Source of the DNA: an uncultured virus (IMG/VR IMGVR_UViG_2645728028_000003)
Taxonomy: Duplodnaviria > Heunggongvirae > Uroviricota > Caudoviricetes
IMG/VR virus record: IMGVR_UViG_2645728028_000003
Coordinates: 1-64,000 of that record
Strand: one strand, 5' to 3'
DNA length: 64,000 nt
Shown: piece by piece, positions 1 through 64,000 of the stretch
How positions within the stretch are numbered: position 1 is the first letter of the stretch
How the letters are laid out: each line of letters begins with the position of its first letter
The notes under the pieces: generated by a model
Told to the model about the DNA's origin: nothing
What the model saw: only the letters and a program-made list of their open reading frames with translations
Databases searched by the model: none
Made by a program: the position numbers and the translations under genes

Positions 1-435
1 ATGGTTTCCGATTATTGTAAGTATTTTTCTTTTTGTAACCTTTTACTAATACCTAAAAAAAGAATTAGTTGGGTAGAACTCTTTATAATTTTTTGTATAG
101 TTGGTTTTGCGACATGGATTTCTGATTCGCTTATTTTAAGGATTTTCGATTTAATTGACTTAGGTTCTCCTGACAAGCCAGGTATCGGAGACATTATTTC
201 ATATACATTTATACCGCCATCTCTAGCATGTTTGTACTTGTATTTTCTGGATATGAAAAACAGGTGGAAATTAGTAACTATATTCACATTCCTTTCTCTT
301 CTTATAGAACTAGGAATGGAATTTTCCGGATATATGAAAACTAAAGATTGGGTCAAATTCACAACTCCATTGTTTTATTTTTTGGTATATGGTTTTGTAT
401 TGCCTTACATTTTAAAACTGATTAGACGTAGGTAA
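1..435 (+). CDS. Multi-pass membrane protein, CBO0543-like; 5' end may lie outside the window
   Basis: Hydrophobic ORF with several TM-like segments; family call from resemblance only. Confidence 0.5.
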   Translation: MVSDYCKYFSFCNLLLIPKKRISWVELFIIFCIVGFATWISDSLILRIFDLIDLGSPDKPGIGDIISYTFIPPSLACLYLYFLDMKNRWKLVTIFTFLSLLIELGMEFSGYMKTKDWVKFTTPLFYFLVYGFVLPYILKLIRRR

Positions 436-467
436 TTCAAATAGAACCAATTATAAATTAACTCCTC

Positions 468-656
468 CTACCTTTTGTTAATTTCATCGTTCACCTGAGA
501 ACGTACAGTGTTTACCACTTCTGCTTGAAAAGCATCGAAGAAGGATTGGAAAGCTTTCGTCTGTTCTTGCTCTGTTGATTCGGTATTTGCCAGAACTGCA
601 GTAAGGTTTGCTTTAGCATCGTTAAATACTTCTGATCGATTAAATTGGATTGTCAT
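468..656 (-). pseudogene. HK97-type major capsid protein, N-terminal fragment
   Basis: Follows the ClpP fragment with its own RBS; coiled-coil delta-domain-like start; ends after 62 aa. Confidence 0.65.
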
Positions 657-671
657 TGTATATCCCCCTAA

Positions 672-944
672 TTAATTTAAATTTAAAAAGAGCTTGCTCA
701 GATTCCCTTTTGCAACTACAGCAGGTTTCTGTTCAGGCTCTTTTTGTTTTGGATTTTTTAAATTTGTTATTTCGCTTTGAAGATTAATAATCATTGCTTT
801 AAGGTTTTCAATTTCAGCATCATCTGTTTGATCAGTATTAACACGATCTGCAAGACCAGCTTCAACAGCCGCGCTTGCCGTAAACCATGTCTCATCTTCC
901 ACAAGATCATTGAGGGTTTCTCTTTCACCTGTATAGCGAGTCAT
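672..944 (-). pseudogene. ClpP-type prohead protease, C-terminal fragment
   Basis: ETWFTASAAVEAGLAD matches the ClpP ETW.tA.EA...G.aD motif; N-terminus deleted. Confidence 0.8.
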
Positions 945-954
945 ATAAATATCT

Positions 955-1315
955 TATATTTAGGAATGCCGTGAAGAGGGCTAATCAAGAAATGAGTAAT
1001 AACGGATATCAATACATTCTTACCACCACCACGCCCGAGCATCCACAAATGTTTTGCGGTAGAAGACACGGCCATTTTCTTTATAAAATAAAAAAACGAA
1101 TGCATTTAAAACTTCTGAAATGGTTGCAATGGAAAATACCATTTCTCACCGAAGCTAATGCAATCGTCAATCATCTTGTCATCGAAATATAAATCTTCAC
1201 GATTTAAAACATGTTTCTCCAGATATTCAATGAGCCAAATGCGTTCATTATTTAGTTTGATCTTTCCAGACTTATAGAGTTTTATATAATGATCAACATG
1301 CTTATTCCGAATCAT
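955..1315 (-). pseudogene. terL: Terminase large subunit, N-terminal fragment (frameshifted)
   Basis: MIRNKHV...WYFPLQPFQKF continues after frameshifts into WMLGRGGGKN (Walker A), then a deletion joins it to the ClpP fragment. Confidence 0.8.
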
Positions 1316-1635
1316 ACAAGGTCGGCTGCTGAATACTCTTCATCGCCTGGGGAAGATGGAGTATAACTGTCCCGTATGAAATTAAATGATTTTTCAATAG
1401 AAAGCAGCTGGGCATTTACTTACATTTTGTCATTGACTGCTGGATGACTTTTTACAAATTTCTGCGCACCATTTTCAGTGGTCACTGTTGCACCATCCCG
1501 CTTGATATCCTTATCCAGTTGCTTATTCAACTTTACCAGGCTGATGTACCGTTCAACCTTTTCTACTTCCACAAGATCATCAGTATCAATTCTGCTCATA
1601 AGCTGATCTTGTAATTTTTTGACGTTTACAGGCAC
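1312..1635 (-). pseudogene. terS: P27-family terminase small subunit with premature stop
   Basis: ENGAQKFVKSHPAV motif; in-frame TAA at 1420-1422; frame continues VNAQLLSIEK...DLV* and overlaps the terL ATG. Confidence 0.8.
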
Positions 1636-1686
1636 TCCATCCCCCCCTTACGTGAGAAAAATGCTCATAAATCTGGAAAATAGGTT

Positions 1687-1739
1687 CCCCCTCCCCGGTG
1701 CCCCATTTTGAAAAAAGTCCAAAATTTTTGACCGGGGGA
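1687..1739. other. Putative cos packaging region
   Basis: CCCCTCCCCGGTGCCCCATTT..GACCGGGGG between HNH and terS; near-identical copy at 9898-9950. Confidence 0.55.
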
Positions 1740-1744
1740 CTATT

Positions 1745-1891
1745 TTAAAGCTTTTCTTTTAAAACAAAGTAAATTAATAAAGGCAGCCAACATATTCCTA
1801 ATACAATCCTATCTATCCAGCGATAGTCTTTTGCTTCCCAAAACAATAGCGCACCAAAGATTAAATAGACGGTTATTATCCAAATGATCAC
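1745..1891 (-). CDS. Small two-TM phage membrane protein (48 aa)
   Basis: GTG start just after the HNH stop; hydrophobic. Confidence 0.5.
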   Translation of the reverse strand: MIIWIITVYLIFGALLFWEAKDYRWIDRIVLGICWLPLLIYFVLKEKL

Positions 1892-1892
1892 C

Positions 1893-2036
1893 TTACCACC
1901 TTTCATCATGCTGCCATTTGTTTGGCTTCTTATTCCTAAAGTCACGGCTATGTTCTTTGTTATGGCAATCAACACAAACAGTCTCCAGATTATCTTCATC
2001 GAGAGCCAGCTCCGGATGCTGCTCAAGCTCCTTGAT
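1893..2036 (-). pseudogene. HNH endonuclease, C-terminal fragment
   Basis: Manual translation IKELEQHPELALDEDNLETVCVDCHNKEH...W*, almost identical to 10020-10298. Confidence 0.8.
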
Positions 2037-2050
2037 AGGTTTCTTTGCCA

Positions 2051-2266
2051 TCAAAACCACCTATTCTCATCTTTTTCAACACCAATCACTCTGAATGAAG
2101 CCAAAAGCAATTCATACTTTAATTCGTCATAATTTAATTCATCGATGGGAATACCTTGCTGCGATTCTCCAGCTCCTAAAGCAACTAACTGACCAAGGAC
2201 AAATTTCTTCTTTTCACTGTGAAATGTCTTTTGATTAATAGGTCCAGCTATTCCCATACCAAGCAC
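2051..2266 (-). CDS. Hypothetical phage protein (71 aa), duplicated at 17667-17882
   Basis: ORF conserved in both repeat copies (1 aa difference). Confidence 0.55.
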   Translation of the reverse strand: MLGMGIAGPINQKTFHSEKKKFVLGQLVALGAGESQQGIPIDELNYDELKYELLLASFRVIGVEKDENRWF

Positions 2267-2340
2267 CTACAATGCTTCAGAAGATTTCTGAATCTTATTT
2301 AATTGATCTTTATAATAATCACGTTGAGCCCGTGTCCTTT

Positions 2341-2427
2341 TTAAACCTTTATTCGCATATTAGTAAAAAGATTGAAACTGAAAGAATGAGTAAATTCGAG
2401 GAATACACGAAAAATGTCCTTGAATAA
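2341..2427 (+). pseudogene. Tyrosine integrase, C-terminal remnant
   Basis: Manual translation LNLYSHISKKIETERMSKFEEYTKNVLE*; catalytic-Tyr YSH motif; converges on the att site. Confidence 0.7.
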
Positions 2428-2506
2428 TTTTTTTGCTTTAAAATCGGGCATTTTTCGGGCGACTGCAAATTCAACACCTATATCCTTTTTTTGCCCGGAA
2501 ACAAAT

Positions 2507-2537
2507 AACCCCTCGATACCAGTAGTATCAAGGGGTA
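2507..2537 (-). terminator. Terminator-like hairpin after the glnA 3' end copy
   Basis: ACCCCTCGATAC / GTATCAAGGGGT inverted repeat. Confidence 0.7.
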
Positions 2538-2543
2538 TTATTC

Positions 2544-2600
2544 TTAGTACATGCTCATGTACTGCTCGCGCTCCCATGGATGCACTTGCGTACGGAACAT
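2544..2600 (-). repeat. glnA: att core: copy of the glnA 3' end
   Basis: Translates MFRTQVHPWEREQYMSMY*, matching the Bacillus GlnA C-terminus; identical at 18161-18217. Confidence 0.9.
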
Positions 2601-2712
2601 ATACTATAGAAGAAATAAGCATTGTATGGTTATCTATATGCTTATATTACAAGGTTTTCAACCTACAATTATATTATGATCCGAAATGAAATATGCACGA
2701 ATATGGACGATT

Positions 2713-2743
2713 TTTGGTCATTGTTTGGTCAAAAGTTTGGTCT
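2713..2743. promoter_or_regulatory. Putative integrase arm-type sites (TTTGGTC x3)
   Basis: Three direct repeats 11-12 bp apart, about 110 bp from the att core. Confidence 0.55.
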
Positions 2744-2749
2744 ATTAAC

Positions 2750-3379
2750 TTACCTCAAATCCTCTTTAGTGAACACCATACATAACATCCCTACATCAGA
2801 GCAGTATTTACTTAATATCTCCCTTCTGCTTTCAGTTGTGGTGTAAAAGACAAGGACAGGCTTGTGCTTATACTGCTTCTCGATTGCTGGAGCAAGCAAT
2901 TCGTATTGTTTAATTTTCTTTTTGTTCTCAGCCATGGATTGAGTCCGGTCTACTTCTAAAAAGTGAAAGACTTTGTGGTGGATAAAGGTTGCATCAGGGA
3001 TTATCGAGGTCTCTTTGTAGGTCAGCCCACTTTGATATTTGAATGTTATCTTCTGTTCTATCCTCCAGTCTTGTGGACGGTTAAAATACAGATACATGTC
3101 ATTTCTGAGGAGATGATGATCTACAGCTAATGACCACTTAACTTCTTTATCAGAGCCAATCATGTCTCTACCAGTAGTGTTTAAATAATACACATATTTG
3201 CCGTTATGCATCTTAATGTGCAGAAAGTCTTTCATCCGATTCAGCACCTTCAGAGCATTACGATCAGTACCCAATCCATGCAGTACCTGGAGATGTTCTC
3301 TTGAAGCGAAAATCAATTTATCCAAACTTAACAAGATCTTCTCCTGCCTGCTCTTCTTTTTCTCGATACTCGACAACAT
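2750..3379 (-). CDS. Replication-relaxation (Replic_Relax) family protein
   Basis: N-terminal wHTH, HHLLRND, IIPDATF, FLEVDRTQ (PD-(D/E)xK-like); coupled to FtsK. Confidence 0.8.
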   Translation of the reverse strand: MLSSIEKKKSRQEKILLSLDKLIFASREHLQVLHGLGTDRNALKVLNRMKDFLHIKMHNGKYVYYLNTTGRDMIGSDKEVKWSLAVDHHLLRNDMYLYFNRPQDWRIEQKITFKYQSGLTYKETSIIPDATFIHHKVFHFLEVDRTQSMAENKKKIKQYELLAPAIEKQYKHKPVLVFYTTTESRREILSKYCSDVGMLCMVFTKEDLR

Positions 3380-4598
3380 GTTCTGGCGCTCCTTTCATTG
3401 ATTGTGGGACCTGGTATCGCTCTAATCGTTTCCACATGTCATGATCCTCTAATAGAGGGACCTGCATTTTCTGGAGTTCATGAGTTTTATAGAGCCCCCT
3501 GCCTTTCACATCAGATGGCAGCTCCTCAGCTCCCCTTTCATCTATAGCCACTTCTGAAGCATAACCGGATGGCAGCCGAAAAGTTACCTTACCATCTGAA
3601 TTTTGCTTTATAGAACGAGGCAAAGTGTCTGATGTTGGGTATTGGGTGCAGAATACTTCCCTATAGCCTAACCCGCCGCCAATTCGTGTGATTTCACCTA
3701 AGAAGTATTGGCAGGCACCCAGCATTTCTTTCTGAGGTTTTTTCATCCACTTCTCAGGGGCCAGTTGGGCTGCTTCATCCACAATGATGAACTTCCTTTT
3801 CTTAATTGGTGTGTTAGATATGTTTGTATAGAAATTTTCTTGGAAGTACTTATATTCCTCCTGCATTTGATTGTGGATACCTTCAAGCATGATAGCAGCT
3901 TCCATTGGATTGCTGGCAACTCCTTTTACTTGCTCCAGGAGCTTATACCTTCCAAACTCCAAACCGCCCTTTAAATCGATGATATACAGCTCAACATCTT
4001 GGGGGTGGTACTCAATTAGATACGTGACTAAGACTTTAAGAAAAACAGTCTTTCCAAATCGGGTAGTCCCCGCCACAGTCATATGAGGTATCTTTTCAAA
4101 GTCATGCCATAGCATCCCTTCCAGGACCTTTCCTAACGGAATCACCCATAAGTTCTCTCCTGCCTTCTTATGGTCCTCTGGATAGACAGGACATTCCGGA
4201 ACAAGTTTATATGGGAATAAGTCCGGAATATCCTTCTTAAACACTTTAATCACTAAATACTTGCGTGGATCCTTCGGAATCACCCAGGCTTTAAATTCGA
4301 CCAATACCGGCCGGCTTAAACCATCTGAGAAAAAATGCACCTTCTTTTCCATCTCAGCCATTTTTGTAGCCGGCAATCCCAATGGAATTTGAAATACATA
4401 CTTAGTTCCGATTTCCTCGTTCCCATCCACAATAGGATATTTCTTTTTGAACTTAGGGAATTGAGGCTCCCCTTTTTTATTGGTGATTCCGTACCCTGTG
4501 TTTTCAAATATCGTCTGTATGCTTTTCCTTTCATTGCTCCCTTTAGGGATGGCTGCAGCTCCTGCCACCAACAAGGGAAAAGCTAACCATTCAACCAT
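3318..4598 (-). CDS. FtsK/SpoIIIE-family ATPase with N-terminal membrane anchor
   Basis: Walker A GTTRFGKT, IIDLKGG, Walker B IIVDEAAQL, TQYP; RBS before ATG at 4598. Confidence 0.9.
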   Translation of the reverse strand: MVEWLAFPLLVAGAAAIPKGSNERKSIQTIFENTGYGITNKKGEPQFPKFKKKYPIVDGNEEIGTKYVFQIPLGLPATKMAEMEKKVHFFSDGLSRPVLVEFKAWVIPKDPRKYLVIKVFKKDIPDLFPYKLVPECPVYPEDHKKAGENLWVIPLGKVLEGMLWHDFEKIPHMTVAGTTRFGKTVFLKVLVTYLIEYHPQDVELYIIDLKGGLEFGRYKLLEQVKGVASNPMEAAIMLEGIHNQMQEEYKYFQENFYTNISNTPIKKRKFIIVDEAAQLAPEKWMKKPQKEMLGACQYFLGEITRIGGGLGYREVFCTQYPTSDTLPRSIKQNSDGKVTFRLPSGYASEVAIDERGAEELPSDVKGRGLYKTHELQKMQVPLLEDHDMWKRLERYQVPQSMKGAPEHVVEYREKEEQAGEDLVKFG

Positions 4599-4750
4599 TG
4601 GCCAAGCGCTCCTTTCCGAAATGAACTTGTGGAACAAGTGAATGAGGACTTTAGCATAAAGCTAAAGTAATTTCACTCAAACCGAACTATTTAATACAAG
4701 CTCTATCCATTGAAAACATTGATATCCGAACAGACTGGAGAACTGACTGC

Positions 4751-5020
4751 CTAAAACCCGATGATCAGGCTGCGTATGAGTGGGTTCTTGAATACAGCCC
4801 ACCCGATAGCAAACAGAATACCTCCCAGACCAACTGCCCGAACAGTCGCTTCATTGATCGGCACGCCACATTTTTCTAAAAAAAAGAGGGCCATTAAGAC
4901 AGCCCCAGTGCCCACAAAGAACGTAAGTCCCCCGTCTACCATGGATAGTAATTCGGGATCTAGAGCCATATAGGAATACCCAGAGACAAACTGTTTAAAA
5001 GGAATAACCTCTACTCCCAC
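4751..5020 (-). CDS. Small two-TM membrane protein
   Basis: Strong RBS; two hydrophobic helices; upstream of FtsK. Confidence 0.7.
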   Translation of the reverse strand: MGVEVIPFKQFVSGYSYMALDPELLSMVDGGLTFFVGTGAVLMALFFLEKCGVPINEATVRAVGLGGILFAIGWAVFKNPLIRSLIIGF

Positions 5021-5468
5021 GTTTCTCTTCCTCCTTCAGCTTTCTCTTTAATTTAGCTGCCGTTTGATAATAAACGTCATCATAGCTTTCAATGCCGGCA
5101 GCCACACATTGATACCTTTCCAGGTAGTTCATGATAGTCCAGCAATCATCTGCTGTTTTGCACTGAAATACAGTTGATTAAGATAATCAGAGGAAAATAG
5201 AAATTCAGTTTCGTCCAGCTCAGTAAAACTACTTTCATACTGCCTCCTCTTGGTTACCTCCCTTTTCTTATAACCGTCAAAAATACTTTTTAAAATGCCA
5301 TTGATCATGGATCTACACCTCTTTCTGTCAGTGTCTGATACAATATATGGGCTAGTGACTATAAAATTGCCTGTCTCTCAAAGAAAAGTTAAATTTTTAT
5401 CAAACTTATCTTTAAAGGAATTCAAAGCAAAGTGTGGAAATGGTTATAAAAGCTATTGGAGGCCACAT

Positions 5469-5669
5469 ATGTTTAAAAATAATATAGATTATTGGATGGA
5501 TAAGCAGGGGTTAAAGAACAAACATATCGCTAAAGCTTGTGAAGTAACGGAAACCACCTTTTCAAAATGGAGACAAAATAAGACTCAGCCAGATTTGAAA
5601 CAATCGGCAATCATTGCCCGTAAATTAGGAATATCAATCGACGACTTAGCAGATCTCAAGGAGGATTAA
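5469..5669 (+). CDS. XRE/HTH transcriptional regulator
   Basis: HTH_3 pattern (IAKACEVTETTFSKWRQNKTQP); RBS GGAGG before 5469. Confidence 0.85.
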   Translation: MFKNNIDYWMDKQGLKNKHIAKACEVTETTFSKWRQNKTQPDLKQSAIIARKLGISIDDLADLKED

Positions 5670-5672
5670 ATA

Positions 5673-6182
5673 ATGTTTTATTTGTTTGTTGGGCTTTTTA
5701 TAATAACTATTGCATTAGGGATACTTACTATTTTCTTTTTGTTCAAGTGGGAAAAATACGGCAGCAAGAGACTTTCAATAACTGCATTGGCACTCGTTGT
5801 CTCGGTATTGATTTTAATCCCTCTTGGGAAAGCGCCAGTAGTTGATGAAATGTCTGAGGAAGAAGCTAACCAATGGTATGAAGACAATATTGCACCAAAA
5901 TCAACTGAAGAAACTGCGAGTGTAGCACAAGAGGTTAAGGAAAATAAACCGACAATAAGCAAAGCTGAAGCTGATCAAATTCATGTAGGAATGACTTATG
6001 AAGAAGTTGTGTCAATTATTGGGCAGGAAGGAACTTTAGACAATGAAACTAAAATGAGCCATACCACTTTAACCTCATATAAATGGAAAAACGAAGATGG
6101 TAGTTATGCAGCTATTTTTTTCTCTGACAAAAATACTGGTGTTCCTAAAGTTAAAGATTTTATTTTCAGTAACTTAAAATAA
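5673..6182 (+). CDS. Membrane-anchored protein with BLIP/DUF3862-like domain
   Basis: Two N-terminal TMs; IHVGMTYEEVVSIIG motif. Confidence 0.65.
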   Translation: MFYLFVGLFIITIALGILTIFFLFKWEKYGSKRLSITALALVVSVLILIPLGKAPVVDEMSEEEANQWYEDNIAPKSTEETASVAQEVKENKPTISKAEADQIHVGMTYEEVVSIIGQEGTLDNETKMSHTTLTSYKWKNEDGSYAAIFFSDKNTGVPKVKDFIFSNLK

Positions 6183-6200
6183 TAAAAACAAACCGTCTCA

Positions 6201-6422
6201 CTAAGAGGCGGTTTTTAATATGCGCAGCGTCCTTGGTTGTGTTGGCTCCCAGCTAATATATCCTTTGTCCCTTAGTTTATGAAGCAAGTCACTAACTGTA
6301 GATGATGATTTTAATCCCAACATATCTGCAAGATCACGAAATGCCGGTGGATAATTGTGTTTATTTATATATTGATTTATTGCTTCTAACGTTTCTTTTT
6401 GCCTCTTGGATAGATCACGCAT
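6201..6422 (-). CDS. LexA DNA-binding-domain-only protein
   Basis: LSKRQKETL...YPPAFRDLADMLGLKSSSTV...PRTLRI; no peptidase domain. Confidence 0.85.
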   Translation of the reverse strand: MRDLSKRQKETLEAINQYINKHNYPPAFRDLADMLGLKSSSTVSDLLHKLRDKGYISWEPTQPRTLRILKTAS

Positions 6423-6639
6423 AATTTACCCCTCTTTTTCTACGTTGTTTGGCAGCAGATAAAATGTTTGCTCGTTTAAATGATCTCAGCTGCTGTTTAC
6501 CAATATCAAAAGTAAGGATGCCTTCCACAGTGATTTTTCGAATAATAACAGCCCGATATGTGAGCTCTCCTGCGTCATTCATGTATATCAAATCAATCGG
6601 TAATTTATTTTCCAGCGAGTATATAAACAAGCAATTCAT
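6415..6639 (-). CDS. Small WYL/SH3-like protein
   Basis: LIYMNDAGELTYR...RSFKRANILS; paralogue of 24161-24379. Confidence 0.6.
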   Translation of the reverse strand: MNCLFIYSLENKLPIDLIYMNDAGELTYRAVIIRKITVEGILTFDIGKQQLRSFKRANILSAAKQRRKRGVNYA

Positions 6640-6670
6640 TATTTTCAGCTCCTTTTGACACAATAATATA

Positions 6671-6720
6671 CAAACACACGTTCGATTTCAAGTTGATTTT
6701 AGAACAAACGTTTGTATAAT
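6671..6720. promoter_or_regulatory. Two LexA (SOS) boxes overlapping a sigA-like promoter
   Basis: CAAACACACGTTCG 6671-6684 and AGAACAAACGTTTG 6701-6714; TTGATT-16-TATAAT. Confidence 0.75.
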
Positions 6721-6745
6721 TTATAGTATAAGGAGATGACAAGAA

Positions 6746-7075
6746 ATGATTCGTGATCGCGGAAAAATGAAATGGCAATCTGCATTCTTTATGCCCGAGC
6801 ATGTGAAAATGCTAAAACAAATAACCTTTGATGATAAGAAACAAAAGAAGCCACTGCTGGATGAACAGGAATTTGAGGAGATTGGTTTTATTGTTATGGA
6901 TTCACTAAACTACACGATCCCCATCAAAGTAACGATCTGGCAGGAAGGTTTCTTCGAGACAATTACGGGGATTGTGGCTAAAGTGGATATGCTAATGAAA
7001 TACATACTATTTGAATGCGATGACGGAAGAAGAAGGATCAGTATTGGAGAAATAACGGGTGTTGAGAGGGTTTAA
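6746..7075 (+). CDS. YolD-like protein
   Basis: MIRDRGKMKW..FMPEH...KPLLDE signature. Confidence 0.9.
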   Translation: MIRDRGKMKWQSAFFMPEHVKMLKQITFDDKKQKKPLLDEQEFEEIGFIVMDSLNYTIPIKVTIWQEGFFETITGIVAKVDMLMKYILFECDDGRRRISIGEITGVERV

Positions 7076-7458
7076 TGATGACCAGGATTCCAGAAAAAGA
7101 CCGAGATATTTTAGAGCAAGCAATGTACTTGCCTATGCTGCTAACCATTCTTGAACGTGATCGGACTATATTTGATAAGACCGGCTTTAAACTCAAAGAG
7201 CCTTATCTTCAGTTAATTGAGGAAACCATTAAGGCCGTTCAAAGGGATTTAAAAGAAGCAAGGAACGCAATGAGAAAAGGCCAGATGAAGGTTGAGCAGG
7301 TAGCACGGGATGAGGCTTTTACGATGTTTATATTCATTTACAAAGGGTTTGAGGAACAACATAATTACTTCAACCCAAGGATCCGGAATAAAGTTCAGGA
7401 GTTAATGGAGTACTACCTTTATAACCGCTATAAAAATAAAGAACAAGCCAATATATAA
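7075..7458 (+). CDS. Conserved hypothetical protein (YhjD-like)
   Basis: Coupled to yolD; YLPMLLTILERD motif. Confidence 0.65.
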   Translation: MMTRIPEKDRDILEQAMYLPMLLTILERDRTIFDKTGFKLKEPYLQLIEETIKAVQRDLKEARNAMRKGQMKVEQVARDEAFTMFIFIYKGFEEQHNYFNPRIRNKVQELMEYYLYNRYKNKEQANI

Positions 7459-7647
7459 ATCGCCTTTATTCCATAAACGGGCCATTATATTAAATAAGGG
7501 TTGCATAAACCCCAGTTTTTTACAGCTTTCTGGCTTCCGAAGAAGCCAAAAACGTTGATACATCAACGATGTATAAAATCGTGAATATACAAGTAAAAAG
7601 GAACAAAGTTCAAACCTTTGGTAAATAAGGATTTCGCCTTTTGGTGT

Positions 7648-7675
7648 ACTCCCGAAAGTTGCGATTATGATAATT
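7648..7675 (+). other. Degenerate dif-like Xer site
   Basis: ACTCCCGAAAG-TTGCGA-TTATGATAATT; upstream flank homologous to those of the 31063 and 53953 sites. Confidence 0.55.
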
Positions 7676-7899
7676 AGGTTTGTATAGAGTATGCAGCGGT
7701 CTATTGGGGATCTTGTTCAACTTCAAGGGATGATTTTGATTTAGACGAAAATATTTACTTTTCTTGAATTTCTAGTATCCAAAATTAATTTTAAGGAGAC
7801 TAGAAAAGCACATAAATTCAAAATAGGTATCTGCCCAATCAAAATGGGTTAATTCACCATAACTTATGAATGTATGACTTTTAGGAAATGGAGGTATTT

Positions 7900-9270
7900 A
7901 TGAATATGTATAGACAGTCTATACCGTATAATAACAATTACCATGGTTGGCTACGACCAACATCACAATACGAAAATTATTTTAGGGAAACTCGAGCTCC
8001 AATAGCTGGTGATTCTAATGTTCCAGGTGTTGCGGCAGTTTACGGCAATAATACGAATGGTGGTACAGGTGTAGCCGGGAAAAGTATAAGTGGCTGGGGT
8101 ACTTCGGGCCATAGTGACACGAGCACGGGAGTAGTTGGAGTAAGTAAAAGCGGTTGGGGTACTTCGGGCGAGAGTGTAACGAACACGGGAGTAGTGGGAA
8201 TGAGTAAAAGTGGCTGGGGTGTATCCGGCCATAGTGACACGAGCACAGGAGTAGTGGGAATAAGTAAAAGTGGCTGGGGTACTTCGGGCGAGAGTACAAC
8301 GAACACGGGAGTAGTGGGAATGAGTAAAAGTGGCTGGGGTGTATCCGGTAAAAGTGGCTGGGGTACTTCGGGCGAGAGTATAACGAACACGGGAGTAGTG
8401 GGAATGAGTAAAAGTGGCTGGGGTGTATCCGGCCATAGTGACACGAACACAGGAGTAGTGGGAATAAGTAAAAGTGGCTGGGGTACTTCGGGCGAGAGTA
8501 CAACGAACACGGGAGTAGTGGGAATGAGTAAAAGTGGCTGGGGTGTATCCGGCCATGGTGACACGAATACAGGAGTAGTGGGAATAAGTAAAAGTGGCTG
8601 GGGTACTTCGGGCGAGAGTATAACGAACACGGGAGTAGTGGGAATGAGTAAAAGTGGCTGGGGTGTATCCGGCCATGGTGACACGAATACAGGAGTAGTG
8701 GGAATGAGTAAAAGTGGCTGGGGTGTATCCGGTCATGGTGACACGAATACAGGAGTAGTGGGAATAAGTAAAAGTGGCTGGGGTACTTCGGGCGAGAGTA
8801 TAACGAACACGGGAGTAGTGGGAATGAGTAAAAGTGGCTGGGGTGTATCCGGCCATGGTGACACGAATACAGGAGTAGTGGGAATAAGTAAAAGTGGCTG
8901 GGGTACTTCGGGCGAGAGTATAACGAACACGGGAGTAGTGGGAATGAGTAAAAGTGGCTGGGGTGTATCCGGCCATAGTGACACGAACATGGGAGTTGCA
9001 GGGATAAGTAGAGATAACATTGGTGTATATGGGAAAGGCGGACGACTCGCAGGTATGTTTGAAGGTAATGTTGACATAACGGGTTCTCTTACTGTTCAGG
9101 GCAAGAACATCAACGAACTTACGGGACTGCAACAGCAAGTCAATAACCTTCAGCAGCAATTATCAAGCATACAACAAAAACACGACGAAGATGTACAGGG
9201 TATCGCAAACAGTTTGTTAACGCTCGCTCAACGGGTCACCGCTTTAGAAAGTCTATCACATTCACATTGA
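7900..9270 (+). CDS. Gly/Ser-rich tandem-repeat (GVxG) protein with C-terminal coiled coil
   Basis: RBS GGAGGT; 16 SGWG motifs in 20-aa units; AGMFEGNVDITG then heptad-like tail. Confidence 0.8.
   Translation: MNMYRQSIPYNNNYHGWLRPTSQYENYFRETRAPIAGDSNVPGVAAVYGNNTNGGTGVAGKSISGWGTSGHSDTSTGVVGVSKSGWGTSGESVTNTGVVGMSKSGWGVSGHSDTSTGVVGISKSGWGTSGESTTNTGVVGMSKSGWGVSGKSGWGTSGESITNTGVVGMSKSGWGVSGHSDTNTGVVGISKSGWGTSGESTTNTGVVGMSKSGWGVSGHGDTNTGVVGISKSGWGTSGESITNTGVVGMSKSGWGVSGHGDTNTGVVGMSKSGWGVSGHGDTNTGVVGISKSGWGTSGESITNTGVVGMSKSGWGVSGHGDTNTGVVGISKSGWGTSGESITNTGVVGMSKSGWGVSGHSDTNMGVAGISRDNIGVYGKGGRLAGMFEGNVDITGSLTVQGKNINELTGLQQQVNNLQQQLSSIQQKHDEDVQGIANSLLTLAQRVTALESLSHSH
8077..9000 (+). repeat. Coding tandem repeat, 60-bp unit with alternating variants
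   Basis: Recurrent AAAAGTGGCTGGGGT every 60 bp; one shortened unit near 8345. Confidence 0.95.
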
Positions 9271-9352
9271 GAACCCCCATCAAATAGATTGCTAGCTGAA
9301 TCTGCATACGACAAACAAGAATGTATATAAATCGTCTTTAATTTTTAAAGAT

Positions 9353-9381
9353 AATGCCGATAATATCTGATTATGTTAAAT
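9353..9381 (+). other. dif-like Xer site (7-bp spacer)
   Basis: AATGCCGATAA-TATCTGA-TTATGTTAAAT; right arm is a canonical XerD arm. Confidence 0.7.
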
Positions 9382-9543
9382 AAACATATTCAGGAATACG
9401 ATAATCTTATTCTTTAATCGGAAGTGAAAACAGAAGATCATTATGCTATGCATTTAATATTATTTGGATATCGAGTTTTCAAGAAAAGGGCACGTTTGTT
9501 TAATACTCTTCTCTTACTACAAATAGAGAGTAAATTAAAGAAG

Positions 9544-9585
9544 AAGGACATTACATATCTTATATAACTAATATGTAATGTCCTT
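9544..9585. terminator. Long inverted repeat / terminator-like hairpin
   Basis: AAGGACATTACATAT / ATATGTAATGTCCTT perfect 15-bp arms. Confidence 0.6.
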
Positions 9586-9623
9586 TTATTTAATATTTTT
9601 TAAATTCAGGTCCTGATAACAAC

Positions 9624-9830
9624 TTATCTCTCATCCATGCTAGGATGGCTCTTTATAAATTTTTGTGAACCATTTTCGATTGTGATACTCACTCCGTCGC
9701 GATCAATCACTTTATCACATTCTGCATCTAATTCATGCAAACGAATTAAATCATTTACTTTTTTTACTTCCAGCAAATCTTCGGTATCAACACGTGCTAA
9801 TAATTGATTTTTTAACTCATCAAATTTCAT
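9624..9830 (-). pseudogene. terS: P27-family terminase small subunit, truncated
   Basis: IENGSQKFIKSHPSM; homologous to 1312-1635; no terL follows. Confidence 0.75.
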
Positions 9831-9897
9831 ACTACCCCTCCCCCCTTATCACCCCTAATGTGAAAGGCTAATTTTTATATATTTTCAGAGAGTTAAG

Positions 9898-9950
9898 CCC
9901 CCTCCCCGGTGCCCCATTTGGAAAAAAGTCCAAAATTTTCGACCGGGGGG
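9898..9950. other. Putative cos packaging region, second copy
   Basis: Matches 1687-1739; lies between HNH and terS. Confidence 0.55.
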
Positions 9951-10019
9951 TTGTTACAGAAAATTTTTTTATTTTTTCTACCACTTTTCATCATGCTGCC
10001 ATTTGTTCTGCTTCTTTTT

Positions 10020-10298
10020 TTAAAAGTCTCGACCGTGTTCTTTGTTGTGACAATCGACACAAACAGTCTCCAGGTTATCTTCATCAAGCGCTAACTCCGG
10101 ATGATGCTCGAGCTCCTTGATGTGGTGAACTACTAGCTGGATCTTCTTGCGCTTGACACTCTCGCTGTATTCATTCGTATCGATGGATACTCGCCCTTGC
10201 CGTTTACATTCTTTGCATTCATAGTTGTCACGCATATGCTTCCATTCCCCACTGTCATAGAACTTACGCTTTTGTTTACTGGTCTTATTCTCTTTCAT
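10020..10298 (-). CDS. Phage HNH endonuclease (probably degenerate C-terminus)
   Basis: CKEC, VHHIKE, NLETVCVDCHNKEH. Confidence 0.85.
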   Translation of the reverse strand: MKENKTSKQKRKFYDSGEWKHMRDNYECKECKRQGRVSIDTNEYSESVKRKKIQLVVHHIKELEHHPELALDEDNLETVCVDCHNKEHGRDF

Positions 10299-10408
10299 AT
10301 TCCTCCTAATAAAAAAAGCACTCCCAAAGGAATACTTTTATCAGTAAATATCTTTATATTTTTGTATAACATGTATTTATGGATATCTTTAGTAACTCAA
10401 GCTATTAA

Positions 10409-11323
10409 TTAGATTTTTAATTTTTCACCATCTAGAAAAACAGCTTTAGGTCTAACACGTCGAACCCTTCTCTCTTCCATGTAATAAGTTAAATCGCTAA
10501 TTTTGTTAAGAATATTTTCTAATTGGTTTGCTCTTAACGCTTCTTCCGAATTTAGATTTGAGATAAGTTCATTTGCAATAATAATTCCATCTCTCGAAAG
10601 CGAATTTAATTCTTTAATTGCACCTAATGGTATAGGTTCACTTCTTTGAATTACATCACTTAAATATTGAGGAGGTAATAATTCAGTTGGCGATCTTAAC
10701 AATTTTTGTTGATTACGAGCAAGTTCAAGTAGTTCCTCTAAAATCTCACTGGTATATGGATTTGTTTCACTGGCCTCAGTTTTTTGCACCTCAACAACTT
10801 CTTCTGCATCAAGCAACGCATCTAGGTCTTCCTTTAAGGATGGCCACCAGACCTCAAAAACTTTATCTAGTCTTACCTGTTCAAGTGCATCACTTTGTAG
10901 AGACTTATTGATACTTTCAACTAATTTCTTTACATCATCTTTTGTATAGATTGTTGATTGGAATTGTAGAGTTGGACCAGTTACTTCTGATCTCTTTAAA
11001 TTAAATAAGAATGGCGACACCCGAGATTTTTCAACCTGCTTTGAAAGTGCTCCTGCCTCAAAGTTAATCCAAGGAGCCTTAATATTTTCTTTAGTTAAAA
11101 TAATAATCCCATAGTTCGAATTATTTAATTCACCTGCAATATCGCTACTCCATCTTGTACCCTTATCAATGTCCTCAGATGATACGTAAGGTTCTACCGA
11201 TTGAATAACTGATGGTATCCAATCCCTTAATATTAATGCAACATTTCTACTTAAATCCCCAGACCAACTTAAAAAAACTTTCATTTTCTTTATTTCACTC
11301 CATTTATCTAAAATAATACTCAC
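10409..11323 (-). CDS. TIR-domain protein
   Basis: KVFLSWSG...DIDKGTRW...WINFEAGA (TIR_2 boxes with the catalytic Glu); helical C-terminus. Confidence 0.85.
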   Translation of the reverse strand: MSIILDKWSEIKKMKVFLSWSGDLSRNVALILRDWIPSVIQSVEPYVSSEDIDKGTRWSSDIAGELNNSNYGIIILTKENIKAPWINFEAGALSKQVEKSRVSPFLFNLKRSEVTGPTLQFQSTIYTKDDVKKLVESINKSLQSDALEQVRLDKVFEVWWPSLKEDLDALLDAEEVVEVQKTEASETNPYTSEILEELLELARNQQKLLRSPTELLPPQYLSDVIQRSEPIPLGAIKELNSLSRDGIIIANELISNLNSEEALRANQLENILNKISDLTYYMEERRVRRVRPKAVFLDGEKLKI

Positions 11324-11750
11324 CTCCTAATATTCGACACAAAAAAAACAATCCCTTTTTCCTATTTATATTTTTTAATGCTTCCTCAGGTATTCTACTA
11401 ACTAAAATATTATTCATTTTCTTAAAAAAGACCTGTCTGTCAACGGTATATCTTTCACCTTTAAAGCACTAATGTTATTATTTTTGCAATTATTCAATAT
11501 TATTACCTCTTCCCCAGTGCCAGATTCACATTTTTATAAGTATCACGCCTGGTACCCATGATATCTTCCCAGTCTCTTCGACTAAGATCCTCTTAGTTTC
11601 CTGTATTAGGTTTTTCTCTCTGATTCTCCGCAAACCTACGCAGCTGGTTAAACTGCTGAATCTGTGCTTTTGATAAATGATCAGCGAACTTCATATTGAC
11701 CACCCACTTTCCCAAATAAAAAAGCACCCATAATTATGGATGCTGGTTGA

Positions 11751-12263
11751 TTAAGTAAATAACACTATTGGCATTTCTGAAGATCTTCTATTTTTATAAA
11801 ACTTTTCTAATTCACTTTGACTTAAAGAGTTTTTCTTATTATCTTGTTTAAAATTAATAGCATTTGCATTAGCCCGCACATAAATTTGCTCTATGCCTTC
11901 CTGAATAGCATAATATTTGAGCTTCTCTATATAATAACTAGCTATACCTATTTTTCTTAATGATTCGTCATGTACATACAATAATTCTAAATTTATTTCC
12001 TTTTTGTCTCTTTTTAATTCTTCCATAATTCTTTGGTTTCTTTTATAGAAATCCATTGAAAACAGAACTTTTTCATTTCTTTTGTAATAAAGACAAAATT
12101 TTACATTTCCATCTTCGCAATGATATCCTCGTTCCTTTGTATTAAGAAGTCCTTTGTCATCAAATTTAAAGACAATATAATCTTCATTCTCTTTAATACA
12201 ATCAGGTAGACCCCAGTTTATAATCATATTTTCCATTGTTTTATTATTTTGTTTTTCACTCAT
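11751..12263 (-). CDS. GNAT-family acetyltransferase
   Basis: LYVHDESLRKIGIAS (motif A) and LEKFY; RBS before 12263. Confidence 0.7.
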   Translation of the reverse strand: MSEKQNNKTMENMIINWGLPDCIKENEDYIVFKFDDKGLLNTKERGYHCEDGNVKFCLYYKRNEKVLFSMDFYKRNQRIMEELKRDKKEINLELLYVHDESLRKIGIASYYIEKLKYYAIQEGIEQIYVRANANAINFKQDNKKNSLSQSELEKFYKNRRSSEMPIVLFT

Positions 12264-12395
12264 TGTCTTCCTCCTTCGATACTCATTGTTCATCTTATTC
12301 GAGATAAGGACTGGTTTCCCTCTTTTGACAAAAAAGACAACACTTCGAACCTAAGCGCAGTCATGAAATATTCTACATTTTCATAAAGAAATATT

Positions 12396-13133
12396 TTATT
12401 GTTCTTCATTTCTTTTCGAAAATTTAGTTACAAAATAAGAGACAAAAAAACCTATAATTATTACATTAAATACAAAGCCAATAATGTATTCACATAATAA
12501 TATCAATGTGATTGGCTGTTCTAATATTATGCCACTGGAAGGAAATGAATAAAACGGTATCAATCCTTTGTATATAATGAATAGGTAAGTGGTGAGACTT
12601 GAGTTAGAATGAAACATAATTTTATTATATTCTTCTAAAGTATAAAGATTAAAAACATCATTATACTCCAAGTAAAACAATCCAAAACCAATGCCAGCTA
12701 CGCATAAAATTAATCCATAACCAAAAATAAAATTTAATAATTGGAAAATCATATTGTTAAAGTTTTTCAGTGCATTGGTAATTAAAATAACTGAAAATAT
12801 AATGATAAATATTGTTAATACTATTAAAAAGCGAAAATTTAATGGGTTTTCTAGGTATACATTTAAAAAACCCAAGGTAAAAGTAATTAATAATAGGACT
12901 CTAAATAACCAATTTAGAAAGTTAATGAAACTATTATTAGAAGAATAAGTAAAAATCTTTCCAAGACCAATCAAAAATATTAAAAATAATATCAAATTAA
13001 TAAAACCTGGAATTTTACTCTCAATAGGTGTCTCAACAATTACCACTATAAATGACACAGTGAGTATAAAAATTGCAGTTGAAATTTCTTTTTTATTCTT
13101 AAGCAATAAAACTCTAGGAAACACATTTTCCAA
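12396..13133 (-). CDS. Polytopic membrane protein
   Basis: Very AT-rich ORF with about 7 hydrophobic segments. Confidence 0.65.
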   Translation of the reverse strand: MENVFPRVLLLKNKKEISTAIFILTVSFIVVIVETPIESKIPGFINLILFLIFLIGLGKIFTYSSNNSFINFLNWLFRVLLLITFTLGFLNVYLENPLNFRFLIVLTIFIIIFSVILITNALKNFNNMIFQLLNFIFGYGLILCVAGIGFGLFYLEYNDVFNLYTLEEYNKIMFHSNSSLTTYLFIIYKGLIPFYSFPSSGIILEQPITLILLCEYIIGFVFNVIIIGFFVSYFVTKFSKRNEEQ

Positions 13134-13157
13134 TTTTAAATTTAACGAGGAATTTTT

Positions 13158-13307
13158 TTAAAAATTACTAATCCATTCTCTTTTTTCAAGGTAGTTTATA
13201 GACCTTTTGAAATGAGCATACGATTTTTTTGTCCAAACAAATAAAGTGTATGAAAGTGAAATTGTAGCTAAAATCAAAATAACAAAAGCAATGATTTTCT
13301 GAATCAT
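13158..13307 (-). CDS. Small single-TM protein
   Basis: RBS GGAGGTG before MIQKII. Confidence 0.4.
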   Translation of the reverse strand: MIQKIIAFVILILATISLSYTLFVWTKKSYAHFKRSINYLEKREWISNF

Positions 13308-13826
13308 GAGAAAACACCTCCCAGATTTTAAATTTTTATAGTTTTTTATACGATTATATAAGGCAAAAGTTCCGTAGTATAAAATATAAAGAACCATTTA
13401 TATAATCTAATTAGAATACTGATTCAAAAAAATTTCCTTTATCTATTAAAATCTTTCTATTACTATAACCCATTTCATTATCATTTTTGAATACTTGATC
13501 TCTTTGATCTATAATCATTCTGGCATGCTGTTTGCCTTCTCAGCATGCATATAAGGTAATCTTTCTAACTCCTATCTGCATGCACTTCATTTTACTGAAA
13601 ATATCGTATCCTTGCGCTTCTCTCCATACACAAAGAGCCTCCATCGCTGGACGCTTTTCTATTCATTAATTAGCCTTCTATTCTTGCTTTTTCATTTGCA
13701 AGAAAATTTCTTTAATATTATCTTTAGCACTTTTGCATAAAATGAAGGAAAAATAATTTTTAGTGTATTTGGATTAGAATACATAATTTGCATAAAAAAA
13801 GCACCCTTGAAAGGATGCTCCTAAAA

Positions 13827-14042
13827 CTAATCTACGATTTTAATAGTCTTGCCATCTTCTTGAACTACTAATGATTTATTACAGGATACATTAATATCCC
13901 CTGCCACAATTTCAAATTTAAGAATAGTACCATCATTAAATTCAGTAACAGACACAACTTTTTCAGGAGTGTGTTCAAGAACCTCAAAACTTGTGCGTTC
14001 TCTTCCTTCAAGATCAATATTCATTTCTGCCAAATTACTCAC
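13827..14042 (-). CDS. Hypothetical protein
   Basis: RBS GAGGAG, GTG start; flanked by related terminators. Confidence 0.55.
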   Translation of the reverse strand: MSNLAEMNIDLEGRERTSFEVLEHTPEKVVSVTEFNDGTILKFEIVAGDINVSCNKSLVVQEDGKTIKIVD

Positions 14043-14152
14043 CTCCTCTCACCCACAATTATGAGCAAAAGGCACTAGATGGACAAACACTATCGTTCGT
14101 CAAATTATGACAAATTCCCAAAATAAAAAGCACCCTCGAAAGGATGCTCTAG

Positions 14153-14992
14153 CTAGGATATATATTCTACAAAAGAAGGAATACATAGCATTCCTTTCTT
14201 TGTGTAATTTCTAAACTTTACACGACATTTAATCTTTGGATCAACATGTATGAACTTTTTATCTTCTTCTATTATTAGATCCTGGAACTGCTTATAGAAT
14301 TGTTTTCTTCCGGCAGGAGAAACAAATTCCATAATTCCAGCCGGTTTAATGCGGTTAATTTCTTCAATTCCAAGCAACAACCAGAATTCATCTTTTCTGA
14401 GGCCTGTAATAAATACATCAGCATATTGATAATTTATTACCTTTAACCAATTCTGAGAGCGTTTATTAATTTGATATTTAGATGCTGCTCTTTTAAGGAC
14501 AATTCCCTCTAGGTCATGCTGCTTAACTATATCAAAATAAGCTTCACCTTTACCAAGCATCCACTGGACCTTTGCAAAGTATTGATCATTGTGGATCAAG
14601 CTTTCAAGAATATCTTTTCTTTCTATTAAAGGAAGATGCGTAATCTTTTCTCCTTTATAATAAATAATATCAAACACACAGAACTGAATATGGTGATTAG
14701 ATCTTTTGGATTGAAACCTTTCCATCATTGCCTCAAAGTCAGGCTTCCCATCCTTATCAGTGACTATTATTTCTCCATCCAAAACTGTTCCATCTGGAAT
14801 ATCTATGTGTAGCAATTCAGGAAACTTAGAAGTCACCTCATTATTATGCCTTGTATATAATTTAATCTGATTATTAAACTTAGACAGGATTAATCGAATG
14901 CCATCTAGTTTTAATTCAGTAATAAACTCTTTATCTTCAAATGGCTGCTCAGATTTATGAAGCAGCATTGGTGAAACAAACACTTTTACCAC
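14153..14992 (-). CDS. ATP-dependent DNA ligase (phage LigB/YoqV-like)
   Basis: Motif I ELKLDGIR, LDGEI, VFDI, EGIVLK, WLKV. Confidence 0.9.
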   Translation of the reverse strand: MVKVFVSPMLLHKSEQPFEDKEFITELKLDGIRLILSKFNNQIKLYTRHNNEVTSKFPELLHIDIPDGTVLDGEIIVTDKDGKPDFEAMMERFQSKRSNHHIQFCVFDIIYYKGEKITHLPLIERKDILESLIHNDQYFAKVQWMLGKGEAYFDIVKQHDLEGIVLKRAASKYQINKRSQNWLKVINYQYADVFITGLRKDEFWLLLGIEEINRIKPAGIMEFVSPAGRKQFYKQFQDLIIEEDKKFIHVDPKIKCRVKFRNYTKKGMLCIPSFVEYIS

Positions 14993-15113
14993 CTCTGAAA
15001 TATCATACCATGGTAAACTCTTATTTTCTTATAACAAGAAACATGTAAGTTATCCCTGAAAAACCAATATAAAAAGCATCCCCGAGGATGCCTTTTCCTA
15101 GAAAAGTTTTGTT

Positions 15114-15311
15114 TTACTGATCATATACAGATACATAGGTTACTTGATTAAGATTAATCCTATGATACCCTCTTGAGGATTTATTGGTACCTTCAAAGTA
15201 ATCTTTTTGCACGTAAATAGTTTTTAATACATCCTGTTCATCATTTCCATACACATGCAAGGTCTTTGTGTTTTCGTTATCAAAGTGAAAAACTACCTTA
15301 TAAAGTTGCAT
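15114..15311 (-). CDS. Hypothetical protein
   Basis: RBS AAAGGAGG before MQLYK; sigH-like promoter. Confidence 0.55.
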   Translation of the reverse strand: MQLYKVVFHFDNENTKTLHVYGNDEQDVLKTIYVQKDYFEGTNKSSRGYHRINLNQVTYVSVYDQ

Positions 15312-15391
15312 AACATTCCCTCCTTTCGCCCTTAAATTCGACAAAAGAAGACCTATTTCCTTTTTAACCACCCCATTATGCTAATAGCTTT

Positions 15392-15622
15392 TTACCTAGG
15401 AGATACACCGCCACCTCTGTAAATTTTTATTTGCCTAGATGAAAACTCCTTACAAACCTCCTTACTGCTAGTTATTAAGTAATGTTTGGAACACAATTTC
15501 CTTGAAGAATAATAAAAACATTTGTTGCAACATTTATTATTTTTCTCAGAACTAACGATACCTTTCTGCTCCTTCAAAATTGACCTTGTAGCAGAACTTA
15601 ATTTTCTTTTCATAATTATCAT
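15392..15622 (-). CDS. Small Cys-rich basic protein
   Basis: CCNKC...C..H...C motif. Confidence 0.45.
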   Translation of the reverse strand: MIIMKRKLSSATRSILKEQKGIVSSEKNNKCCNKCFYYSSRKLCSKHYLITSSKEVCKEFSSRQIKIYRGGGVSPR

Positions 15623-16003
15623 TCTGAAGTTATTTTAATTCTATCAAAACCGGGGTGATATATACATATATTTCCTAATACACCGAGAGGAACCTGAGAG
15701 ATTAGGAAACCACAAATTAAAGTGATTTCATAAATCATTCCCCGCCTCGATTCGGTCGCTAGTTCTATAAAGAACCCTCTTTGACAGGCGCGCTTGGGAC
15801 TCCACATGCTCCCCTCGTTAACAGGCATGCTTCATCGTCTCGCAGAATCGCTCGAGTACACCCTTGATAAGGGAAAGATGCGTCTCCCAGGAATCACTTC
15901 CTGAGATTAATGTTATAAAAAGACAAAGAAAAAAAAGGCAGCAACTTTGTCCGCCTTTTTCTCCTAAAAATGTTCAGTTATTATCCACGTTTTGTCCGGG
16001 TTT

Positions 16004-16387
16004 TTAAATAATTCCAAGGGACGAAGCAATCATGAATATAGCTGTTTTTTTCTTCTCATAATATGCTGTCTTCTGTAATCCAAGATCTAAATAGATATTA
16101 AGATCATTTTGTCTTTCAGCGCTTAAATATTTCATTTCAATAATTTGCCGCTCAAGTTGGTCAAGGCTATTATTAAGAGCTCTTTCCATCTGTATAACTT
16201 TAAGCTCGTTTTCAACGTCACTCTCAATTAACTTTGGGAAAATATTCTTCTGTATGCCTTTTTCACTTAGTTCTAATTTGTTCTGTATTCGGATCCTTAA
16301 AGCCCTATAGATTTTTAATTCCTTTACAACAATTGACCGAACTTCTTTTTCATCAATATCCGGAAAGAAAGATAGTTGAGCACTCAT
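16004..16387 (-). CDS. ArpU/RinA-family late transcription activator
   Basis: QLSFFPDIDEKEVR...ERQIIEMKYL...YYEKKKTAI. Confidence 0.85.
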   Translation of the reverse strand: MSAQLSFFPDIDEKEVRSIVVKELKIYRALRIRIQNKLELSEKGIQKNIFPKLIESDVENELKVIQMERALNNSLDQLERQIIEMKYLSAERQNDLNIYLDLGLQKTAYYEKKKTAIFMIASSLGII

Positions 16388-16567
16388 CCATTCTTCCCCC
16401 CTATAGTATAATTGTATTAGTCGAATACACACCATTGCCGGGAGAATTCCTGGCTTTTTTATTTAACTGGCTCTATCTTGTGTTTCCTTATTTCTTATTA
16501 AATTAATAATATTTGTTAATCACATATGGTAATATTTACTTAATCCATATGAAAGGTGCTTTAGTGA

Positions 16568-16993
16568 ATGGAAATTGCAAAAACTCTCCTGATTAATATT
16601 GAATGGGAAGGACCCTATAATTTAGTAGACCTTCCAACCCTCACCGATACCGAAACAGATTATGGTGTTTATCAAATTTATGGTAAACATCCGGTTTATG
16701 GTAGCGATGTATTGTTATACATTGGGAAGGCTGATCTCCAAACTCTCGGAAAGAGGATTTCCCAAGAAGGCTGGTGTTTTGTGATGGCTACTTATAAGCA
16801 AATCCAAGAGTATGTTAAAAAGACATATGGATATTCTGCAAAGTCTTGTTGGATAGCTCACATGAAAGAAGTTTGTGGACTAAAACCAAAAATGTCAGCA
16901 CGAAGATATTCTCCTCACTCAAGAGTCCACCCCTGCCCAGAATCAAAACAAAAGGACATAAAAGAAGCTTTTAAACATTTCAATATGATTTAG
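16568..16993 (+). pseudogene. Chimera: GIY-YIG-like N-terminal fragment fused to a 69-aa phage protein
   Basis: GVYQIY...LLYIGKA, then a copy of 60063-60290 from 16767. Confidence 0.6.
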
Positions 16994-17066
16994 ACACATT
17001 TTTATTAAGGTCATATACTCAAAGCTTGAATCGCTCACTTACCGCAGAGATACGGTTTTTTTATTG

Positions 17067-17155
17067 GTATAAAATACTTTCAACTGGACAAACTACCTGC
17101 ACGAGCAAGGCCAATCCTCCACATACAAAAACTCCCTAGATTAGGTCCTTGCTCG
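17067..17155 (+). promoter_or_regulatory. sigG/sigF-like promoter followed by a leader hairpin
   Basis: GTATA-17-CAAACTA; CGAGCAAGG...CCTTGCTCG; conserved at 60670-60756. Confidence 0.55.
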
Positions 17156-17176
17156 CCATTTAAATGGGGTGATACC

Positions 17177-17308
17177 ATGCTTCAATGGATTGATGAAAAC
17201 ACTTTAAAAAATGTATATATCGTCACACTTGGAGTTCCAAGTATATTGACTTTTCTTTGGCTCTTAGCAGTTGCTTTAACTTTTAGAGCTGAGAAAAAAG
17301 GGAAATGA
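17177..17308 (+). CDS. 43-aa single-TM peptide (not in ORF track)
   Basis: MLQWIDENTLKNVYIVTLGVPSILTFLWLLAVALTFRAEKKGK; paralogue at 60777-60905. Confidence 0.7.
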   Translation: MLQWIDENTLKNVYIVTLGVPSILTFLWLLAVALTFRAEKKGK

Positions 17309-17412
17309 AACTGATTGCTTATTTTGTTTCCTTAATACTAGCTTTCTTGGGATATTAACAAGTATGTCAGCATAACTTTTAGATAAATCCCAAAGAAGGA
17401 GGTCATTAAATA

Positions 17413-17550
17413 ATGACACCACTTGAACTTTTTGCATGGATATTATCAGCAATCTTAGCGATAAGCTTTATTATTTCTTTAATAGTAGTTTCAAGAAAAC
17501 CTCAAATTCTTAATAAAAAGAAAAGTAAAAAGGCTCTATCCACTGATTAA
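17413..17550 (+). CDS. 45-aa single-TM peptide with basic tail
   Basis: RBS GAAGGAGG; MTPLELFAWILSAILAISFIISLIVVSRK... Confidence 0.6.
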   Translation: MTPLELFAWILSAILAISFIISLIVVSRKPQILNKKKSKKALSTD

Positions 17551-17666
17551 TATTCTTCCCTTAATAACCCATTCCGTCTTATACCGGTTATTCATAACCT
17601 TTCGAAAACCCTTGTTATAAGCTTCTTCCCTTGCTTTTTGCAGTATCGGATTAGGTTTCTTTGCCA

Positions 17667-17882
17667 TCAAAACCACCTATTCTCATCTTTTTCAACACCA
17701 ATCACTCTGAATGAAGCCAAAAGCAATTCATACTTTAATTCGTCATAATTTAATTCATCGATGGGAATACCTTGCTGCGATTCTCTAGCTCCTAAAGCAA
17801 CTAACTGACCAAGGACAAATTTCTTCTTTTCACTGTGAAATGTCTTTTGATTAATAGGTCCAGCTATTCCCATACCAAGCAC
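17667..17882 (-). CDS. Hypothetical phage protein (copy of 2051-2266)
   Basis: Within the duplicated block. Confidence 0.55.
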   Translation of the reverse strand: MLGMGIAGPINQKTFHSEKKKFVLGQLVALGARESQQGIPIDELNYDELKYELLLASFRVIGVEKDENRWF

Positions 17883-17956
17883 CTACAATGCTTCAGAAGA
17901 TTTCTGAATCTTATTTAATTGATCTTTATAATAATCACGTTGAGCCCGTGTCCTTT

Positions 17957-18043
17957 TTAAACCTTTATTCGCATATTAGTAAAAAGATTGAAACTGAAAG
18001 AATGAGTAAATTCGAGGAATACATGAAAAATGTCCTTGAATAA
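17957..18043 (+). pseudogene. Tyrosine integrase C-terminal remnant (copy 2)
   Basis: LNLYSHISKKIETERMSKFEEYMKNVLE*. Confidence 0.7.
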
Positions 18044-18121
18044 TTTTTTTGCTTTAAAATCGGGCATTTTTCGGGCGACTGCAAATTCAACACCCATATC
18101 CTTTTTTTGACCGGAAACAAA

Positions 18122-18156
18122 AAAACCCCTCGATACCAGTAGTATCAAGGGGTTTT
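18122..18156 (-). terminator. Rho-independent terminator after the glnA 3' end copy
   Basis: AAAACCCCTCGATAC / GTATCAAGGGGTTTT with U-tract on the minus strand. Confidence 0.8.
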
Positions 18157-18160
18157 ATTC

Positions 18161-18217
18161 TTAGTACATGCTCATGTACTGCTCGCGCTCCCATGGATGC
18201 ACTTGCGTACGGAACAT
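18161..18217 (-). repeat. glnA: att core: copy of the glnA 3' end
   Basis: MFRTQVHPWEREQYMSMY*; upstream sequence is not glnA. Confidence 0.9.
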
Positions 18218-18318
18218 GAGTAAATCCGAATTTATTTATTACTTTCTATTATAAATGCGGATAAATAGGGATTAAATTTAATTATATTTTCATTAACTAT
18301 CTTTATGTTTTTTAACAA

Positions 18319-18348
18319 GGGGGCAATATGGGGGCGGAATTGGGGGCA
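18319..18348. promoter_or_regulatory. Putative integrase arm-type sites (GGGGGC x3)
   Basis: Three direct repeats 11-12 bp apart, about 100 bp from the att core. Confidence 0.55.
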
Positions 18349-18582
18349 ACTATAATTTAATTTTTATGATCATCCGTTTCTGCTTGAATAGTTGAAATTA
18401 ATTCATCAAACGAGACGGTGATGGGCATTTTCTTTTCTCCCCAAATTCAAATATACTTGATAGCTGCTTTCTCATTTAAATAAGATAGTTCAGCTATTAA
18501 TCCTGGAATTACTTTTCTCATTTTTAAATATTCAGGTCCTAAAAGTAAAGTCCCTCAGCATTAATCGCAGAGGGACTTGATT

Positions 18583-19275
18583 CTATTCGACTGGGATTAG
18601 TTTTACCGGTGCTTCTGTCTGGATTTCATATTCAAACTCTGCAGAAAAAACGTACTCTGGTACACCGTTGTCTGAACCAAGGATGGTGTTAACAATTAAT
18701 GATCCAGTTGAATCATAAACCACGAAATTACTCCCCCTACCAGCTGGTACCGCTTTATATCTTCCAAGAGGCACATCATCTCCCACGATAAAGTGGCCCG
18801 CACTTAAGTTTACAGGAGCTTCATTTTTTTCTTTTATAACTTTCTCAATTTTTGCAAGTTCATCTCTTTTTGCTTTTATGTCAGCAGTTAAATTAGAGAC
18901 AGTAGTTTCTTGACCTGATTTCGTGGACTCCAGACTTTTGATGTCTGCTTCAAGTTGTTTTTTATTTTCAACAGCCGTTAAAGCTTCATCAAACTCTGCC
19001 TTTTTTTCAGAATACTGCTTATCTAGATCACTAATTTTGCTGTTAATTTCTTCTTCCTTCTTTTTGAGATTTGCTTCAGCATCTTTAAGTTCATTTTCTT
19101 TATCGCTTATTTTGCTTACCAATTCATCATAGGTAACTTTTTCATCGTCTATTACGGCCTTCGCTCCTGAATATCCAATTGTATAGAAGATGGAAAGAAC
19201 TATAGCTACACCTGCAACTCCAATCCAAAACTTTTTTGTTTTGAGCCAACTTACCTTCTCTCTTTCAATTTCCAC
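18583..19275 (-). CDS. Membrane-anchored coiled-coil protein with small C-terminal beta domain
   Basis: N-terminal TM, long heptads, LSAGHFIVGDDVPLGRY. Confidence 0.75.
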   Translation of the reverse strand: MEIEREKVSWLKTKKFWIGVAGVAIVLSIFYTIGYSGAKAVIDDEKVTYDELVSKISDKENELKDAEANLKKKEEEINSKISDLDKQYSEKKAEFDEALTAVENKKQLEADIKSLESTKSGQETTVSNLTADIKAKRDELAKIEKVIKEKNEAPVNLSAGHFIVGDDVPLGRYKAVPAGRGSNFVVYDSTGSLIVNTILGSDNGVPEYVFSAEFEYEIQTEAPVKLIPVE

Positions 19276-19454
19276 CCTTAATTCCCCCTATTTATTTATA
19301 AATAAATTTTACCATCTTACTTAAACATTTCCATCTATTTTTCAATTAGTCCTTTTTTATCCAGATAATAAAAAATTCAGCATCCAAAACCAATAGAACC
19401 GTTTTAATGTCGACTCCTGTATTTTTACTGATTGATTTTGCCATGTGTTTAATA

Positions 19455-21830
19455 TCAATTTCCATTTGATACTTCCTCCAGTTTACAGGATACTGGCGCC
19501 GGCAGTTTTGTAATAAACCGTCCATACCCATCTTTATTTTTAATCAGGTTCAACGAGTGGAACCTCTTCAACTGCATAAGATCCTCCAGCTCAAATGGCT
19601 TTAATTCATCCTGCAGCTCCTTAAAATTCTCCTTATCGCACCCGGCTATCAGCATATAGCTGGCACTAGCACTTCTTAATTCTGGGCGGATTGTTTTGAT
19701 TTGATTTAAGTAATGGCAGCTGATAATTGGTTTGATATTAAACTTAGGCAGCCTGCTAAGTTTAGTTGTTAAAAACTTCTCAGTACTCTCTACCTGGTAC
19801 AGCTCATCAATAACCAGGTTAACCTTCGTCATCTCATCCCGGTTATTTTTATATTTCATTTTCCGCATTTGCAAGGCCATCCAAATCTTAGTGATCCAGT
19901 ACGTGCAGTAAACATCTTTCTCATTGTCGGTAGTAAACATATGCTCGGGCATTTTAAAACATATAAGCTGGCTCTTTTGCATTTCCTCCACAAGGTTGAA
20001 GTTATTGGCTGTCGATTTTTTTAGCATGAGCTCCATATATGTGTTGGACTTTAACTTATTAAGACGGTCAATAATCCCAACAATTAAATTCAATTTTGTT
20101 CCTTGGATATTACCATCCTTATCATAATCATCAAGTTCATCCAAGCTCATCATATATTCTTCTAAGTTCTCATATTGACTTTTAGACACCTTTATTAAAA
20201 ATTGATGCCTGGCATTATGGTTTTGGAGTACCTGAAATACATCACGAATGCTCCCACCAGAGATAAATACAATCAGAGCCGCACTGGTTAGGTATCGTTC
20301 CATTTTAGGTGAAAGGTGAGTGTCTGCAGAGTTAATCGAATTAACCAGAGTCATTAGCTGGGTGGTCTGTTTCTTGGCATTGTCATATTGGATAAAAGGA
20401 TCTGCAGTTACTTCTACCTCGTTATATCCTAATCCTTGCAACTTCTCAAAGTCGTTACATTCTACATTTAAAACCTTCTCCTTGGAAAACAGTGCTGCTA
20501 CTTCCTCGCTTAATTCACAGTTGCCAATGTAATCGAAAATTATGGTACATTCCCCGACCTTCACTGAATCAAATGCAAGATTTCCGATTAAAGTTGATTT
20601 CCCTGCGCGGTTCGGTCCGATAAGAATCAGTGAAAGGTATTTAAATTCTTTGTCTGTGGAAAGAAAAGCATCCTGCTTATTCCCTCTGTATGTGCTGGTG
20701 CCAATCCTCATTACTCCCATCCTTAAGTCTTCAGGAACCTCCGTCTCCTGAGTTTCTACCTTTTCGATGAAATTATATTTTTCCAATATGTCTCGGCCAG
20801 CAAGAGAAAGAAAGTTCTGTGCTTCTTCATCTCCTATTTTGTTTACTTCTGCTTTAATTTTATAATCAGTATAGTTAAACGGCTTTACAGATTTAGAGAT
20901 TAATTTATTGTCGTCCGTTATTGTTTCAAATGATTGCGCTAAGCTCCGAGCACTGTTTCGCTGCCTTAATTTATCTGAGCTTTCGCTGATCACTACAATT
21001 TGAGTATCGATGACAGTTGCGGTGGCCTTTTTCCGAGTGGATTCATTAATCTTCTTTCCCCCGTTTAACCGTTCCAGTGTTTGCTCAAGTATGTTAATGC
21101 TATCAATTCCTTTCTTTGACTTGTTTTCACCTCCAAGAGCCTCCCCGATTCCATCTGTGATGGATGAAAGTATGCCGATTGCTAATTTAAAACAGTAGGA
21201 TATACCAACTTTATTACGGTCTGTAGGAAGGTTTCGTTTCACTTTATTGATTGTGTTTTCGTAGCTGCTTCGCCAGCTGAACTGAGATGCTGGCATAAAG
21301 TTGTAAAAGATCCCTGCTTTGTCTCCTTCTTCTAATACATCCACCACATTCAGCTTGGAATGCAGCAAGTCACTATTCCGCCGGTCTGTAGCTAGACTTA
21401 AGGCGTCTTCTTTTTTATAGACCATTTGATACATGGCTGCGTCATCAGAAAACATAGGGAGCTGTTCTACCTCAGTAACTGTGATGTTGGTCCACACATC
21501 ACCTATTTTTTCTTTAATGAATGAATAATGATGTTTGGGAGCAATGAAATAAAATTCGATTTTCTTCTTCTCTATATAAACCAAGAAACTTACTTTTGAA
21601 TTCATCTCAAATGAGAATTGAGTCCCGAGCAAAAATTCTTTGCCCAGGGCCTTAACTAACTTTACTTCCTCTTTATTTATATTTTGAATTAAATTCTTGT
21701 GTAGGGATGCGATGGCTTTGGCAAGTTTATGAGTGGTTTGATTACGGATTGAGTTATTAGGAGTTAATTTAATAAAGATATATTCTGGACGAACGATTTT
21801 AAAGTATTTGCTTAGCTTTATGGTTTTCAT
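19455..21830 (-). CDS. Large P-loop ATPase of HerA/VirB4/VirD4-like type
   Basis: Walker A GPNRAGKS, IIFD, Walker B LVIDELYQ, ISCHYLNQ. Confidence 0.75.
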   Translation of the reverse strand: MKTIKLSKYFKIVRPEYIFIKLTPNNSIRNQTTHKLAKAIASLHKNLIQNINKEEVKLVKALGKEFLLGTQFSFEMNSKVSFLVYIEKKKIEFYFIAPKHHYSFIKEKIGDVWTNITVTEVEQLPMFSDDAAMYQMVYKKEDALSLATDRRNSDLLHSKLNVVDVLEEGDKAGIFYNFMPASQFSWRSSYENTINKVKRNLPTDRNKVGISYCFKLAIGILSSITDGIGEALGGENKSKKGIDSINILEQTLERLNGGKKINESTRKKATATVIDTQIVVISESSDKLRQRNSARSLAQSFETITDDNKLISKSVKPFNYTDYKIKAEVNKIGDEEAQNFLSLAGRDILEKYNFIEKVETQETEVPEDLRMGVMRIGTSTYRGNKQDAFLSTDKEFKYLSLILIGPNRAGKSTLIGNLAFDSVKVGECTIIFDYIGNCELSEEVAALFSKEKVLNVECNDFEKLQGLGYNEVEVTADPFIQYDNAKKQTTQLMTLVNSINSADTHLSPKMERYLTSAALIVFISGGSIRDVFQVLQNHNARHQFLIKVSKSQYENLEEYMMSLDELDDYDKDGNIQGTKLNLIVGIIDRLNKLKSNTYMELMLKKSTANNFNLVEEMQKSQLICFKMPEHMFTTDNEKDVYCTYWITKIWMALQMRKMKYKNNRDEMTKVNLVIDELYQVESTEKFLTTKLSRLPKFNIKPIISCHYLNQIKTIRPELRSASASYMLIAGCDKENFKELQDELKPFELEDLMQLKRFHSLNLIKNKDGYGRFITKLPAPVSCKLEEVSNGN

Positions 21831-22093
21831 TCTCCATTCCTCCAAAATGTAAATGGTACAACGGCATTAAGCAAAGACTCATCGTACTCTTGAAGCCACA
21901 GGTAATCATAATATATCTCCTTATTTTCAAGCTTGTGGATCAATCGCTCGTAAAGATGACCCGCAATAATACCCGGCTTTACTCCCATTGAATGCAGGGG
22001 TTTTAAAAAATTCCCCCATTGCTTACAGTCAAGGCAAATATTACTTTTAGAAAACAAAATATTTCCGCACATCTCGCAACTTTTTTTCGCCAT
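21827..22093 (-). CDS. Small Zn-ribbon hypothetical protein
   Basis: CEMC...CLDC; translationally coupled within the operon. Confidence 0.55.
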   Translation of the reverse strand: MAKKSCEMCGNILFSKSNICLDCKQWGNFLKPLHSMGVKPGIIAGHLYERLIHKLENKEIYYDYLWLQEYDESLLNAVVPFTFWRNGE

Positions 22094-22094
22094 T

Positions 22095-22784
22095 TCAAAT
22101 CCCTCCAAATAAGTATTTAATAAGAATGTTAGCGACCATTAAAACCCCTGCCCAACGACTACCATCTCGCCATCCTGCAACTTTTAAAATGATGCATAGG
22201 GCAGAACCAACCAGGGAAGCACCAAGGAGTAAATCTTTTAACGCGTCCAAAGCCCCTAATGTGAATTCAGTAACGTATTCTTTGGCATATTCGCGAATCA
22301 AGCTTTCCTGTTCGTATCCTTGGTAATTGTTCACCTTTCCCCGTTCCAAAAACCAATTAAAGATACCACCTTTCGAAATACTAGAGGTTTCCCCGCTCAT
22401 GGCTGCCAGTTGTTCAGCTACTGGAGTTGGATCCATGAAAGTACCATCAGGAGACCGTAAACCAAAATGCAAATGGGCAGCTGTAGAGTTTCCGGTATTT
22501 CCACTCAGGCCAATAATGTCACCTGCATCAACGTGTTCTCCAACCCTGGCAGTCACTTCGTTCATGTGGCCATAAATGGCTCGTGTGCCATCTGTTAGCT
22601 GAATTGATAACCCTTTACCTATTGCACCAGACCCGTTAAAGATACGATCAATTGTACCTTCTCCAATAGCTCTTAATGTGCTGTTTTCCGGAACAGCTAA
22701 ATCAATACCTGTGTGAGGCTGCCAATTTCGCACTGGTGAGAGTTCCCCAAATTCCCCTGATAGACGAAATTTCAAATTAATCAC
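22095..22784 (-). CDS. M23 peptidase with C-terminal TM helices
   Basis: HTGID, YGHM, GNTGNSTAAHLHF. Confidence 0.9.
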   Translation of the reverse strand: MINLKFRLSGEFGELSPVRNWQPHTGIDLAVPENSTLRAIGEGTIDRIFNGSGAIGKGLSIQLTDGTRAIYGHMNEVTARVGEHVDAGDIIGLSGNTGNSTAAHLHFGLRSPDGTFMDPTPVAEQLAAMSGETSSISKGGIFNWFLERGKVNNYQGYEQESLIREYAKEYVTEFTLGALDALKDLLLGASLVGSALCIILKVAGWRDGSRWAGVLMVANILIKYLFGGI

Positions 22785-22787
22785 CTC

Positions 22788-23195
22788 CTAAGCCATCTTC
22801 ACATTAGAAAACAATTTATCTATTTCTTCAAATCCGTAAGGCAATGCTAAAAGTAAAATGTAGATTAACAGATAAGAGAAGAATGATTTTTTAGCAGAAT
22901 CAAAATCACCATTTCCCACAGCTTTGATGGTATCAATACTTCCTTTGAATATAATGATCCATTTACCAACATCCATTAATTTGTAGTAGATCAAATTGGC
23001 TTTTGCATCTATTGCACTACTGGCTGCAAGAGCATAGTCAAACCCTCCTCCGGCCACAAATATGACTACTGTAGAGCCGACTATTTTATATAGCATTCCG
23101 TACTTTTTGAAATGCCTGGTGACTCTCGTTTGGAATGTTTCCTGTTCCTTTCCGTTAAGAAATTCTCGGACAGACATTTTTTCAACTTTTTTCAT
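22788..23195 (-). CDS. VirB2/pilin-like membrane protein
   Basis: Leader ending ALA followed by two hydrophobic helices. Confidence 0.55.
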   Translation of the reverse strand: MKKVEKMSVREFLNGKEQETFQTRVTRHFKKYGMLYKIVGSTVVIFVAGGGFDYALAASSAIDAKANLIYYKLMDVGKWIIIFKGSIDTIKAVGNGDFDSAKKSFFSYLLIYILLLALPYGFEEIDKLFSNVKMA

Positions 23196-23276
23196 CCTAA
23201 ACCCTCCTGTACATGCATTTTTTCTAAAGTGCTCGCATAAGCTGACGTAAAGACGCGTCTGCTACCTGGCACACGT

Positions 23277-23489
23277 CTAACCTAATTTGAAACCGTTAAA
23301 AGCGTTCTTTCCGCCATGTATTACATTGGCCTGGGGAGGCGCATTTTTTGTGTTTTCACCTCTCTCCATATCTCTCTGAATAAGCCTTTTCATGTACTTA
23401 GAGAATGCTCCGTTACTGATAGCGTGTTTATACAGTTCTATTTCAAACGGATCGCTAAGGCTGAAGGAAACCGGCTGAACCTTTCTCAT
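23277..23489 (-). CDS. Small ribbon-helix-helix-like protein
   Basis: VQPVSFSLSD...FSKYMKRLIQRD. Confidence 0.55.
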   Translation of the reverse strand: MRKVQPVSFSLSDPFEIELYKHAISNGAFSKYMKRLIQRDMERGENTKNAPPQANVIHGGKNAFNGFKLG

Positions 23490-23645
23490 AAAATCCACTC
23501 CCATTTAAGTAATACATCCGTAATACCTCTTTGAAATCTGAGTGGTGTTACGTTTGTAATACATTCTTATTCGTCTACTACTAATTAATTGCACGTCCAA
23601 GTTAAATGAAGGAAAATTTATTTCTTTGACGAAATTTTAGACGAG

Positions 23646-23894
23646 GTGGTAACGATGAAATCGCGTTTAAAAGAGGTCATGGACGAAAGAGGAATAAAGC
23701 AAAGTCACTTTGTTAAGAAATATGGAATCAGTGCGAAGACGATGAGCACATTATATAGAGGAACCATTCCTACATTGCAAAACGCCTACATAATTGCCCA
23801 GGAATTAGGGTTGCCCATAGAAGAAATCTGGTATGATGACATTAATAAATACATCAAAAAGTCTGAACCCCAAAAACGTGAAAAGCGCCCCTAA
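23646..23894 (+). CDS. XRE/HTH regulator
   Basis: SRLKEVMDERGIKQ...PTLQNAYIIAQELGLPIEEIW. Confidence 0.85.
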   Translation: MVTMKSRLKEVMDERGIKQSHFVKKYGISAKTMSTLYRGTIPTLQNAYIIAQELGLPIEEIWYDDINKYIKKSEPQKREKRP

Positions 23895-24157
23895 AACTGA
23901 GGAGCGCTTTCTACCTTTAATATATCTAAGAATGGAACTTTAACCGTATCAAAACCATTTTCGACATGAATTAATTTTGTCTGACCGTCTAGTTTCACAA
24001 TTTTTCCTTGTACTGGTTCTTCTTTTTTAAACACGATCAAAGTAACCTCATTTTTTTCAGTATGAGCCTCAACTAGCTGATTCCCTAATTCTTCAAGTTC
24101 AAAATCATCTCGGGATGGACGTTGTGGCTTTGACTTTTTCGGCATTTTAACTCCCAC
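23891..24157 (-). CDS. YolD-like protein (short form)
   Basis: RPSRDDFELEEL...GKIVKLD...VPFLDILKV. Confidence 0.75.
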   Translation of the reverse strand: MGVKMPKKSKPQRPSRDDFELEELGNQLVEAHTEKNEVTLIVFKKEEPVQGKIVKLDGQTKLIHVENGFDTVKVPFLDILKVESAPQF

Positions 24158-24160
24158 TTT

Positions 24161-24379
24161 TTAAGCTCCTCTCAATATCTTGCGTTCAGGTCCGACCGAT
24201 AAAACATTCCTTATTAAAAATGTCCTCTGCTGACTCCTGGCATAACAATACGCACGAAATGATTCATCATCCAAGCTTAAAACCTTTACTTTCCGTTGGC
24301 TAATGACCCCTTTGTTGTCTAGATAAATCATTTCGAGCAGTTCTCCATTTGATGCAGCTCGCGATAGTATCCCCTTCAT
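24161..24379 (-). CDS. Small WYL/SH3-like protein
   Basis: EMIYLDNKGVISQR...AYCYARSQQRTFLIRNVLS. Confidence 0.65.
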   Translation of the reverse strand: MKGILSRAASNGELLEMIYLDNKGVISQRKVKVLSLDDESFRAYCYARSQQRTFLIRNVLSVGPERKILRGA

Positions 24380-24409
24380 CGATCGAACCTCCTTTTCTTT
24401 AATTTTATA

Positions 24410-24461
24410 CGAACCTTTGTTCGAATTCAAGTTGAATACAGAATATACGTTCGTGTATAAT
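24410..24461. promoter_or_regulatory. Two LexA (SOS) boxes overlapping a sigA-like promoter
   Basis: CGAACCTTTGTTCG 24410-24423 and AGAATATACGTTCG 24440-24453; TTGAAT-18-TATAAT. Confidence 0.8.
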
Positions 24462-24490
24462 TCACCTAAAAAGGAAAAGGACTATGAATT

Positions 24491-24754
24491 ATGAAAGTGG
24501 TAATCCAAACAATCCTTAATGTGGAAGGCAACCGCGGATATAGAAACGGAGAATTTTATGTAAGGGATAATGAATTTAAGAAGGATCCTAACTTTGCTGT
24601 TGCTGTAGTAGCTTATGAATGGATCCAGCAGCAGAAGCGTGAGACCGGTCAGAGGGAGACAATTATCGAGAAGGTTGCCTGGAATGAAAACGATATTACA
24701 CAGATAGTCAGAGAAATCGTGCCGGTGATGCCGGAAGATGATTTGCCATTTTAG
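24491..24754 (+). CDS. Hypothetical protein ending in an SSB-like acidic tail (EDDLPF)
   Basis: RBS; downstream of SOS boxes. Confidence 0.7.
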   Translation: MKVVIQTILNVEGNRGYRNGEFYVRDNEFKKDPNFAVAVVAYEWIQQQKRETGQRETIIEKVAWNENDITQIVREIVPVMPEDDLPF

Positions 24755-24801
24755 ATAAAACAATTTATACGTTCTCTATTTAATAATGAGGTGATAGATC
24801 A

Positions 24802-25104
24802 ATGGAACAATATTTATATAAATTGAAATTAAAAACACATTTCTTAAATAGTGAAAATTGAACGCAAACAGAAGAAGAGATTATTAGCCGCCATTTCTTA
24901 AGACTTAAAGAGTATACTGAAAAGGGTAAAGTAATATTGGCAGGACGAACACTGAACGACGATGATACCGGATTTGGAATTGTTATCTTTGAAGCTGAAA
25001 ATGAAACGAGTGCAAAACAATTCATGAAAGATGATCCTGCTATTTCCGAGGGAATGATGGAAGGGACATTATTCCCTTATCGAGTAGCGTTAATGCGTGA
25101 ATAA
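24802..25104 (+). pseudogene. YciI-family protein with in-frame stop
   Basis: Manual translation ...HFLRLKEYTEKGKVILAGRT...FMKDDPAI...FPYRVAL; TGA at 24859-24861. Confidence 0.75.
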
Positions 25105-25457
25105 AAATAGAAGAAATGAGCTATCTGGAACGAGGTAAATGATATTACCGAAGACGTGAATCAGATTAGGCTGGTTGTGAAGGATGATTTGCCGTTTTGA
25201 AAAATTTAATGTTCAATTCTAATCGGACCAATCATATAATTCACAGAAGGGAGCTAGTGGATAAGAAAGAGCGCGTAGAAATCTTTTGACCATGTGCGGT
25301 GCTCACAGTTACTTAGCAGACATTGAAGCTTCGAAACTGCACGTAAATCCCATGTAAAATTTTATCCCCTCTCCCTGAGAAGGATATTTCAATAACAAAA
25401 AATAGCCACAGATAGAATCTATGGCTAAGGTGTTACCAGTGTCTTCTTCAGTATAAT

Positions 25458-25901
25458 CTATATAAATATGTTTGCAAGTCTAAACAATGAATCAAACCTA
25501 AACTTCAAATTGTAATCATTCCAAATAGCAGTAGTGCCTTCACTGTTGGTGTATATATTACCAAGTTGTAATTGTTCCATTATTTCAGCTTTGAACCTTT
25601 TTACCCCTAACTCTTGATACCTCCGAATCCTAGAGGGAATAAACGAAAGGTTTTCAATATCTTTAAATAATTCATCAGAAATAAAATAATCGTAATTCAT
25701 TGGAAACATATCTTTAATGGACCCATTAATTATAAACAGAATGATTACACTTTTTTCTAAGAAAACAAAGCTCCAACTCTTCTCTCCTATCACGACCACA
25801 AAATCCTCGTTATATAAGTCAACTATTTGATACTCTATATCCGGCTTAAACAGTTGAAGATATGAAGTTAATGCGTCGTTATCGATTGAAAAGTTCTCCA
25901 T
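25458..25901 (-). CDS. Hypothetical protein, partner of the 855-aa gene
   Basis: RBS, 21 bp downstream of the large ORF. Confidence 0.7.
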   Translation of the reverse strand: MENFSIDNDALTSYLQLFKPDIEYQIVDLYNEDFVVVIGEKSWSFVFLEKSVIILFIINGSIKDMFPMNYDYFISDELFKDIENLSFIPSRIRRYQELGVKRFKAEIMEQLQLGNIYTNSEGTTAIWNDYNLKFRFDSLFRLANIFI

Positions 25902-25922
25902 GGGTAATCCCCTCTGTTAATT

Positions 25923-28490
25923 TTAGTCTTTATCCTCAATAAACTCTGTAACTGATTTCGTATCTAATTGAGGATATTCTTCTACATTTTTGTTTAGAAC
26001 CCTTCTGAACAATATATCTACAGCACCTATATCAATTACTTCCTTAGTAAATAATTTAATTAACTCTTTACTAAAAATTGTTCTTGAATTTGCGATATGT
26101 TCATAGTTTTTTCTATACATATGATACAAATATAATAATGTATCAACAGTCAAAAAGATTGGTCTTGCATTTGACTCATCATTTAATTTCTCATAAAAGT
26201 GCTGTTTCATAGTTTCAAATTGCACTTCTTTAAACCTGTTTGAGATAAATACGTGACCAGAAAGTTCCTGGTTATCACTATAATTCTGGATAATGTCATT
26301 ATCATTCAATAGTTCGATATAATCTACCGCTTTCCTTTGTTCCTCTTTTTTAAGATTGTATCCTTCATCACTTCTAGTGAACTTACAGTCATATGAAAAT
26401 ACTCTTCTTTTTTCTTGTTTTAACTTACCCTTTTCAATATAAGAGATAGCAAAGATCCCTTCGGGTACAGGTTTCCCGCTCATTTCTTTTCCCCATTTCT
26501 CAGAATTGGGGAATAGGTCTTTCAATATAGCATAAATGTCATCTTCAAATTTCTTATCTGTATATTTTTTATCTACCTTTGATGGAGGTGTTTTTAATTG
26601 ACCCAATGATTCCTCAGCAATACTTGCTGCATTATGCACAAAAGATTTTTGACGAAGTTTGAGTTTCTCAATTATTTGTGAATAAAAATCACCGAACATA
26701 TGTTCATCAGTTACATATAGATTACCAAAAGTTACTGCTTGTATGCAATCACTATTATAAGATTCAAGATTCTTTTCTAATTGACCTACAAAGACAATTA
26801 TAGTTGGTGTCATCATTGTTTTTAATCTGTTTAGGTCTTTGTAGGGTATACTTTGATCCGATAACAATATTTGAATGATCTCATTATTCTCTAAACTTTC
26901 TAACTTATAGAATTTGTATTGGGTATCATCAAAAATAATTTTCGGTTCGTATGTTGCTAAGGAGAAATTGGACAATCCTTTTAAAGATTTTCTAATTAAT
27001 GACCTTATTACTGTTAAATCAGATTTCATTTCAGTTATTTCCTTGAACTTTAAATCACGGTTACCGCAATCCGGGCACTCATCAGGGGTTTCGTCAGTAA
27101 TTTCTTTCTCTAATTTACAAACTATACAATAAAAATTCTGCTTTTTTACTTCAATTATTAATTTATTTTTAATTAACTCTGATAGGATTTTTTTACCATG
27201 CTCATCTAATGACTTGGTCTGTGGTGTACCTAACAAATAATCTATCTTATCTGCTTTACCAGCTGTATATTTTCCATTTGCTATTTCTTGGTTTAAAGGA
27301 ATTCCAAATTTCTTTATAAATTTTTCAACAATCAACTGTTTCTTTGCTTCTTCTAAACGACTGTCATCCATAGTAAACAAAACATTTCCATTATCACGAA
27401 CAATCGATCGTACGATTCTACTTTTACTAGACGACTTTATTGACAAACTCTCGATATCCTTTAAGCTTTCTAAGTCAATGCATTTATTTATATGTGCATA
27501 TTTAACAGATGGCCAAATATCCTCATTTTCGAGTTCTAAAGTTACTTTTGGTGAATTTTTAATTGGACTTTCCCTGAAAACTATTTTATTTACTACAAAA
27601 TCCTCAACCTTCTCTTCTCCAGGTAATGACCCTTGAATAAATGCGTTTTTTACATCTTCACTATTATATTTTTCAAATACCTTAAGCTGGATAGGTGACG
27701 GATTACAATCCGGGAAATTATTATTAAAATATTTAATTAAGGCCTTCTTATCTGTTAGAGTTGTACTCTTTATTTCTAATGTTCTCTCTTTTGCATTAAC
27801 AGAGAACATTAGTGGTACAACTTCTTTATTTCTAACAGCTTTATCAAAATCCGCTCTTGGAGCATCATTTACCTGCTTATATAAAATAACAGTAACTGTT
27901 TGGTCTAATATTAAATATGAAAATACTCGAAACTTCTGTTTTTGTCCAGACTCTCTAAATAATTCATCAATAAGTATATTTCTATATGAACTTGGTATTT
28001 TTTGTGCTTCATCTAATGTAATACCTTTCTCATATGTATACAAATCTCCAGTGGACTTAATATCCCAAGAATATAAAGTATATAATTCAATCATTGATAA
28101 GCTAGTGTTAGAAATTAAATGTTTTAATTTAGTTAAGCTTGAAGATGCAAATTGCTCTTGTGCATTTGACATTTTCAACTTATAAAATTTATTGATTGTT
28201 TGTTTACGCCTATTTTCATAGTCATGAAGTATTAATATTTCTCGTTTATCATCTTCTGGTAGACCTAATAATAAAGTTACTAATTCAGTTTTACTTTCTG
28301 CAGAATCTAAGCCATATAAAACTGCTAGTTCCTTTAAGACACTTACTGTTTTGTTTTCTAATAATCTCTTAACCCTATTACTAATTAATGGACCTTCTAA
28401 TTCCAAAATGGGATCAATTGAGACACCAATTTCTCTCCAAAACCTTTCATCAGGTTTTGTATTGTCTTTATAATCAAAATTTAGCGACAC
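25923..28490 (-). CDS. 855-aa protein with Zn ribbon and putative C-terminal restriction-endonuclease-like domain
   Basis: CIVC/CPDC; KFEDD...PEG...YDCK resembles the E..PD-(D/E)xK arrangement; very AT-rich. Confidence 0.7.
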   Translation of the reverse strand: MSLNFDYKDNTKPDERFWREIGVSIDPILELEGPLISNRVKRLLENKTVSVLKELAVLYGLDSAESKTELVTLLLGLPEDDKREILILHDYENRRKQTINKFYKLKMSNAQEQFASSSLTKLKHLISNTSLSMIELYTLYSWDIKSTGDLYTYEKGITLDEAQKIPSSYRNILIDELFRESGQKQKFRVFSYLILDQTVTVILYKQVNDAPRADFDKAVRNKEVVPLMFSVNAKERTLEIKSTTLTDKKALIKYFNNNFPDCNPSPIQLKVFEKYNSEDVKNAFIQGSLPGEEKVEDFVVNKIVFRESPIKNSPKVTLELENEDIWPSVKYAHINKCIDLESLKDIESLSIKSSSKSRIVRSIVRDNGNVLFTMDDSRLEEAKKQLIVEKFIKKFGIPLNQEIANGKYTAGKADKIDYLLGTPQTKSLDEHGKKILSELIKNKLIIEVKKQNFYCIVCKLEKEITDETPDECPDCGNRDLKFKEITEMKSDLTVIRSLIRKSLKGLSNFSLATYEPKIIFDDTQYKFYKLESLENNEIIQILLSDQSIPYKDLNRLKTMMTPTIIVFVGQLEKNLESYNSDCIQAVTFGNLYVTDEHMFGDFYSQIIEKLKLRQKSFVHNAASIAEESLGQLKTPPSKVDKKYTDKKFEDDIYAILKDLFPNSEKWGKEMSGKPVPEGIFAISYIEKGKLKQEKRRVFSYDCKFTRSDEGYNLKKEEQRKAVDYIELLNDNDIIQNYSDNQELSGHVFISNRFKEVQFETMKQHFYEKLNDESNARPIFLTVDTLLYLYHMYRKNYEHIANSRTIFSKELIKLFTKEVIDIGAVDILFRRVLNKNVEEYPQLDTKSVTEFIEDKD

Positions 28491-28712
28491 TAGATACCAC
28501 CCTTTTACATTTTATTCTAATTGTCGTTCTTTTTTTTTTCTAAATCAAGACCTTTATGAGTTGTTTCCCCAAAACATTTCCATATTAATAAGTCATAAGT
28601 TGTAAGTTATAAATTATAACAATTTCATAACTGGACTGAGACTAATCTTTATTAATTAAGAATTCACAAAACAGACACAAGGACTTTTTCCCTATTGTAG
28701 CTAATTATTGCA

Positions 28713-28946
28713 TTGGGAGGGATAAAGTTGAAGAGCAAAAATAATATTAAACCGCATTGTCATGTTTGCATGGAAGAATTTATGATGGGTGTTGATGTTG
28801 TGATGGACGGTACCTTTAAAGGGATCATTCATGCAGATTGTAACTATCTACCGCCAGATGAGATTGAAGATCGGGGGAAATTTGAGGATGTTGTCATGAG
28901 GAACCAAAGGTGGTTTAACCAATTTAATCATGTTATTATGCACTGA
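28713..28946 (+). CDS. Small Zn-finger-like protein
   Basis: CHVC...HADC; followed by a terminator. Confidence 0.55.
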   Translation: MGGIKLKSKNNIKPHCHVCMEEFMMGVDVVMDGTFKGIIHADCNYLPPDEIEDRGKFEDVVMRNQRWFNQFNHVIMH

Positions 28947-28983
28947 AATAGAAGCCCCTCTCGATTTCAAGAAGGGCTTTCTC

Positions 28984-29018
28984 CTTATTGAACAAAAGGG
29001 GCAGGTTAGTAAAATAAC
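28984..29018. repeat. R-type imperfect palindrome
   Basis: CTTATTGAACAAAAGGGGCAGGTTAGTAAAATAAC; relatives at 7465, 9477, 29612, 33660 and 33783/35561. Confidence 0.6.
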
Positions 29019-29088
29019 ATTTTGGATTTGGAGGAAATTGGTAACTCCTTGTCGAATAATCACCCTATAAATTTTAGGGGGAAGCAAA

Positions 29089-29502
29089 ATGAACTATACA
29101 ATTGTAGAAGATTTTAATGAAAGCCTATTAGAGGAGTTGCAAAGCTTATTCCAAAAAGAATGGTGGACACAAAAGCGACAATTACCTGACATTAGGGAAA
29201 TGATTTCAAACAGCGGCATAGTAATTGGCATTATCAACAATGACACATCGGAGTTACTGGGATTTGGAAGAGCAATAACCGACTCTCAGTATAGAGCATT
29301 TATTTTTGATGTCATTGTTAAAGAACAGTATCGCAGTACAGGTCTCGGTAAATTATTATTAGAATCGATATTATCTCACCCTAGAATAGTTAATGTTGAC
29401 CGAGTTGAACTTTACTGTCCAGAGAGGCTAGTTCCTTATTATGAAAAGTTTGCCTTTTCCACAGAAGTTAACGGGAGTCAATTAATGAGATTAAAAGGGT
29501 AA
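29089..29502 (+). CDS. GNAT-family acetyltransferase
   Basis: LLGFGRAITD...IFDVIVKEQYRSTGLGK...YYEKFAF. Confidence 0.9.
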   Translation: MNYTIVEDFNESLLEELQSLFQKEWWTQKRQLPDIREMISNSGIVIGIINNDTSELLGFGRAITDSQYRAFIFDVIVKEQYRSTGLGKLLLESILSHPRIVNVDRVELYCPERLVPYYEKFAFSTEVNGSQLMRLKG

Positions 29503-29688
29503 TACAAAGTAGGCTGAGAATAAGTTCAGGCGGATAATAATGCTCTTTTTTTTCGGTTAATACTAACTGATAAGGTTCCTTATTGTGAAGAAATGGCGTA
29601 ATAAAAGAGGACTTAAACAAACGAGTGCGTTAATTGAAAACAGCAGCCTATAATAAAGCCCCTCTCGAACTGAGAAGGGCTTTTGCAT

Positions 29689-30231
29689 TTATTTCAGGAA
29701 CTCTCCAACAGCCGTAGCCGTTTCAAATCTATCTGCACCAGATAACAGAGTAACTTTGTCTGCTACTATGCCATCTTTAGTGCCCCCTACAACATACAGT
29801 TCTTTTGCTACTTTCTTCCCTTTAACCGTTGAACGCAGATAAATTGGAGCTTTGAGGTTCAATGCAAGCCTCTCAGCTGCAGGGAAATCAGCAAACCCAT
29901 TGATTACAATTGCTTTTCCTAACATATCATCTTCCTCCTTTGGTTTTTGTACTGGTTTAGGTTTAGGGGCCGGCTTTGGTTTCGGTTTTTCAAGAGGTTT
30001 TAACAAATCCATATCCGCCGTTCCTGTTGTCCGGTTATCTTCGTGTTTTATATATTCCTCCGTCGCACCCTCTACCCATCCATTCTCTGTCCACCGTGGT
30101 TTATACAACAAAGGCGGGACGGGTTCTTTTATTAGGTTTGCTTCCAAGACATCCGTATCCTTAACGGCAACGGTATCAACAATGAAGCCATTTTCATCAA
30201 TCAGTTTAGCTTCGATAAACAAATGATTCAC
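29689..30231 (-). pseudogene. Chimera of a 37513-37848 paralogue and an endolysin C-terminus
   Basis: N-terminal part matches 37614-37848; C-terminal part matches the end of 35631-36509. Confidence 0.8.
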
Positions 30232-30237
30232 CTCTTT

Positions 30238-30361
30238 TTAATTGGCATACAAGAAATAAATACCGTCAAGAGATAGCCAATTACCGGAAACCGTTGCGGT
30301 TACTTTTCCATCGGGTGCAATGGTTATTCTGGATGTCCCCACGGAAGAATTGGACCATGTG
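30238..30361 (-). pseudogene. Orphan copy of the tail protein C-terminus
   Basis: TWSNSSVGTSRITIAPDGK...IYFLYAN, identical in protein to the end of 37855-41103. Confidence 0.85.
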
Positions 30362-30562
30362 TATATCTCTCCAAAACAGCTAATTACTTTGCGGATCATA
30401 GCAGCTACCCTGTCACTATGCCTAGGGATGAGGGGCAACATTATTACGAATTATCTTTTTTCTATTTCTTTTAAATTACAATAAAACGCTGCTACAAGAA
30501 TCTATACTGATTTGTTGAACAAGCATAAGATAAATTGAATCTAATTTTAAAGGAGGAACAAT

Positions 30563-30910
30563 ATGGGAAAAGATAGAAATCGTGTTATTAATGTCACTCT
30601 CCTCGCGTGGGTCCCGAGCACGGGCGCGTTGACCTTCTTCTTTGAAGGTGGTTTTACGACGGCGAGAGTCTTGTCGACGACAACCACGCGGCGTGCGCAG
30701 CTCAATCGGTTCCTTCCCGGAGATCCGATCTTCCCCCTTGTAACGCGTTGGAACGCACTCATCTCGTCGGGGCGGACGACCTTCGGTCAAACGAATACCG
30801 ACAACCCAAACACCTTTAGCGGGATCACAAACCAGCTCGTGTCCTTAAACGCGCGTATGCGAATCCAGCTCCGGAGTGGGATCTTGGTCGCCCTTCGCCC
30901 CATTCCTTAG
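30563..30910 (+). CDS. Hypothetical protein, GC-rich
   Basis: RBS AAAGGAGG; composition differs from flanks. Confidence 0.65.
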   Translation: MGKDRNRVINVTLLAWVPSTGALTFFFEGGFTTARVLSTTTTRRAQLNRFLPGDPIFPLVTRWNALISSGRTTFGQTNTDNPNTFSGITNQLVSLNARMRIQLRSGILVALRPIP

Positions 30911-31062
30911 TCGCAATTAAAATCCCACTTTTTTATTCAGCTGTCAGGCTTCTTAAGAAGCTAGAAACGTTGATAAATCAATCATGTATAAAATCATGCA
31001 TAATCAATAAAAAATGAACAAGAGCCAAACCCTTAATACTACTGGGTTTGGCTTTTTGGCTT

Positions 31063-31090
31063 ACTTCTTAAAATTGACATTATGTTCGTG
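31063..31090 (+). other. Degenerate dif-like Xer site
   Basis: ACTTCTTAAAA-TTGACA-TTATGTTCGTG; upstream flank 30947-31062 homologous to 7531-7647. Confidence 0.55.
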
Positions 31091-31211
31091 TATAGGGTAT
31101 ACATCGAATTATTAGTACTAGATATAAAACCTTCACAGTATATTGATAATGTATATTTTTTTTCAAATATAGGTTTCAGAAAAATATGACTTAAGGAGGA
31201 GGAAACTATAT

Positions 31212-32159
31212 ATGGCTCTGATACGAGGTGAATCTTCAAATCCGAACGAACCGGCAGTTCTCGGTACAAGCAATGCTCCAGATCAGGGAATGGGGGTAAT
31301 GGGAACAGCTACACGTGGGTCCGGCGTAATCGGAACGAGCGTCGACTGGATTGGCGTGTATGGAGAGAGCAATAATTATGAGGGTGTGCGAGGTACATCC
31401 AAGAACAAGGACCATGCAGGGGTCGTGGGTACCAATGAAGCGGGAGGAAGTGCCTTTTATGGTGAGGGCTCCGCTGGGCTCATTGCAGTCGGAAAGCAAT
31501 GGGTCGGTGTCTATGGCGAGACCCAAGCCCAACCAGGTGTTGGGTCCGCGGGGGTCTGGGGTGATGGAAAAAACGGGGGTGACGGTGTCAAGGGGCATGC
31601 GAGCGCACCAGGGAAATCGGCGGTGGCCGGAATCCACCTCACAAATCAAGGCCCAGGCATCCGCGGTAAGGGTTCTCCCGCTGGTTTTTTCGAGGGCGAT
31701 GTCCATGTTACTGGTAATATCAGAGCCAATGGTGACATCATTCTCTCAAATGCAGATTGTGCTGAAGACTTTGATGTATTCGAGGCTGATACAATCGAAC
31801 CTGGGACTGTTATGATTTTTGGTGAAGGGGATTCGTTACTACAAAGTCAGTATGCATACGATAAACGAGTTGTAGGTGTGATCTCTGGCGCAGGCAATTA
31901 CAAGCCTGGTATTATTTTAGATAAACAGCAATCACTGATAAACAGAAAACCAGTTGCTCTGATGGGAAAAGTATATTGTAAAGTAGATGCAGGCTACGCA
32001 CCAATTAAGGTAGGAGACTTACTTACCACATCTGACACCCCGGGACATGCGATGAAGGCAACGGATCCTTTGAAAGCCTTTGGCACAGTTATTGGCAAGG
32101 CAATGCACCCATTGAAAGAAGGCCAAGGGTTAATCCCAATCCTGGTTGCCTTACAGTAA
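31212..32159 (+). CDS. GVxG-repeat protein with C-terminal intramolecular-chaperone-like (peptidase G2 IMC-like) domain
   Basis: GVYGES repeats; ADCAEDF..EPGTVM..VVGVIS..VALMGKVYCKV..IKVGDLLTTS..GHAMK. Confidence 0.75.
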   Translation: MALIRGESSNPNEPAVLGTSNAPDQGMGVMGTATRGSGVIGTSVDWIGVYGESNNYEGVRGTSKNKDHAGVVGTNEAGGSAFYGEGSAGLIAVGKQWVGVYGETQAQPGVGSAGVWGDGKNGGDGVKGHASAPGKSAVAGIHLTNQGPGIRGKGSPAGFFEGDVHVTGNIRANGDIILSNADCAEDFDVFEADTIEPGTVMIFGEGDSLLQSQYAYDKRVVGVISGAGNYKPGIILDKQQSLINRKPVALMGKVYCKVDAGYAPIKVGDLLTTSDTPGHAMKATDPLKAFGTVIGKAMHPLKEGQGLIPILVALQ

Positions 32160-32175
32160 AAGGAGGGAAAGAGCT

Positions 32176-33312
32176 ATGAGTACGAAATTTCGCTGGGCTG
32201 TGCTCCTTTGCAATTGCCAGGGCACCTCTACCAATCAGACGGCCCAGCAATTCTTCGTCAACCTGTTCACGCCAGGACTAGGAGGAGCCATCGATTACTG
32301 GAGCGATATGTCGTTCGGTGAACTGGATCTAACAAACTCGTCTGTCTTTAGTTGGGTGACTTTGTCGATTACGACGGCGCAGGCACTCAACACACGTAGA
32401 AGCGATGCTATTAACATGGGTATCGATGCCCATAAGGCGGCAGGACATGACCTTCGTGGCTTTGACCAGATTCTAGTTTATATTGACGTTCCGTTTATTG
32501 GTCAGAACATAACGGAGGGTGGACAGCAAGGCGCTGGGTCAGCTCAGGGACGAGTGCTGACTGATCAGGGCGTGATGCGTTCCGACTTCATCATGCATGA
32601 GATGGGGCATGGCCACGGGCTGAAGGATGAATCGTATGACATAATGGGGAACGCCTACGGGGACCCGTACTGCATCATGAGCGCCATGTCATACGGCGGT
32701 ACGGACCCCACGTTCATGGACCCGCGCTTCGGCCCTTCAGGTCCATCTTTATGCTCTCCGTACATTTTTTCTAAAAATTGGCTACCACAACAAAACACGG
32801 TTCTTATAGAGAGTAACGGCAAATGGCCGAAGACAACCCATCTAACATTGAGTCCGTTCGAAAGAGGCACAACAGGAAGTCCCCAGGTGGCGATCATTCG
32901 CTTCACGCATCCCTTTACGACAAGCTATTTCATCGACTATCACCAAGCAGCTGGTTGGGATCGGGGTCTTTCGCAAGATGCTGTGGTCATACGCCAGTAT
33001 AGGCCGGACGGAAAATCATACTACGCTGGAAGGATTGCAACATCAGTCGCACATGTAGGTGGAGTAGTACTGCTCCCCGAGGGGGGTTATCTTGATAAGC
33101 AGTTTGATCTTTCTGTCGATACTACCCGCGTACTAGCAGACGGTCGGGTTGAGCTCACGATTGCTCCTGCAGCAGCACTGCAGACGCTAAGTGTACGAAC
33201 TGTAGCGCGCAATAAGCTGGGGCTTAACAGTGGGTTCTCTATACGAGGTAGCATCATGCGACCGGGGACGAACTCACTTCGCTGGAGTCTTGTCGAGATC
33301 CTTGGCGACTGA
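32176..33312 (+). CDS. Metzincin-type zinc metalloprotease (M6/M11-like)
   Basis: HEMGHGHGL, YGDPYCIMS Met-turn, DYWSDMSFG. Confidence 0.75.
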   Translation: MSTKFRWAVLLCNCQGTSTNQTAQQFFVNLFTPGLGGAIDYWSDMSFGELDLTNSSVFSWVTLSITTAQALNTRRSDAINMGIDAHKAAGHDLRGFDQILVYIDVPFIGQNITEGGQQGAGSAQGRVLTDQGVMRSDFIMHEMGHGHGLKDESYDIMGNAYGDPYCIMSAMSYGGTDPTFMDPRFGPSGPSLCSPYIFSKNWLPQQNTVLIESNGKWPKTTHLTLSPFERGTTGSPQVAIIRFTHPFTTSYFIDYHQAAGWDRGLSQDAVVIRQYRPDGKSYYAGRIATSVAHVGGVVLLPEGGYLDKQFDLSVDTTRVLADGRVELTIAPAAALQTLSVRTVARNKLGLNSGFSIRGSIMRPGTNSLRWSLVEILGD

Positions 33313-33465
33313 CACACGCTACGGGAAGGCGGAGCAGATATTCATGAAATCCCTGCTCTACACCGGAAGGTGCCTAGGTGGAGGGATTCCACCGCCTCCG
33401 CGTAAACAAAAACACCCTTCAGACCTTATTCTGAAGGGTGTTTTTAGAGAATGTTAGATAGATTG

Positions 33466-33494
33466 ACTACTGATAATCCTTAGTTATGTCAACA
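33466..33494 (+). other. dif-like Xer site (7-bp spacer)
   Basis: ACTACTGATAA-TCCTTAG-TTATGTCAACA. Confidence 0.6.
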
Positions 33495-33534
33495 AAAATA
33501 GGTTGCGTACCTTTTGGATAATCAACCTGTTTTA

Positions 33535-33563
33535 ATTACCTATAACACTCAATTATGTTAACT
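33535..33563 (+). other. dif-like Xer site (7-bp spacer)
   Basis: ATTACCTATAA-CACTCAA-TTATGTTAACT; downstream ~130 bp homologous to 9382-9505. Confidence 0.7.
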
Positions 33564-33964
33564 AAACATAATCAGGAATACGATAATCTTATTCCTCAAA
33601 CCGGGAGCAAAAACAGAAGATTGTAATGTTATGCCTTTAATATTATCTTGATATCGAGTCTTCAAGAAAAGGGCGCTTTTCTTTAATAAGAAGGCGTCTT
33701 TTTGTATTGAGTAAGATTCTAGAAAAATATATTTATGGGATTGGATTATGTTAAAGTATAAAAGAGATTGTGAAGGTTTCTACTTAAACTCCCTCAGTTT
33801 AATACGATTATCTTCCGAATACTCGCTTATTCGCAGGATTTCATCCACCTAGGATTACATTTAATTGAATGTAAGGAGTAGATTCTGGACATTTGGCTAC
33901 GTGAAGGCATAGTTAAATAGAGGAGTAGGATTATACTCCATATTTTACCATGTGATGTACTTCT

Positions 33965-34110
33965 CCACGCCGCCCCTGGAGGCTTTCCCTCCCATGTCTC
34001 AACGGGTCAATCGCCCTCTCATTCCTTCGTCATGCCTATCCAAGGGGTGGAGGCCAGTCTAGCTAACGGAATGGGTCAGTGCCCTTTTGTTTAAGTAACC
34101 TGGTACTCCG
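33965..34110 (-). ncRNA. Putative IS110 bridge RNA (ends approximate)
   Basis: Two internal loops with GGGC..TGACCC hairpins; guides match the target and the donor junction. Confidence 0.75.
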
Positions 34111-34178
34111 TACATATTTGAGATCCTGCGAATAAGCCAACATTCGATCTAATTTCTCTTCGAAAAAATTTGTTTAAA

Positions 34179-35453
34179 CTAAGCTGCCAGCTCTGTTAGG
34201 GGTCGAACTTTTTCTGGACAATACGATTCGTTATTACGTGCCATTCCTACAAAAATCCTGGCCAATTTCCCAACCAGTTTCATTATCGATTTCATCTTTT
34301 TCATTTTCTTGACTTTCACATTATTGGAGTGGACAGCCTTAAACTCAGCGTTGTTTATTACCAGGCTGATAGTGGCCAGGTAAAGGAAACGCCTGAGTCT
34401 TGACCTTCCACGTTTTGATAAGACAATTTGTCCTTTCCATTTCCCAGAACTAGCTTCAGAGAGATGGAGCCCTGCGTGGCGGAGTAAAGAATTACCGTGC
34501 GAAAACCCACTTAAATCTCCTGCTTCGCCTAAAATACCGGCTAAAGAAATATCACTAATTCCCTTGATCTTAAGCAGTTTATCGGCGAAAGGAATTTTAA
34601 GAAGTTCTTTCTTGATTGTCAGCTCGACTCTGTTTAGTTGTTGAACCGCAAGGTCATACTCTTCGAGTAATTGTTCCAGATGAAATTTATAGGCCTCTAT
34701 GGCTTGCATTGTACCGACAGATTTCCTGGCTACATTGAGAAGTAAATAGGCTTTCTTTAACCCAGGCTGTCTTTTCATGAGTGATTTCCAACCGGAAACG
34801 ATCTCATCTGGATTCATGGAACCTAGTTCCATCGGAGTTGGAAAAAGCCGCAGTGTGGCGATTGCCCCTTTTGCGGTAATGTCTTTAAAGACTTGCCTGA
34901 GTTCGGGAAAAACAATGTCCACCCAGCGATTTAATTGATTAATAGAGCTTACAAGCCTTTTAACAACAACATCCCGGTTAGACATGAGAACCCTGAGTTT
35001 TTCAAACGGTTCAGAAGCAAGTCTCACAAAGGAGTAGTAACCATTCTTCACCATATCGGCTATGACGAGGGCATCTTTCTTATCACTCTTTGATTGCGTA
35101 TTATCACGATTTTCTTTATTCCTTTTAACCAAATGTGGATTAACCGTTACTACCTCAATATTTCGCTTTATGAGCCATTTTGAAAGGTTAATCCAATAAT
35201 GGCCTGTTGGTTCCATTCCGACAATGGATACCTCTAATTTATGTAATCTTTTAAGATTATTAATCCAGTTTAATAGGGCCGAGAAACCTTCTTCGTCGTT
35301 TTGAAAAGTGATTGGATCTCCTAGAACAATTCCACGAAAATTGACAGCCCTGGCTACATGGAATTGTTGGGCAATATCTACTCCAATTACAAGATGCTTG
35401 TCAGAAATTCTTTCGATTAGTTGATTTTGTTTGTCCTGCATTTTAAACTTCAT
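34179..35453 (-). CDS. IS110 recombinase/transposase
   Basis: DEDD motif (GVDIA, GMEPTG, KSDKKDA); C-terminal SSGK...SKRG. Confidence 0.95.
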   Translation of the reverse strand: MKFKMQDKQNQLIERISDKHLVIGVDIAQQFHVARAVNFRGIVLGDPITFQNDEEGFSALLNWINNLKRLHKLEVSIVGMEPTGHYWINLSKWLIKRNIEVVTVNPHLVKRNKENRDNTQSKSDKKDALVIADMVKNGYYSFVRLASEPFEKLRVLMSNRDVVVKRLVSSINQLNRWVDIVFPELRQVFKDITAKGAIATLRLFPTPMELGSMNPDEIVSGWKSLMKRQPGLKKAYLLLNVARKSVGTMQAIEAYKFHLEQLLEEYDLAVQQLNRVELTIKKELLKIPFADKLLKIKGISDISLAGILGEAGDLSGFSHGNSLLRHAGLHLSEASSGKWKGQIVLSKRGRSRLRRFLYLATISLVINNAEFKAVHSNNVKVKKMKKMKSIMKLVGKLARIFVGMARNNESYCPEKVRPLTELAA

Positions 35454-35596
35454 AGTAAGGGTTCCTCCTAAGGTTTGAGTTAGAGTGGTGTCTTTACTCA
35501 TATCTTACTGAGGAGCCCTGTTTTTATCAAAGCTCAAATTTAGTGATCTACAGGAATGCTATAGGGTGCGTTTGTTCATTAAAATAATCTATAATA

Positions 35597-35627
35597 AAGC
35601 CCCTCTCAACTGAGAAGGGCTTTTTTT
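35597..35627 (-). terminator. Lysis-operon terminator
   Basis: AAGCCCCTCTC/GAGAAGGGCTT; related copies at ~28952 and ~29657. Confidence 0.75.
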
Positions 35628-35630
35628 ATA

Positions 35631-36509
35631 TTATTTAAGGAACTCCCCAACTGCAGCTGCTGTCTCGAAACGATCAGCACCAGAAAGCAAAGTAACCTTA
35701 TCAGCTACCATTCCATCCTTGGTACCGCCAACAACATATAATTCTTTGGCCACTTTTTGACCTTTAACAATAGAGCGCAAGTAGACGGGAGCTTTTAGTT
35801 TAAGCGCAAGCCTCTCTGCCACAGGGAAATCTGCAAATCCGTTGATTACAATTGCTTTTTTCAACATATCATCTTCCTCCTTTGGTTTTGGTTCTGGTTT
35901 CGGTTTTTGAACTGGCTTTGTAGGTGGCTTTTCTGTTACCTTCTTTTTCAACCCAGCATACTTTGCAACACCAGAAGCCGCAGCATAACCGGCAGCACGC
36001 AAAACCTTGTCATCTCGAAGCTTTTTGATATCAATAGTGGAATCCATATACCCTCCTTCAAGAAGGATGGAAGGCATTTTCGTTTCACGCAAGATTTGAA
36101 AATCAGCTTTCTTTAATCCTCTATCTTTGAGACCGTATGCTTCCACAAGACGAGAGTGCACATATCCAGCGAGCCTTTCAGCATCTGGCCAGGATCCTAA
36201 ATAGGTATAAGTTTCTGTGCCTGTCCAGGTCCCCCATCTGGCTAGATATGCATTGTGGTGGAATGATATATAAAGATCAGCTCCCCATCTGTTAGCCTTA
36301 TCTACCCTGTCATCGAGAGATACGTCTTTTCGTCCGGTTCGGTCATCTGTCCTTAAAAATACAACGTCTTCATATTTTTTCAGGGCTTGTTCAAATGCCA
36401 AAATGACCTTGTTATTAAAATCCCATTCATATTCATTTGCAGGTGATCTTTTGCCTGCAGTTACTCCAAATCCTGCATGACCTGCACATCCAGCTAGCTT
36501 AAGGACCAA
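35631..36509 (-). CDS. Endolysin, N-acetylmuramoyl-L-alanine amidase (Amidase_3)
   Basis: AGHAG, YEW, ISFHHNA, ILLEGGYMD; C-terminal SGADRFET cell-wall-binding repeat. Confidence 0.95.
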   Translation of the reverse strand: MVLKLAGCAGHAGFGVTAGKRSPANEYEWDFNNKVILAFEQALKKYEDVVFLRTDDRTGRKDVSLDDRVDKANRWGADLYISFHHNAYLARWGTWTGTETYTYLGSWPDAERLAGYVHSRLVEAYGLKDRGLKKADFQILRETKMPSILLEGGYMDSTIDIKKLRDDKVLRAAGYAAASGVAKYAGLKKKVTEKPPTKPVQKPKPEPKPKEEDDMLKKAIVINGFADFPVAERLALKLKAPVYLRSIVKGQKVAKELYVVGGTKDGMVADKVTLLSGADRFETAAAVGEFLK

Positions 36510-36554
36510 TTAAAACCCTCTCCTTTCAAAATATAAGCCACCCAAAAGGGCAGC

Positions 36555-36821
36555 TTATTTAGGCCATTGGTATCGTTTTGCCTGCTGGCTATCCTCAATT
36601 CCCCTTGTAGTGGGATCATTCAAGGCATTCCATACACTCACGATTATCAGCAGAAGAACGTAGGGATTTGAGAAAGCACCACCCAATAAATTAAAAACAG
36701 AACCCCAAGTAGTGAGGTCCTGTGCAGTTAATCCATAATAACCGAGTAAAGGTACAAAAAAGGCAAGAAATAGTTGAGCAAGAAATACAGGATTTTTAAA
36801 TCTTACTTTCCAGTTGATCAT
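36555..36821 (-). CDS. Holin, phi LC3 family
   Basis: MINWKVRFKNP...DPTTRGIEDS. Confidence 0.9.
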   Translation of the reverse strand: MINWKVRFKNPVFLAQLFLAFFVPLLGYYGLTAQDLTTWGSVFNLLGGAFSNPYVLLLIIVSVWNALNDPTTRGIEDSQQAKRYQWPK

Positions 36822-36989
36822 ATCCTATTACCCTCCGATCTTAGAATATCTCGATTGATTAATTGACCAATATCTTTATATATTTCTTGTGCTACAACCT
36901 TGCCATCAATCGTAATAGCTACCTTTGTTTCTTGCTTCTGGTTTGCTTTGTTATAACCATCGACAAAGCCTTTAAGATAATCATCCATA

Positions 36990-37268
36990 TTATTGTCCTC
37001 CCTTTAATACGTTATAAAAAATAGCGATTGCCCCGCCTATAATCCCGGTGCTAATCGCTGTAATGATGGCTGCTGTAATTGTCCTTTTAATCCAAGTTGT
37101 GTTTTCATCAATCTTGTTCAGCTTTTCATTCATTGAGATGATCTGCTGGTCATGACGATCAGAGGTTCTCTCCAAATTGTTAACCCGATTTTCCAATGCC
37201 TTAATATCACCTTTCATTTCGGTGATTTCTTTATCATACGCATTCAATGCTGTCGCCTCCTGTGTCAC
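36990..37268 (-). CDS. XhlA-family lysis protein
   Basis: Coiled coil, KIDENTTWIKR, C-terminal TM. Confidence 0.8.
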   Translation of the reverse strand: MTQEATALNAYDKEITEMKGDIKALENRVNNLERTSDRHDQQIISMNEKLNKIDENTTWIKRTITAAIITAISTGIIGGAIAIFYNVLKGGQ

Positions 37269-37306
37269 TCACAATCCCCCCTTGAAGGCTTTATTATATT
37301 TCTCTA

Positions 37307-37459
37307 TTAATTAGCTGCAGGTGGCTGATAATCGCCAGCTAAAAACTCTACACCACTATCCTTCAAGTGCTCGTATGTTGCTGGCTTTAATGATTCTGGA
37401 ACATCCTCAAATGCAGTCTTTCCTAAAATCACTCTCTGTGCAAAAAACATTGCCATCAT
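37307..37459 (-). CDS. Small XkdX/CD1375-like phage protein
   Basis: AQRVILGKTAFEDVP; located after the tail genes; an N base lies just upstream. Confidence 0.6.
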   Translation of the reverse strand: MMAMFFAQRVILGKTAFEDVPESLKPATYEHLKDSGVEFLAGDYQPPAAN

Positions 37460-37512
37460 AATCTCATCTCCTAAGTAAATNAGTAAATTAGTATCTATAA
37501 AAAATCGGACTA

Positions 37513-37848
37513 TCATGGGTAGACTAGCATTGCCATTTCAGCAATGATCTCCTCATGGAAGTCCGATCTATCTGAAGATGCTTGAATCTGCGCTTTTAAT
37601 AAAGTGTTTTCTTGTTTTAACAAATCCATATCCGCAGTTCCTTTTGTCCGATTATCTTCGTTTTTTATATATTCTTCCGTCGCACCCTCTACCCATCCAT
37701 TCTCTGTCCACCGCGGTTTATACAACAAAGGCGGGACGGGTATTTTTATTAGGTTTGACTCCAATACGTCCGAATCTTTCACGATAACGGGATCAATAAT
37801 AAAGCCATTTTCATCAATCAACCTAGCTTCGATAAACAAGTTATTCAC
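37513..37848 (-). CDS. Tail-associated hypothetical protein (possible fibre chaperone)
   Basis: LYKPRWTENGWVEGAT; follows the tail protein. Confidence 0.65.
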   Translation of the reverse strand: MNNLFIEARLIDENGFIIDPVIVKDSDVLESNLIKIPVPPLLYKPRWTENGWVEGATEEYIKNEDNRTKGTADMDLLKQENTLLKAQIQASSDRSDFHEEIIAEMAMLVYP

Positions 37849-37854
37849 CTCTTT

Positions 37855-48695: not shown

Positions 48696-49811
48696 TTAAA
48701 GTACAGTCGCAGTGACAATTGAATCATTTAGTCCTAGTGAAGGGAAAGCAAGATTAACCCCAATTGTTTCTACACGGATTGGATGTTCATTTACCTTTCG
48801 GAAAACATAGATACCATTGCTGTCTGTTTTCTCCTCTTGGATATCGGACATCATTTCTTCTGTTGTTTCTGCCCATAGGTAATGTCCTAATGGTCCTTCT
48901 GGCAGCATAACGAAACGATTTTGCGGGGCCATGCGGACATTTGTGAAGGAAAGTTTTCCGGCTGCTAACGCCTTGTTTTCTACACGGGCCTGTGTATCGT
49001 AGGCCACAACCTTCGGCAACCCTTGAGAAGTAAACAGTTCATCCAACTGCGCCTTATTAAGCTGTGGAGGATTCGCAGTTCCCGAAGGATCTCCATGGTA
49101 AGCAATCCGAATATTCTTATTCTGAAGAAGATAAGAAATAACCTGGCGAGATGCAAGGGCACGCGGCAGTACAATACCTTTATCAGCAAAAGTATTTGTC
49201 CAAGTCATGATGTCTTCTAGTGGGTTGGAGTTTACGATATCGCTCCAAAGATCAGTTCCGCTCAAGACTGGCTTTTGTTCAGATGTGAATCCGAAATCAA
49301 CTGAGAATTTTACGCCTCCTTCAGCGTAAGTAACTCCTCCAGTTGTTACAGACTGCATAGCGATCCATTCTTTACGTGCTTTAATGGCATCCACTGCATA
49401 GTCAGCATCATTCAGCTGCGTACGGCGAATTTCAGCGACTTCATTGTTTCGAAGACCACCTTGGAGCATAATACGGACCAGCTTTTCATCCATAGCACGG
49501 CCACGCTGAATTTTAGGGATTGTAATGCGCTGGCCTGTCATCCCCTCACGGCTTCCGTACTCAACTTGGGTGCCAAGTTCAGCGATCTGCGCCATTACCG
49601 GAAGACGGGATCCTTCACGAACTACATCAATTGTTAGTTCAGATGTTTCACGGGCCGGAAACAGCAGTTCATGCAAGTAGTTATTTGGTGTTGCAAGGTT
49701 GCGAGAATATACAATCAGCTCTTCGCCGGATAATGTTTGCTCTAATCCTAGAAGTTCAGGACCCGCGAATGTTTGGATATCAAGTTTTAACAAGAACTTA
49801 CTTTGAGTCAT
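48696..49811 (-). CDS. Major capsid protein (phage capsid E-like)
   Basis: LFP, RKEWIAMQ, VDFG, W...NPLEDI. Confidence 0.85.
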   Translation of the reverse strand: MTQSKFLLKLDIQTFAGPELLGLEQTLSGEELIVYSRNLATPNNYLHELLFPARETSELTIDVVREGSRLPVMAQIAELGTQVEYGSREGMTGQRITIPKIQRGRAMDEKLVRIMLQGGLRNNEVAEIRRTQLNDADYAVDAIKARKEWIAMQSVTTGGVTYAEGGVKFSVDFGFTSEQKPVLSGTDLWSDIVNSNPLEDIMTWTNTFADKGIVLPRALASRQVISYLLQNKNIRIAYHGDPSGTANPPQLNKAQLDELFTSQGLPKVVAYDTQARVENKALAAGKLSFTNVRMAPQNRFVMLPEGPLGHYLWAETTEEMMSDIQEEKTDSNGIYVFRKVNEHPIRVETIGVNLAFPSLGLNDSIVTATVL

Positions 49812-49865
49812 TTAAAAATCATCCTTTCAAATAAAATAAGCTACTTCTGATTAACAGAAATAGCT

Positions 49866-50240
49866 TTAAGCGAATTGAATAAATGGCATTTTGCCTTTTA
49901 ATGTTGCATCGACAGTAACTGGCAGCCTTTCGCTGATAACTTTAGCCATTTCATAGCCGCCTACAACATGATCTCCCTCTGTAACATCAATAGTCTGCTT
50001 CAGAATCACTGTTGGATTTTCACTACCGTCTGCTCCTCCAGAATTGTAAGGGACATATTTACCATTTGCCATCTTTGATAGTGGTTGCCCTTTTTTCAAA
50101 ATCTTCTTTCCATCTCCTCCAGCTGCGACAGCTCCTGAATCAATAGTTATGCCATTAACTACTTCCCTGATTGTTTCATAAGAAGCCAGGATTTCATAAG
50201 AATCTTGTACTTCAAAACTTGTAACTGGTTGTAAACGCAT
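49866..50240 (-). CDS. Head decoration protein
   Basis: KILKKGQPL..GKYVPY..DGSE; lies between scaffold and capsid. Confidence 0.75.
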   Translation of the reverse strand: MRLQPVTSFEVQDSYEILASYETIREVVNGITIDSGAVAAGGDGKKILKKGQPLSKMANGKYVPYNSGGADGSENPTVILKQTIDVTEGDHVVGGYEMAKVISERLPVTVDATLKGKMPFIQFA

Positions 50241-50261
50241 AAATGATTCCTCCTTTAAATT

Positions 50262-51023
50262 TTATGCCCACGGGTTATTAGCTGCGGTTTGCTGAGTACC
50301 ACGGCTAGAGGCCATTTTCTTAATGTTTTCCAACGATTCCTTTTGGCGTTGCTGGTTGTTCGGGATGTAAGCGCCAAACTGCCCTTGCTTCGTTTGCTTA
50401 AGTAGGTGAGGTTTTTTCTTGCTTAGTGCTTCTAAAGATTCTTTAACACCAACGATATTGCCTTTATCGTCTTCCTTAACTTCAGTTAGATCAGCAAGCG
50501 CCAAAGCATCTTCCCAATCCGCGAACCCGAGTTCATTCGCTAAAACTTTAACCTCAGCATTGACAAGTCGTTTGAAGGTCTTATCCTGCTCTGCCTTTAG
50601 TTGCTCTTTCAGCTTCGCCTCAACAACTGCGTCAACATTAACTGGATCAGGATCTTTTTTGTCCTTGGTATCCTTCTTTTTATCCTTGTTGTGAGCTTCT
50701 TGCATGGCTTCTACTGACTCAAACCCTAGTGATATAGCTAATTCCTTTTGTCCCTTCTTTTCAGCACGGGATAGACGTTTGTTTAAATCCTCTTGGGTTT
50801 TGAAGGTGGCAAAAGCTTCTTCTCCGCCCGGGTCAGTTCCAGCACCTCCCGCACCACCTGGATCAGTTCCGGAACCACCAGTTCCTCCTCCAGGATCACC
50901 TGCGAAGGTTTGAAGATTGCCAACGGACAACAGAAACGGCTTTTTAACTTCAGTTTTCGCAACCTCTTTTTCCTTGGCAAAGAGTAGCCAAATCCAAGTA
51001 AACATTGCATATAGATATTTCAT
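50262..51023 (-). CDS. Capsid scaffolding protein
   Basis: LQTFA leader, FKTQEDLN, KKPHLLK. Confidence 0.8.
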   Translation of the reverse strand: MKYLYAMFTWIWLLFAKEKEVAKTEVKKPFLLSVGNLQTFAGDPGGGTGGSGTDPGGAGGAGTDPGGEEAFATFKTQEDLNKRLSRAEKKGQKELAISLGFESVEAMQEAHNKDKKKDTKDKKDPDPVNVDAVVEAKLKEQLKAEQDKTFKRLVNAEVKVLANELGFADWEDALALADLTEVKEDDKGNIVGVKESLEALSKKKPHLLKQTKQGQFGAYIPNNQQRQKESLENIKKMASSRGTQQTAANNPWA

Positions 51024-51243
51024 AACTTCCTCCTATTATTTGAGCCAGAGTTGGCCGATTCCGTGATGTTCTTTAACGCCTGCAGCACGTAAAAAGGCAA
51101 AATAAAAACACTCGCTCGAGTGTTTTTATTTTTGTTATGCTTTCATACGTTCTTCACTGTCTTGCTTATACTTGTCCTTGTGTTCTTTAGAACAAAATAT
51201 TTTTCCAAATGTTTTCTTTCCGCAGACAAGACACTCAAATTTC

Positions 51244-52302
51244 TCAGTCATCTGTCAACATACCTCGCTTCTTGATTTCTCCGCCAATCTTGCGGTAATC
51301 TTCCATCCATTCTTGGTACTGTTTTGTATTTCGTGCCCTGTGGCTGGCAAAGGTTTTTAAATCAGGAAGATCAGGCATTCTAGCTTTATAACGAATCCAT
51401 TGTTTCCTGGCTTCGTTCTTTTTGGACTTCTCGCGCTGCATCTTTTCATACTTACGGATGTTAGCCTCGGTACGGCTATCAGTAAACGGCTTGTTTGAGT
51501 CTTTTAAAGCCTTTTTCACATCCAATTCATCCTGATACTCTTCAACCCACGCTGCTGTACTGTGTACACAATGGCCGTGATATGGCGGCCGCACAGTTAG
51601 TTTGGGGAATCGTTCATCTTTGCCGCTGATGCTATAGACGCGCCCCTGATATTTCGCGCAGATATCACATGTAATTCCTACTTTATTGACATAAACCAGG
51701 TCTTGATCATTTTCGATTAGCCGGTTAAGATTCCCTTCAACATGAGCCTGGCGCTGGTGGTACTGGATCACATTTGCCATATACTTATCGATAGGAATCT
51801 GAGCACCATTCTTTGCTGTAATTCCGGTGATTCCCTTTTCAGTCATTTCAGCTATTGCATCCTTTGTTGCTTGTCTCCTGGAGACACCTTCAATCAATGA
51901 TCTCCTGTTTGCCCGAAAGACAACTTCCTCGATTCGTTGTCGCACATCTGCAGTAGCATTATCGTTTGCTTCCAGAATGCGATAAAAGGTTTCATCAACA
52001 ATAGCCTGAACAGCTCTTACGTGAATGACTGTTTTTAAAGTAGGTTCGATGGCTTCTTCAGCAACTCCTTGAGCAAGCAGCTGTCTAATTGCTTCAGTTG
52101 AACCGGCTTTATACGATTCCTCAATGATCTCTCTTGCCACCTGCGCAGCATTCTCTGAAAGATTCGCTATGATTTCACGTATCTGTCTGAGAAGCTGCTC
52201 CTTTCGCCTTTTAGTCGGTCCTTCTTCCAGTGAACGAATAAGACCAAGTAGATAAAAATTGGCTTCCTGGTACATTTGGATAAGTTTTTCGTTCTTGTCC
52301 AT
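51244..52302 (-). CDS. Minor capsid / head morphogenesis protein
   Basis: CDICAKYQGRVYS...PPYHGHCVH. Confidence 0.85.
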   Translation of the reverse strand: MDKNEKLIQMYQEANFYLLGLIRSLEEGPTKRRKEQLLRQIREIIANLSENAAQVAREIIEESYKAGSTEAIRQLLAQGVAEEAIEPTLKTVIHVRAVQAIVDETFYRILEANDNATADVRQRIEEVVFRANRRSLIEGVSRRQATKDAIAEMTEKGITGITAKNGAQIPIDKYMANVIQYHQRQAHVEGNLNRLIENDQDLVYVNKVGITCDICAKYQGRVYSISGKDERFPKLTVRPPYHGHCVHSTAAWVEEYQDELDVKKALKDSNKPFTDSRTEANIRKYEKMQREKSKKNEARKQWIRYKARMPDLPDLKTFASHRARNTKQYQEWMEDYRKIGGEIKKRGMLTDD

Positions 52303-53798
52303 TATTCATCATCACCAATAGAAGTCTTAGGTGGCTGAGTTATAACAGGAGTTAAGCCATCAACTGCTTGGTGCTCCAAAATCTTATCGATTTCAGCAGT
52401 AATAGCCTCTTCAGACCAATCCGGATGGAGATTACGAATAGTTGTCTCCAGAGACTGAACTCCACCTTCAAACTTCTTAATTTCTTCTTCATCCTTTTCA
52501 CTGTCGGCTTTCGGCAGCATATCCGCCCACTCTACTACTGGATCAACATCCTTAAAGGCTGTGCTTCCTAATGCATTCTCCAGGATGATGCATTTTCGAA
52601 TGGCTTCCTTGATGGCATTATTAAATTTATCTTTGATAGCCTCTGCCTTAATTACTGACTGGATCCACTCGTAAAGGATAGCAATTGCTGAACGGCCGCC
52701 CTGATCTGTATTGACCCCAACTGCCTGAGCAGATGTTTTTGAGATGACCAGCATGTAATCAATCAAACGCTGCACGTGATCAAACGACTGCTCTGTTTTT
52801 GCATCCCAAGTAATGTACATGGGAACAGCGCCGTTCTTTTCATCGTAGCTGACCACTTCAAGATCAGCATGCCGGACAAAGCGATCACCATAGTAGGTTT
52901 TATTTTTGTTTGCCACACTGTCCCAGAGAGCACGGGGAATTGCCAGCTTAGGCTTACCATGCTTTTCAAAGACAATGGAATCACGGGTGATGGTCCAGTT
53001 GATTTCCTCTTGGATCACGTCGATATTCCGAAGACCTGAACGTCCTCGCGGGTTTAACAGAGTTTCATCATTTGGGATATAGCCACACATCAGCTCGGTA
53101 ATACCGGCAAGCTCCTGATCTTCTGGAACTTCGACACTGAATTGCTGGGCATATTCCTGAATATCCATTTCCTCTTTTACCGTTTCTCCATCCATCTTGA
53201 AAACCAGTTGCTGGATAGTCAGTTTATCTCCCTCAAGCCTTTGCCGCTCCACTCTCAGGAACTTTTCGTCACCACGTTCCTCAACCCACGGGATATCTGC
53301 TCCAAGATCATCATCGTGTTCATAGTAAAGATCAGCAGGCTTCCATTCGAACCAGGTACCTTTCATATCTCTTCTGATACGGTAAGCTACTCCACCATCC
53401 ACCTGGTGCTGAACAACAGCTGCCCAGATGTTTTGATTGATCTTCGAAGCCTTTGCCACTTGCTGAACAAATTCCAACAGTTGCTTATCTGTTTCTGTAT
53501 CCGCTGAAATGTTTCCTAAGGATCTGTTAATTAAATCTGCAGGAAGCTCCGCAATCACAGAGGAGAAGTTCACAATCACGTAATGGTGCTGGGCTGTTTT
53601 TTCCACTGCTTTTCTCAGGTAAGCTTTTCGGGGCTTCCTAATAAACCTTGTGACTTGTGTTTCTTTGGCCAGCTCCTGGGCTCTTGGGAATATGTTCTCG
53701 TGATTTCCGTCGTATAAGTCCCGGAAGTAATGAATCTGCTGCACTTCCTCATCAAATGGAGGAGGGGGGAACTTCTCCTTCAGGTAAACAATTGTCAT
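52302..53798 (-). CDS. Portal protein (SPP1-like)
   Basis: Size and position; SLETTIRNLHPDW. Confidence 0.85.
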   Translation of the reverse strand: MTIVYLKEKFPPPPFDEEVQQIHYFRDLYDGNHENIFPRAQELAKETQVTRFIRKPRKAYLRKAVEKTAQHHYVIVNFSSVIAELPADLINRSLGNISADTETDKQLLEFVQQVAKASKINQNIWAAVVQHQVDGGVAYRIRRDMKGTWFEWKPADLYYEHDDDLGADIPWVEERGDEKFLRVERQRLEGDKLTIQQLVFKMDGETVKEEMDIQEYAQQFSVEVPEDQELAGITELMCGYIPNDETLLNPRGRSGLRNIDVIQEEINWTITRDSIVFEKHGKPKLAIPRALWDSVANKNKTYYGDRFVRHADLEVVSYDEKNGAVPMYITWDAKTEQSFDHVQRLIDYMLVISKTSAQAVGVNTDQGGRSAIAILYEWIQSVIKAEAIKDKFNNAIKEAIRKCIILENALGSTAFKDVDPVVEWADMLPKADSEKDEEEIKKFEGGVQSLETTIRNLHPDWSEEAITAEIDKILEHQAVDGLTPVITQPPKTSIGDDE

Positions 53799-53952
53799 GA
53801 TTTCACCTCACTTTTATGCAATTTTTTATTCAAAAATCTTAGGAAATTTAATCCTGAGACAAAATAAAAACACCGTCAAATCAACGATGTATAAAATCCT
53901 GTATATTCGATTATTTTAGGGTGTTGATATATCAATGTTTCTGAGCTATTTA

Positions 53953-53980
53953 ACTTCCCGAAATTACTATTATGTCAACT
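53953..53980 (+). other. dif-like Xer site between terL and portal
   Basis: ACTTCCCGAAA-TTACTA-TTATGTCAACT; 21/28 identical to B. subtilis dif as recalled (ACTTCCTAGAATATATATTATGTAAACT). Confidence 0.75.
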
Positions 53981-54002
53981 AAGAATGCATATCATATACA
54001 CT

Positions 54003-55421
54003 TTACCAGCCTGCAGGACGTTCGCTTGACCACTGCATGTCCTTCTCTGTTGCAAACGCTAAAGCAACAGCATCTGCTCGGTCGGGAGAATCCAGGCCAC
54101 GCTTTTTCATATCCTCTTTTCGTTCCAGCATGATCCTTCCCTTACTGGTCATCCTGTACTTTCTTGTGGTCAGCTGCGAAATAAGCCGGTCATCTTTTGG
54201 CAGCTGAACAGTCGCCGAGTTCCCCTGAAGATATTCAGTAAGATTCTCTTTCAATCTATCCCGAATAGCTGCCCAAATTTCTGTACCTCTGTTCTCATAG
54301 TGCTCATTATCGTGAGCTGTTCGGCCATTTCCAACCGGAATGACCTGAATGGAGAAAGGGAAATTCTCCTGCATGATAATCTCATTCAGCTGATCAGTAA
54401 CTCCTCCGCCCACTCCATCATCATCGATCTTAATTAGAACGTGATTGATGAACGGAAAAAGAGAATGGAATTCACGGGCGGTTGCAATGATATTCCCAGT
54501 TGTTTCAGTGGTTCCCTTTTTGTTATAGCATTGAAGCTTGAATACTTTCCCAGCTATCCTTGGTGCAATTACAGTTTCATCATCACCGTACCTGGCAACG
54601 TCAACTCCAATATGAAGTACATGGGCATACGGATCAATCTCTTTTTCAGTGGCCATCTCTGCCATTTCAAGAGGGATGAATACATCGGGCTCACTTTTGG
54701 GAAATTCACCGTATACCCTTACCCTGACAACATCGCTATCCTTTCCGTACTTCCGGATAAGGCGCTCGATGTTCTCTTTGCTCGCTCTCGGGCTATCCCA
54801 GCTGCTAACCTTGTGTGCTTTATAATCTGCCCGGTCTTTATGGTGAGAATCATAAAAAACCCCACTCGTTCGAGTCGGGTTACCGCACATCAGCAGTTTA
54901 TTTTCAGCGCCAGAGAGTGTTCCCAGGATAGCTTCCATGATGTTGTCTGCTACCCCTGAAGCTTCATCCACGACAAAAAGCATGTAATCTTCATGGAAAC
55001 CCTGCATGTTCTCGGGTTTAGTGGCGGTTCTCGCTGTAGCAAACCAACGCTCTTCACTTCCAATCATGTAAACCTTTGTCTTGGTCCACTTAAGAAAATT
55101 CTTCACCATAGAAGACTCTAACCATTTTGCAATTTCAGCCCATAGTACGTCATTCAACTGCTGACGGGTGGGAGCTGTACAAATGACTTTAGGATTTAGC
55201 CGGCAGCATAAATACCATATAACGGTTACTGCTTCCAAACCCGTCTTCCCTACCCCCTGGCCTGAACGAACAGAAACAAAACGATTGTTAGCCAGGTCTC
55301 TTAAAACATCCTGCTGCCATTTATCAGGCGTGAACTGGAGAACATCTTCAGCGAATGCCACTGGATCATCCCAATACACTTCGATCAGATCGACTAAAAC
55401 ATTGTAAGGCTGATTACTCAT
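54003..55421 (-). CDS. terL: Terminase large subunit
   Basis: SGQGVGKT, VVDEASG, GNPT, GVDVARYGDD, SPDRADA. Confidence 0.95.
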   Translation of the reverse strand: MSNQPYNVLVDLIEVYWDDPVAFAEDVLQFTPDKWQQDVLRDLANNRFVSVRSGQGVGKTGLEAVTVIWYLCCRLNPKVICTAPTRQQLNDVLWAEIAKWLESSMVKNFLKWTKTKVYMIGSEERWFATARTATKPENMQGFHEDYMLFVVDEASGVADNIMEAILGTLSGAENKLLMCGNPTRTSGVFYDSHHKDRADYKAHKVSSWDSPRASKENIERLIRKYGKDSDVVRVRVYGEFPKSEPDVFIPLEMAEMATEKEIDPYAHVLHIGVDVARYGDDETVIAPRIAGKVFKLQCYNKKGTTETTGNIIATAREFHSLFPFINHVLIKIDDDGVGGGVTDQLNEIIMQENFPFSIQVIPVGNGRTAHDNEHYENRGTEIWAAIRDRLKENLTEYLQGNSATVQLPKDDRLISQLTTRKYRMTSKGRIMLERKEDMKKRGLDSPDRADAVALAFATEKDMQWSSERPAGW

Positions 55422-56271
55422 TCGCATTCACCTGCTTGCGCTTTTCAGCAACTTCTTTAAGCGCAGTTACCCAATCTTCAGCTCCGTCCTTTTTATCTCC
55501 CTTGATGTTTTCAATTTCAACTTTAAGCTTTTCATTCTGCAATTTCTTACGTTCGTTTTCACTAAGAAGATCAGTATATTTGGAAAGGAACTCTAAGGCT
55601 TTCATCTTATCCGCAAGCTTGACGGAAACGCCGTCTTTGCCTTTCTTGACCTCAGTGATAATCGTACCATCCACTTCATCATGGTTCTTGAGATTAACAT
55701 AGCTGTATGAGTAGGTGACTTCATCACCGTTTTCATCAATCATTGGTTCAAGGTTGTGATCAAGTTCTGGCCTTTTCTCTTGCCCGAATTCAACAAAGTC
55801 TGTTATGTCAGCAAAGGCAATGTCGATGTATTTTTGGAGGATATCTTGAGTGTCGAGTTTTACTTCGTCTCTTAGTTCTTTTAATTGTTTATCGATCTCT
55901 TGCCGGACTCCCTCATTTTCCCACAATCTATAGGAGTGTGCATTTGCTGTTTTCCAACTACACCCGTAAGCTTTCATGTATGCCTTTGTTTTGTTTCGAT
56001 ATTTGACATAGTAATTACAGAAATCCTTTTGCTTATCATTAAGCTCATCGTTTTCGATTACCCTTTCAGGCTCTTTTTTGGGTTGCATCCTTTTCGCTAG
56101 GGTTGCAACCTTTTGCTTATTGGTTGCATCCTTTTTTGTTGGATCCCTTGACCATCCTTCACGGCTTTTTCTGCTTTTTAGAGTTCCGATTTTCACATCG
56201 TATTTTTCAGCAAGTGCCTTTAATGTGATCTTGGAAGTCTCAAATTCTCTTCTAATTACATCCCAGTTCAT
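55414..56271 (-). CDS. terS: Terminase small subunit
   Basis: N-terminal HTH, LNDKQKDFC..Y, KLADKMKALE. Confidence 0.9.
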   Translation of the reverse strand: MNWDVIRREFETSKITLKALAEKYDVKIGTLKSRKSREGWSRDPTKKDATNKQKVATLAKRMQPKKEPERVIENDELNDKQKDFCNYYVKYRNKTKAYMKAYGCSWKTANAHSYRLWENEGVRQEIDKQLKELRDEVKLDTQDILQKYIDIAFADITDFVEFGQEKRPELDHNLEPMIDENGDEVTYSYSYVNLKNHDEVDGTIITEVKKGKDGVSVKLADKMKALEFLSKYTDLLSENERKKLQNEKLKVEIENIKGDKKDGAEDWVTALKEVAEKRKQVNANE

Positions 56272-56330
56272 TACATGGCACCTACCTCCTGTCTTTTTTC
56301 AAAAGAAAATAGCACCCCGAAGGATGCCTT

Positions 56331-56768
56331 TTATTGTAATATAAATTTGAAAATTGTTTTGATAGCTTCAACATAACTTGAATACCAGTTTTTAGATGAT
56401 GCATCCTTTTTGCTATCAAACTCTAATATCTCACCATTTTCCAATGTTAACTTCAAATTTGCGGGACTATCTTGATAAAATGGATGAGAAAATTCCACAT
56501 CAACAATTTTTTGCTTATGAACTCTAAATTCTACATTTCTTCCTTGTATTTTAACTTCAACAATCTTATTTTCCTGAAAGAAATATAATAGTTTTTCTCC
56601 ATCTACAAATAAATTCTTCCCGTAAAAAAAACCAACCTTTTCAGGATTTACATATTCTCCAAGGATGCCACTAAGGTTCTTTATTAACTCGTGGCCTAAT
56701 GGAATCTGTCTTTTTTTCAGATCTTCTAAAAAATCATTATAAGTATAAATTTCACTCAATTTGCTCAT
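56331..56768 (-). CDS. Moron protein (DUF3908-like)
   Basis: Own promoter and terminator; FFYGKNLF motif. Confidence 0.6.
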   Translation of the reverse strand: MSKLSEIYTYNDFLEDLKKRQIPLGHELIKNLSGILGEYVNPEKVGFFYGKNLFVDGEKLLYFFQENKIVEVKIQGRNVEFRVHKQKIVDVEFSHPFYQDSPANLKLTLENGEILEFDSKKDASSKNWYSSYVEAIKTIFKFILQ

Positions 56769-56892
56769 CTCCTTTTCGACTTAATTCGCCAAAAAGAAAA
56801 TATTCTCCTGCAAGAAATTCACCGCAAGGTGGATCATCGAACAAAAATAGAGGAAGGAGCTTGTTAACCGTCTCCCCGTACTGCCTTCCATT

Positions 56893-57363
56893 TTACACAG
56901 CTTTTTTTTCCAATTTCAAAAGATGCACAAACTGGCTTTTTTGGCTCAATTGGTTCAAAATGGCTTCCTTGGCTTTTTTGACGTGATTTCTGGATATTCC
57001 AATATGATAAGAGATTTCCCTGAAGGACATACCATCTATGATGCAATCATAAATAACTCGATCTCTTTCATCTTCCAATAACTCTGCTGCATATTCGATA
57101 GCATATACACGCACTTCCAACCTTTCCAAACGTTTATGCAATCGCTCTTCTCTTATATCCAGGCTTCGTAATTCCATCTGGCTTTTACCTGAACTACCCT
57201 TTGGCATTGCTGCTTCTATCCCATATTGAGCAACACCCCAGCTTTTCATCGGTGCAGGCCGGCCATATAAATATTTTTGGAGGCGAACTACTTCTTTTTT
57301 CATCCAGTGGTAATCCCTTAACACAGTTTCGATTTGATCAATAATGCTGGCAGCTTCTTTCAT
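56893..57363 (-). CDS. Sigma-70 region-4-like late regulator
   Basis: LRDYHWM...AQYGIEAAMPK...DGMSFREIS. Confidence 0.8.
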   Translation of the reverse strand: MKEAASIIDQIETVLRDYHWMKKEVVRLQKYLYGRPAPMKSWGVAQYGIEAAMPKGSSGKSQMELRSLDIREERLHKRLERLEVRVYAIEYAAELLEDERDRVIYDCIIDGMSFREISYHIGISRNHVKKAKEAILNQLSQKSQFVHLLKLEKKAV

Positions 57364-57453
57364 AGAAAACACTCCTTTATTAAAATCAAAAAGACACCAA
57401 ACAAACGCAAATGCGTTCATTCAGTGTCCTCCAGTTGGCTGGTAGAGCAAAAC

Positions 57454-57993
57454 TTATGACATGGAAAAATTAATAAACTTGAACAAGCTTTTAATAGTTG
57501 AGATATTAGAATTAATGGGGGCTTCTAAGTTAATTGACTCAAATGGTATTTTTAAATCCCTAGCTATTTCCGATGAATATTCCTTTTCTAATTTTTGAAA
57601 CTCATATAAAAAGTCTTTATCGTATCGTTTACCGTCCCTTTTATAAAGGTTTTGTTGAATTGTTTCTAAAGAATTTATTAACATAACAACTGCTGATGGT
57701 TTAAGGTATTGAAATGTGGACTTTGGTATTCTCTCAATTTCATTCCTTGTATTCATTAAACAAAAGTGACCATCTAATAAGAACATATTTTTCTCATCAA
57801 GTTCGTTTAAGGCTGCAATTAAATAATTTGTATTTTCATCAGATTTTTGAACAGCTTTATCGACAGTAAATGATTTCTGTTTTTTTGTTGAAATAAGTTC
57901 ACTTGCCGAATAATGAGGAATATTTAAATTTGATTTAACTTGATCACAGAAATAACTCTTTCCAACACCATGTATTCCACCCACAAAAATCAT
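57454..57993 (-). CDS. P-loop nucleotide kinase-like protein (adenylate-kinase fold)
   Basis: IFVGGIHGVGKS, SASELI, LLDGHF. Confidence 0.8.
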   Translation of the reverse strand: MIFVGGIHGVGKSYFCDQVKSNLNIPHYSASELISTKKQKSFTVDKAVQKSDENTNYLIAALNELDEKNMFLLDGHFCLMNTRNEIERIPKSTFQYLKPSAVVMLINSLETIQQNLYKRDGKRYDKDFLYEFQKLEKEYSSEIARDLKIPFESINLEAPINSNISTIKSLFKFINFSMS

Positions 57994-58033
57994 TTGTTAC
58001 CCCCTAGACAAATGTGTAAAAATAATAGCACTT

Positions 58034-58408
58034 CTAGTCTATATAACAGAAAGATTGAGGTGCCCTAAAATTGGACATCAACTCTTTTGGTAATATAGGC
58101 TCATCATATTTTTTTGCTTCTTTAATTTTTATTGCATAACCAGTCTCTTTATTGTGAAAATATTCCTTAAAGAAATCATAAGAAATACCAGAGAACATCT
58201 TTGTTTCTTTCCAAAGCTCCTCTATCTCTTCATTAATAATATCTTCTATTAATAGTTCTCCTACGATTTTGCCTTCAGGCATTGTACTATAAACTACAAT
58301 AGTGTCTACTTCTTTTTTCTTAAAAATACATCTGCGATATTCAAATTGTTTTTCACCATTAAATATCTTTTCCACAAATTCTGGTTTAATCGATAATAAA
58401 ACTTTCAT
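58034..58408 (-). CDS. ASCH domain protein
   Basis: LLSIKPEFVEKIFNGEKQFEYRR...APQSF. Confidence 0.9.
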   Translation of the reverse strand: MKVLLSIKPEFVEKIFNGEKQFEYRRCIFKKKEVDTIVVYSTMPEGKIVGELLIEDIINEEIEELWKETKMFSGISYDFFKEYFHNKETGYAIKIKEAKKYDEPILPKELMSNFRAPQSFCYID

Positions 58409-59438
58409 TTATTCCACCTAGTTCTACGATTTTATTAAACTGACTTTTCCCTATAGAAAGTAGTCCCCAGCGATCATTCCTATTCAAGCCACAATCATCC
58501 GCTAATGTTCTTCTAATTAATTTCTTTTCCATTGCTAAATTATAAGTCATTTTCAACACGAATAGATTGTTTTTTATAAATAGACTTCTTAATTCACTTT
58601 CTGTAAAAACACTATGTTTCTTACAGTAATCATAATACTCGTCAAAGTTTAAAAAGTCACTCTTTGTTTTAACCTCGTCTAGAACACAGATAGATGTTGC
58701 AACAGATCTATATTCTGCCGGTCCTTGATTGTCAGACATCCTGTAAATAACAATCCCATCACCTGGTTCTAATGACCTTGCCTGAGGCATAAAACATATA
58801 TATACTTTATGAATGCTATTTGTATGAGAAACATCTTGAATTAAATCAAAACTTTCATTAGTTAATATTGAATCAGGAAATAATAGAGTATGGTATTCTG
58901 GCTTGATCCCTAACAAATAAGTCTTGTTATTCTTTATATTAACTAATGGATAGTCAAGTAATGGATCTCCTTTAATTATATCCAAGCTTTTGAAATATAC
59001 GTTTTCTGTACCATTTTCTGTGTGTTTTACTGCATCACAAGTAAAACCATATTTCTCCAATAACTTAATTAGAATCTCGTGTTTTGGAAAAACAGTAACA
59101 TACAACTCTTTAATACTGTTTACCACAGCATAGTCAATAGCTTTTTTTATAAATCTTTCACCTAGTTTTGTCCCACGAGAGTTAATTTTTAAAGTTCCAA
59201 TTTTAATTCTTTCCTTTTCTGGGTGCCTAGGCTCTATATTATTTAACTCTTCGTTCTCTATTTTAAGATACAAAAAAGCCTGTATACCATGCTCATTTTC
59301 ATAGTAATAAGCTTTATTATTTTGTTTTTTTATAAACCATGCTTCAAATTCTTTATAATCTGATTTTAAAGAATCGAAGAAAGGATCATCTAGGTTAATG
59401 TTTTTAAAAAAATCATACTTCAGAAAAGTTTTATCCAT
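58386..59438 (-). CDS. GNAT acetyltransferase fused to an ASCH/PUA-like domain
   Basis: DPFFDSLKSDY, KIGTLKI..RGTKLGERF, IKPEYHTLLFP, PGDGIVIY. Confidence 0.8.
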   Translation of the reverse strand: MDKTFLKYDFFKNINLDDPFFDSLKSDYKEFEAWFIKKQNNKAYYYENEHGIQAFLYLKIENEELNNIEPRHPEKERIKIGTLKINSRGTKLGERFIKKAIDYAVVNSIKELYVTVFPKHEILIKLLEKYGFTCDAVKHTENGTENVYFKSLDIIKGDPLLDYPLVNIKNNKTYLLGIKPEYHTLLFPDSILTNESFDLIQDVSHTNSIHKVYICFMPQARSLEPGDGIVIYRMSDNQGPAEYRSVATSICVLDEVKTKSDFLNFDEYYDYCKKHSVFTESELRSLFIKNNLFVLKMTYNLAMEKKLIRRTLADDCGLNRNDRWGLLSIGKSQFNKIVELGGINESFIID

Positions 59439-59509
59439 AAAAATACCCCCACAAATAGAATTATTATCATATATGAATTATTTTCTATATTTGTAGGAAA
59501 ATTCCTTTA

Positions 59510-59722
59510 TTAAAATTCCTCTCCTTCATCAAATTTAACCCTTTTTACTTTTCCCTGATGTGTAATAATCTTCGTTTCCCCGTGATCAGGCAACACAGTG
59601 AGCCGTGCCCTTCCATCACAAACCACAATAGCAAAACTTTCTTTTTGTTCCATTATATCGATTTCTAACCTGTTTGTCTTAGGGTTTATTTCAATTGTTT
59701 TGAGCCTGTCAGCTGCTTTCAT
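59510..59722 (-). CDS. XtrA/YqaO-like phage protein
   Basis: LPDHGETKIITHQGKVKRV. Confidence 0.75.
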   Translation of the reverse strand: MKAADRLKTIEINPKTNRLEIDIMEQKESFAIVVCDGRARLTVLPDHGETKIITHQGKVKRVKFDEGEEF

Positions 59723-60079
59723 TCAGATTCCCTCCCATTTTATAATTTGATTAGGCAGGTAAGGAGAAATACTGGCTTTTTTTATTTTCCGTAACGAGCT
59801 TCTGTGCCTTTCTTGCTCCTCCATCTATAATCCGTACCTAGGTTCGCAAAAGTTGTATCGGACTTTTTCACATTCTTTGCTGGCCGGATAGGATGCTTTT
59901 TAATATAGGCAAGGCGCTCTTCCTCTGTCATTTTCCATTCGTGCACTTTACCGATCATCATAAATCAACTCCTTCTATCTTTTGTTTCCTTTATTTTTGA
60001 AGACCCCATAGTTACGCAATTAATATTAAAGACTTATAAATCAATGTATAATTAAAATCAAAAAGGCTGGTGTTTTGTA

Positions 60080-60289
60080 ATGGCTACTTATATGCAAATC
60101 CAAGAATATGTTAAAAAGACATATGGATATTCTGCAAAGTCTTGCTGGATAGCCCACATGAAAGAAGTTTGTGGACTAAAACCCAAAATGTCAGCAAGAC
60201 GGTATTCTCCAGACTCACGAGTCCACCCCTGCCCAGAATCAAAACAAACGGACATAAAAGAAGCTTTTAAACATTTCAATATGATTTAG
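60080..60289 (+). CDS. 69-aa protein resembling the small domain at the C-terminus of some RNA methyltransferases
   Basis: ATY.QIQEYV..YG..IAHMKE.CG..CPE.K..I.EAFKHF; second copy at 16784-16993. Confidence 0.65.
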   Translation: MATYMQIQEYVKKTYGYSAKSCWIAHMKEVCGLKPKMSARRYSPDSRVHPCPESKQTDIKEAFKHFNMI

Positions 60290-60401
60290 ATTATGATAGG
60301 AGGGGAAACTCTCCTATCATTTTGTTTCCCTAAATCTTCGAAATGTGCATTAAAAAGTTGGAAATGGTAAGATTAATTAAAATTTTTAAGGAGGATATTT
60401 T

Positions 60402-60602
60402 ATGGTTATCCAACCAAATATGTCATCTAAAGCAATTGTTGAAATTTGGGGAAATGCTAAGGATGTTTTTGTGAAATACAACGTTCCCATTTCGGAAGAA
60501 GCTTTAGCAACAACAGTTGAGACTCATATACTTGATTCTCTTCTAAAAGATTTAAACAGTATTGTTGGAAGTTCATCTGCTACTTGCATTGAAGGCGGCT
60601 GA
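60402..60602 (+). CDS. Hypothetical protein
   Basis: RBS AAGGAGG; followed by a terminator. Confidence 0.6.
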   Translation: MVIQPNMSSKAIVEIWGNAKDVFVKYNVPISEEALATTVETHILDSLLKDLNSIVGSSSATCIEGG

Positions 60603-60669
60603 CAACTTCCACCCAAGAAGGAGTAGGTTACTCCTTTTATTTTTTTACTGCACAACATGTGTCAAGAAT

Positions 60670-60756
60670 GCATAAAACAATTTATACTGGACAAACTATC
60701 AGGACGAGCATGGCCGAACCCCTAACCCACATCCGCTATAATTTGGTCCTTGCTCG
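60670..60756 (+). promoter_or_regulatory. sigG/sigF-like promoter followed by a leader hairpin
   Basis: GCATA-17-CAAACTA; CGAGCATGG...CCTTGCTCG. Confidence 0.55.
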
Positions 60757-60776
60757 CATTTTTCTGAGGTGATAAC

Positions 60777-60905
60777 ATGCTACAGTGGATTGATGAATAT
60801 ACTTTTACAAATGTTTATTTCGTAACAACGATTCCATTTATACTGACTTTTCTTTGGCTAATAGCATTTGCATTAACTTTAATAGCTGAGAAAAAAAGCA
60901 AATGA
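60777..60905 (+). CDS. 42-aa single-TM peptide (not in ORF track)
   Basis: MLQWIDEYTFTNVYFVTTIPFILTFLWLIAFALTLIAEKKSK. Confidence 0.7.
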   Translation: MLQWIDEYTFTNVYFVTTIPFILTFLWLIAFALTLIAEKKSK

Positions 60906-60928
60906 AACTCGCTGCTTATTTAGATTCC

Positions 60929-61126
60929 TTAATCCTCTGGATAATTAACAATGGTTTGTGATTTCTCAACTTTGAGCAAATAAACCTTACTTTCCCCCAC
61001 ATCTTCTTTTAAACCTTCTATTGCATCTTCATAATCTTTCTGTGCTTTTTCTCTTTGTTCATGAAAAATAATATCGCCAGATGCAGTGTCGTAAACCATC
61101 CACATTCCATATTCCTCCTTAATCAA
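60929..61126 (-). CDS. Hypothetical phage protein
   Basis: ORF in the early/middle operon orientation. Confidence 0.5.
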   Translation of the reverse strand: MIKEEYGMWMVYDTASGDIIFHEQREKAQKDYEDAIEGLKEDVGESKVYLLKVEKSQTIVNYPED

Positions 61127-61277
61127 TTCCTTTGCTTATTTTGTTTTAAAGTAAAAACTCGGCTTATATCCTTTAAAAAAAGGTGTCTTCTTGGAGTGAG
61201 TATTTCCGCAGCAAGGGCACTTCTTTTCATACTCTACATTGAAAGGATAACGACACAATTCACATTGCTTTATCAAA

Positions 61278-61550
61278 TTAGGACACTCCTTTTTCATTCC
61301 AGCCCCGGCCATCCAGCCATCTATCGATTCTTGCTACAAAGATATCCAATCCGCCGAGTATACCTTTTTGATCAACGTGGAGAGCATATCCAGAGAAGTC
61401 TGGCCCCTGATAAGAGCAAACACCCTGGTACTTCTCATGCTTCTGAATCAGCAGCCGTTCCTTCCCTCTAAATAATTCCATCTCCTCGCCCTGTTTTAGA
61501 TCGATGATTTGATCTTCCAAGGCGAAGGAGAATATGTCTAATTGTTTCAT
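61278..61550 (-). CDS. Hypothetical phage protein
   Basis: MKQLDIF start with RBS. Confidence 0.55.
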   Translation of the reverse strand: MKQLDIFSFALEDQIIDLKQGEEMELFRGKERLLIQKHEKYQGVCSYQGPDFSGYALHVDQKGILGGLDIFVARIDRWLDGRGWNEKGVS

Positions 61551-61643
61551 TTCCTCACCGTCCGGGAAACTTATTAATTCTGATGTTCTCACTTCCACTA
61601 AAAGGTATATAATTGGAATTAACCATGTTAATGGAGGTGTGTA

Positions 61644-61814
61644 ATGGGAAGATTTTTAACAGTTTTAATAACCCTCGGAAGTCTTATTCTCATGTACTTT
61701 TTACAGTTTATTTTTCAGTCAGAGTTTCTCTCGATGATAATTGTTTTCACGTTATTAGCTGCTATTATCATCACTCTTCAAATAAAGATTCTAAAGTCTT
61801 TAAAAGACAAGTAG
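61644..61814 (+). CDS. 56-aa two-TM moron peptide (not in ORF track)
   Basis: RBS GGAGGTG; MGRFLTVLITLGSLILMYF...KSLKDK*. Confidence 0.6.
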   Translation: MGRFLTVLITLGSLILMYFLQFIFQSEFLSMIIVFTLLAAIIITLQIKILKSLKDK

Positions 61815-61867
61815 ACATCTCTTCCTTTTTGAAGAGATTTTTTTATGAAACATAATACAAAATCTGT

Positions 61868-61999
61868 TTATCCTTTCAGCACACCGGATTTTACAAATAA
61901 ATTTCTCCAAGCCCTGGCTGTCCGTTCCTCTTCAACTTCCTTACGCCGTAGAGAAAGAGCCTTTCCTAATCTTCGTTTTTGCTTTCCTTTATTCTTCAA
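61868..61999 (-). CDS. Small basic phage protein (DUF3983-like)
   Basis: Manual translation KQKRRLGKALSLRRKEVE...AWRNLFVKSGVLK. Confidence 0.6.
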   Translation of the reverse strand: MKNKGKQKRRLGKALSLRRKEVEEERTARAWRNLFVKSGVLKG

Positions 62000-62003
62000 G
62001 GAA

Positions 62004-62168
62004 TCACCCTCTTATTTTAGGAATCTCAGATCCTCCGAGTTTTTTACAATCAGTCCCGAACTTGGATGAACATCTTCTAAATAAGGAGCAGCGTGCAGAG
62101 CACACTGCCCTTCTGGCCTCATCCTGTATCCACTTGGGGCGATCATCAGCGATGATGACATTTCCCAT
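62004..62168 (-). CDS. Small Cys-rich phage protein
   Basis: Manual translation NVIIADDRPKW...C..RC...C...C; start overlaps the upstream stop. Confidence 0.55.
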   Translation of the reverse strand: MGNVIIADDRPKWIQDEARRAVCSARCSLFRRCSSKFGTDCKKLGGSEIPKIRG

Positions 62169-62875
62169 CAGGCGATAATGATTATCTTCCCTGCTTCAAT
62201 TTCTGTGGCCAGAGCTTCCTGAAGATAAGTTTTGATATTATTCATCGCATTTAGCTTCCAGGCTCCACCATCGGCTTCAAACAATGCACACTGTGGGCCC
62301 TTTTGCATCCGGAAAATAAAATCTGATTCAGGCTGTTGGACCTCAACAAACGTTCTGTATGGGGCTAAAACAACTGGATTAGGAACAAGTACATTCCCAA
62401 CGGATGCAACCCCTGTTTTAGCAACTACCGACTGACTTACACCATCGTCTCCAACTGTCTGCACCGATTCCTCTTTGATATTGCCGACGACTTTCAGCAT
62501 GATATCCCGATCTTCATTTTTCACAAATGCTGATTGAAGCTTAATGTTGAAATTTTCCGAATCATAATAGCGATCGAAGGTGAAGGACGGCAGCATTGCT
62601 GTTGCCTGGATATATTCATTTCTGTTTTCGTTAGAATTTAATGAGCTAAATGCTAACACCTCTGTAGGACTACTAACATGGACCATCATGGTGTCCTGGA
62701 CATCAAAACCTGATTTTAGGTATTCAACTAATCCGGAAAGACTTCTTACTTCCAAAGCACGTGCAGTAGCTTCCTTGAGAAGGTGAAGTTGCTGACTTGA
62801 GTAAACCTGCCCGTTTTCTTTAAACGTACTAACATTTCCAAGACCTACAATGTATTGAATCGCTTCTTTAATCAT
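62168..62875 (-). CDS. Conserved phage protein
   Basis: VPNPVVLAPYRTFVEVQQPES..ALFEADGGAWK. Confidence 0.75.
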   Translation of the reverse strand: MIKEAIQYIVGLGNVSTFKENGQVYSSQQLHLLKEATARALEVRSLSGLVEYLKSGFDVQDTMMVHVSSPTEVLAFSSLNSNENRNEYIQATAMLPSFTFDRYYDSENFNIKLQSAFVKNEDRDIMLKVVGNIKEESVQTVGDDGVSQSVVAKTGVASVGNVLVPNPVVLAPYRTFVEVQQPESDFIFRMQKGPQCALFEADGGAWKLNAMNNIKTYLQEALATEIEAGKIIIIA

Positions 62876-62902
62876 TTATTATTCCTCCAATTTAATAGTT
62901 TT

Positions 62903-63274
62903 TTAGTTTTTAAAGTTAACAATTTTTGTTCCGCGATCATCCTGAATTTCACCAGTTTCAGTATCGTAATAGGTCTGACCCTTTACGCCTGATTTCAATT
63001 CAGCACCGGTGATTTTACCTTGGCTATCCATATCCATAATCAGCTTGGCTTCAATTTGTTTGGCTGGAGCAAGCGTGCTTTTTGCTACCACGTTTGTTAA
63101 TACGACATCCCGTTTATCATCAGCAGATAATGTAATAGTGAGTGTGAGCTTTCTGACTTTCTTTGCATCTGTATTTGGATCTGCAATGTTTTCTAGAATT
63201 TTTTGAAGCTCCACATTGGCTCTTTCAGCAAGAGCTCCTTCTGCAAATGTGTTTAAATCAATGATTTTATTCAT
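62903..63274 (-). CDS. Conserved phage protein (often annotated replication terminator protein)
   Basis: GALAER...NIADPNTDAKKVRK. Confidence 0.7.
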   Translation of the reverse strand: MNKIIDLNTFAEGALAERANVELQKILENIADPNTDAKKVRKLTLTITLSADDKRDVVLTNVVAKSTLAPAKQIEAKLIMDMDSQGKITGAELKSGVKGQTYYDTETGEIQDDRGTKIVNFKN

Positions 63275-63695
63275 TTTGACTACCTCCAATTTCCTCAATA
63301 GTGATTTCAATTCGCGGATTCTCGCTGTACCACTTGCCAATATGTAGATCCACGACCTGGCTGTCATCTTTCCATATGACTGATTTCAATGCATCCTTAA
63401 CACCTTTGACATAGTTATCAACATCCGGCTTAGTTAATGGCCTTAACTCACCCCTTTCAGCTGCTAATGCTTTTTTCTTACTGAAACTCTTCAGAGAAGG
63501 TTTAAAAATTTCTACTTTCATGGATATGGGTCCAGTAATTAATTGGGATGGCCGGTGCTGGGAAGCTACGAGCTTCACATATTTTTTAAAGTCCTTGGAC
63601 TTTGCGGGGTCATACATTCTTACCTGTCCATTGATTGTTGAAGCACGAGGGCGACCTTGTGCGACTGGTTCACCATAAACAGTGAATGTTATCAT
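63267..63695 (-). CDS. rusA: RusA Holliday junction resolvase
   Basis: PVAQGRPR, KPDVDNYVK, DAL, WKDDSQV. Confidence 0.95.
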   Translation of the reverse strand: MITFTVYGEPVAQGRPRASTINGQVRMYDPAKSKDFKKYVKLVASQHRPSQLITGPISMKVEIFKPSLKSFSKKKALAAERGELRPLTKPDVDNYVKGVKDALKSVIWKDDSQVVDLHIGKWYSENPRIEITIEEIGGSQNE

Positions 63696-64000
63696 CAGTA
63701 GCCCTCCTCTTGACGTTGCAGGTTAATTTGATGTTTTGAATGATATGCCTGTTCTATTTCTATCCAACTAAATCCAAGCATTTTTCCAAGACCAAGATAC
63801 TGTGATACCAATTCCGAGTAGGTCATAACATCATAATCTCTGGAAAAATCAGCGATCTCTCTATACACTGTCTGAAACTGTTCAATAATCGATTGTGTAT
63901 CATCCGTGGTAATCCAGTAAGTGGGATAATCTTCATCGATCAGACATTCCTCTGACAGTTCTGAACCGATTTCTAGAATAAAGCTGAGCCCGTCCACATA
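63695..64000 (-). CDS. Dimeric dUTPase (dUTPase_2), 3' part; start outside the window
   Basis: DGLSFILEIG...LGFSWIEIEQAYHSKHQINLQRQEEGY. Confidence 0.8.
   Translation of the reverse strand, partial: YVDGLSFILEIGSELSEECLIDEDYPTYWITTDDTQSIIEQFQTVYREIADFSRDYDVMTYSELVSQYLGLGKMLGFSWIEIEQAYHSKHQINLQRQEEGY

Follow-up and report, generated by a model that had tools for sequence, protein, structure and literature searches.

R is an imperfect palindrome of ~34 bp in which two 11-nt arms flank GGGYGC, and it belongs to a large family that separates small accessory-gene modules in many Bacillus relatives. With a probability of roughly 55%, R is the core site of a cassette system that is not an integron, and the genome examined here probably keeps only relics of it. 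The window, a 64,000-nt stretch of DNA filed under an uncultured virus (IMGVR_UViG_2645728028_000003), is a pile of integrated elements. A preliminary description of this DNA had reported a ~30-bp imperfect palindrome as the attC-like border of accessory cassettes whose recombinase lies elsewhere. The palindrome is real, the listed sequences are present on the plus strand and outside open reading frames, and its place at the borders of small accessory modules, its common orientation, and the location of the recombinase outside the window all hold. The likeness to attC does not: no integron integrase is found in this genome (best TIGR02249 score of 99 bits against a cut-off of 265), and R has a fixed ~34-bp form, folds clearly at only one of the window sites tested (R5), and shows strong arm covariation in just 1 of 11 pairs.

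The left arm of R is an 11-nt, ACTTAAACTAA-like sequence, the centre is CGGGYGC, and the right arm is an 11-nt, TTAGTTGAATA-like sequence; the consensus over 98 unique sites is GTACTTAAACTAAC GGGTGC tTTAgTTcAAtAAG. A 34-position HMM, trained on 55 sites from other genera and 24 from the same genome, finds 112 matches genome-wide at 10 bits or more versus 3 in the reversed genome, and 79 versus 0 at 12 bits or more. On the main contig, C19, 99 of 104 matches are intergenic. The strand of R tracks the replichore, and spacings of 450-1450 nt between matches are common. Arm complementarity is 67% in register versus 27-42% when the arms are slid. Besides the one strongly covarying pair, pair 4/31 also lies above every shuffle, yet it is paired in just 38% of sites.

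Beyond this genome, 193 of the 401 genomes sampled across the order contain the left-half pattern of R. Among viral contigs, only 1 of 21 pattern matches is a true R. A flanking motif, AAGATTGTGAAG-N7-CTTAAA, occurs at 118 or more loci, mostly in Bacillaceae-like genera, and is followed there by TAACGGGTGC. The core is conserved over 18-34 nt and is nearly unchanged across many genera while the flanks vary, which points to a selected protein site.

Table 1. R sites, genes, and elements of the window, with positions counted from its first nucleotide.
Feature	Position	Strand	Description
R1	7465..7498	+	Weak GGGCC-type variant ahead of the unit A leader; HMM 4.3-5.1 bits
R2	9478..9505	+	Last 28 nt of the unit A tail; HMM 17.2 bits
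R3	28984..29018	+	Weak GGGGCAGGTTAGT-type variant upstream of the GNAT gene; HMM 4.1 bits
R4	29611..29638	+	Between the GNAT gene and the lysin-remnant terminator; HMM 17.9 bits
R5	33660..33690	+	Highest-scoring R site; HMM 24.8 bits
R6a	33780..33789	+	Left arm CTACTTAAAC of the IS-split R site
R6b	35561..35582 (HMM match 35559-35582)	+	Spacer, centre, and right arm of the split R; 11.4-11.7 bits
Unit A	7516..9505	+	Leader 7516-7704, repeat protein gene 7888-9270, tail 9357-9505 ending in R2
Unit B	30931..33688	+	Leader 30931-31112, genes 31212-32159 and 32146-33312, tail 33539-33688 ending in R5
GNAT acetyltransferase gene	29089..29502	+	Pfam Acetyltransf_1; between R3 (weak) and R4
ORF-less ~125-nt module	33668..33789	+	Between R5 and R6; copies elsewhere by blastn and nhmmer
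IS110-family IS	33790..35560	-	Pfam DEDD_Tnp_IS110, Transposase_20; limits set from other copies
Lysin C-terminal remnant	29689..30231	-	Pfam CW_binding_2; DNA 77% identical to the prophage lysin
Prophage amidase lysin	35631..36509	-	Pfam Amidase_3; downstream flank contains R6b

Four of the six sites first reported in the window (R2, R4, R5, and the split R6) are solid members of one family. The other two, R1 and R3, reach only 4-5 bits, and 22 of 3000 AT-rich 80-mers attain 4 bits in control scans. R1 is near-identical in form to the sites C19:3377489 and L055:3754, the latter a recurrent homology breakpoint of the same GGGCC type, and the breakpoint L055:6057 is of the GGGGCA type, similar to R3. 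Because near-identical variants lie at recurrent breakpoints elsewhere, R1 and R3 are plausible, though not proven, as degenerate members. The two weaker pieces of the preliminary description are unsupported, with no HMM match at 7711 and 1.2 bits at 30508. An R pair was also said to enclose the GNAT gene; the R4 border of this pair is sound, whereas the R3 border is weak, and relatives of the small gene upstream of R3 show no R there. Homologues of the GNAT gene occur in 2 of 42 genus genomes, in one of which it is R-flanked.

The split site consists of the left arm and a remainder that starts with ATAGGGTGCG and adjoins the terminator of the prophage lysin. The IS110-family element between them, with its transposase at 34179-35501 (minus strand), entered between the left arm and the centre. 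Its 3' non-coding part holds a further R-like stretch (34079-34097; 10.4 bits). Several window sites lie inside duplications. R2 and R5 form the final 30 nt of a duplicated 150-nt tail (83-84% identical), and R4 and R6b lie within a duplicated stretch 3' of the two lysin copies (29625-29988 versus 35566-35930, ~77%), the downstream flank of the lysin remnant containing R4; the six sites therefore represent fewer than six independent observations. Units A and B have in common a leader of ~190 nt as well as the tail, and their similarity stops at the 3' edge of R2. Homology between the R4 and R6b flanks begins at GTGCGTT inside R4. The ORF-less module between R5 and R6 has copies in at least 8 further genomic places and is read as an empty cassette.

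R separates mostly single accessory genes, including GNAT, DinB, NUDIX, glyoxalase, and others, in co-oriented arrays of mostly single-ORF units that are each bounded by R. Such arrays occupy many loci, including a plasmid-like contig. The array at C19:5.34-5.36 Mb contains RCC1-repeat, DinB, two GNAT, NUDIX, glyoxalase, VanY, and SBP genes between R sites, and modules across the arrays include resistance-type genes (aminoglycoside nucleotidyltransferase, GNAT, and glyoxalase/bleomycin-type). Across 43 genus genomes, homology to the same 20 kb is broken into pieces one gene long, 83-97% identical, that are scattered and reordered. For SBP, the gene and the right-hand half of its R (GGCGCTTTTCTG) move as one, and the left arm differs in genomes G007 and G016; other breaks in this comparison fall at GGGCC-type sites. 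The expectation that breakpoints coincide with R is borne out as an enrichment, with 11 of 124 piece ends no more than 6 nt away from the centre of an R versus 2% of non-coding positions, although these are a minority: the remaining 113 lie away from HMM-detected centres and are placed at gene edges. Further ends fall at the variant sites 3754, 6057 (both of locus L055, as above), 15853, and 17173. No recombination event, whether as a circle or as a clean empty-versus-filled pair within a species, was seen; the excision check covered metagenome contigs with small shares, and their joints at R had short sides.

A linked tyrosine recombinase, which the preliminary description had suggested seeking, does exist. 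It is an Xer-like protein of 279-282 aa whose gene lies within or next to R arrays; relatives have an intact copy, with R 70-150 nt upstream or just downstream of the gene. R matches are found at 24 of 29 recombinase loci from other genomes, with 44 matches in 104 kb versus 0 in the reversed control, and the loci split into two clades only 62-65% identical. Of 401 genomes sampled from the order, 65 encode a member of the family, which spans 35 of 132 genera. At least two R pattern matches occur in 36 of 65 recombinase-positive versus 61 of 336 recombinase-negative genomes, a contrast tallied by eye and overstated because the genomes are related.

The recombinase scores 207-212 bits against the XerA-like model NF040815 (cut-off 220) and ~200 bits against the XerC and XerD models (cut-offs ~330), and its nearest solved structure is XerD, followed by an XerC-like protein and XerA. 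The residues R, H-x-x-R, H, and Y are legible in its sequence. The IntI model TIGR02249 gives 96-101 bits in two stretches that skip positions ~181-249. Two separate Xer genes of the host are also present, at 2.05 and 4.30 Mb. The array-linked copy in this genome is a frameshifted pseudogene, and the R sites of the window are therefore probably inactive relics. Searches did not detect the gene in 26 of 43 genus genomes at E<=1e-40 or in 336 of 401 order genomes at E<=1e-75, and several R-rich genomes have no detected copy (e.g., G338, G403, and G413). Since the recombinase is R-bounded like any other module, it may itself be cargo.

R is also a target for mobile elements, with two IS110 lineages and one group II intron inserted inside it. 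In relatives, all nine copies of the first IS type lie within an R-type palindrome, following YTNAAC, and the second type uses the identical insertion point. The group II intron (RF02005, 151.7 bits) begins directly after the GGGCAG of an R.

These observations are consistent with a model in which R delimits small accessory modules, most with a single gene, in co-oriented Bacillales arrays and is the core recombination site for the dedicated Xer-like enzyme. Two recombinase subunits would occupy the arms, and strand exchange would take place where the left arm meets the centre, or close to it. Recombination between two R sites would excise a module as a circle carrying one R, and this circle could insert into any other R. 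The linear form of a module would start with GGGYGC, followed by the right arm and in many cases by the remainder of a terminator hairpin, and would finish with a left arm. In the window, the GNAT gene, unit B, the empty 125-nt module, and unit A would have gathered at R sites, some within an integrative element and others next to where the lysins of a prophage and of a remnant prophage end. IS110 elements still use the R sites of this genome for insertion, and R5 is probably also a terminator.

A less probable but serious explanation makes R an interspersed repeat of the REP/BOX kind that is associated with terminators and spreads by some other route. The module mosaic would then come from ordinary homologous recombination between copies together with horizontal transfer, and the recombinase would be a passenger or a small-element integrase with R as its attachment site. 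Many genomic copies of R overlap terminator hairpins with compensating changes and a T-run, an overlap that alone could account for intergenic position and orientation, and R orientation tracks the direction of genes and replication. R copies also show modular sub-repeats reminiscent of BOX elements, and R resembles REP/BIME and BOX in being intergenic, palindromic, multi-copy, and an IS target. Breakpoints that vary in their position along the repeat (centre, loop, or GGGCC sites), the majority of piece ends away from R, and the lack of the recombinase in many R-rich genomes fit this explanation as well. The near-constancy of the core across genera with differing flanks, as expected of a selected protein site, and the strong linkage to one recombinase family in both of its clades argue against it. 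The arms of R are AT-rich and fold weakly, unlike REP/BIME, which are stable GC-rich stem-loops with a RAYT transposase, and no RAYT-like gene was found in this genome, where the only Y1 transposase is that of IS200, an element that targets other places than R; six of its 10 identical copies were aligned and insert after terminators, with unrelated ends. An identity of R with REP/BIME was rejected on these folds and insertion ends.

It is improbable that R acts mainly as an operator or terminator for expression control, a mere landing pad for IS110 elements and introns that moves no genes. At R5, the centre and right arm pair with downstream sequence into a terminator-like hairpin, of which they are the 5' half; the hairpin reaches ~33703 and is followed by TTTTT, and AAGAAAAG/CTTTTCTT is a competing pairing upstream. 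The single-stranded fold of this site (-6.5 kcal/mol, z -2.49) clearly beats its shuffles, the only tested site to do so, as the other four have z-scores of 0.0 to -0.6. One sub-family of R has a sigma-A-like promoter just upstream of GATTGTGAAG, and a possible 5-codon mini-ORF, GTG AAG NNN NNN ACT TAA, follows GAGGTG. R2 and R4, however, have weak folds and no terminator partner, Rfam searches give no family match, and regulation leaves the scattered gene-sized homology and the recombinase linkage unexplained. Prophage ends often lie at lysin ends, and R4 and R6b do so in a window built of integrated elements, but the idea that tandem integration of prophages or elements left the R copies of the window behind as scars of attachment sites is highly improbable and largely refuted, as the real repeated attachment sequence is the ~78-nt glnA 3' end (2525-2602, 18142-18217, and the true gene end beside the prophage integrase), ~100 further R copies lie elsewhere in the chromosome, and only one of the 21 viral-contig pattern matches is a true R.

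The preferred reading, R as the core site of a cassette system, looks like integron-like gene capture in a group regarded as free of integrons, which are the textbook example of single-gene capture. A literature search that covered few subscription journals returned no paper describing the R motif or system. In its wider form, which stands at about even odds, a Bacillales analogue of integrons would use a stand-alone Xer-like enzyme and a lox/dif-like 34-bp site to take up, stack, and reorder modules of one gene each at many loci on chromosomes, plasmids, and prophages, and IS110 elements and group II introns would have evolved to home into R as into attC. If R and the 279-aa recombinase are a working pair, they would constitute an independent device with integron logic in soil, spore-forming Bacillales, with the simpler chemistry of a short double-stranded site and an Xer-like enzyme. 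They would offer a route by which small detoxification and resistance-type genes move among Bacillales genera, a new compact site-specific recombinase/site pair, and natural target sites for RNA-guided IS110 recombinases, and the R model would be a sequence handle for finding mobile genes in Bacillales genomes.

Integron attC sites are folded, structure-conserved sites of 57-141 nt with R/L boxes and extrahelical bases, and they are targets of IS110/IS1111-family IS and group II introns. R arrays share with integrons the co-oriented, mostly single accessory genes with a site-like repeat between them, ORF-less units, a gene content of GNAT, DinB, glyoxalase, NUDIX, and aminoglycoside nucleotidyltransferase, a linked tyrosine recombinase, arrays without a recombinase (like CALINs), and the same classes of targeting elements. 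They differ in having no IntI and a recombinase without the middle part of the IntI model, in short, sequence-conserved, weakly folding sites, in modules that seem to bring their own terminators and promoters, and in their spread over many loci and a plasmid-like contig. The 2016 census of Cury et al. (PMC4889954) gives complete integrons as missing from all Firmicutes genomes. The bcr5 repeat of the Bacillus cereus group (Kristoffersen et al. 2011) is likewise a Bacillus repeat, which a review passage (PMC3184786) describes as 310 bp, without inverted repeats, flanking a resolvase/transposase cluster and gene clusters "resembling integrons". Palindromic R is set apart from bcr5 by this description rather than by sequence.

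With two ~11-bp inverted arms around a 6-8-bp centre, R has the layout of dif/lox-type core sites and Xer/dif-type geometry. In pdif modules, successive sites face opposite ways and are recombined by XerC/XerD of the host. The pdif modules of Acinetobacter plasmids are Xer-dependent dif modules according to the cited passages (PMC7399989, PMC12907356). As described there, they resemble R modules in small size, ~28-34-bp sites with two 11-nt inverted arms and a short centre, and probably an Xer-clade recombinase. R sites, in contrast, are co-oriented in arrays, and a separate single small recombinase travels with them, in addition to the two Xer genes that the host retains. SCC composite islands of staphylococci consist of tandem modules with one attachment site repeated, and some of their modules rely on a recombinase in trans. 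R arrays share the tandem modules between copies of one site, some without a recombinase, whereas the SCC islands use serine recombinases and carry large multi-gene modules at a single chromosomal locus.

R is an imperfect palindrome of about 34 bp belonging to a family of modular repeats spread through the genome from which the window comes (4.10-4.16 Mb of 5.67 Mb; genome 40.5% G+C). As delimited with blastn and nhmmer, the repeat opens with a left arm, then GGGCGC and a right arm; this right arm makes up the 5' side of a hairpin that shows compensating changes and has a T-run. A GGGCC motif comes next, then GATTGTGAAG-N7-CACTTAAAC and finally the next GGGTGC. The profile search proposed in the preliminary description, run with a 34-position HMM and the reversed genome as control, gives 112 matches against 3 at 10 bits or more; at 12 bits or more the figures are 79 and 0. 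On the main contig 99 of 104 matches are intergenic. Their strand tracks the replichore, with the origin at about 0.6 Mb and the terminus at about 3.65 Mb, and clusters lie at 1.1, 3.0-3.4, 3.6-3.7 and 5.3-5.5 Mb and on a plasmid-like contig. A screen for hairpins around GGGYGC returned chiefly ordinary terminators. Elsewhere, AAGATTGTGAAG-N7-CTTAAA, then TAACGGGTGC-TTAGTTGAA, occurs at no fewer than 118 public-genome loci, mostly in Bacillaceae-like genera. Among viral contigs, 20 of 21 R-pattern matches are chance left-half matches, and a true array is present in one contig. In the portions of the literature searched, among them PMC3184786, PMC6542083 and PMC4889954, no description of the motif or system was found.

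The array at 5.34-5.36 Mb consists of single genes between R sites (RCC1-repeat, DinB, two GNAT, CopCD, NUDIX, glyoxalase, VanY, SBP and acyltransferase), interspersed with IS110 transposase genes, one intact and several partial. When this 20-kb array is set against 43 genomes from its genus, each representing a different species, gene-sized pieces recur at 83-97% identity in other places and other orders, again in IS110-rich regions. In two relatives the SBP module keeps the right half of R (GGCGCTTTTCTG...) with the gene, and the left arm is different; further breaks map to GGGCC-type sites or to the loop of the hairpin. Indels had been expected to end at R, and the ends of homologous pieces are enriched there, although these are a minority: of the 124 ends of non-IS pieces, 11 are no more than 6 nt away from an R centre, compared with 2% of positions in non-coding DNA. 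Further recurrent ends occur at low-HMM variant sites, some with almost the same form as R1 and R3. This comparison of sequences lends weak support to R as a cassette border. The majority of piece ends fall at gene edges, as expected of diverged DNA, and a repeat tied to terminators and reshuffled through homologous recombination is a possible, clearly less probable, explanation of the arrays. That R is mainly a regulatory element is unlikely. Metagenome runs contained 5-15% of the query words, and their joints between array R positions (such as 2888>12253, 3790>12269 and 1665>14050) were set aside as evidence, with sides of only 21-59 nt at a 90% likeness threshold.

Within the window, the R sites reported in the preliminary description are in place, all on the + strand and none inside an ORF. 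They are not six independent copies, because R2/R5 and R4/R6b each sit in duplicated stretches. A 150-nt tail, 83-84% identical, ends in R2 and R5, and R4 and R6b lie in a duplication (~77%) downstream of a lysin remnant and the prophage lysin. Units A and B, which end in R2 and R5, share a leader of ~190 nt yet carry different genes. R2, R4, R5 and R6b score 11-25 bits and are family members; R1 and R3 score only 4-5 bits, and scores of 4 bits or more also occur in 0.7% of the AT-rich 80-mers used as controls, but near-identical forms stand at recurrent piece ends elsewhere. The two weaker pieces gain no support from the HMM. The split sixth site is genuine, since an IS110-family element parts CTACTTAAAC from ATAGGGTGCG.

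Coordinates of R sites and associated features (window positions unless a contig or locus is named)
Feature	Position	Remark
R1	7465	
R2	9478	
R3	28984	
R4	29611	
R5	33660	
R6a/R6b	33780/35561	
Weaker pieces	7711; 30508	
Unit A; unit B	7516-9505; 30931-33688	
Tail ending in R2; R5	9357-9505; 33539-33688	
Leader, units A; B	7516-7704; 30931-31112	
Leader-like sequence	C20:51153-51358; C19:3194671-3194828; C19:3022817-3022969	C19, main contig; C20, plasmid-like contig
Duplication with R4; R6b	29625-29988; 35566-35930	
Unit A gene	7888-9270	460-aa protein
Unit B genes	31212-32159; 32146-33312	second product 388 aa
Mini-ORF stretch	33760-33789	
IS type 1	33790-35560	IS110 family
Target-like stretch	34079-34097 (-)	
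TIR gene	10409-11323 (-)	304-aa protein
Small gene before R3	28663-28980	
glnA 3' end	2525-2602; 18142-18217; L053:16116-16193	L053, true gene end
Group II intron copy	L055:1385-1680 = G000:C19:5341384-5341679 (-)	L055, array region
IS200-type copy (example)	C19:1296871-1297227	

Rfam gives zero matches across the window at gathering thresholds, and at E<=5 the three matches in 7000-36000 are chance-level, none at R. Homology to the small gene in four relatives stops at its terminator, with R absent after it. GNAT homologues occur in 2 of 42 genus genomes, R-flanked in one, and a phage collection queried with the lysin and R6b gave one distant lysin match without R. The leader-like sequence, found at three further places in the genome, has no Rfam match. 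The unit A protein combines roughly fifteen Gly-rich repeats of 20 aa (60-nt period) with a C-terminal tail that resembles a coiled coil. Of the two unit B products, one is a related repeat protein and the other bears an HExxH-like motif; neither Pfam nor PHROGs matches the proteins of either unit. Copies of the ORF-less 125-nt module between R5 and R6 contain a conserved GAGGTG and then a possible 5-codon mini-ORF, GTG AAG NNN NNN ACT TAA, with two variable middle codons, which may encode a leader peptide or be coincidental.

The window itself is a pile of elements. The ~78-nt 3' end of glnA is present in triplicate, and therefore at least two elements integrated in tandem at glnA; the true gene end adjoins a prophage tyrosine integrase gene. 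One element is of FtsK/Replic_Relax type with genes for LexA-like, YolD, TIR, HNH and ligase proteins, and the other is a ~58-kb block that ends in an intact prophage, with the tyrosine integrase of this prophage directly adjoining glnA. The TIR protein, encoded beside the HNH gene within the integrative element, may be a defence gene product. This repeated att is the glnA 3' end and differs from R, which rules out R as the prophage attachment site and leaves copies of R as attachment scars highly improbable.

Other mobile elements target R. Matches to the IS110 family coincide in position with R clusters, and in relatives all nine copies of IS type 1 with both flanks present sit in an R-type palindrome after YTNAAC, five forward and four reverse relative to the centre. 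IS type 2 shares this insertion point. In its 3' non-coding part, the window's element has a stretch like its own target (TTACTTAAACAAAAGGGCAC), which could belong to a guide RNA that directs target selection. A group II intron present in multiple copies (RF02005, 151.7 bits) begins directly after GGGCAG of R, a junction also present in two other genera; the remainder of the array copy reads N. An IS200/Y1 transposase was rejected as the mobiliser of R, as its six aligned copies each sit directly after a terminator hairpin and their ends are unrelated. Ten identical IS200-type copies lie on the main contig, in orientations that track the replichore.

The candidate recombinase is an Xer-like tyrosine recombinase. 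Its frameshifted gene adjoins R at 3.703 Mb, and relatives carry intact 279-282-aa versions within R arrays, where R lies 70-150 nt upstream of the gene or immediately downstream of it. A linked tyrosine recombinase had been proposed as something to look for, and 24 of 29 loci of this family from other genomes have an R match (44 matches in 104 kb; reversed control 0). Two clades, 62-65% identical, are each array-linked, and neighbouring modules include ANT, GNAT, glyoxalase, MFS and N-acetyltransferase genes. Of 401 genomes sampled from the order, 65 carry the family, which is present in 35 of the 132 genera; a hand tally finds two or more R-pattern matches in 36 of the 65 positive genomes and in 61 of the 336 negative ones. 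Counting against the link, the recombinase was not found in most genomes sampled, some R-rich ones included, its gene is R-bounded like any cargo, and it is broken in this genome. The enzyme is nearest the XerA/XerC/XerD models, with scores under their cut-offs. It has no counterpart to the central part of the IntI model, and its names in public records are generic. Ten serine recombinase matches lie outside the R arrays by position.

The cassette system proposed here would use this Xer-like enzyme to act on R, with crossover where the left arm meets the centre, and window modules would have gathered at R sites next to lysin ends and within the integrative element. These modules are probably relics, because the recombinase is broken. 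The preliminary description took R to be attC-like, which is not borne out: single-stranded folding beats shuffles at R5 alone (z -2.5; R1-R4, 0.0 to -0.6), and no integron integrase was found in the genome. From 98 unique sites the consensus reads GTACTTAAACTAAC GGGTGC tTTAgTTcAAtAAG. In register, 67% of the arm cells are complementary; sliding the arms lowers this to 27-42%. Strong covariation beyond shuffles is seen in 1 of 11 arm pairs (pair 11/24); pair 4/31 exceeds every shuffle but is paired in just 38% of sites. A double-stranded core site with two half-sites fits R better than a folded attC. With a probability slightly above even (about 0.55), R is the core site of a cassette system that is integron-like in its working, yet is not an integron.

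What the first reader, a model, noticed from the sequence alone, without database searches (positions are those of the whole stretch)
7531..33690. Cargo cassettes bracketed by directly repeated dif-like Xer sites with conserved accessory flanks
Seen: two loci share the layout [~115-bp conserved flank]-dif(6-bp spacer)-cargo-dif(7-bp spacer)-[~130-bp conserved flank]. They are 7648/9353 around the repeat gene and 31063/33466+33535 around the repeat-protein + protease pair. All sites have the same orientation. Known: pdif modules and IMEX exploit host XerCD in Proteobacteria, and cer/psi sites need accessory DNA. Inference: a Bacillus Xer (RipX/CodV)-driven cassette exchange system inside prophages; I know of no description of it.
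Basis: partly seen in the sequence, partly recalled or inferred. Interest (0 to 1): 0.85.

Follow-up and report, generated by a model that had tools for sequence, protein, structure and literature searches.

The report
Xer-site gene cassettes in Bacillaceae
Two gene cassettes in this soil-bacillus genome sit between look-alikes of the chromosome-unlinking site dif, and they belong to a widespread family of such cassette rows on plasmids, prophages and chromosomes that I did not find in print.

Summary
Both loci have the layout conserved 5' flank, dif-like core, cargo, dif-like core, conserved 3' flank, all on the + strand.

The 5' flank with its core is one copy of a roughly 230-bp module. The module occurs 13 times in this genome, in 67 of 269 genomes of the family, and on Priestia, Peribacillus and Bacillus plasmids.

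The downstream cores rank among the 17 best dif-like positions of the genome. The upstream core at 7648 is marginal. The one at 31063 is decayed, with a truncated right arm.

Two near-identical Priestia plasmids differ by one 1605-bp cassette. The break lies inside the 6-bp spacer of such sites. None of five small plasmids with site rows encodes a tyrosine recombinase, while this host has XerC and XerD.

I read the system as host-Xer-driven gain and loss of single cassettes at a docking module with cer/psi-like accessory DNA.

Three limits apply. No empty site or alternative cargo was found for the window's own flanks. The 3' flank is private to this genome. Xer action is inferred, not shown.

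Seven literature searches found only Acinetobacter dif modules, whose sites are inverted.

The parts
7479..7702 (+). Docking module 1. It holds inverted repeats at 7532-7547 (GGCTTC..GAAGCC) and 7553-7568 (CGTTGAT..TCAACG), a TGTATAAAAT box at 7570-7579, a hairpin with T-run at about 7611-7642, the core, and the palindrome box TGTATAGAGTATGCA at 7681-7695.
   Evidence: nhmmer profile of 16 outside modules, E 8.9e-38; alignment of 24 modules; sequence.
7648..7675 (+). Upstream core of locus 1: left arm 7648-7658, 6-bp spacer 7659-7664, right arm 7665-7675.
   Evidence: 16.0 bits; 36 genome positions score as high, 18 in a shuffled genome. Marginal alone, but in register with the family.
7888..9270 (+). 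Cargo 1: a 460-aa glycine-rich repeat protein with 15 copies of a 60-nt unit. It matches no Pfam, PHROG or NCBIfam family.
   Evidence: only weak fibre-like leads.
9353..9381 (+). Downstream core of locus 1: left arm 9353-9363, 7-bp spacer 9364-9370, right arm 9371-9381.
   Evidence: 24.1 bits; within the 12 best positions of the genome.
9382..9505 (+). 3' flank, copy 1. It begins by completing a short palindrome with the right arm.
   Evidence: 85% identical to 33564-33688; found nowhere else.
30918..31107 (+). Docking module 2.
   Evidence: nhmmer E 4.9e-40.
31063..31090 (+). Decayed upstream core of locus 2. The left arm 31063-31073 is good. The right arm is truncated by about 7 bp and runs into the palindrome box at 31089-31103.
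   Evidence: 8.4 bits, not significant alone; alignment.
31212..32159 (+). Cargo 2a: a 315-aa repeat protein with a C-terminal domain, in a very large unannotated family.
   Evidence: 7301 hits among the 8000 candidates scored; best is 73% to a Nitrospira MAG protein. 0 of 268 other family genomes. Fibre-like leads.
32176..33312 (+). Cargo 2b: a 378-aa HExxH metalloprotease-like protein. The ORF is open from 32146.
   Evidence: weak M6-domain hit at 30 bits, below the cut-off; found in no other genome of 401 sampled from the order.
33408..33445 (+). GC hairpin with T-run ending cassette 2, just before the next core.
   Evidence: sequence; same hairpin-before-left-arm pattern as elsewhere in the family.
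33466..33494 (+). First downstream core of locus 2, 7-bp spacer.
   Evidence: 20.6 bits; within the 17 best positions.
33535..33563 (+). Second downstream core of locus 2, 7-bp spacer, start 69 bp after the start of the first.
   Evidence: 27.7 bits; within the 8 best positions.
33564..33688 (+). 3' flank, copy 2.
53878..54008 (+). Partial docking module 3 with a good core (53953-53980) and no cassette. It lies between the portal and large-terminase genes of the intact prophage.
   Evidence: nhmmer E 2.4e-8; 22.1 bits. A related prophage in G268 has only about 24 bp there, and one in G253 has about 690 bp with other ORFs and no sites.

Best explanation
The two loci are members of a family of Xer-type gene-cassette rows found in this bacterial family.

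A roughly 230-bp docking module consists of about 170 bp of conserved inverted repeats, a hairpin with a T-run, a dif-like core (11-bp left arm, 6-7-bp centre, 11-bp right arm) and a 15-bp palindrome. Behind it lie one or more cassettes. Each cassette starts with its own palindrome box and ends with a terminator and a further core in the same orientation.

I propose that the host's own XerC/XerD (CodV/RipX) recombine two directly repeated cores. This cuts a cassette out as a circle carrying one core, and the reverse reaction inserts such a circle at a core. The upstream DNA would play the part that accessory sequences play at cer and psi.

In the window, two foreign or fast-evolving cargo units were captured behind two copies of the module: a fibre-like repeat protein, and a repeat protein plus metalloprotease. 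Locus 2 is now probably fixed, because its upstream core has lost part of the right arm. Locus 1 has a weak upstream core.

Shown: the anatomy, family membership, non-random cores, cassette presence/absence at the spacer in relatives, lack of plasmid-borne recombinases, and presence of host XerC/XerD. Inferred: that Xer is the enzyme, that the flank is accessory DNA, and that the window's cassettes arrived this way.
For: 1. The module is a family. A profile from 16 outside copies finds 13 copies in this genome at E < 1e-7, three of them in the window. A BLAST query with one module finds 67 of 269 family genomes in 14 of 25 genera and 18 plasmid records, with one place in each of the 18.

2. 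The cores resemble the true chromosomal dif. That site lies at the GC-skew maximum and scores 31.0 bits on the same matrix. At 22 bits or more there are 15 real positions against 0 shuffled. By my comparison of the site lists, nearly all other top positions sit in modules or rows.

3. Rows run in direct orientation. The 108-kb plasmid-like contig has 3 + 3 sites in two rows. Seven small plasmids have 2-5 sites each against 0.07-0.25 in shuffles; five of the seven have all sites on one strand. Further rows occur in G087 and G227.

4. Cassette turnover at the core. pPmC-142-7 (9026 bp) equals pPmC-129-13 (7421 bp) plus 1605 bp lying between two cores. The single site of the shorter plasmid has the left arm of the first core, the right arm of the second, and a spacer made of the first 3 nt of one and the last 3 nt of the other. 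The same cassette sits in a different backbone in the same strain. Shikimate-kinase and Mn-catalase cassettes recur on 132-kb and 95-kb plasmids, with a family core at their downstream end; upstream an IS3 element adjoins.

5. No tyrosine recombinase is encoded on 0 of 5 small carrier plasmids (six-frame PF00589 search). The host has XerD (416 bits, cut-off 329.6) and XerC (367 bits, cut-off 335).

6. Cargo 2 looks foreign. Its GC is 50-60% against about 33% in the flanks and 40.5% genome-wide. It is found in 0 of 268 other family genomes.

7. The flanks are 74-85% identical while the cargo DNA is unalignable.

8. The hairpin next to the left arm keeps its pairing through double changes in 3 of 6 predicted pairs.

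9. Established knowledge. CodV binds the left half of Bacillus dif and RipX the right half, and neither SftA nor SpoIIIE directly activates them (PMC5357621, passages read). cer/psi need about 180 bp of accessory DNA, and DNA between direct dif sites is excised (PMC9113270, passages read).
Against: - No empty site and no alternative cargo were found between the window's own flanks: genus, plasmids and phages, genome and metagenome pattern scans.
- The prophage relative in G024 diverges completely after the upstream gene.
- The upstream cores are weak (7648) or decayed (31063).
- Paired cores differ in spacer length (6 against 7) and sequence. In Acinetobacter, recombination is reported between sites with matching spacers (PMC13141974, passages read).
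- The two cargo proteins are distant homologues (34% over 169 aa), so a duplicated locus with a fast-evolving gene is not excluded.
- The 3' flank has no relatives, so it cannot be called accessory DNA.
- The direction of the Priestia event (gain or loss) is unknown, and homologous recombination within the 28-bp repeat could also delete.
- No binding, cleavage or circle was tested.
- The earlier scan note on similar plasmid sites is marked 'part of it fell'; which part is not told.
Confidence: 0.62

Rival explanations
1. The module is only a plasmid multimer-resolution site, a cer/psi counterpart of bacilli. The window's copies are relics of integrated plasmid-like or phage DNA. The extra cores and their cargo are by-products of past integrations, with no cassette exchange as a working system.
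For: The module occurs once per plasmid in 18 of 18 records, on replicons of 7.9 to 188 kb. Nine of the 13 modules in this genome have no second strong core within 9 kb. Module 1 lies beside a replication-initiator gene and an FtsK-like gene. The window's upstream cores are decayed.
Against: Rows of 2-5 co-oriented cores bracket whole transcription units. A single cassette is present or absent between near-identical plasmids. The same cassette sits in two backbones of one strain. Cassettes recur on unrelated large plasmids.
Confidence: 0.18
2. The cores are used by a dedicated, still unidentified recombinase encoded elsewhere in the host or on a helper element. It would be a Xer-like tyrosine recombinase of large plasmids or prophages rather than the housekeeping XerC/XerD.
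For: The genome gives 19 tyrosine-recombinase matches, one of them on the plasmid-like contig next to a 19-bit site. pSHB26 carries two tyrosine recombinase genes about 6 kb from its module. Left arms fall into two classes that differ from the dif left arm.
Against: The right arm is almost the dif right arm, and the best left arms match dif. Small plasmids with rows carry no recombinase (0 of 5). They occur in several genera, so the enzyme must be common to all hosts.
Confidence: 0.1
3. The conserved flanks are regulatory DNA or homology arms of a paralogous fibre-like gene locus. The cargo was swapped by ordinary homologous recombination or diverged quickly, and the dif-likeness plays no part at these two loci.
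For: The two cargo proteins are homologous. A third paralogue of cargo 1 elsewhere in the chromosome shares its 5' region without any site. The 3' flank is private to the two loci. The upstream cores are poor.
Against: The same module stands before unrelated genes in 67 genomes and on plasmids. The edges of conservation coincide with the cores on both sides. The downstream cores are among the best dif-like positions of the genome. Cargo 2 is compositionally foreign.
Confidence: 0.1

Closest known systems
dif modules bounded by pdif (xrs, pXerC/D) sites on Acinetobacter Rep_3 plasmids
   Same: There are several dif-like 11-6-11 sites per plasmid, and they cut the accessory region into small gene modules. 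Modules are shared between plasmids, no recombinase is carried, and resistance genes are among the cargo: here fosB and arr as annotated in Priestia plasmids.
   Different: In Acinetobacter the sites alternate in orientation (C/D, D/C), so modules are gained or lost in pairs (PMC13141974, passages read). No cis accessory elements were found there, and recombination is FtsK-controlled (PMC11705084, passages read). Here the sites are direct repeats, a single cassette differs between plasmids, and the first site carries about 170 bp of conserved flanking DNA. The hosts are Bacillota.
cer (ColE1) and psi (pSC101) plasmid multimer-resolution sites
   Same: A Xer core with roughly 170-180 bp of conserved DNA on the left-arm (XerC) side. 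There is one module per plasmid (18 of 18). Central regions longer than 6 bp occur.
   Different: There is no sequence likeness. The accessory proteins are unknown; PepA, ArgR and ArcA binding was not testable. The module here is followed by further cores and cassettes, and it also occurs in chromosomes and a prophage.
IMEX (CTXphi, VGJphi, TLCphi, gonococcal genetic island)
   Same: Recombinase-less DNA flanked by directly repeated Xer sites and moved by host XerCD.
   Different: IMEX integrate at the chromosomal dif. The window lies about 0.4 Mb from this genome's dif, and the docking site is a portable module, not dif.
Integrons
   Same: A fixed docking site is followed by a row of co-oriented single-site cassettes.
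   Different: There is no integrase gene beside the rows. The sites are double-stranded dif-like cores rather than folded attC sites. Cassettes have their own terminators.

Membership tests
Xer recombination sites (dif-like, xrs) | Two 11-bp arms of imperfect dyad symmetry around a 6-8-bp central region | tested here: met
   Read at five places in the range and at 53953. The right arm of 31063 is truncated.
Xer recombination sites (dif-like, xrs) | Likeness to the host's own chromosomal dif beyond chance | tested here: met
   The chromosomal dif lies at the skew maximum. On the matrix, at 22 bits or more there are 15 real against 0 shuffled positions; four window cores score 20.6-27.7 bits. 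7648 is marginal and 31063 is not significant.
Xer recombination sites (dif-like, xrs) | Host encodes XerC and XerD | tested here: met
   TIGR02225 at 416 bits and TIGR02224 at 367 bits, both over their cut-offs.
Xer recombination sites (dif-like, xrs) | Crossover inside the central region | tested here: met
   Shown only in relatives. The Priestia plasmid pair has a single site with a chimeric spacer. It is not shown for the window's own sites.
Xer recombination sites (dif-like, xrs) | Binding and cleavage by XerC/XerD | not testable with these tools
   Needs protein-DNA assays.
Acinetobacter-type dif modules | Modules bounded by inversely oriented sites (C and D modules alternate) | tested here: not met
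   All window cores are on the + strand. Five of seven small plasmids have all sites on one strand.
Acinetobacter-type dif modules | Several Xer-like sites per replicon, dividing accessory genes into units shared between plasmids | tested here: met
cer/psi-type resolution sites | About 180 bp of accessory sequence next to the XerC-side arm | tested here: inconclusive
   About 170 bp of conserved inverted repeats lie on the left-arm side in 24 aligned modules. Their role is unknown.
cer/psi-type resolution sites | Dependence on accessory proteins (PepA with ArgR or ArcA) | not testable with these tools
   No binding-site model for Bacillota was at hand.
IMEX | Integration at the chromosomal dif | tested here: not met
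   The window lies at 4.10-4.16 Mb and dif at 3.71 Mb of the same contig.
Integrons | IntI-type integrase gene next to the row | tested here: not met
   No integrase hit among 76 window ORFs. 0 of 5 small plasmids have one.

The most novel reading that the evidence does not exclude
Bacillaceae-type bacteria have a recombinase-free, integron-like gene-capture platform. A portable 230-bp docking module with its own accessory DNA recruits the housekeeping XerC/XerD. These insert and excise single-core cassettes one at a time. The platform works alike on small and large plasmids, chromosomes and prophages, and it carries metabolic, resistance and phage-fibre-like genes.
Probability: 0.45. Interest if true: 0.85.

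Novelty: new variant of a known kind. Interest (0 to 1): 0.7.

Why it matters
Xer-bounded gene modules are known as a route of gene shuffling almost only from Acinetobacter plasmids. There the inverted sites make the mechanism hard to explain.

A Gram-positive counterpart would differ in three ways: direct repeats, single-cassette turnover and a conserved accessory module. That would give a simpler, testable model of how a housekeeping recombinase is turned into a gene-capture system.

It would also explain mosaic accessory regions of Priestia, Peribacillus and Bacillus plasmids, including their annotated resistance cassettes. And it would supply a natural site set for marker-free engineering of bacilli.

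Tried and rejected
- Rfam: no family at gathering score in the window; only chance-level hits on the module.
- Promoter and terminator scans gave no consistent promoter in the flanks. One minus-strand terminator-like hairpin lies at 7568-7553.
- Empty site or other cargo for the window's flanks: not found in 43 genus genomes, plasmids or phages, a genome-collection pattern scan (one chance hit in an unrelated MAG) or two metagenome pattern scans (0 hits).
- The G024 prophage relative has no site after the shared gene.
- Sequencing runs: no RNA holder was listed, and no run held more than 0.11 of the words. Laying four runs covered only the IS110-family element and a short piece near 28.7-29.0 kb.
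- A possible extra core at 7467 on the left edge of module 1 (12.9 bits) has no counterpart in 21 other modules. I dropped it.
- The idea that the module is part of an IS110 end was rejected. The IS spans 33781-35561 and does not include a module.
- The DUF3967 protein as a linked accessory factor: it is annotated near modules in several Priestia plasmids, but the candidate on the plasmid-like contig has no such Pfam hit.
- The cassette row of the plasmid-like contig has no near-identical plasmid for comparison.
- No close phage relatives exist for the portal-terminase junction.
- The orphan gene before module 2 has one homologue only.


Full report
**What is there**

The window is G000 contig 19, 4100431-4164430. 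Two loci share a layout.

Locus 1:
- Conserved 5' flank, then a core at 7648-7675 with a 6-bp spacer.
- A 460-aa glycine-rich repeat gene at 7888-9270.
- A core at 9353-9381 with a 7-bp spacer.
- Conserved 3' flank to 9505.

Locus 2:
- The same 5' flank, then a core at 31063-31090.
- Two genes at 31212-32159 and 32176-33312, then a strong hairpin terminator.
- Two cores at 33466-33494 and 33535-33563, both with 7-bp spacers.
- The same 3' flank to 33688.

The 5' flanks are 74% identical and the 3' flanks 85%. No other DNA of the two loci aligns. All cores lie on the + strand.

**Are the cores more than chance?**

The genome's real dif lies at the GC-skew maximum, at 3.71 Mb. I built a weight matrix from 36 sites of other genomes and plasmids and scored 22.6 million positions.

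- The real dif scores 31.0 bits.
- 33535 scores 27.7, 9353 scores 24.1, 53953 scores 22.1 and 33466 scores 20.6.
- At 20 bits or more there are 17 real positions against 3 in a shuffled genome. At 22 bits or more there are 15 against 0. Four of the 17 lie in this window.
- 7648 scores 16.0 bits and is marginal (36 real positions against 18 shuffled at that level).
- 31063 scores 8.4 bits and is not significant. Its right arm has lost about 7 bp.

The consensus used to collect the outside sites came partly from this genome, so the matrix is not fully independent.

**The 5' flank is a family module**

A profile built only from 16 copies in other genomes and plasmids finds 13 copies in this genome at E < 1e-7. 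These include 7479-7702 (E 8.9e-38), 30918-31107 (E 4.9e-40) and a partial copy at 53878-54008 (E 2.4e-8).

One module used as a BLAST query finds 67 of 269 genomes of the family, in 14 of 25 genera. It also finds 18 plasmid records (Priestia 13, Bacillus 3, Peribacillus 2), with one place per record. It finds no phage record.

The alignment of 24 copies shows, from left to right:
- three conserved inverted repeats
- a TGTATAAAAT box
- a GC hairpin with a T-run directly before the left arm
- the core
- five bases further on, a 15-bp palindrome of the form TGTATA-N3-TATACA

The hairpin changes sequence between copies but keeps its pairing. Three of 6 predicted pairs show changes on both sides. 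The composite right arm plus palindrome occurs in 40 of 269 genomes, against 2 hits in all for the reversed control pattern.

**Rows of cassettes**

The 108-kb plasmid-like contig has an Alp7A-type partition gene and a TrbC-like gene. It carries two rows of three cores each, pointing away from each other. They bracket units of 0.7 to 5.1 kb that encode, among others, an arginase-family enzyme, an MFS transporter, a sigma-54 activator and a TatA protein.

Seven small plasmids of 7.4-10.5 kb hold 2-5 cores each, against 0.07-0.25 in shuffles. In five of the seven, all cores are on one strand.

The cores bracket whole genes as annotated by the depositors. These include an aminotransferase, a shikimate kinase and an HTH protein. 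A fosB gene in a Priestia flexa plasmid is also bracketed. I did not place the arr genes relative to cores.

**Direct evidence of turnover**

Priestia megaterium pPmC-142-7 (9026 bp) and pPmC-129-13 (7421 bp) align at 98-100% over their whole length. The exception is 1605 bp holding the aminotransferase gene, which lies exactly between two cores.

The shorter plasmid has one core at that place. It is made of the left arm of the first core, the right arm of the second, and a spacer whose first three bases match one parent spacer and whose last three match the other. The same spacer is seen at the first site of another plasmid.

The same cassette sits behind the module of a different backbone (RepL, MobV) in the same strain. 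The shikimate-kinase and Mn-catalase cassettes recur on plasmids of 132 and 95 kb, with a family core at their downstream end and an IS3 element upstream.

**Which enzyme?**

None of five small carrier plasmids has a tyrosine-recombinase match in six frames. The window has no integrase among 76 ORFs scanned.

The host has XerD and XerC equivalogs over the curated cut-offs.

From passages of PMC5357621: CodV prefers the left half and RipX the right half of Bacillus dif, and neither SftA nor SpoIIIE directly activates them. Sites away from the terminus could therefore be used.

From passages of PMC9113270: DNA between direct dif sites is excised by Xer, and cer and psi need about 180 bp of accessory DNA.

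Xer action here remains an inference.

**The window's own cassettes**

Cargo 2 looks foreign.
- Its GC is 50-60% against about 33% in the flanks.
- The repeat protein has 7301 hits among the 8000 candidates scored, in many phyla. The best is 73% to a Nitrospira MAG protein.
- It is found in none of 268 other family genomes.
- The metalloprotease-like partner has 30 hits in the protein search (one of them itself) and was found in no other genome of 401 sampled from the order.

The Atlas gives phage-fibre-like leads for cargo 2a: Peptidase_G2, PTL_trimer and Mtd_N, with TM 0.60-0.67 for the rows of these families. It gives only weak leads for cargo 1.

The two repeat proteins are distant homologues: 34% over 169 aa, E 3e-18 without composition correction.

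**What speaks against activity here**

- No empty site or other cargo was found for these flanks.
- The 3' flank exists only at these two loci, so it is not a general accessory element.
- The upstream cores are weak or decayed.
- The paired spacers differ in length and sequence.

I therefore read the two loci as captured cassettes that are now largely fixed.

**Context**

Positions 35.6-64 kb are an intact siphovirus-type prophage on the minus strand. Locus 2 lies between a duplicated remnant of its lysis end and the prophage itself. Locus 1 lies beside a replication-initiator gene, an FtsK-like gene and a YolD-like gene.

Module 3 sits between the portal and large-terminase genes. A related prophage in G268 has about 24 bp there. 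One in G253 has about 690 bp with other ORFs and no site.

**Comparison with what is known**

The closest described system is the dif module of Acinetobacter plasmids.
- There the sites alternate in orientation and modules come and go in pairs (PMC13141974, passages read).
- No cis accessory elements were found there, and FtsK controls the reaction (PMC11705084, passages read).
- Here the sites are direct, one cassette differs between plasmids, and the first site has a conserved 170-bp flank, as at cer and psi.

Seven full-text searches listed no paper on such rows in Bacillaceae. Subscription journals are outside that library.

Two earlier notes of this scan bear on this finding.
- e1-1988223 reported Xer-type sites bounding plasmid cassettes in a Gram-positive soil genus. 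It is marked 'part of it fell', and which part is not told.
- e1-6311789 reported a Xer site between terminase and portal genes in an enterobacterial prophage, a parallel to module 3.

**Verdict**

This is a new variant of a known kind. Interest is 0.7.

Noticed in passing
window 33781-35561: An IS110-family element with a 440-aa DEDD transposase lies about 90 bp after the 3' flank of locus 2. Other copies lie in this genome, one 1.2-2 kb from the chromosomal dif. A different IS110-family gene lies just upstream of a docking module on the plasmid-like contig. Whether this family prefers the neighbourhood of Xer sites is open.
   Followed up: partly
window 31212-33312: The pair of repeat protein and HExxH protease belongs to a very large protein family with no Pfam, PHROG or NCBIfam name. 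There are 7301 hits across many phyla, and some members are fused to crystallin domains. A homologous pair appears to lie on one Bacillus toyonensis contig: both best hits from that species report a longest contig of the same length.
   Followed up: partly
window 30563-30910: A 115-aa gene with a good ribosome-binding site and 58-60% GC lies directly before module 2. It is an orphan with one homologue in 5.8 billion proteins.
   Followed up: partly
window 7964-9127: The cargo 1 gene holds 15 tandem copies of a 60-nt unit (20-aa glycine-rich repeat), with one 84-nt step. A paralogue without the repeats and without sites lies at G000 C19:39681-40322.
   Followed up: partly
window 1687-2036 and 9898-10121: Direct repeats of 84-85% identity bracket about 8 kb. 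That stretch holds the replication-initiator, FtsK-like, repressor-like and YolD-like genes, module 1 and cassette 1. It may be one inserted unit, or two copies of a phage HNH/cos region.
   Followed up: no
window 29625-30296 and 35566-37913: A remnant of the prophage's lysis end (endolysin C-terminus and a tail-fibre piece) is duplicated upstream of locus 2 at 77-91% identity.
   Followed up: no
window 9512-9630: A palindromic terminator-like element after the 3' flank matches other genomes of the genus on both strands, like a small dispersed repeat.
   Followed up: no
window 10409-11323: A 304-aa protein with an N-terminal TIR domain (phrog_13899) lies on the minus strand just beyond locus 1. 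It is a possible defence gene.
   Followed up: no
L025 about 6200-6700 (G000 C20:42203-42702): The middle cassette of the minus-strand row on the plasmid-like contig has no convincing ORF. It matches about 500 bp on Peribacillus, Metabacillus and Paenibacillus plasmids, in one of them under an IS110 transposase annotation.
   Followed up: no

Follow-up and report, generated by a model that had tools for sequence, protein, structure and literature searches.

The closest described systems are found in phages. Godinho et al. 2018 (PMC6316719) suggest that the gp31.1, gp31.2 and gp32 cassette of SPP1 may form a trans-membrane translocon; they liken gp32 to TrwB, VirB4 and FtsK by HHpred, predict 3 and 2 transmembrane (TM) segments for the small membrane proteins, place the cassette in an early transcription unit, and describe genes 31.2 and 32 as non-essential. 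Pathria et al. 2012 (PMC3357382) report a "DNA translocation operon" in 0305phi8-36, SPO1 and Gamma-like phages, call the polytopic ORF203 of 0305phi8-36 VirB6-like, record that the island could be deleted as non-essential with no laboratory defect, and speculate about particle-free spread by translocation from cell to cell. The VirB2-VirB3-VirB4 core of type IV secretion systems (T4SS) has a comparable order, in which small membrane protein(s) are followed by the ATPase, and a wall hydrolase, VirB1-type in T4SS, belongs to the set. Gram-positive T4SS carry PrgK-type hydrolases.

In the 64,000-nucleotide stretch of phage DNA analysed here (the window), we examined an operon with the same general layout. 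Its features are as follows.

23489 to 18583, minus strand: operon of RHH-like, 135-aa membrane protein, M23, Zn-ribbon, ATPase and TM coiled-coil genes
23646..23894, plus strand: Cro/C1-type HTH regulator of 82 aa, divergent from the operon (PF13443 HTH_26, E 2.3e-9)
23490..23645, no strand assigned: intergenic control region with repeated ATGTATTAC motifs
23881-23911, minus strand: terminator-like hairpin, one of two bracketing the operon unit
23277..23489 from the ATG (ORF 23277-23504), minus strand: RHH-like DNA-binding protein of ~70 aa (phrog_8966, a family of unknown function, E 9.1e-17)
22788..23195, minus strand: 135-aa membrane protein, a pilin-like candidate and the equivalent of SPP1 gp31.1 by position
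22095..22784, minus strand: M23 (LytM-type) endopeptidase with a C-terminal 2-TM hairpin (PF01551, E 1.4e-22, above cut-off)
21827..22093 from the ATG (ORF 21827-22108), minus strand: Zn-ribbon protein of 88 aa with two CxxC pairs
19455..21830 from the ATG, 791 aa (ORF 19455-21845, 796 aa), minus strand: two-domain ATPase, predicted to be VirB4-like by fold comparison
19346..19465, minus strand: 39-codon ORF read from the sequence, its ATG 8 nt before the ATPase stop and behind GGAGGAAG
18583..19275, minus strand: TM-anchored coiled-coil protein with a C-terminal beta-rich part (weak coiled-coil-type matches only)
18122..18156, minus strand: terminator-like hairpin of 16 pairs followed by a T run, closing the minus-strand unit

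An earlier note on this DNA, made from the sequence alone, had listed these operon genes and the divergent HTH gene, and the ORF check found every ORF listed for the operon on the minus strand. The tight coupling that it described was likewise read in the sequence, with a single nucleotide between the M23 stop and the Zn-ribbon ATG and an ATGA overlap between the Zn-ribbon stop and the ATPase ATG. Three exact copies of ATGTATTAC occur in the 64-kb window (23509-23517, 23556-23564 and 23316-23324, the last within the RHH gene), and a fourth with 1 mismatch lies at 23520-23528; these repeats are probably operator sites. The HTH protein also fell into repressor families phrog_3 and phrog_4, and its homologues stand upstream of the cassette in six fetched loci.

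We surveyed the 36 loci in which the ATPase is full-length and its upstream sequence spans 1.5 kb or more. An HMM match of the 135-aa protein stood directly upstream of the ATPase in all 36; 31 of the loci had the hairpin protein and 24 had the M23 fusion, and the ATPase was kept in the 12 loci where M23 was missing. The conserved core therefore consists of three genes, and because it recurs across these related loci the operon is confirmed as a real arrangement and not a chance one; the outcome that the earlier note had named as speaking against its proposal, that the genes do not co-occur in other genomes, was not what this neighbourhood survey found. In 12 of 16 surveyed loci, an endolysin gene lay upstream within 6 kb in the same orientation (2 more had it downstream on the other strand), and an integrase gene lay within 6 kb in 4. 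No VirB6, VirB8, coupling protein or relaxase gene was found in the operon or within 6 kb of the surveyed loci, in agreement with the earlier remark that no relaxase is visible.

Sequence homology between the ATPase and canonical VirB4 was detectable in the P-loop only: no curated VirB4 model in Pfam or NCBIfam detected the protein, a PF12846 scan of its own genome matched only another gene, on contig C20, hhalign against the canonical VirB4 of that contig aligned the P-loop alone (probability 14%), and a profile search of PDB sequences gave P-loop matches only. The protein, starting at the ATG at 21830 and comprising an N-terminal domain (1-365) and a P-loop domain (369-789), matched phrog_5156 (E 8.9e-91), and Walker A G415/K416 and Walker B D680/E681 were invariant among 58 ATPase sequences. 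We compared its AlphaFold model (pLDDT 88.6) with known structures; for T4SS, the R388 TrwK/VirB4 structures are 7o42 and 8rtd. The best chain for the C-terminal domain was Thermoanaerobacter VirB4 (4ag5; Z 26.2, rmsd 3.7, 339 aligned), with TrwB (Z 25.8), DndH-C (Z 25.1) and HerA (Z 23.8) close by, so that, as modelled, this domain by itself does not separate VirB4 from TrwB, DndH or HerA. Modelled alone (pLDDT 84.8) and searched against 48,161 chains, the N-terminal domain had TrwK/VirB4 as its top match (7o42_A; Z 14.2, rmsd 3.8, 237 aligned) versus Z 8.2 for the runner-up chain, and its Foldseek matches were all TrwK/VirB4 as far as rank 11. Because this domain matches well only TrwK/VirB4, the ATPase is predicted to be VirB4-like in both domains by structure rather than HerA-like, the grouping that the earlier note had said would count against it.

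In an alignment of 20 homologues, the 135-aa protein starts with an extended leader, followed by a hydrophobic segment that ends in AxA and then by a helix-loop-helix membrane hairpin. None of the 20 matched a Pfam family, including any pilin model; its Atlas neighbours, which serve as leads only, were a TrbC/VirB2 cluster (0.88) and a Maff2 cluster (0.87). Of the claim that pilin, hydrolase and VirB4-type ATPase represent T4SS parts, the VirB4 fold and the M23 domain stood, and "VirB2-like" is a plausible reading of this protein. In the second membrane protein, the predicted C-terminal TM segments appear in the alignment as two terminal hydrophobic helices, as had been claimed, with the M23 domain at residues about 1-130, the hairpin at about 160-229 and a conserved W-x-D/K-G-x-R/K-W in the hairpin loop. 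Catalytic H24, D28, H73, H104 and H106 were retained in 24-25 of 25 homologues, consistent with an active-looking peptidoglycan endopeptidase. The M23 domain lacks a signal peptide; that it may be exported is suggested by the positive-inside argument only, the mean net charge of the hairpin protein being -2.3 in the flank before TM1 and +1.5 in the loop. The hairpin occurs alone, without M23, in seven fetched loci.

These comparisons did not bear out the description of the system as new: judged by sequence, the cassette is already in print and forms one family with SPP1 gp31.1/gp31.2/gp32 and 0305phi8-36 ORF201-204, as described in PMC6316719 for SPP1 and in PMC3357382 for 0305phi8-36, SPO1 and Gamma-like phages. 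SPP1 gene 32 shared 22% identity with the window ATPase over 94% of the query (tblastn), and both systems have a soluble ATPase of ~800 aa preceded by two small membrane proteins. SPP1 differs in being lytic, in its gp31.2, which has no Pfam family and hence no M23, and in having no Zn-ribbon gene, and gp31.1 is only weakly linked to the 135-aa protein (E 0.0091, 16 columns). In 0305phi8-36, whose operon spans ORF200-207, ORF201 is a full-length homologue of the ATPase family (hhalign probability 99.9, E 4.6e-32, 676 columns), and an actin-like ORF207 (PF17989) and small membrane genes lie upstream, as in 8 fetched loci; it differs by an added Replic_Relax-type ORF200, the gene that the ATPase gene overlaps (PF13814, E 6.2e-5, just below cut-off), and by having no M23 domain. 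Its ORF204 gave a weak T4SS_pilin match (E 9.7e-4, below cut-off), and neither the window operon nor the fetched loci held counterparts of ORF200 or ORF203. A two-gene form on large C. botulinum and C. sporogenes plasmids (pCLK type, 150-270 kb) has a full-length homologue of the ATPase (hhalign probability 100, E 4e-80) and no M23/hairpin gene in between; the gene overlapping its ATPase start matched TrbC/VirB2 above the Pfam cut-off (E 1.8e-6, 28.5 vs 27.9 bits), whereas the window 135-aa protein does not align with it. Compared with T4SS, the window has both VirB4 domains by fold and lacks VirB6, VirB8, coupling protein and relaxase, and its hairpin protein stops directly after the second TM helix, without the cytoplasmic part of VirB3. 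It is by this part that VirB3 reportedly holds VirB4 in the R388 structures.

The phage matches carried 8 genus-level names in 91 records, 6 in 104 and 9 in 107 across three record sets, and we take the host genera, with the exception of Microcystis, to be endospore formers; one Microcystis record was the sole match outside these genera in the 107-record set. Of the plasmid matches, 32 came from Clostridium, 3 from Bacillus and 1 from Thermoactinomyces. A control search with the window terminase reached phages of many hosts, Vibrio, Escherichia and Arthrobacter among them. Within the host family the cassette was patchy, occurring in 11 of the 268 other genomes and in none of the 42 from the same genus, and M23 was present on the second hairpin protein in most Bacillaceae and Paenibacillus relatives.

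Collectively, the locus is probably a cassette that phages carry and that descends from type IV secretion, in which the ATPase follows two hairpin membrane proteins encoded upstream; the active-looking M23 domain and the pilin-like small membrane proteins fit such a descent. For its assembly, topology, substrate and biological role, we infer that the ATPase may form a ring under the membrane and dock on conserved cytoplasmic loops of the hairpin proteins, that ATP hydrolysis would carry either a macromolecule or the pilin-like subunits through the membrane, and that the M23 domain would cut peptidoglycan locally, the whole being an accessory function under its own HTH/RHH control and dispensable for plaque growth. 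As to purpose, we most favour, tentatively, transport linked to sporulation, for example carrying the phage genome, or some factor, through the septum of the sporulating cell, since the cassette was found almost only in phages and plasmids of genera we take to be endospore formers; host distribution is what suggests this link. Integrated prophages enter spores with the chromosome anyway, so the need for such a device would be weaker in this window.

Superinfection exclusion, or another conflict between elements, seems unlikely; on this reading a complex in the membrane, expressed by the prophage or at an early stage of infection, would act at the envelope to keep out or eject phage or plasmid DNA on its way in. 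Such a role is consistent with a moron-type location, flanked by the lysis genes on one side and the end of the prophage on the other (endolysin in 14 and integrase in 4 of 16 loci within 6 kb), a gene of a superinfection-exclusion family (phrog_4980) beside the cassette in one locus, the divergent HTH regulator with its repeated operator-like motifs, the patchy genomic distribution and, according to PMC6316719, the early transcription and non-essentiality of the SPP1 cassette. No PADLOC family fits, the sole match being a partial mad8 on the P-loop domain (E 4.7e-8), and this reading leaves the restriction to phages of spore formers unexplained. We know of no exclusion system with a VirB4-type ATPase and a wall hydrolase. 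An accessory role in wall remodelling or lysis, with the ATPase and hairpins placing M23 in the wall to aid release or prepare neighbouring cells, is quite improbable. The same-strand holin and endolysin genes that precede the cassette at 12 of the 16 loci, the window endolysin (35631-36509) 12 kb upstream of the cassette, and the conserved M23 residues and fusion would suit such a role; the early transcription of the SPP1 cassette (PMC6316719) counts against it. So does the fact that 12 of the 36 loci lack M23 and that the products encoded next to the ATPase in SPP1, on the C. botulinum plasmids and in 0305phi8-36 matched no M23 family. As the ATPase and hairpins stay where M23 is missing, the hydrolase appears to be an add-on and not the purpose of the cassette.

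Conjugation-like, particle-free spread of phage DNA between vegetative cells, proposed in the earlier note and for 0305phi8-36 in PMC3357382, is very unlikely, even though the cassette combines a VirB4-like ATPase, pilin-like proteins and a wall hydrolase, the 0305phi8-36 ATPase gene overlaps a Replic_Relax-type gene, and a PF13814 gene in the window (2750-3379) adjoins an FtsK-like gene (3318-4637). Homologues of PF13814, FtsK-like and ORF200 genes were absent within 6 kb in the fetched loci, PF13814 matched in 0 of 5 other cassette-bearing genomes with a positive own-genome control, and the window FtsK/Replic_Relax unit is a separate mobile block found in 3 genomes of the genus, none of them cassette-bearing. 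VirB6, VirB8 and coupling protein were not found, and strictly lytic phages carry the cassette too. A HerA/FtsK-type defence or DNA-processing ATPase without relation to secretion, the contrary outcome foreseen in the earlier note, is exceedingly improbable: its P-loop domain is near HerA, DndH-C and HerA-based defence complexes (Z 18-20) and there is the partial mad8 match, but the N-terminal search gave a single HerA chain (9x1l_A, Z 5.0, a short helical stretch of 54 residues) against the far better TrwK/VirB4 match, and the conserved partners are small membrane proteins, with no conserved nuclease or Sir2 partner.

Of the parts that the earlier note had joined into one machine, the 135-aa protein, the hairpin/M23 protein and the ATPase held together across loci; the Zn-ribbon and coiled-coil genes are not conserved parts, and the RHH gene does not look like a machine part. 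In 17 of the fetched loci, homologues of the RHH-like protein (probable start ATG at 23489; no Pfam family) are encoded upstream of the cassette. In four loci the RHH gene overlaps the end of a gene for an actin-like protein (PF17989) at its stop codon, and in another the RHH and actin-like pair lies on the strand opposite to the cassette. Because it accompanies an actin-like partition gene elsewhere, once on the opposite strand, it is probably a ParR-type adaptor or operon regulator rather than a machine part. The Zn-ribbon gene (probable start ATG at 22093; weak Pfam Zn-ribbon matches only) has no match in the fetched loci or the 268 other family genomes and is a strain-specific insertion. 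The 39-codon ORF, whose longer 61-aa reading has no family match and no match in other loci, possibly encodes a coupled small protein. The coiled-coil gene, without a match in any fetched locus, is a neighbour of the cassette and has a promoter-like site of its own (19333-19306, extended -10).

The minus strand of the window from 23.5 to 18.1 kb carries a single compact unit of seven ORFs, including a possible one of 39 codons, and the features of this unit (hereafter the cassette) and of its borders are as follows.

23881-23911: terminator-like hairpin just before the unit
23646-23894, divergent from the operon: HTH gene (PF13443)
23277-23504, minus strand: RHH-like protein, whose ATG at 23489 is preceded by a GGGAGTGG ribosome site
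22788-23195, minus strand: 135-aa membrane protein
22095-22784, minus strand: M23 peptidase of 229 aa with two C-terminal hydrophobic helices
21827-22108, minus strand: Zn-ribbon protein of 93 aa
19455-21845, minus strand: P-loop ATPase of 796 aa
19346-19465, minus strand: possible 39-codon ORF with a strong ribosome site, its ATG lying 8 nt before the ATPase stop, which the ORF overlaps
18583-19275, minus strand: TM-anchored coiled-coil protein
18122-18156: terminator-like hairpin after the unit

The M23 stop codon and the Zn-ribbon ATG are 1 nt apart, the ATPase start overlaps the Zn-ribbon stop in an ATGA, and the window (64 kb) has three exact copies of ATGTATTAC, each within or beside the operon control region. 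The earlier note had read these genes as one operon, and the ORFs, the gene coupling and the divergent HTH gene bear that observation out. A nucleotide search of the operon DNA against the phage collection returned no match. YolD-like genes lie at 23891-24157 and 6746-7075 (PF08863, E 1.4e-10; phrog_3352, E 9.3e-26), one of which directly precedes the cassette HTH gene, and a WYL-like small ORF adjoins at 24161-24430.

To define the conserved part of the cassette, we surveyed gene neighbourhoods in one genome per species from the closer ATPase alignment, which gave 42 loci (fetched loci carry L numbers). After ORF calling, the loci were searched with the window proteins and with HMMs of their homologues, and the core was counted in the 36 loci where the ATPase is full-length and the upstream sequence spans at least 1.5 kb. 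The 135-aa protein was present in all 36 loci, the two-TM hairpin that forms the C-terminal part of the M23 protein in 31, and the M23-hairpin fusion in 24. In 7/36 loci (L021, L027, L030, L032, L036, L042 and L043) the hairpin forms a protein of its own, 67-157 residues long, which indicates that the M23 domain is an optional N-terminal extension of a small membrane subunit. Neither the Zn-ribbon protein, nor a 61-aa ORF reading, nor the coiled-coil protein gave any match across the fetched loci, and the Zn-ribbon protein gave none among 268 other genomes of the host family; these three are local additions rather than machine parts. In 17 fetched loci an RHH homologue precedes the cassette, and in several of them the RHH gene overlaps the end of an actin-like gene (PF17989), the pair lying on the opposite strand in L035. 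This overlap and strand suggest that the RHH protein is a ParM/ParR-type adaptor, or else a regulator, and a putative filament-forming, DNA-positioning pair appears repeatedly as a companion of the cassette. The window cassette retains the RHH gene and lacks the actin-like partner. An actin-like partition gene (PF17989, ALP_N) is found just upstream of the cassette in L007, L011, L013, L022, L030, L031, L035 and L038, and upstream also in L053 (ORF207 of phage 0305phi8-36) and L001 (ParM of phiCp-D), often overlapping the RHH gene.

The ATPase matches phrog_5156, a family whose function is not annotated (PHROGs, E 8.9e-91), and yielded only P-loop noise in Pfam and NCBIfam; at E up to 0.1 it matched neither the VirB4 nor the AAA_10 or TraG models of Pfam, and no NCBIfam model recognises it. 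Its family comprises 748 proteins at E up to 0.001 (7,999 candidates scored) and 476 cluster representatives at 50% identity, of which 185 score at E up to 1e-30. Walker A residues G415/K416 and Walker B residues D680/E681 are invariant in the alignment (n = 58), and an AlphaFold model built on this alignment reached a pLDDT of 88.6. The best structure match of the C-terminal half (369-789) was Thermoanaerobacter VirB4 (4ag5; Z 26.2, rmsd 3.7, 339 aligned), with TrwB (Z 25.8), DndH-C (Z 25.1) and HerA (Z 23.8) so nearly tied behind it that this half places the protein only in the FtsK/HerA/VirB4/VirD4 clade. The N-terminal domain was folded by itself (pLDDT 84.8) and searched, with no Foldseek pre-selection, against a set of 48,161 representative chains; the top match was R388 TrwK/VirB4 (7o42_A; Z 14.2, rmsd 3.8, 237 residues), the runner-up scored 8.2, and in Foldseek ranks 1 to 11 were all TrwK/VirB4 (best E 2.9e-5). 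The modelled N-terminal domain therefore points to a two-domain VirB4 build, unlike that of a coupling protein or HerA. A HerA-type defence ATPase would fit the clade of the C-terminal half; in the N-terminal search HerA appeared only as one chain, with 54 residues of a short helical segment aligned (Z 5.0), no nuclease or Sir2 partner of the ATPase was seen in the surveyed neighbourhoods, and PADLOC returned a partial mad8 match and no defence system for the cassette region. We regard this defence reading as most improbable.

The likeness of the ATPase to VirB4, as predicted from these models, is structural only. Searches of PDB sequences with the ATPase (phmmer) and with a profile of the diverse ATPase alignment gave P-loop matches only, and hhalign of the diverse alignment against a canonical VirB4 from the genome that holds the window aligned 35 columns around the P-loop at a probability of 14%, the target being a single sequence and the sensitivity low. 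In a PF12846 profile search of that genome, the gene for this canonical protein, on contig C20, was the sole match, and the cassette ATPase was not recovered. The C20 gene (28459-29559; L049:1447-3897, minus strand) encodes an AAA_10-type VirB4 of 816 aa (PF12846, E 1.5e-98), and its presence indicates that the host also bears an ordinary conjugative element.

The M23 domain scored 80.1 bits against PF01551 (cut-off 28.7 bits), and its metal ligands (HxxxD, HxH) are conserved among homologues, with H24, D28 and H106 present in 25/25 and H104 in 24/25; it looks like an active wall endopeptidase. No signal peptide was found on it. The hairpin carries a conserved loop motif, W-x-D/K-G-x-R/K-W; positive charge prevails in the loop and negative charge in the segment preceding helix 1, so that by the positive-inside rule the loop would face the cytoplasm and the M23 domain the exterior. 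In the Atlas, the hairpin query found only unnamed clusters by features, and by structure found helical-hairpin look-alikes including two T4SS_pilin clusters (TM 0.72-0.73), the fold being too short for these matches to count.

Homologues of the 135-aa protein share a leader some 55 residues long that closes with A-x-A, followed by VGKWIIIFKG, a loop with invariant K102/K103 and a clear hydrophobic helix; the first helix is amphipathic or hydrophobic and contains charged residues. TrbC/VirB2 propilins have a long leader with an AxA site and a short charged loop between two hydrophobic helices, a layout that these homologues may share. At E up to 10, PF04956 and PF18895 matched none of the 20 aligned homologues, a Pfam scan named no family of note, and hhalign against the TrbC protein of the Clostridium botulinum plasmid pCLK found nothing. 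The Atlas neighbour of the 135-aa protein was a TrbC/VirB2 cluster at 0.88, which lies under the level that counts and serves as a lead only. The pCLK gene that overlaps and precedes the ATPase homologue passes the Pfam TrbC/VirB2 threshold, and ORF204 of 0305phi8-36, upstream of the ATPase gene ORF201, has a weak T4SS_pilin match; because both lie beside relatives of the ATPase, they lend indirect support to a pilin-like reading of the 135-aa protein, which we consider plausible.

Tblastn with the window ATPase matched 91 phage records, including SPP1 gene 32, GBK2, phiCp-D and CP-51-like myoviruses (ORF201 and SPP1 gp32 as queries matched 104 and 107, respectively), and 36 plasmids, including one from C. 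botulinum (about 57 kb) on which terminase genes are present too. SPP1 gene 32 is an ATPase homologue (tblastn E 9e-12, 94% covered), as are, over their full length, ORF201 (hhalign probability 99.9, E 4.6e-32, 676 columns) and the pCLK ATPase (hhalign E 4e-80). In the window, as in the SPP1/0305phi8-36 cassette type, genes for small membrane proteins immediately precede the ATPase gene; the 135-aa protein has a weak sequence link to SPP1 gp31.1, and none was found from the small membrane proteins of the window to gp31.2. ORF200 of 0305phi8-36 gave a Pfam Replic_Relax match just under the cut-off, and ORF207 is actin-like. ORF202 of the same phage, a hydrophobic protein of 39 aa, is encoded on the other side of the ATPase gene from the 39-codon ORF of the window.

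For SPP1, Godinho et al. (2018, PMC6316719) give gp31.1 and gp31.2 three and two predicted TM segments, respectively, liken gp32 to TrwB, VirB4 and FtsK by HHpred, propose gp31.1-gp32 as a possible trans-membrane translocon, and describe genes 31.2 and 32 as non-essential. Pathria et al. (2012, PMC3357382) describe a 'DNA translocation operon' in 0305phi8-36 (ORF200 relaxase, ORF201 ATPase, ORF203 and actin-like ORF207), parts of which they also report from SPO1, GBSV1, BV1 and Gamma-like phages; they report no laboratory defect upon deletion and speculate on a particle-free cell-to-cell spread of the genome. The system had been called undescribed in the earlier note; its central idea is already in print as a hypothesis in that paper (PMC3357382). 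A literature search for a tested function of the cassette returned only these two descriptive accounts (PMC6316719, PMC3357382) and a 2026 paper in which one of them is cited for the SPO1 ParM gene. The cassette is of a known, uncharacterised kind. What is new, as far as our searches show, is that both ATPase domains are VirB4-like, that most prophage versions carry the M23-hairpin fusion, that the three-gene core (135-aa protein, hairpin and ATPase) is relaxase-less and consistently placed after the lysis genes, and that the hosts are almost all spore formers.

Searches of the operon with Pfam and PHROGs found no VirB6- or VirB8-like part, coupling protein or relaxase, and none of these annotations occurred in PHROGs among the 136 flanking proteins of 16 loci. 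No homologue of ORF200, of the FtsK-like protein or of Replic_Relax was present within 6 kb of the cassette in the fetched loci, and no ORF203 homologue was present in them. In the window, a Replic_Relax gene (2750-3379, PF13814) adjoins an FtsK-like gene (3318-4637, PF01580) 15 kb from the cassette. PF13814 was absent from all five other cassette-bearing genomes, in a search that recovered two copies in the genome holding the window as a control; the 4.7-kb block with this pair recurs in three other genomes of the genus at 87-89% identity, and the cassette occurs in 0/42 other genomes of the genus. Given this lack of co-occurrence in the loci and genomes searched, we rejected the pair as the missing coupling protein and relaxase of the cassette. 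The 4.7-kb block (2737-7411) is mobile and carries FtsK/SpoIIIE-like, Replic_Relax, HTH and YolD-like genes; in one of the three genomes (G068) it lies 1.2 kb from holin-like DNA, and pieces related to it are found 6-9 kb upstream of the window.

The segment at 35.6-56.3 kb holds, on the strand of the cassette, the late genes of a complete siphovirus-type prophage, running from the terminase (56 kb) through tape measure, Dit, Tal and holin to the endolysin (35.6 kb), which is followed by an insertion sequence, about 10 kb of cargo and then the cassette. Elsewhere, a co-oriented endolysin gene lay within 6 kb upstream in 12/16 loci (PHROGs, 136 flanking proteins) and an endolysin gene downstream on the other strand in 2 more, while an integrase lay within 6 kb in 4/16; the two loci with neither were L011, beside early recombination genes, and L042, beside group II intron genes. 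These flanks indicate that the cassette usually sits in the accessory arm that extends from the lysis genes to the end of the prophage. Comparison of positions 1-38 kb of the window with 42 congeners, made to place the prophage borders, revealed no conserved chromosome, only patchy mobile matches, so the cassette may be part either of the complete prophage or of a remnant next to it.

It is probable, in our assessment, that a T4SS-derived VirB4-like ATPase, with two membrane hairpin proteins and here a wall endopeptidase, constitutes a dispensable phage accessory. By host or name, the phage matches belong to Bacillus, Geobacillus (including two 'Deep-sea thermophilic phage' records), Lysinibacillus, Brevibacillus, Alicyclobacillus, Clostridium, Terrisporobacter and one Microcystis record, and the plasmid matches to Clostridium, Bacillus and Thermoactinomyces. 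We take the listed genera, Microcystis excepted, to be endospore formers, and phages that infect staphylococci, streptococci, lactococci and listeriae are presumably numerous in the collection searched. In a control search, the window terminase matched phages of Vibrio, Escherichia, Arthrobacter and many more. Bacillus is closer to Staphylococcus and Listeria than to Clostridium, so the cassette hosts track sporulation better than phylogeny, in a correlative manner. This correlative pattern is the only pointer to function that we found, and we offer sporulation-linked transport as a tentative purpose of the cassette. That the cassette is a phage-owned conduit moving the phage genome, particle-free, across the septum is a rather speculative proposal: an actin-like or tubulin-like partition pair would deliver DNA to the septum, cleavage of the septal wall would fall to the M23 domain, and the VirB4-like ATPase would drive the transfer. 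Such a conduit would account for the occurrence of the cassette, from Bacillus to Clostridium, in endospore-former phages and plasmids, with none seen in phages of non-sporulating Bacillota.

Alternatively, the cassette may exclude incoming DNA, which we judge unlikely; its accessory-arm site would suit such a role, but this reading does not account for the host range that tracks sporulation. A wall or lysis accessory would draw on the M23 domain and the nearby endolysin gene, and with that domain optional among the loci this reading seems to us quite unlikely. A contribution to vegetative conjugation-like spread would match the predicted VirB4 build, and, with relaxase and coupling protein missing from the operon, we hold it to be distinctly improbable. 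Roughly a hundred sequenced Bacillus, Geobacillus and Clostridium phages, and many prophages too, retain the cassette although it is dispensable under laboratory conditions; the two VirB4 domains, the M23-hairpin fusion and the spore-former hosts make the question of its function sharper and testable. If, by means of the cassette, phage DNA or a factor crosses the sporulation septum, or passes from cell to cell, a new route of phage persistence or spread would be at hand; an exclusion device would be a new class of its kind.

Several further features of the window were observed. Near an ArpU-like gene (16004-16435), two stretches (16763-17339) repeat DNA of the large prophage at 60-61 kb (60059-60936) with 94% and 78% identity, and a second, related phage remnant is suggested beside the cassette. 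The insertion sequence just past the endolysin gene (33780-35570; transposase 34179-35501, phrog_2199) has further copies in the same genome (100%) and in several congeners (72-97%). On the minus strand at 25458-28490, an 855-aa protein shows two weak matches, one to Zn-ribbon HypA (E 0.0015) and one to the FokI cleavage domain (E 0.022); it fell in no PHROG or PADLOC family and is followed by a 147-aa ORF that has no family either. Its gene is a candidate for nuclease-type cargo in the stretch that separates the lysis genes from the cassette. A TIR-domain protein gene on the minus strand at 10409-11323 (PF13676, E 1.2e-6; phrog_13899, E 1.2e-79) adjoins an HNH endonuclease gene at 10020-10298 and is possibly a defence gene.

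Follow-up and report, generated by a model that had tools for sequence, protein, structure and literature searches.

An IS110-family insertion sequence with a proposed bridge RNA, found in a repeat of Bacillaceae gene arrays

The element, its ends and its transposase

The window, a stretch of 64,000 nucleotides (positions 1 to 64,000 of IMG/VR record IMGVR_UViG_2645728028_000003), carries on its minus strand a whole insertion sequence of 1772 bp (33789..35560; the AG core, CT on the plus strand, is counted at both junctions). The ends were set from the other copies in the genome, from 43 relatives that align end to end (positions 1 to 1772 of the element) and from a paralogous site in the window that carries no insertion. 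Identity among the genomic copies stops at 33789 and 35560, shared target bases aside; the span of 33783..35582 given in an earlier note is too wide and takes in 6 and 22 bases of flanking DNA. The termini are conserved in the 43 relatives and their flanks differ, and AG is found at both junctions in 44 of the 44 elements. The outermost bases (AGCATTCC.. and ..GAGGGAG) bear no inverted-repeat relation to each other. The sole candidate for a subterminal inverted repeat has arms of 19 nt at 33792-33810 and 35495-35513, which are 74% complementary and conserved in the relatives.

The left end (107 nt, 35454..35560, minus strand; taken from a left-end alignment of 44 elements) starts with AGCATTCCTGTAG and contains a promoter-like site, TTGATA-N17-TAAGAT (35530-35502, minus strand), proposed from its consensus match in a promoter scan, as well as an AGGAGG ribosome-binding site. 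Behind the latter lies the ATG of the transposase/recombinase gene (34179..35453, minus strand), which encodes 424 amino acids; an in-frame ATG upstream at 35501 would make the protein 440 amino acids long. The protein scores above the cut-offs of the Pfam families PF01548 (113.3 bits, cut-off 29) and PF02371 (59.1 bits, cut-off 21.3) and of the NCBIfam model NF033542, 'IS110 family RNA-guided transposase' (204.5 bits, cut-off 140), which bears out the IS110 identity proposed in the earlier note. Kinship with the IS621 transposase (PDB 8wt6) is distant and extends over two short stretches (E = 6e-7), yet the catalytic motifs, E and D..D in the N-terminal and SG in the C-terminal domain, match up in the alignment. 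The ISCro4 transposase is likewise a distant relative. On these grounds the protein is an IS110-family DEDD transposase. A plasmid collection labels the element merely 'IS110 family transposase'. The gene is followed by the right end, a long non-coding region of 390 nt (33789..34178, minus strand) that ends with ACTGAGGGAG.

On both sides the element is bordered by a repeat, here called R. The left flank in the sense of the transposase (35561..35640, minus strand) consists of the terminator hairpin of an amidase gene and an R box ending in ...AACGCACCCTAT, after which comes the AG core. The right flank (33659..33788, minus strand) reads TTTAAGT-N6-CTTCACAATCT and continues into further repeated sequence of R. 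An unoccupied paralogous copy of R is found at 29585..29700 (minus strand), 3' of the end of a paralogous amidase gene, where the same terminator is followed by ...AACGCACTCGTT-TG-TTTAAGT...TTCACAAT. This empty site, a paralogue at another locus than the occupied one, has a single dinucleotide at the junction.

A candidate bridge RNA and its guides

The right end is organised around a long-range inverted repeat (33816..34146, minus strand), whose arms at 33816-33843 and 34119-34146 measure 28 nt, are 86% complementary and bracket the putative RNA region. Within it, helix P1 (33955..34115, minus strand; ATGTAC at 34115-34110 with GTACAT at 33960-33955) encloses two arms. The target-binding arm (34054..34103, minus strand) is closed by the stem CCAG (34103-34100) / CTGG (34057-34054), and its loop holds a 5' guide ACTTAAAC (34096-34089), the hairpin GGGCACTGACCC (34084-34073) and a 3' guide (T)CCGTTAG (34070-34063). 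The donor-binding arm (33973..34046, minus strand) has the stems CCCTTGGA (34046-34039) / TCCAGGGG and GGC (34036-34034) / GCC (33983-33981), with AGGAATG (34026-34020), the hairpin GGGCGATTGACCC (34016-34004) and GGGAGGGA (33993-33986) in its loop. A terminator-like hairpin, GGAGTATAATCCTACTCC with a T-rich tail (33922..33939, minus strand), has a stem that is kept in the relatives (columns 225-228 / 240-243) and is a possible 3' end of the RNA.

The earlier note had placed four motifs in these loops, and their minus-strand positions are exact: CTTAAAC at 34095-34089, CCGTTAG at 34069-34063, AGGAATG at 34026-34020 and GAGGGA at 33991-33986. Both GGGC..GACCC hairpins are present as it claimed. 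Its target guides are in place as well, though one base longer than it had written them. ACTTAAAC is the reverse complement of the core G plus flank positions +1 to +7 (8 of 8) and also surfaced as an inverted repeat, and CCGTTAG corresponds to top-strand left-flank sequence plus AG. The donor guides match the ends of the element, as proposed: AGGAATG is the reverse complement of CATTCCT, immediately inside the core at the left end, and GAGGGA is made up of GAGGG, as at the right end, and the first base of the core. Against this pairing scheme counts that the base after ACTTAAAC and after AGGAATG is an A and not the complement of the core, so that the 5' guides pair the core incompletely.

The stem model is supported by comparison of the relatives. 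In 97.5% of the 1864 alignment cells the model is paired, versus 34-48% when the partners are slid, and changes on both sides of a pair occur in 37 cells, versus a mean of 11.3 after shuffling (0 of 500 shuffles were as high). Compensatory changes back both loop-closing stems: the target-arm stem has AU 23, GC 13 and GU 3 in columns 43/91 and CG 29, UG 8 and UA 2 in columns 42/92, and the donor-arm stem has CG 33 and UA 5 in columns 115/172. For helix P1 the corresponding counts are UA 19, CG 16 and UG 4 (columns 31/201). In the long-range repeat, 17 pairs are held in 98.8% of cells with alternation of G-U and G-C (39 sequences); tolerance of G-U alternation in paired columns is as expected for an RNA. 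RNAalifold alone found the long closing helix and the CCAG/CTGG stem and missed the donor stem, and of two models for the stems, GGAG/CTCC and CTCCAC/GTGGAG, neither fits better than the other. The fold of the single sequence, which the earlier note had put forward as a check, was uninformative (MFE -47.1 kcal/mol, z = +1.56, no stabler than shuffles). An Rfam scan of 33000-36500 at E <= 1 gave a chance Thr_leader match on the flanking terminator and nothing else. In RNA libraries of relatives, contigs extend over 33782-34120 (X16, with 7 differences in 339) and 33936-34148 (X18 and X19, from one study), and X20 spans the whole element; these libraries (four runs) show presence only, and the contig ends at 34120 and 33936 and the uncovered parts are not readable as transcript ends or as silence.

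The guides were compared with the flanking DNA in natural variants of the element. Of 569 confirmed candidate loci of the lineage 80 were retained, and complete flanks were available for 34 elements (33 relatives from Bacillaceae/Paenibacillaceae and the window copy); one relative carries an element of 90% identity. The two target-loop segments vary among elements and track the flanks: 217 of 238 positions of the 5' guide and 164 of 204 of the 3' guide match the element's own flank, versus means of 152.2 (maximum 181) and 111.5 (maximum 144) when guides and flanks are shuffled. The observed values were reached in 0 of 10,000 shuffles, a test that overstates independence as the relatives are kin; the excess also holds for 24 distinct guide pairs. 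Examples are TATTCCAC with the flank G-TGGAATA, CCTTGTCC with G-GACAAGG and TTCCCGCAG with TTCCCGC-AG, and guides of the GGACAAGG/TTCCCGC type also occur among the relatives. In the diverged copy c4 of the same genome the guide has changed from A to C where the flank has changed from T to G. By contrast, the donor-loop segments and the ends of the element are nearly constant across the 44 elements, the donor guides being unchanged in 43 of 44 (AGGAATG) and 36 of 44 (3' guide). Two observations count against the scheme: the one-base change of the 3' donor guide in the remaining 8 of 44 has no matching change in the right end, and the left flank of the window copy, CCTAT-AG, mismatches its own 3' guide at 2 of 5 flank positions (the copy c2 has 1 such mismatch and the remnant c5 has 0). 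The claim of the earlier note that the RNA is 'programmed' gains support from this natural variation, with target-loop segments that covary with the flanks next to donor-loop segments and ends that are almost fixed.

The reading as a bridge RNA draws on the sequence anatomy, the protein family, the covariation of guides and flanks, the constancy of donor guides and ends, and the covariation within stems. In the mechanism that we propose, the DEDD recombinase would work with a bridge (seek) RNA, a non-coding transcript from the 390-nt right end. In each arm of this RNA a stem would close an internal loop, in which two short guides flank the conserved GGGC..GACCC hairpin. The 5' guide of the target arm would pair to the right of the insertion, with the top strand (core G and 7 flank bases), and its 3' guide to the left, with the bottom strand (about 5 flank bases and the AG core). 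The donor-arm guides would recognise the two ends of the element itself in an equivalent way, across the predicted circle junction (..GAGGG-AG-CATTCC..). A circular form would then insert by recombination at the common AG core, without target duplication. Production of the RNA, its ends, its binding by the protein and formation of the circle are steps that we infer from the sequence.

Target sites and the repeat R

All insertions of the element in this genome, mapped as the earlier note had suggested, lie in R-like sites, and the link to R that it drew holds: the occupied site in the window, that of copy c2 and that of remnant c5 are R-type sites. The right-flank sequence of R recurs within this genome, and it is also a repeat in 14 of 20 further genomes from the genus. 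Most free copies of R lack the AG core and have a different core dinucleotide, which makes them near-targets and not targets. It is unlikely, though worth weighing, that R itself is not what is targeted, and that the guides specify about 13 bases for which R is simply the most abundant near-match. The guides read only the conserved box ..CCC-NTT-AG-TTTAAGT.. adjoining the terminator, copy c3 sits in a different module of R-like sequence (AAACTGCTTCGAT-AG), a perfect free target site is absent from the genome, and the 32 sites with two mismatches (54 expected from composition) are mostly outside R. However, all 4 genomic sites at one mismatch from the guide-specified target are R-like, where 2.9 would be expected anywhere. 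Moreover, R modules are also occupied, in other registers and orientations, by relatives from other genera and by a second IS family of this genome, which points to a lasting association of the IS lineage with R.

A decayed or domesticated element, with the RNA and its guides as relics and the match to R as the record of an old insertion, is improbable. It would agree with the truncated, deleted or diverged copies c3, c4 and c5 in the same genome and with the imperfect 3' guide of the window copy. Against it, the frame of 424 codons is open with its catalytic motifs aligned, and at least three stretches, in the window copy, in c2 and on contig C4, share 100% identity, which indicates recent copying; in several relatives the right end is also conserved as well as or better than the gene (82-87% versus 75-78%). 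There is very little chance that the right-end region acts as DNA, its 'guides' being subterminal repeats to which the transposase binds and which resemble the flanks because these are carried along or recognised by the protein: the RNA in this strain is a predicted one and the 19-nt imperfect inverted repeat, which joins the right-end terminus to the interior of the left end, does give symmetry at the DNA level, but identical copies have flanks that differ beyond the target bases and a paralogous site is empty, so that the flanks are not part of the element, the alternation of G-C, G-U and A-U in paired columns fits RNA helices and not duplex DNA sites, and the two guides match opposite strands, one top and one bottom, a pattern that experiments have established for seekRNA and bridge RNA. 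We have high confidence in the reading as an intact and recently active insertion sequence of the IS110 family, with an IS1111-type layout and a proposed bridge RNA.

R extends beyond the box read by the guides and serves as the spacer repeat of gene arrays. R marks such co-oriented arrays of short genes in many members of the Bacillaceae, often with a conserved Xer-like recombinase next to it. All copies of R point in one direction in the array of this genome (17 of 17) and in that of another genome, G009 (26 of 26; both counted from listings). Read from the R alignment, 9 of 11 positions of the outer boxes CTTAAACTAAC and GTTTGTTGAAG are complementary; the central hairpin differs from copy to copy, and DNA folds of 9 copies are heterogeneous. 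An attC-type site has conserved inverted end boxes and a variable central hairpin and occurs once per cassette in a single orientation. The array recombinase, a Xer-like tyrosine recombinase of 279 amino acids with 56-92% identity across genera, is flanked by R; copies of R lie within 1.5 kb of 14 of 30 recombinase loci, and about 1 match would be expected in the 109 kb scanned. Genes of the arrays include the immunity-type SUKH, SUFU and DMP19 as well as GNAT, glyoxalase and NUDIX.

Several other identities of R were considered. An integron attC was rejected, as IntI is absent: the best TIGR02249 score in the genome is 99 bits and that of the array recombinase 93, at a cut-off of 265. A REP with its own RAYT was also rejected, since the approximately 10 identical IS200-like Y1 transposase copies belong to a common type of multicopy IS and are unconnected with R. 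Inspection of the sequence gave no consistent signal for a promoter, a leader peptide or a dif-like site, an Rfam scan of the R array (52 kb) gave group II introns as its only matches and left R unmatched, and a literature search for a Bacillaceae repeat or cassette system like R returned nothing relevant.

Two cassettes bear on mobility. The NUDIX cassette has relatives in 2 of 20 genomes of the genus; the match is confined to the reading frame (77%), and their context is a different one, free of R and mutually syntenic. This is compatible with a cassette and no proof of one. The GNAT cassette is duplicated in genome G035 (97% over 758 bp, with ends within R copies); the duplicated block spans most of two R copies, so that homologous recombination would account for it no less well than a site-specific event. 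We tentatively suggest, as a possibility that falls short of an even chance, that R could be the recombination site of an undescribed integron-like or rAID-like cassette system of the Bacillaceae, in which single short genes would each have one copy of R behind them, the 279-aa Xer-like recombinase would build and shuffle the arrays, and several IS110 lineages and group II introns would parasitise R.

Significance and comparison with known systems

The descriptions of bridge and seek RNAs date from 2024, and for most IS110/IS1111 entries such RNAs have already been predicted, so that a further such element is to be expected; the IS621 bridge recombinase is reportedly the subject of work by Hiraizumi et al. 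in 2024. The element described here would be a clear natural example of RNA-guided DNA insertion, its RNA being predicted. Its value lies in the dozens of natural variants with a near-constant scaffold and donor loop and differing target guides, each with its insertion site, which amount to a specificity table. From this table the flank positions that are read can be given as +1 to +7 on one side and -1 to about -5 on the other; it also displays the mismatches that are naturally tolerated, and the core dinucleotide gating otherwise matching sites. The origin in Bacillaceae and the long protein of 424 amino acids place the element in a little-studied part of the family. The larger question that it raises is the nature of R: integrons are almost absent from the phylum, according to a statement in PMC9024848, and if R is the recombination site of a cassette system, the insertion sequence would be a marker of that system.

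Among characterised elements, those of the IS1111 type (ISEc11, ISPa11, ISKpn4 and ISPst6) are compared here on the basis of excerpts from Siddiquee et al. 2024 (PMC11187229) and Durrant et al. 2024 (PMC11208160). They have the DEDD domain and PF02371 in common with the element, and the same short left end (here 107 nt) and long downstream non-coding right end (here 390 nt). According to these excerpts, the IS1111 bridge RNA lies in the long non-coding region downstream of the gene (PMC11208160), and IS1111-type seekRNAs in the downstream non-coding region have the top-strand guide 5' of the bottom-strand guide (PMC11187229), an order also found here, where the guide complementary to the top strand is the 5' one. 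Insertion is likewise without target duplication, and the target is likewise a repeated, structured intergenic site, REP and attC being the targets of known members. In contrast, the transposase exceeds the 330-350 amino acids stated for IS1111 transposases in the excerpt from PMC11187229, the host is one of the Bacillaceae, and a long-range helix of 28 nt surrounds the RNA region. The IS1111 criterion calls for subterminal repeats of 7-17 bp near both ends, whereas the left arm of the only candidate here lies 48-66 nt inside the element. Judged from its sequence, the layout is IS1111-like and the protein too long for IS1111 proper.

IS621 and the IS110 group (PDB 8wt6; Durrant et al. 2024) share with the element the separate target and donor loops, both of which read both strands around the core dinucleotide, and catalytic motifs that align. 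In IS621, however, the RNA is located in the left end, the guide order is reversed and the protein has 328 amino acids. The two-loop RNA 3' of the transposase that the earlier note described is supported; the layout is like that of IS1111 and not like that of IS110/IS621. ISPpu9, for which an excerpt from PMC12288879 describes a small-RNA gene downstream of the transposase, ISPpu10 and other REP-inserting members of the IS110 family, and the IS1111-attC elements offer a further parallel: each lineage is specialised on an abundant hairpin-bearing intergenic repeat, which in the present case is the Bacillaceae repeat R.

Finally, the R arrays resemble integron cassette arrays in their co-oriented short genes and their hairpin-forming repeated spacer, but an integron integrase is lacking here. 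The rAID-1 arrays of Bacteroidales, as outlined in an excerpt from Ross et al. (bioRxiv 10.1101/471110), combine a XerD-like recombinase with a repetitive intergenic sequence and small immunity-type genes; the architecture of the R arrays is alike in its XerD-like recombinase and immunity-type genes. Both systems differ from the R arrays in phylum, and the recombinase lies here within the arrays, facing either way. Should R be a recombination site, IS110 lineages with target loops tuned to different registers and orientations of R would be comparable to the IS1111-attC elements and the class C introns found on integron attC.

The insertion element, its ends and its copies

The element (minus strand, 33789-35560, 1772 bp) consists of a left end of 107 nt, a transposase reading frame of 424 aa (35453-34179) and a right end of 390 nt. 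In the left end, the ATG is preceded by an AGGAGG site and a promoter-like sequence, TTGATA-N17-TAAGAT. The protein matches both domains of the IS110-family transposases (PF01548, 113 bits; PF02371, 59 bits) and passes the NCBI equivalog model 'IS110 family RNA-guided transposase' with 204.5 bits (cut-off 140). Among solved structures, the IS621 and ISCro4 transposases are only distantly related to it, with the E, D..D and SG motifs aligning.

Eighty loci encoding relatives were collected from named Bacillaceae and Paenibacillaceae genomes, and 43 of these align with the element from first to last base. All 43 start with AG-CATTCCTGTAG (third base A for C in 7), and all but one close with ACTGAGGG-AG, while the flanks differ. 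At about 29585-29700, 4 kb from the element, lies a paralogous site without an insertion; it shares the terminator and the box, and has just one dinucleotide at the point of insertion. AG is therefore the core common to donor and target, and the target is not duplicated. The span 33783-35582 proposed in the earlier note is slightly too wide. In the stretch 29585-30231 this empty site follows the 3' end of a paralogous amidase (180-aa frame); its box, a copy of that of R, the repeated intergenic sequence that holds the insertion site, has a TG core and provides a natural comparison for the occupied site.

In the genome of the window, a scaffolded draft, a second copy (c2, C19:3705336-3706122) has both flanks and is 100% identical to the element either side of a one-letter gap, and the collapsed repeat contig C4 is also 100% identical. 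A 5' fragment of 636 bp (c3, C19:4064701-4065336) is 99.7% identical; it breaks off abruptly without an assembly gap, and on the left it is flanked by the other R module (..AAACTGCTTCGAT-AG) and not by the box specified by the guides. A further copy (c4) is 79% identical and internally deleted, and c5 is a left-end remnant. The same genome contains about ten identical IS200-like Y1 transposase genes (176-aa frame, e.g. C19:1296871-1297227).

Guide segments and structure of the putative right-end RNA

The four guide motifs and both loop hairpins read earlier from the sequence were all recovered in their places on the minus strand. Reverse-complemented, the 5' target guide ACTTAAAC (34096-34089) agrees exactly with the core G and the first seven right-flank bases, a match that an inverted-repeat search also recovers as a perfect 9-nt inverted repeat. 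The 3' target guide CCGTTAG (34069-34063) corresponds in sense to the left flank followed by AG. The seven bases just inside the left end give the 5' donor guide AGGAATG (34026-34020) when reverse-complemented, and the 3' donor guide GAGGGA (33991-33986) equals the last right-end bases plus the first core base.

When the right ends of the relatives are aligned, conservation is high throughout except in two short segments, which are exactly the target-loop segments. In 34 elements with complete flanks, the 5' target segment agreed with the right flank of the same element at 217 of 238 positions (mean of 10,000 shuffles 152.2, maximum 181) and the 3' target segment with the left flank at 164 of 204 (shuffled mean 111.5, maximum 144). 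Neither total was attained in any of the 10,000 shuffles, also when one element was kept for each of the 24 distinct guide pairs. Positions +1 to +7 and -1 to -5 each matched in 24-33 of the 34 elements, position -6 in 18, and -7 and -8 in 4-6; because matching falls off from -6 outward, the 3' guide reads about five bases and the core. In c4 the guide CTTAAAC is replaced by CTTCAAC and the flank TTTAAG by TTGAAT. The donor segments are near-fixed (AGGAATG in 43 of 44 elements, GGGAGGGA in 36 of 44), as are the element ends that they read. The eight variants of the 3' donor segment show no corresponding change in the right end, which disfavours strict pairing at the varying position. The earlier observation is confirmed, and its reading as a bridge RNA programmed toward R is supported, with amended ends and family assignment for the element.

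Folding of the single sequence was uninformative (z = +1.56), and Rfam holds no family for the right-end RNA region. The structure was tested on an alignment of 39 sequences. In the model a long helix closes the structure and a helix P1 encloses the two arms; the target arm has the stem CCAG/CTGG, the donor arm has the stems CCCTTGGA/TCCAGGGG and GGC/GCC, and the two small hairpins are included. Of the cells in the model 97.5% are paired, against 34-48% with the partners slid by 1-3 columns, and 37 cells are changed on both sides (shuffled mean 11.3; 37 attained in 0 of 500 shuffles). Informative column pairs lie in P1 (columns 31/201: UA 19, CG 16, UG 4), in the target stem (43/91: AU 23, GC 13, GU 3; 42/92: CG 29, UG 8, UA 2) and in the donor stem (115/172: CG 33, UA 5). 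Because the pairs alternate between G-C, G-U and A-U, the alignment argues for helices of RNA rather than duplex DNA sites. The junction alternatives GGAG/CTCC and CTCCAC/GTGGAG are indistinguishable in this test. A 28-nt inverted repeat (arms 33816-33843 and 34119-34146) brackets the whole region of the putative RNA, and a terminator-like hairpin is present on the minus strand at 33939-33922. RNA-library contigs of relatives span 33782-34120 and 33936-34148, which records presence in such libraries and nothing more.

R as a family of near-targets

R is longer than the box read by the guides. In the direction of the adjoining genes it consists of a box that is conserved (..TTGTGAAG-N6-ACTTAAAC-TAAC-GGGTGC), a hairpin that differs in sequence from copy to copy, a T-run and, often, a second box (..TTGAAC-TAAA-GGGGCAGG-TTTGTTGAAG..). 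Of 40 other genomes sampled across the family, 25 contain R-like sequence; they represent 19 of 25 genera, the genus of the window among them. The right flank of the element (33560-33788) is itself repeated, at 11 places in the genome of the window, and 14 of 20 further genomes of the genus have it too. It includes a conserved terminator-like ..AAGAAGGCGTCTTTTTGTAT; R is thus part of a unit of at least 250 bases between two terminators.

The occupied site, c2 and c5 share ..AAACG(C/T)ACCC-N-(A/T)T-AG, and the right flank is TTTAAGT.. wherever present (window copy and c2). A profile made from sites of this kind found 30 copies in the same genome at E < 1e-4, rising to 42 with the limit at E < 0.01, clustered at 1.09-1.10, 3.19-3.20, 3.64-3.71 and 5.30-5.53 Mb and on contig C20; R is a repeated site, as had been proposed, and other copies of the element map to it. 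This genome contains no perfect free target. It has four one-mismatch sites, all R-like, three of which differ in the core alone (AC for AG), and most aligned free copies have AC, TC, AA, TG, CG or AT there. Since free copies mostly lack the AG core, R is a family of near-targets, and the members that are used have an AG core. In other genera, relatives occupy the same repeat family in other registers and in either orientation, e.g. ..GGGGCAGGTT-AG-TTGAAC...

The genome of the window also contains another IS110-family element, only distantly related (left end AGCATTCCTGTAATG.., right end ..TTATTGAGGGAG) (C19:3673464-about 3674350, 3192916-about 3193815 and about 5498580-5500400; contig C21). 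It carries its own putative bridge-RNA homologue in the right end and lies at ..GGGGC-AG-GTT.. in the other R module, its 3' target guide being GGGGCAG.

R arrays and comparison with known systems

Single short genes separated by R occur outside the window at 3.66-3.71 Mb of its genome (C19:3663870-3706135), and the pattern is clearer in two further genera (G009, C17:701-728 kb, loci L111/L112; G035, C1:246-314 kb, loci L113/L114). Counted from the listings, R has a single orientation in the first array (17/17 matches) and in that of G009 (26/26); most array genes run opposite to the R label and co-directionally with each other. They encode GNAT, glyoxalase, NUDIX, DinB, methyltransferase, SUKH/SMI1, SUFU and DMP19-like proteins, many others being without a family, a content similar to that of integron or rAID cassettes. 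IS110-family transposases and group II introns also lie within the arrays. In the array of the window's genome, the introns (Rfam D1-D4 and domain V matches, RT/maturase frames; L100:16479-19575 and L101:19064-L102:1890) are apparently nested or duplicated, and one begins 37 bases behind an R copy.

A conserved Xer-like tyrosine recombinase of 279 aa is encoded inside the G009 array (L112:6118-6954, minus strand); it is intact there and in G038. In the genome of the window, a frameshifted relative with 57% identity over 127 aa (L102:3004-3848, i.e. C19:3703004-3703848, plus strand) is separated from an R copy by 14-22 bases. Relatives with 56-92% identity are present in 18 of 40 sampled genomes, and the 92% identity between two genera suggests transfer. 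R lies within 1.5 kb at 14 of 30 such loci, where about one match is expected in the 109 kb scanned. The best NCBIfam match of the protein is NF040815 (209 bits, cut-off 220). An integron integrase can be dismissed, as TIGR02249 gives 93 bits against a cut-off of 265; a search with this model found none in the genome of the window, and integrons are stated to be almost absent from Firmicutes (PMC9024848). The ends of a duplicated GNAT unit fall in R copies, a duplication for which homologous recombination accounts equally well, and the NUDIX gene of an R-flanked unit matches its relatives elsewhere over the reading frame only. The element points to R, whose possible role as a cassette recombination site merits separate study. 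The closest described architecture is the rAID-1 array of Bacteroidales, in which arrays of immunity genes occur together with an XerD-like recombinase and with repetitive intergenic sequences 'reminiscent of integrons' (bioRxiv 10.1101/471110).

The element itself is a further insertion sequence with a putative bridge RNA, a kind already known, and is of value for its natural guide/target pairs and as a pointer to R. IS110-type elements are described as carrying the RNA upstream of the gene, and IS1111-type elements downstream of it, the match to the top strand lying 5' of that to the bottom strand (PMC11208160, PMC11187229); the element shares the layout and guide order of the latter. Its protein, however, is longer, at 424 aa, than the 330-350 aa given for IS1111 proper (PMC11187229), and its sole inverted repeat between the ends is weak, with the left arm well inside the element. 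For these two reasons we place it in the IS110 family, with an organisation of the IS1111 type, and make no claim that it belongs to IS1111 proper.
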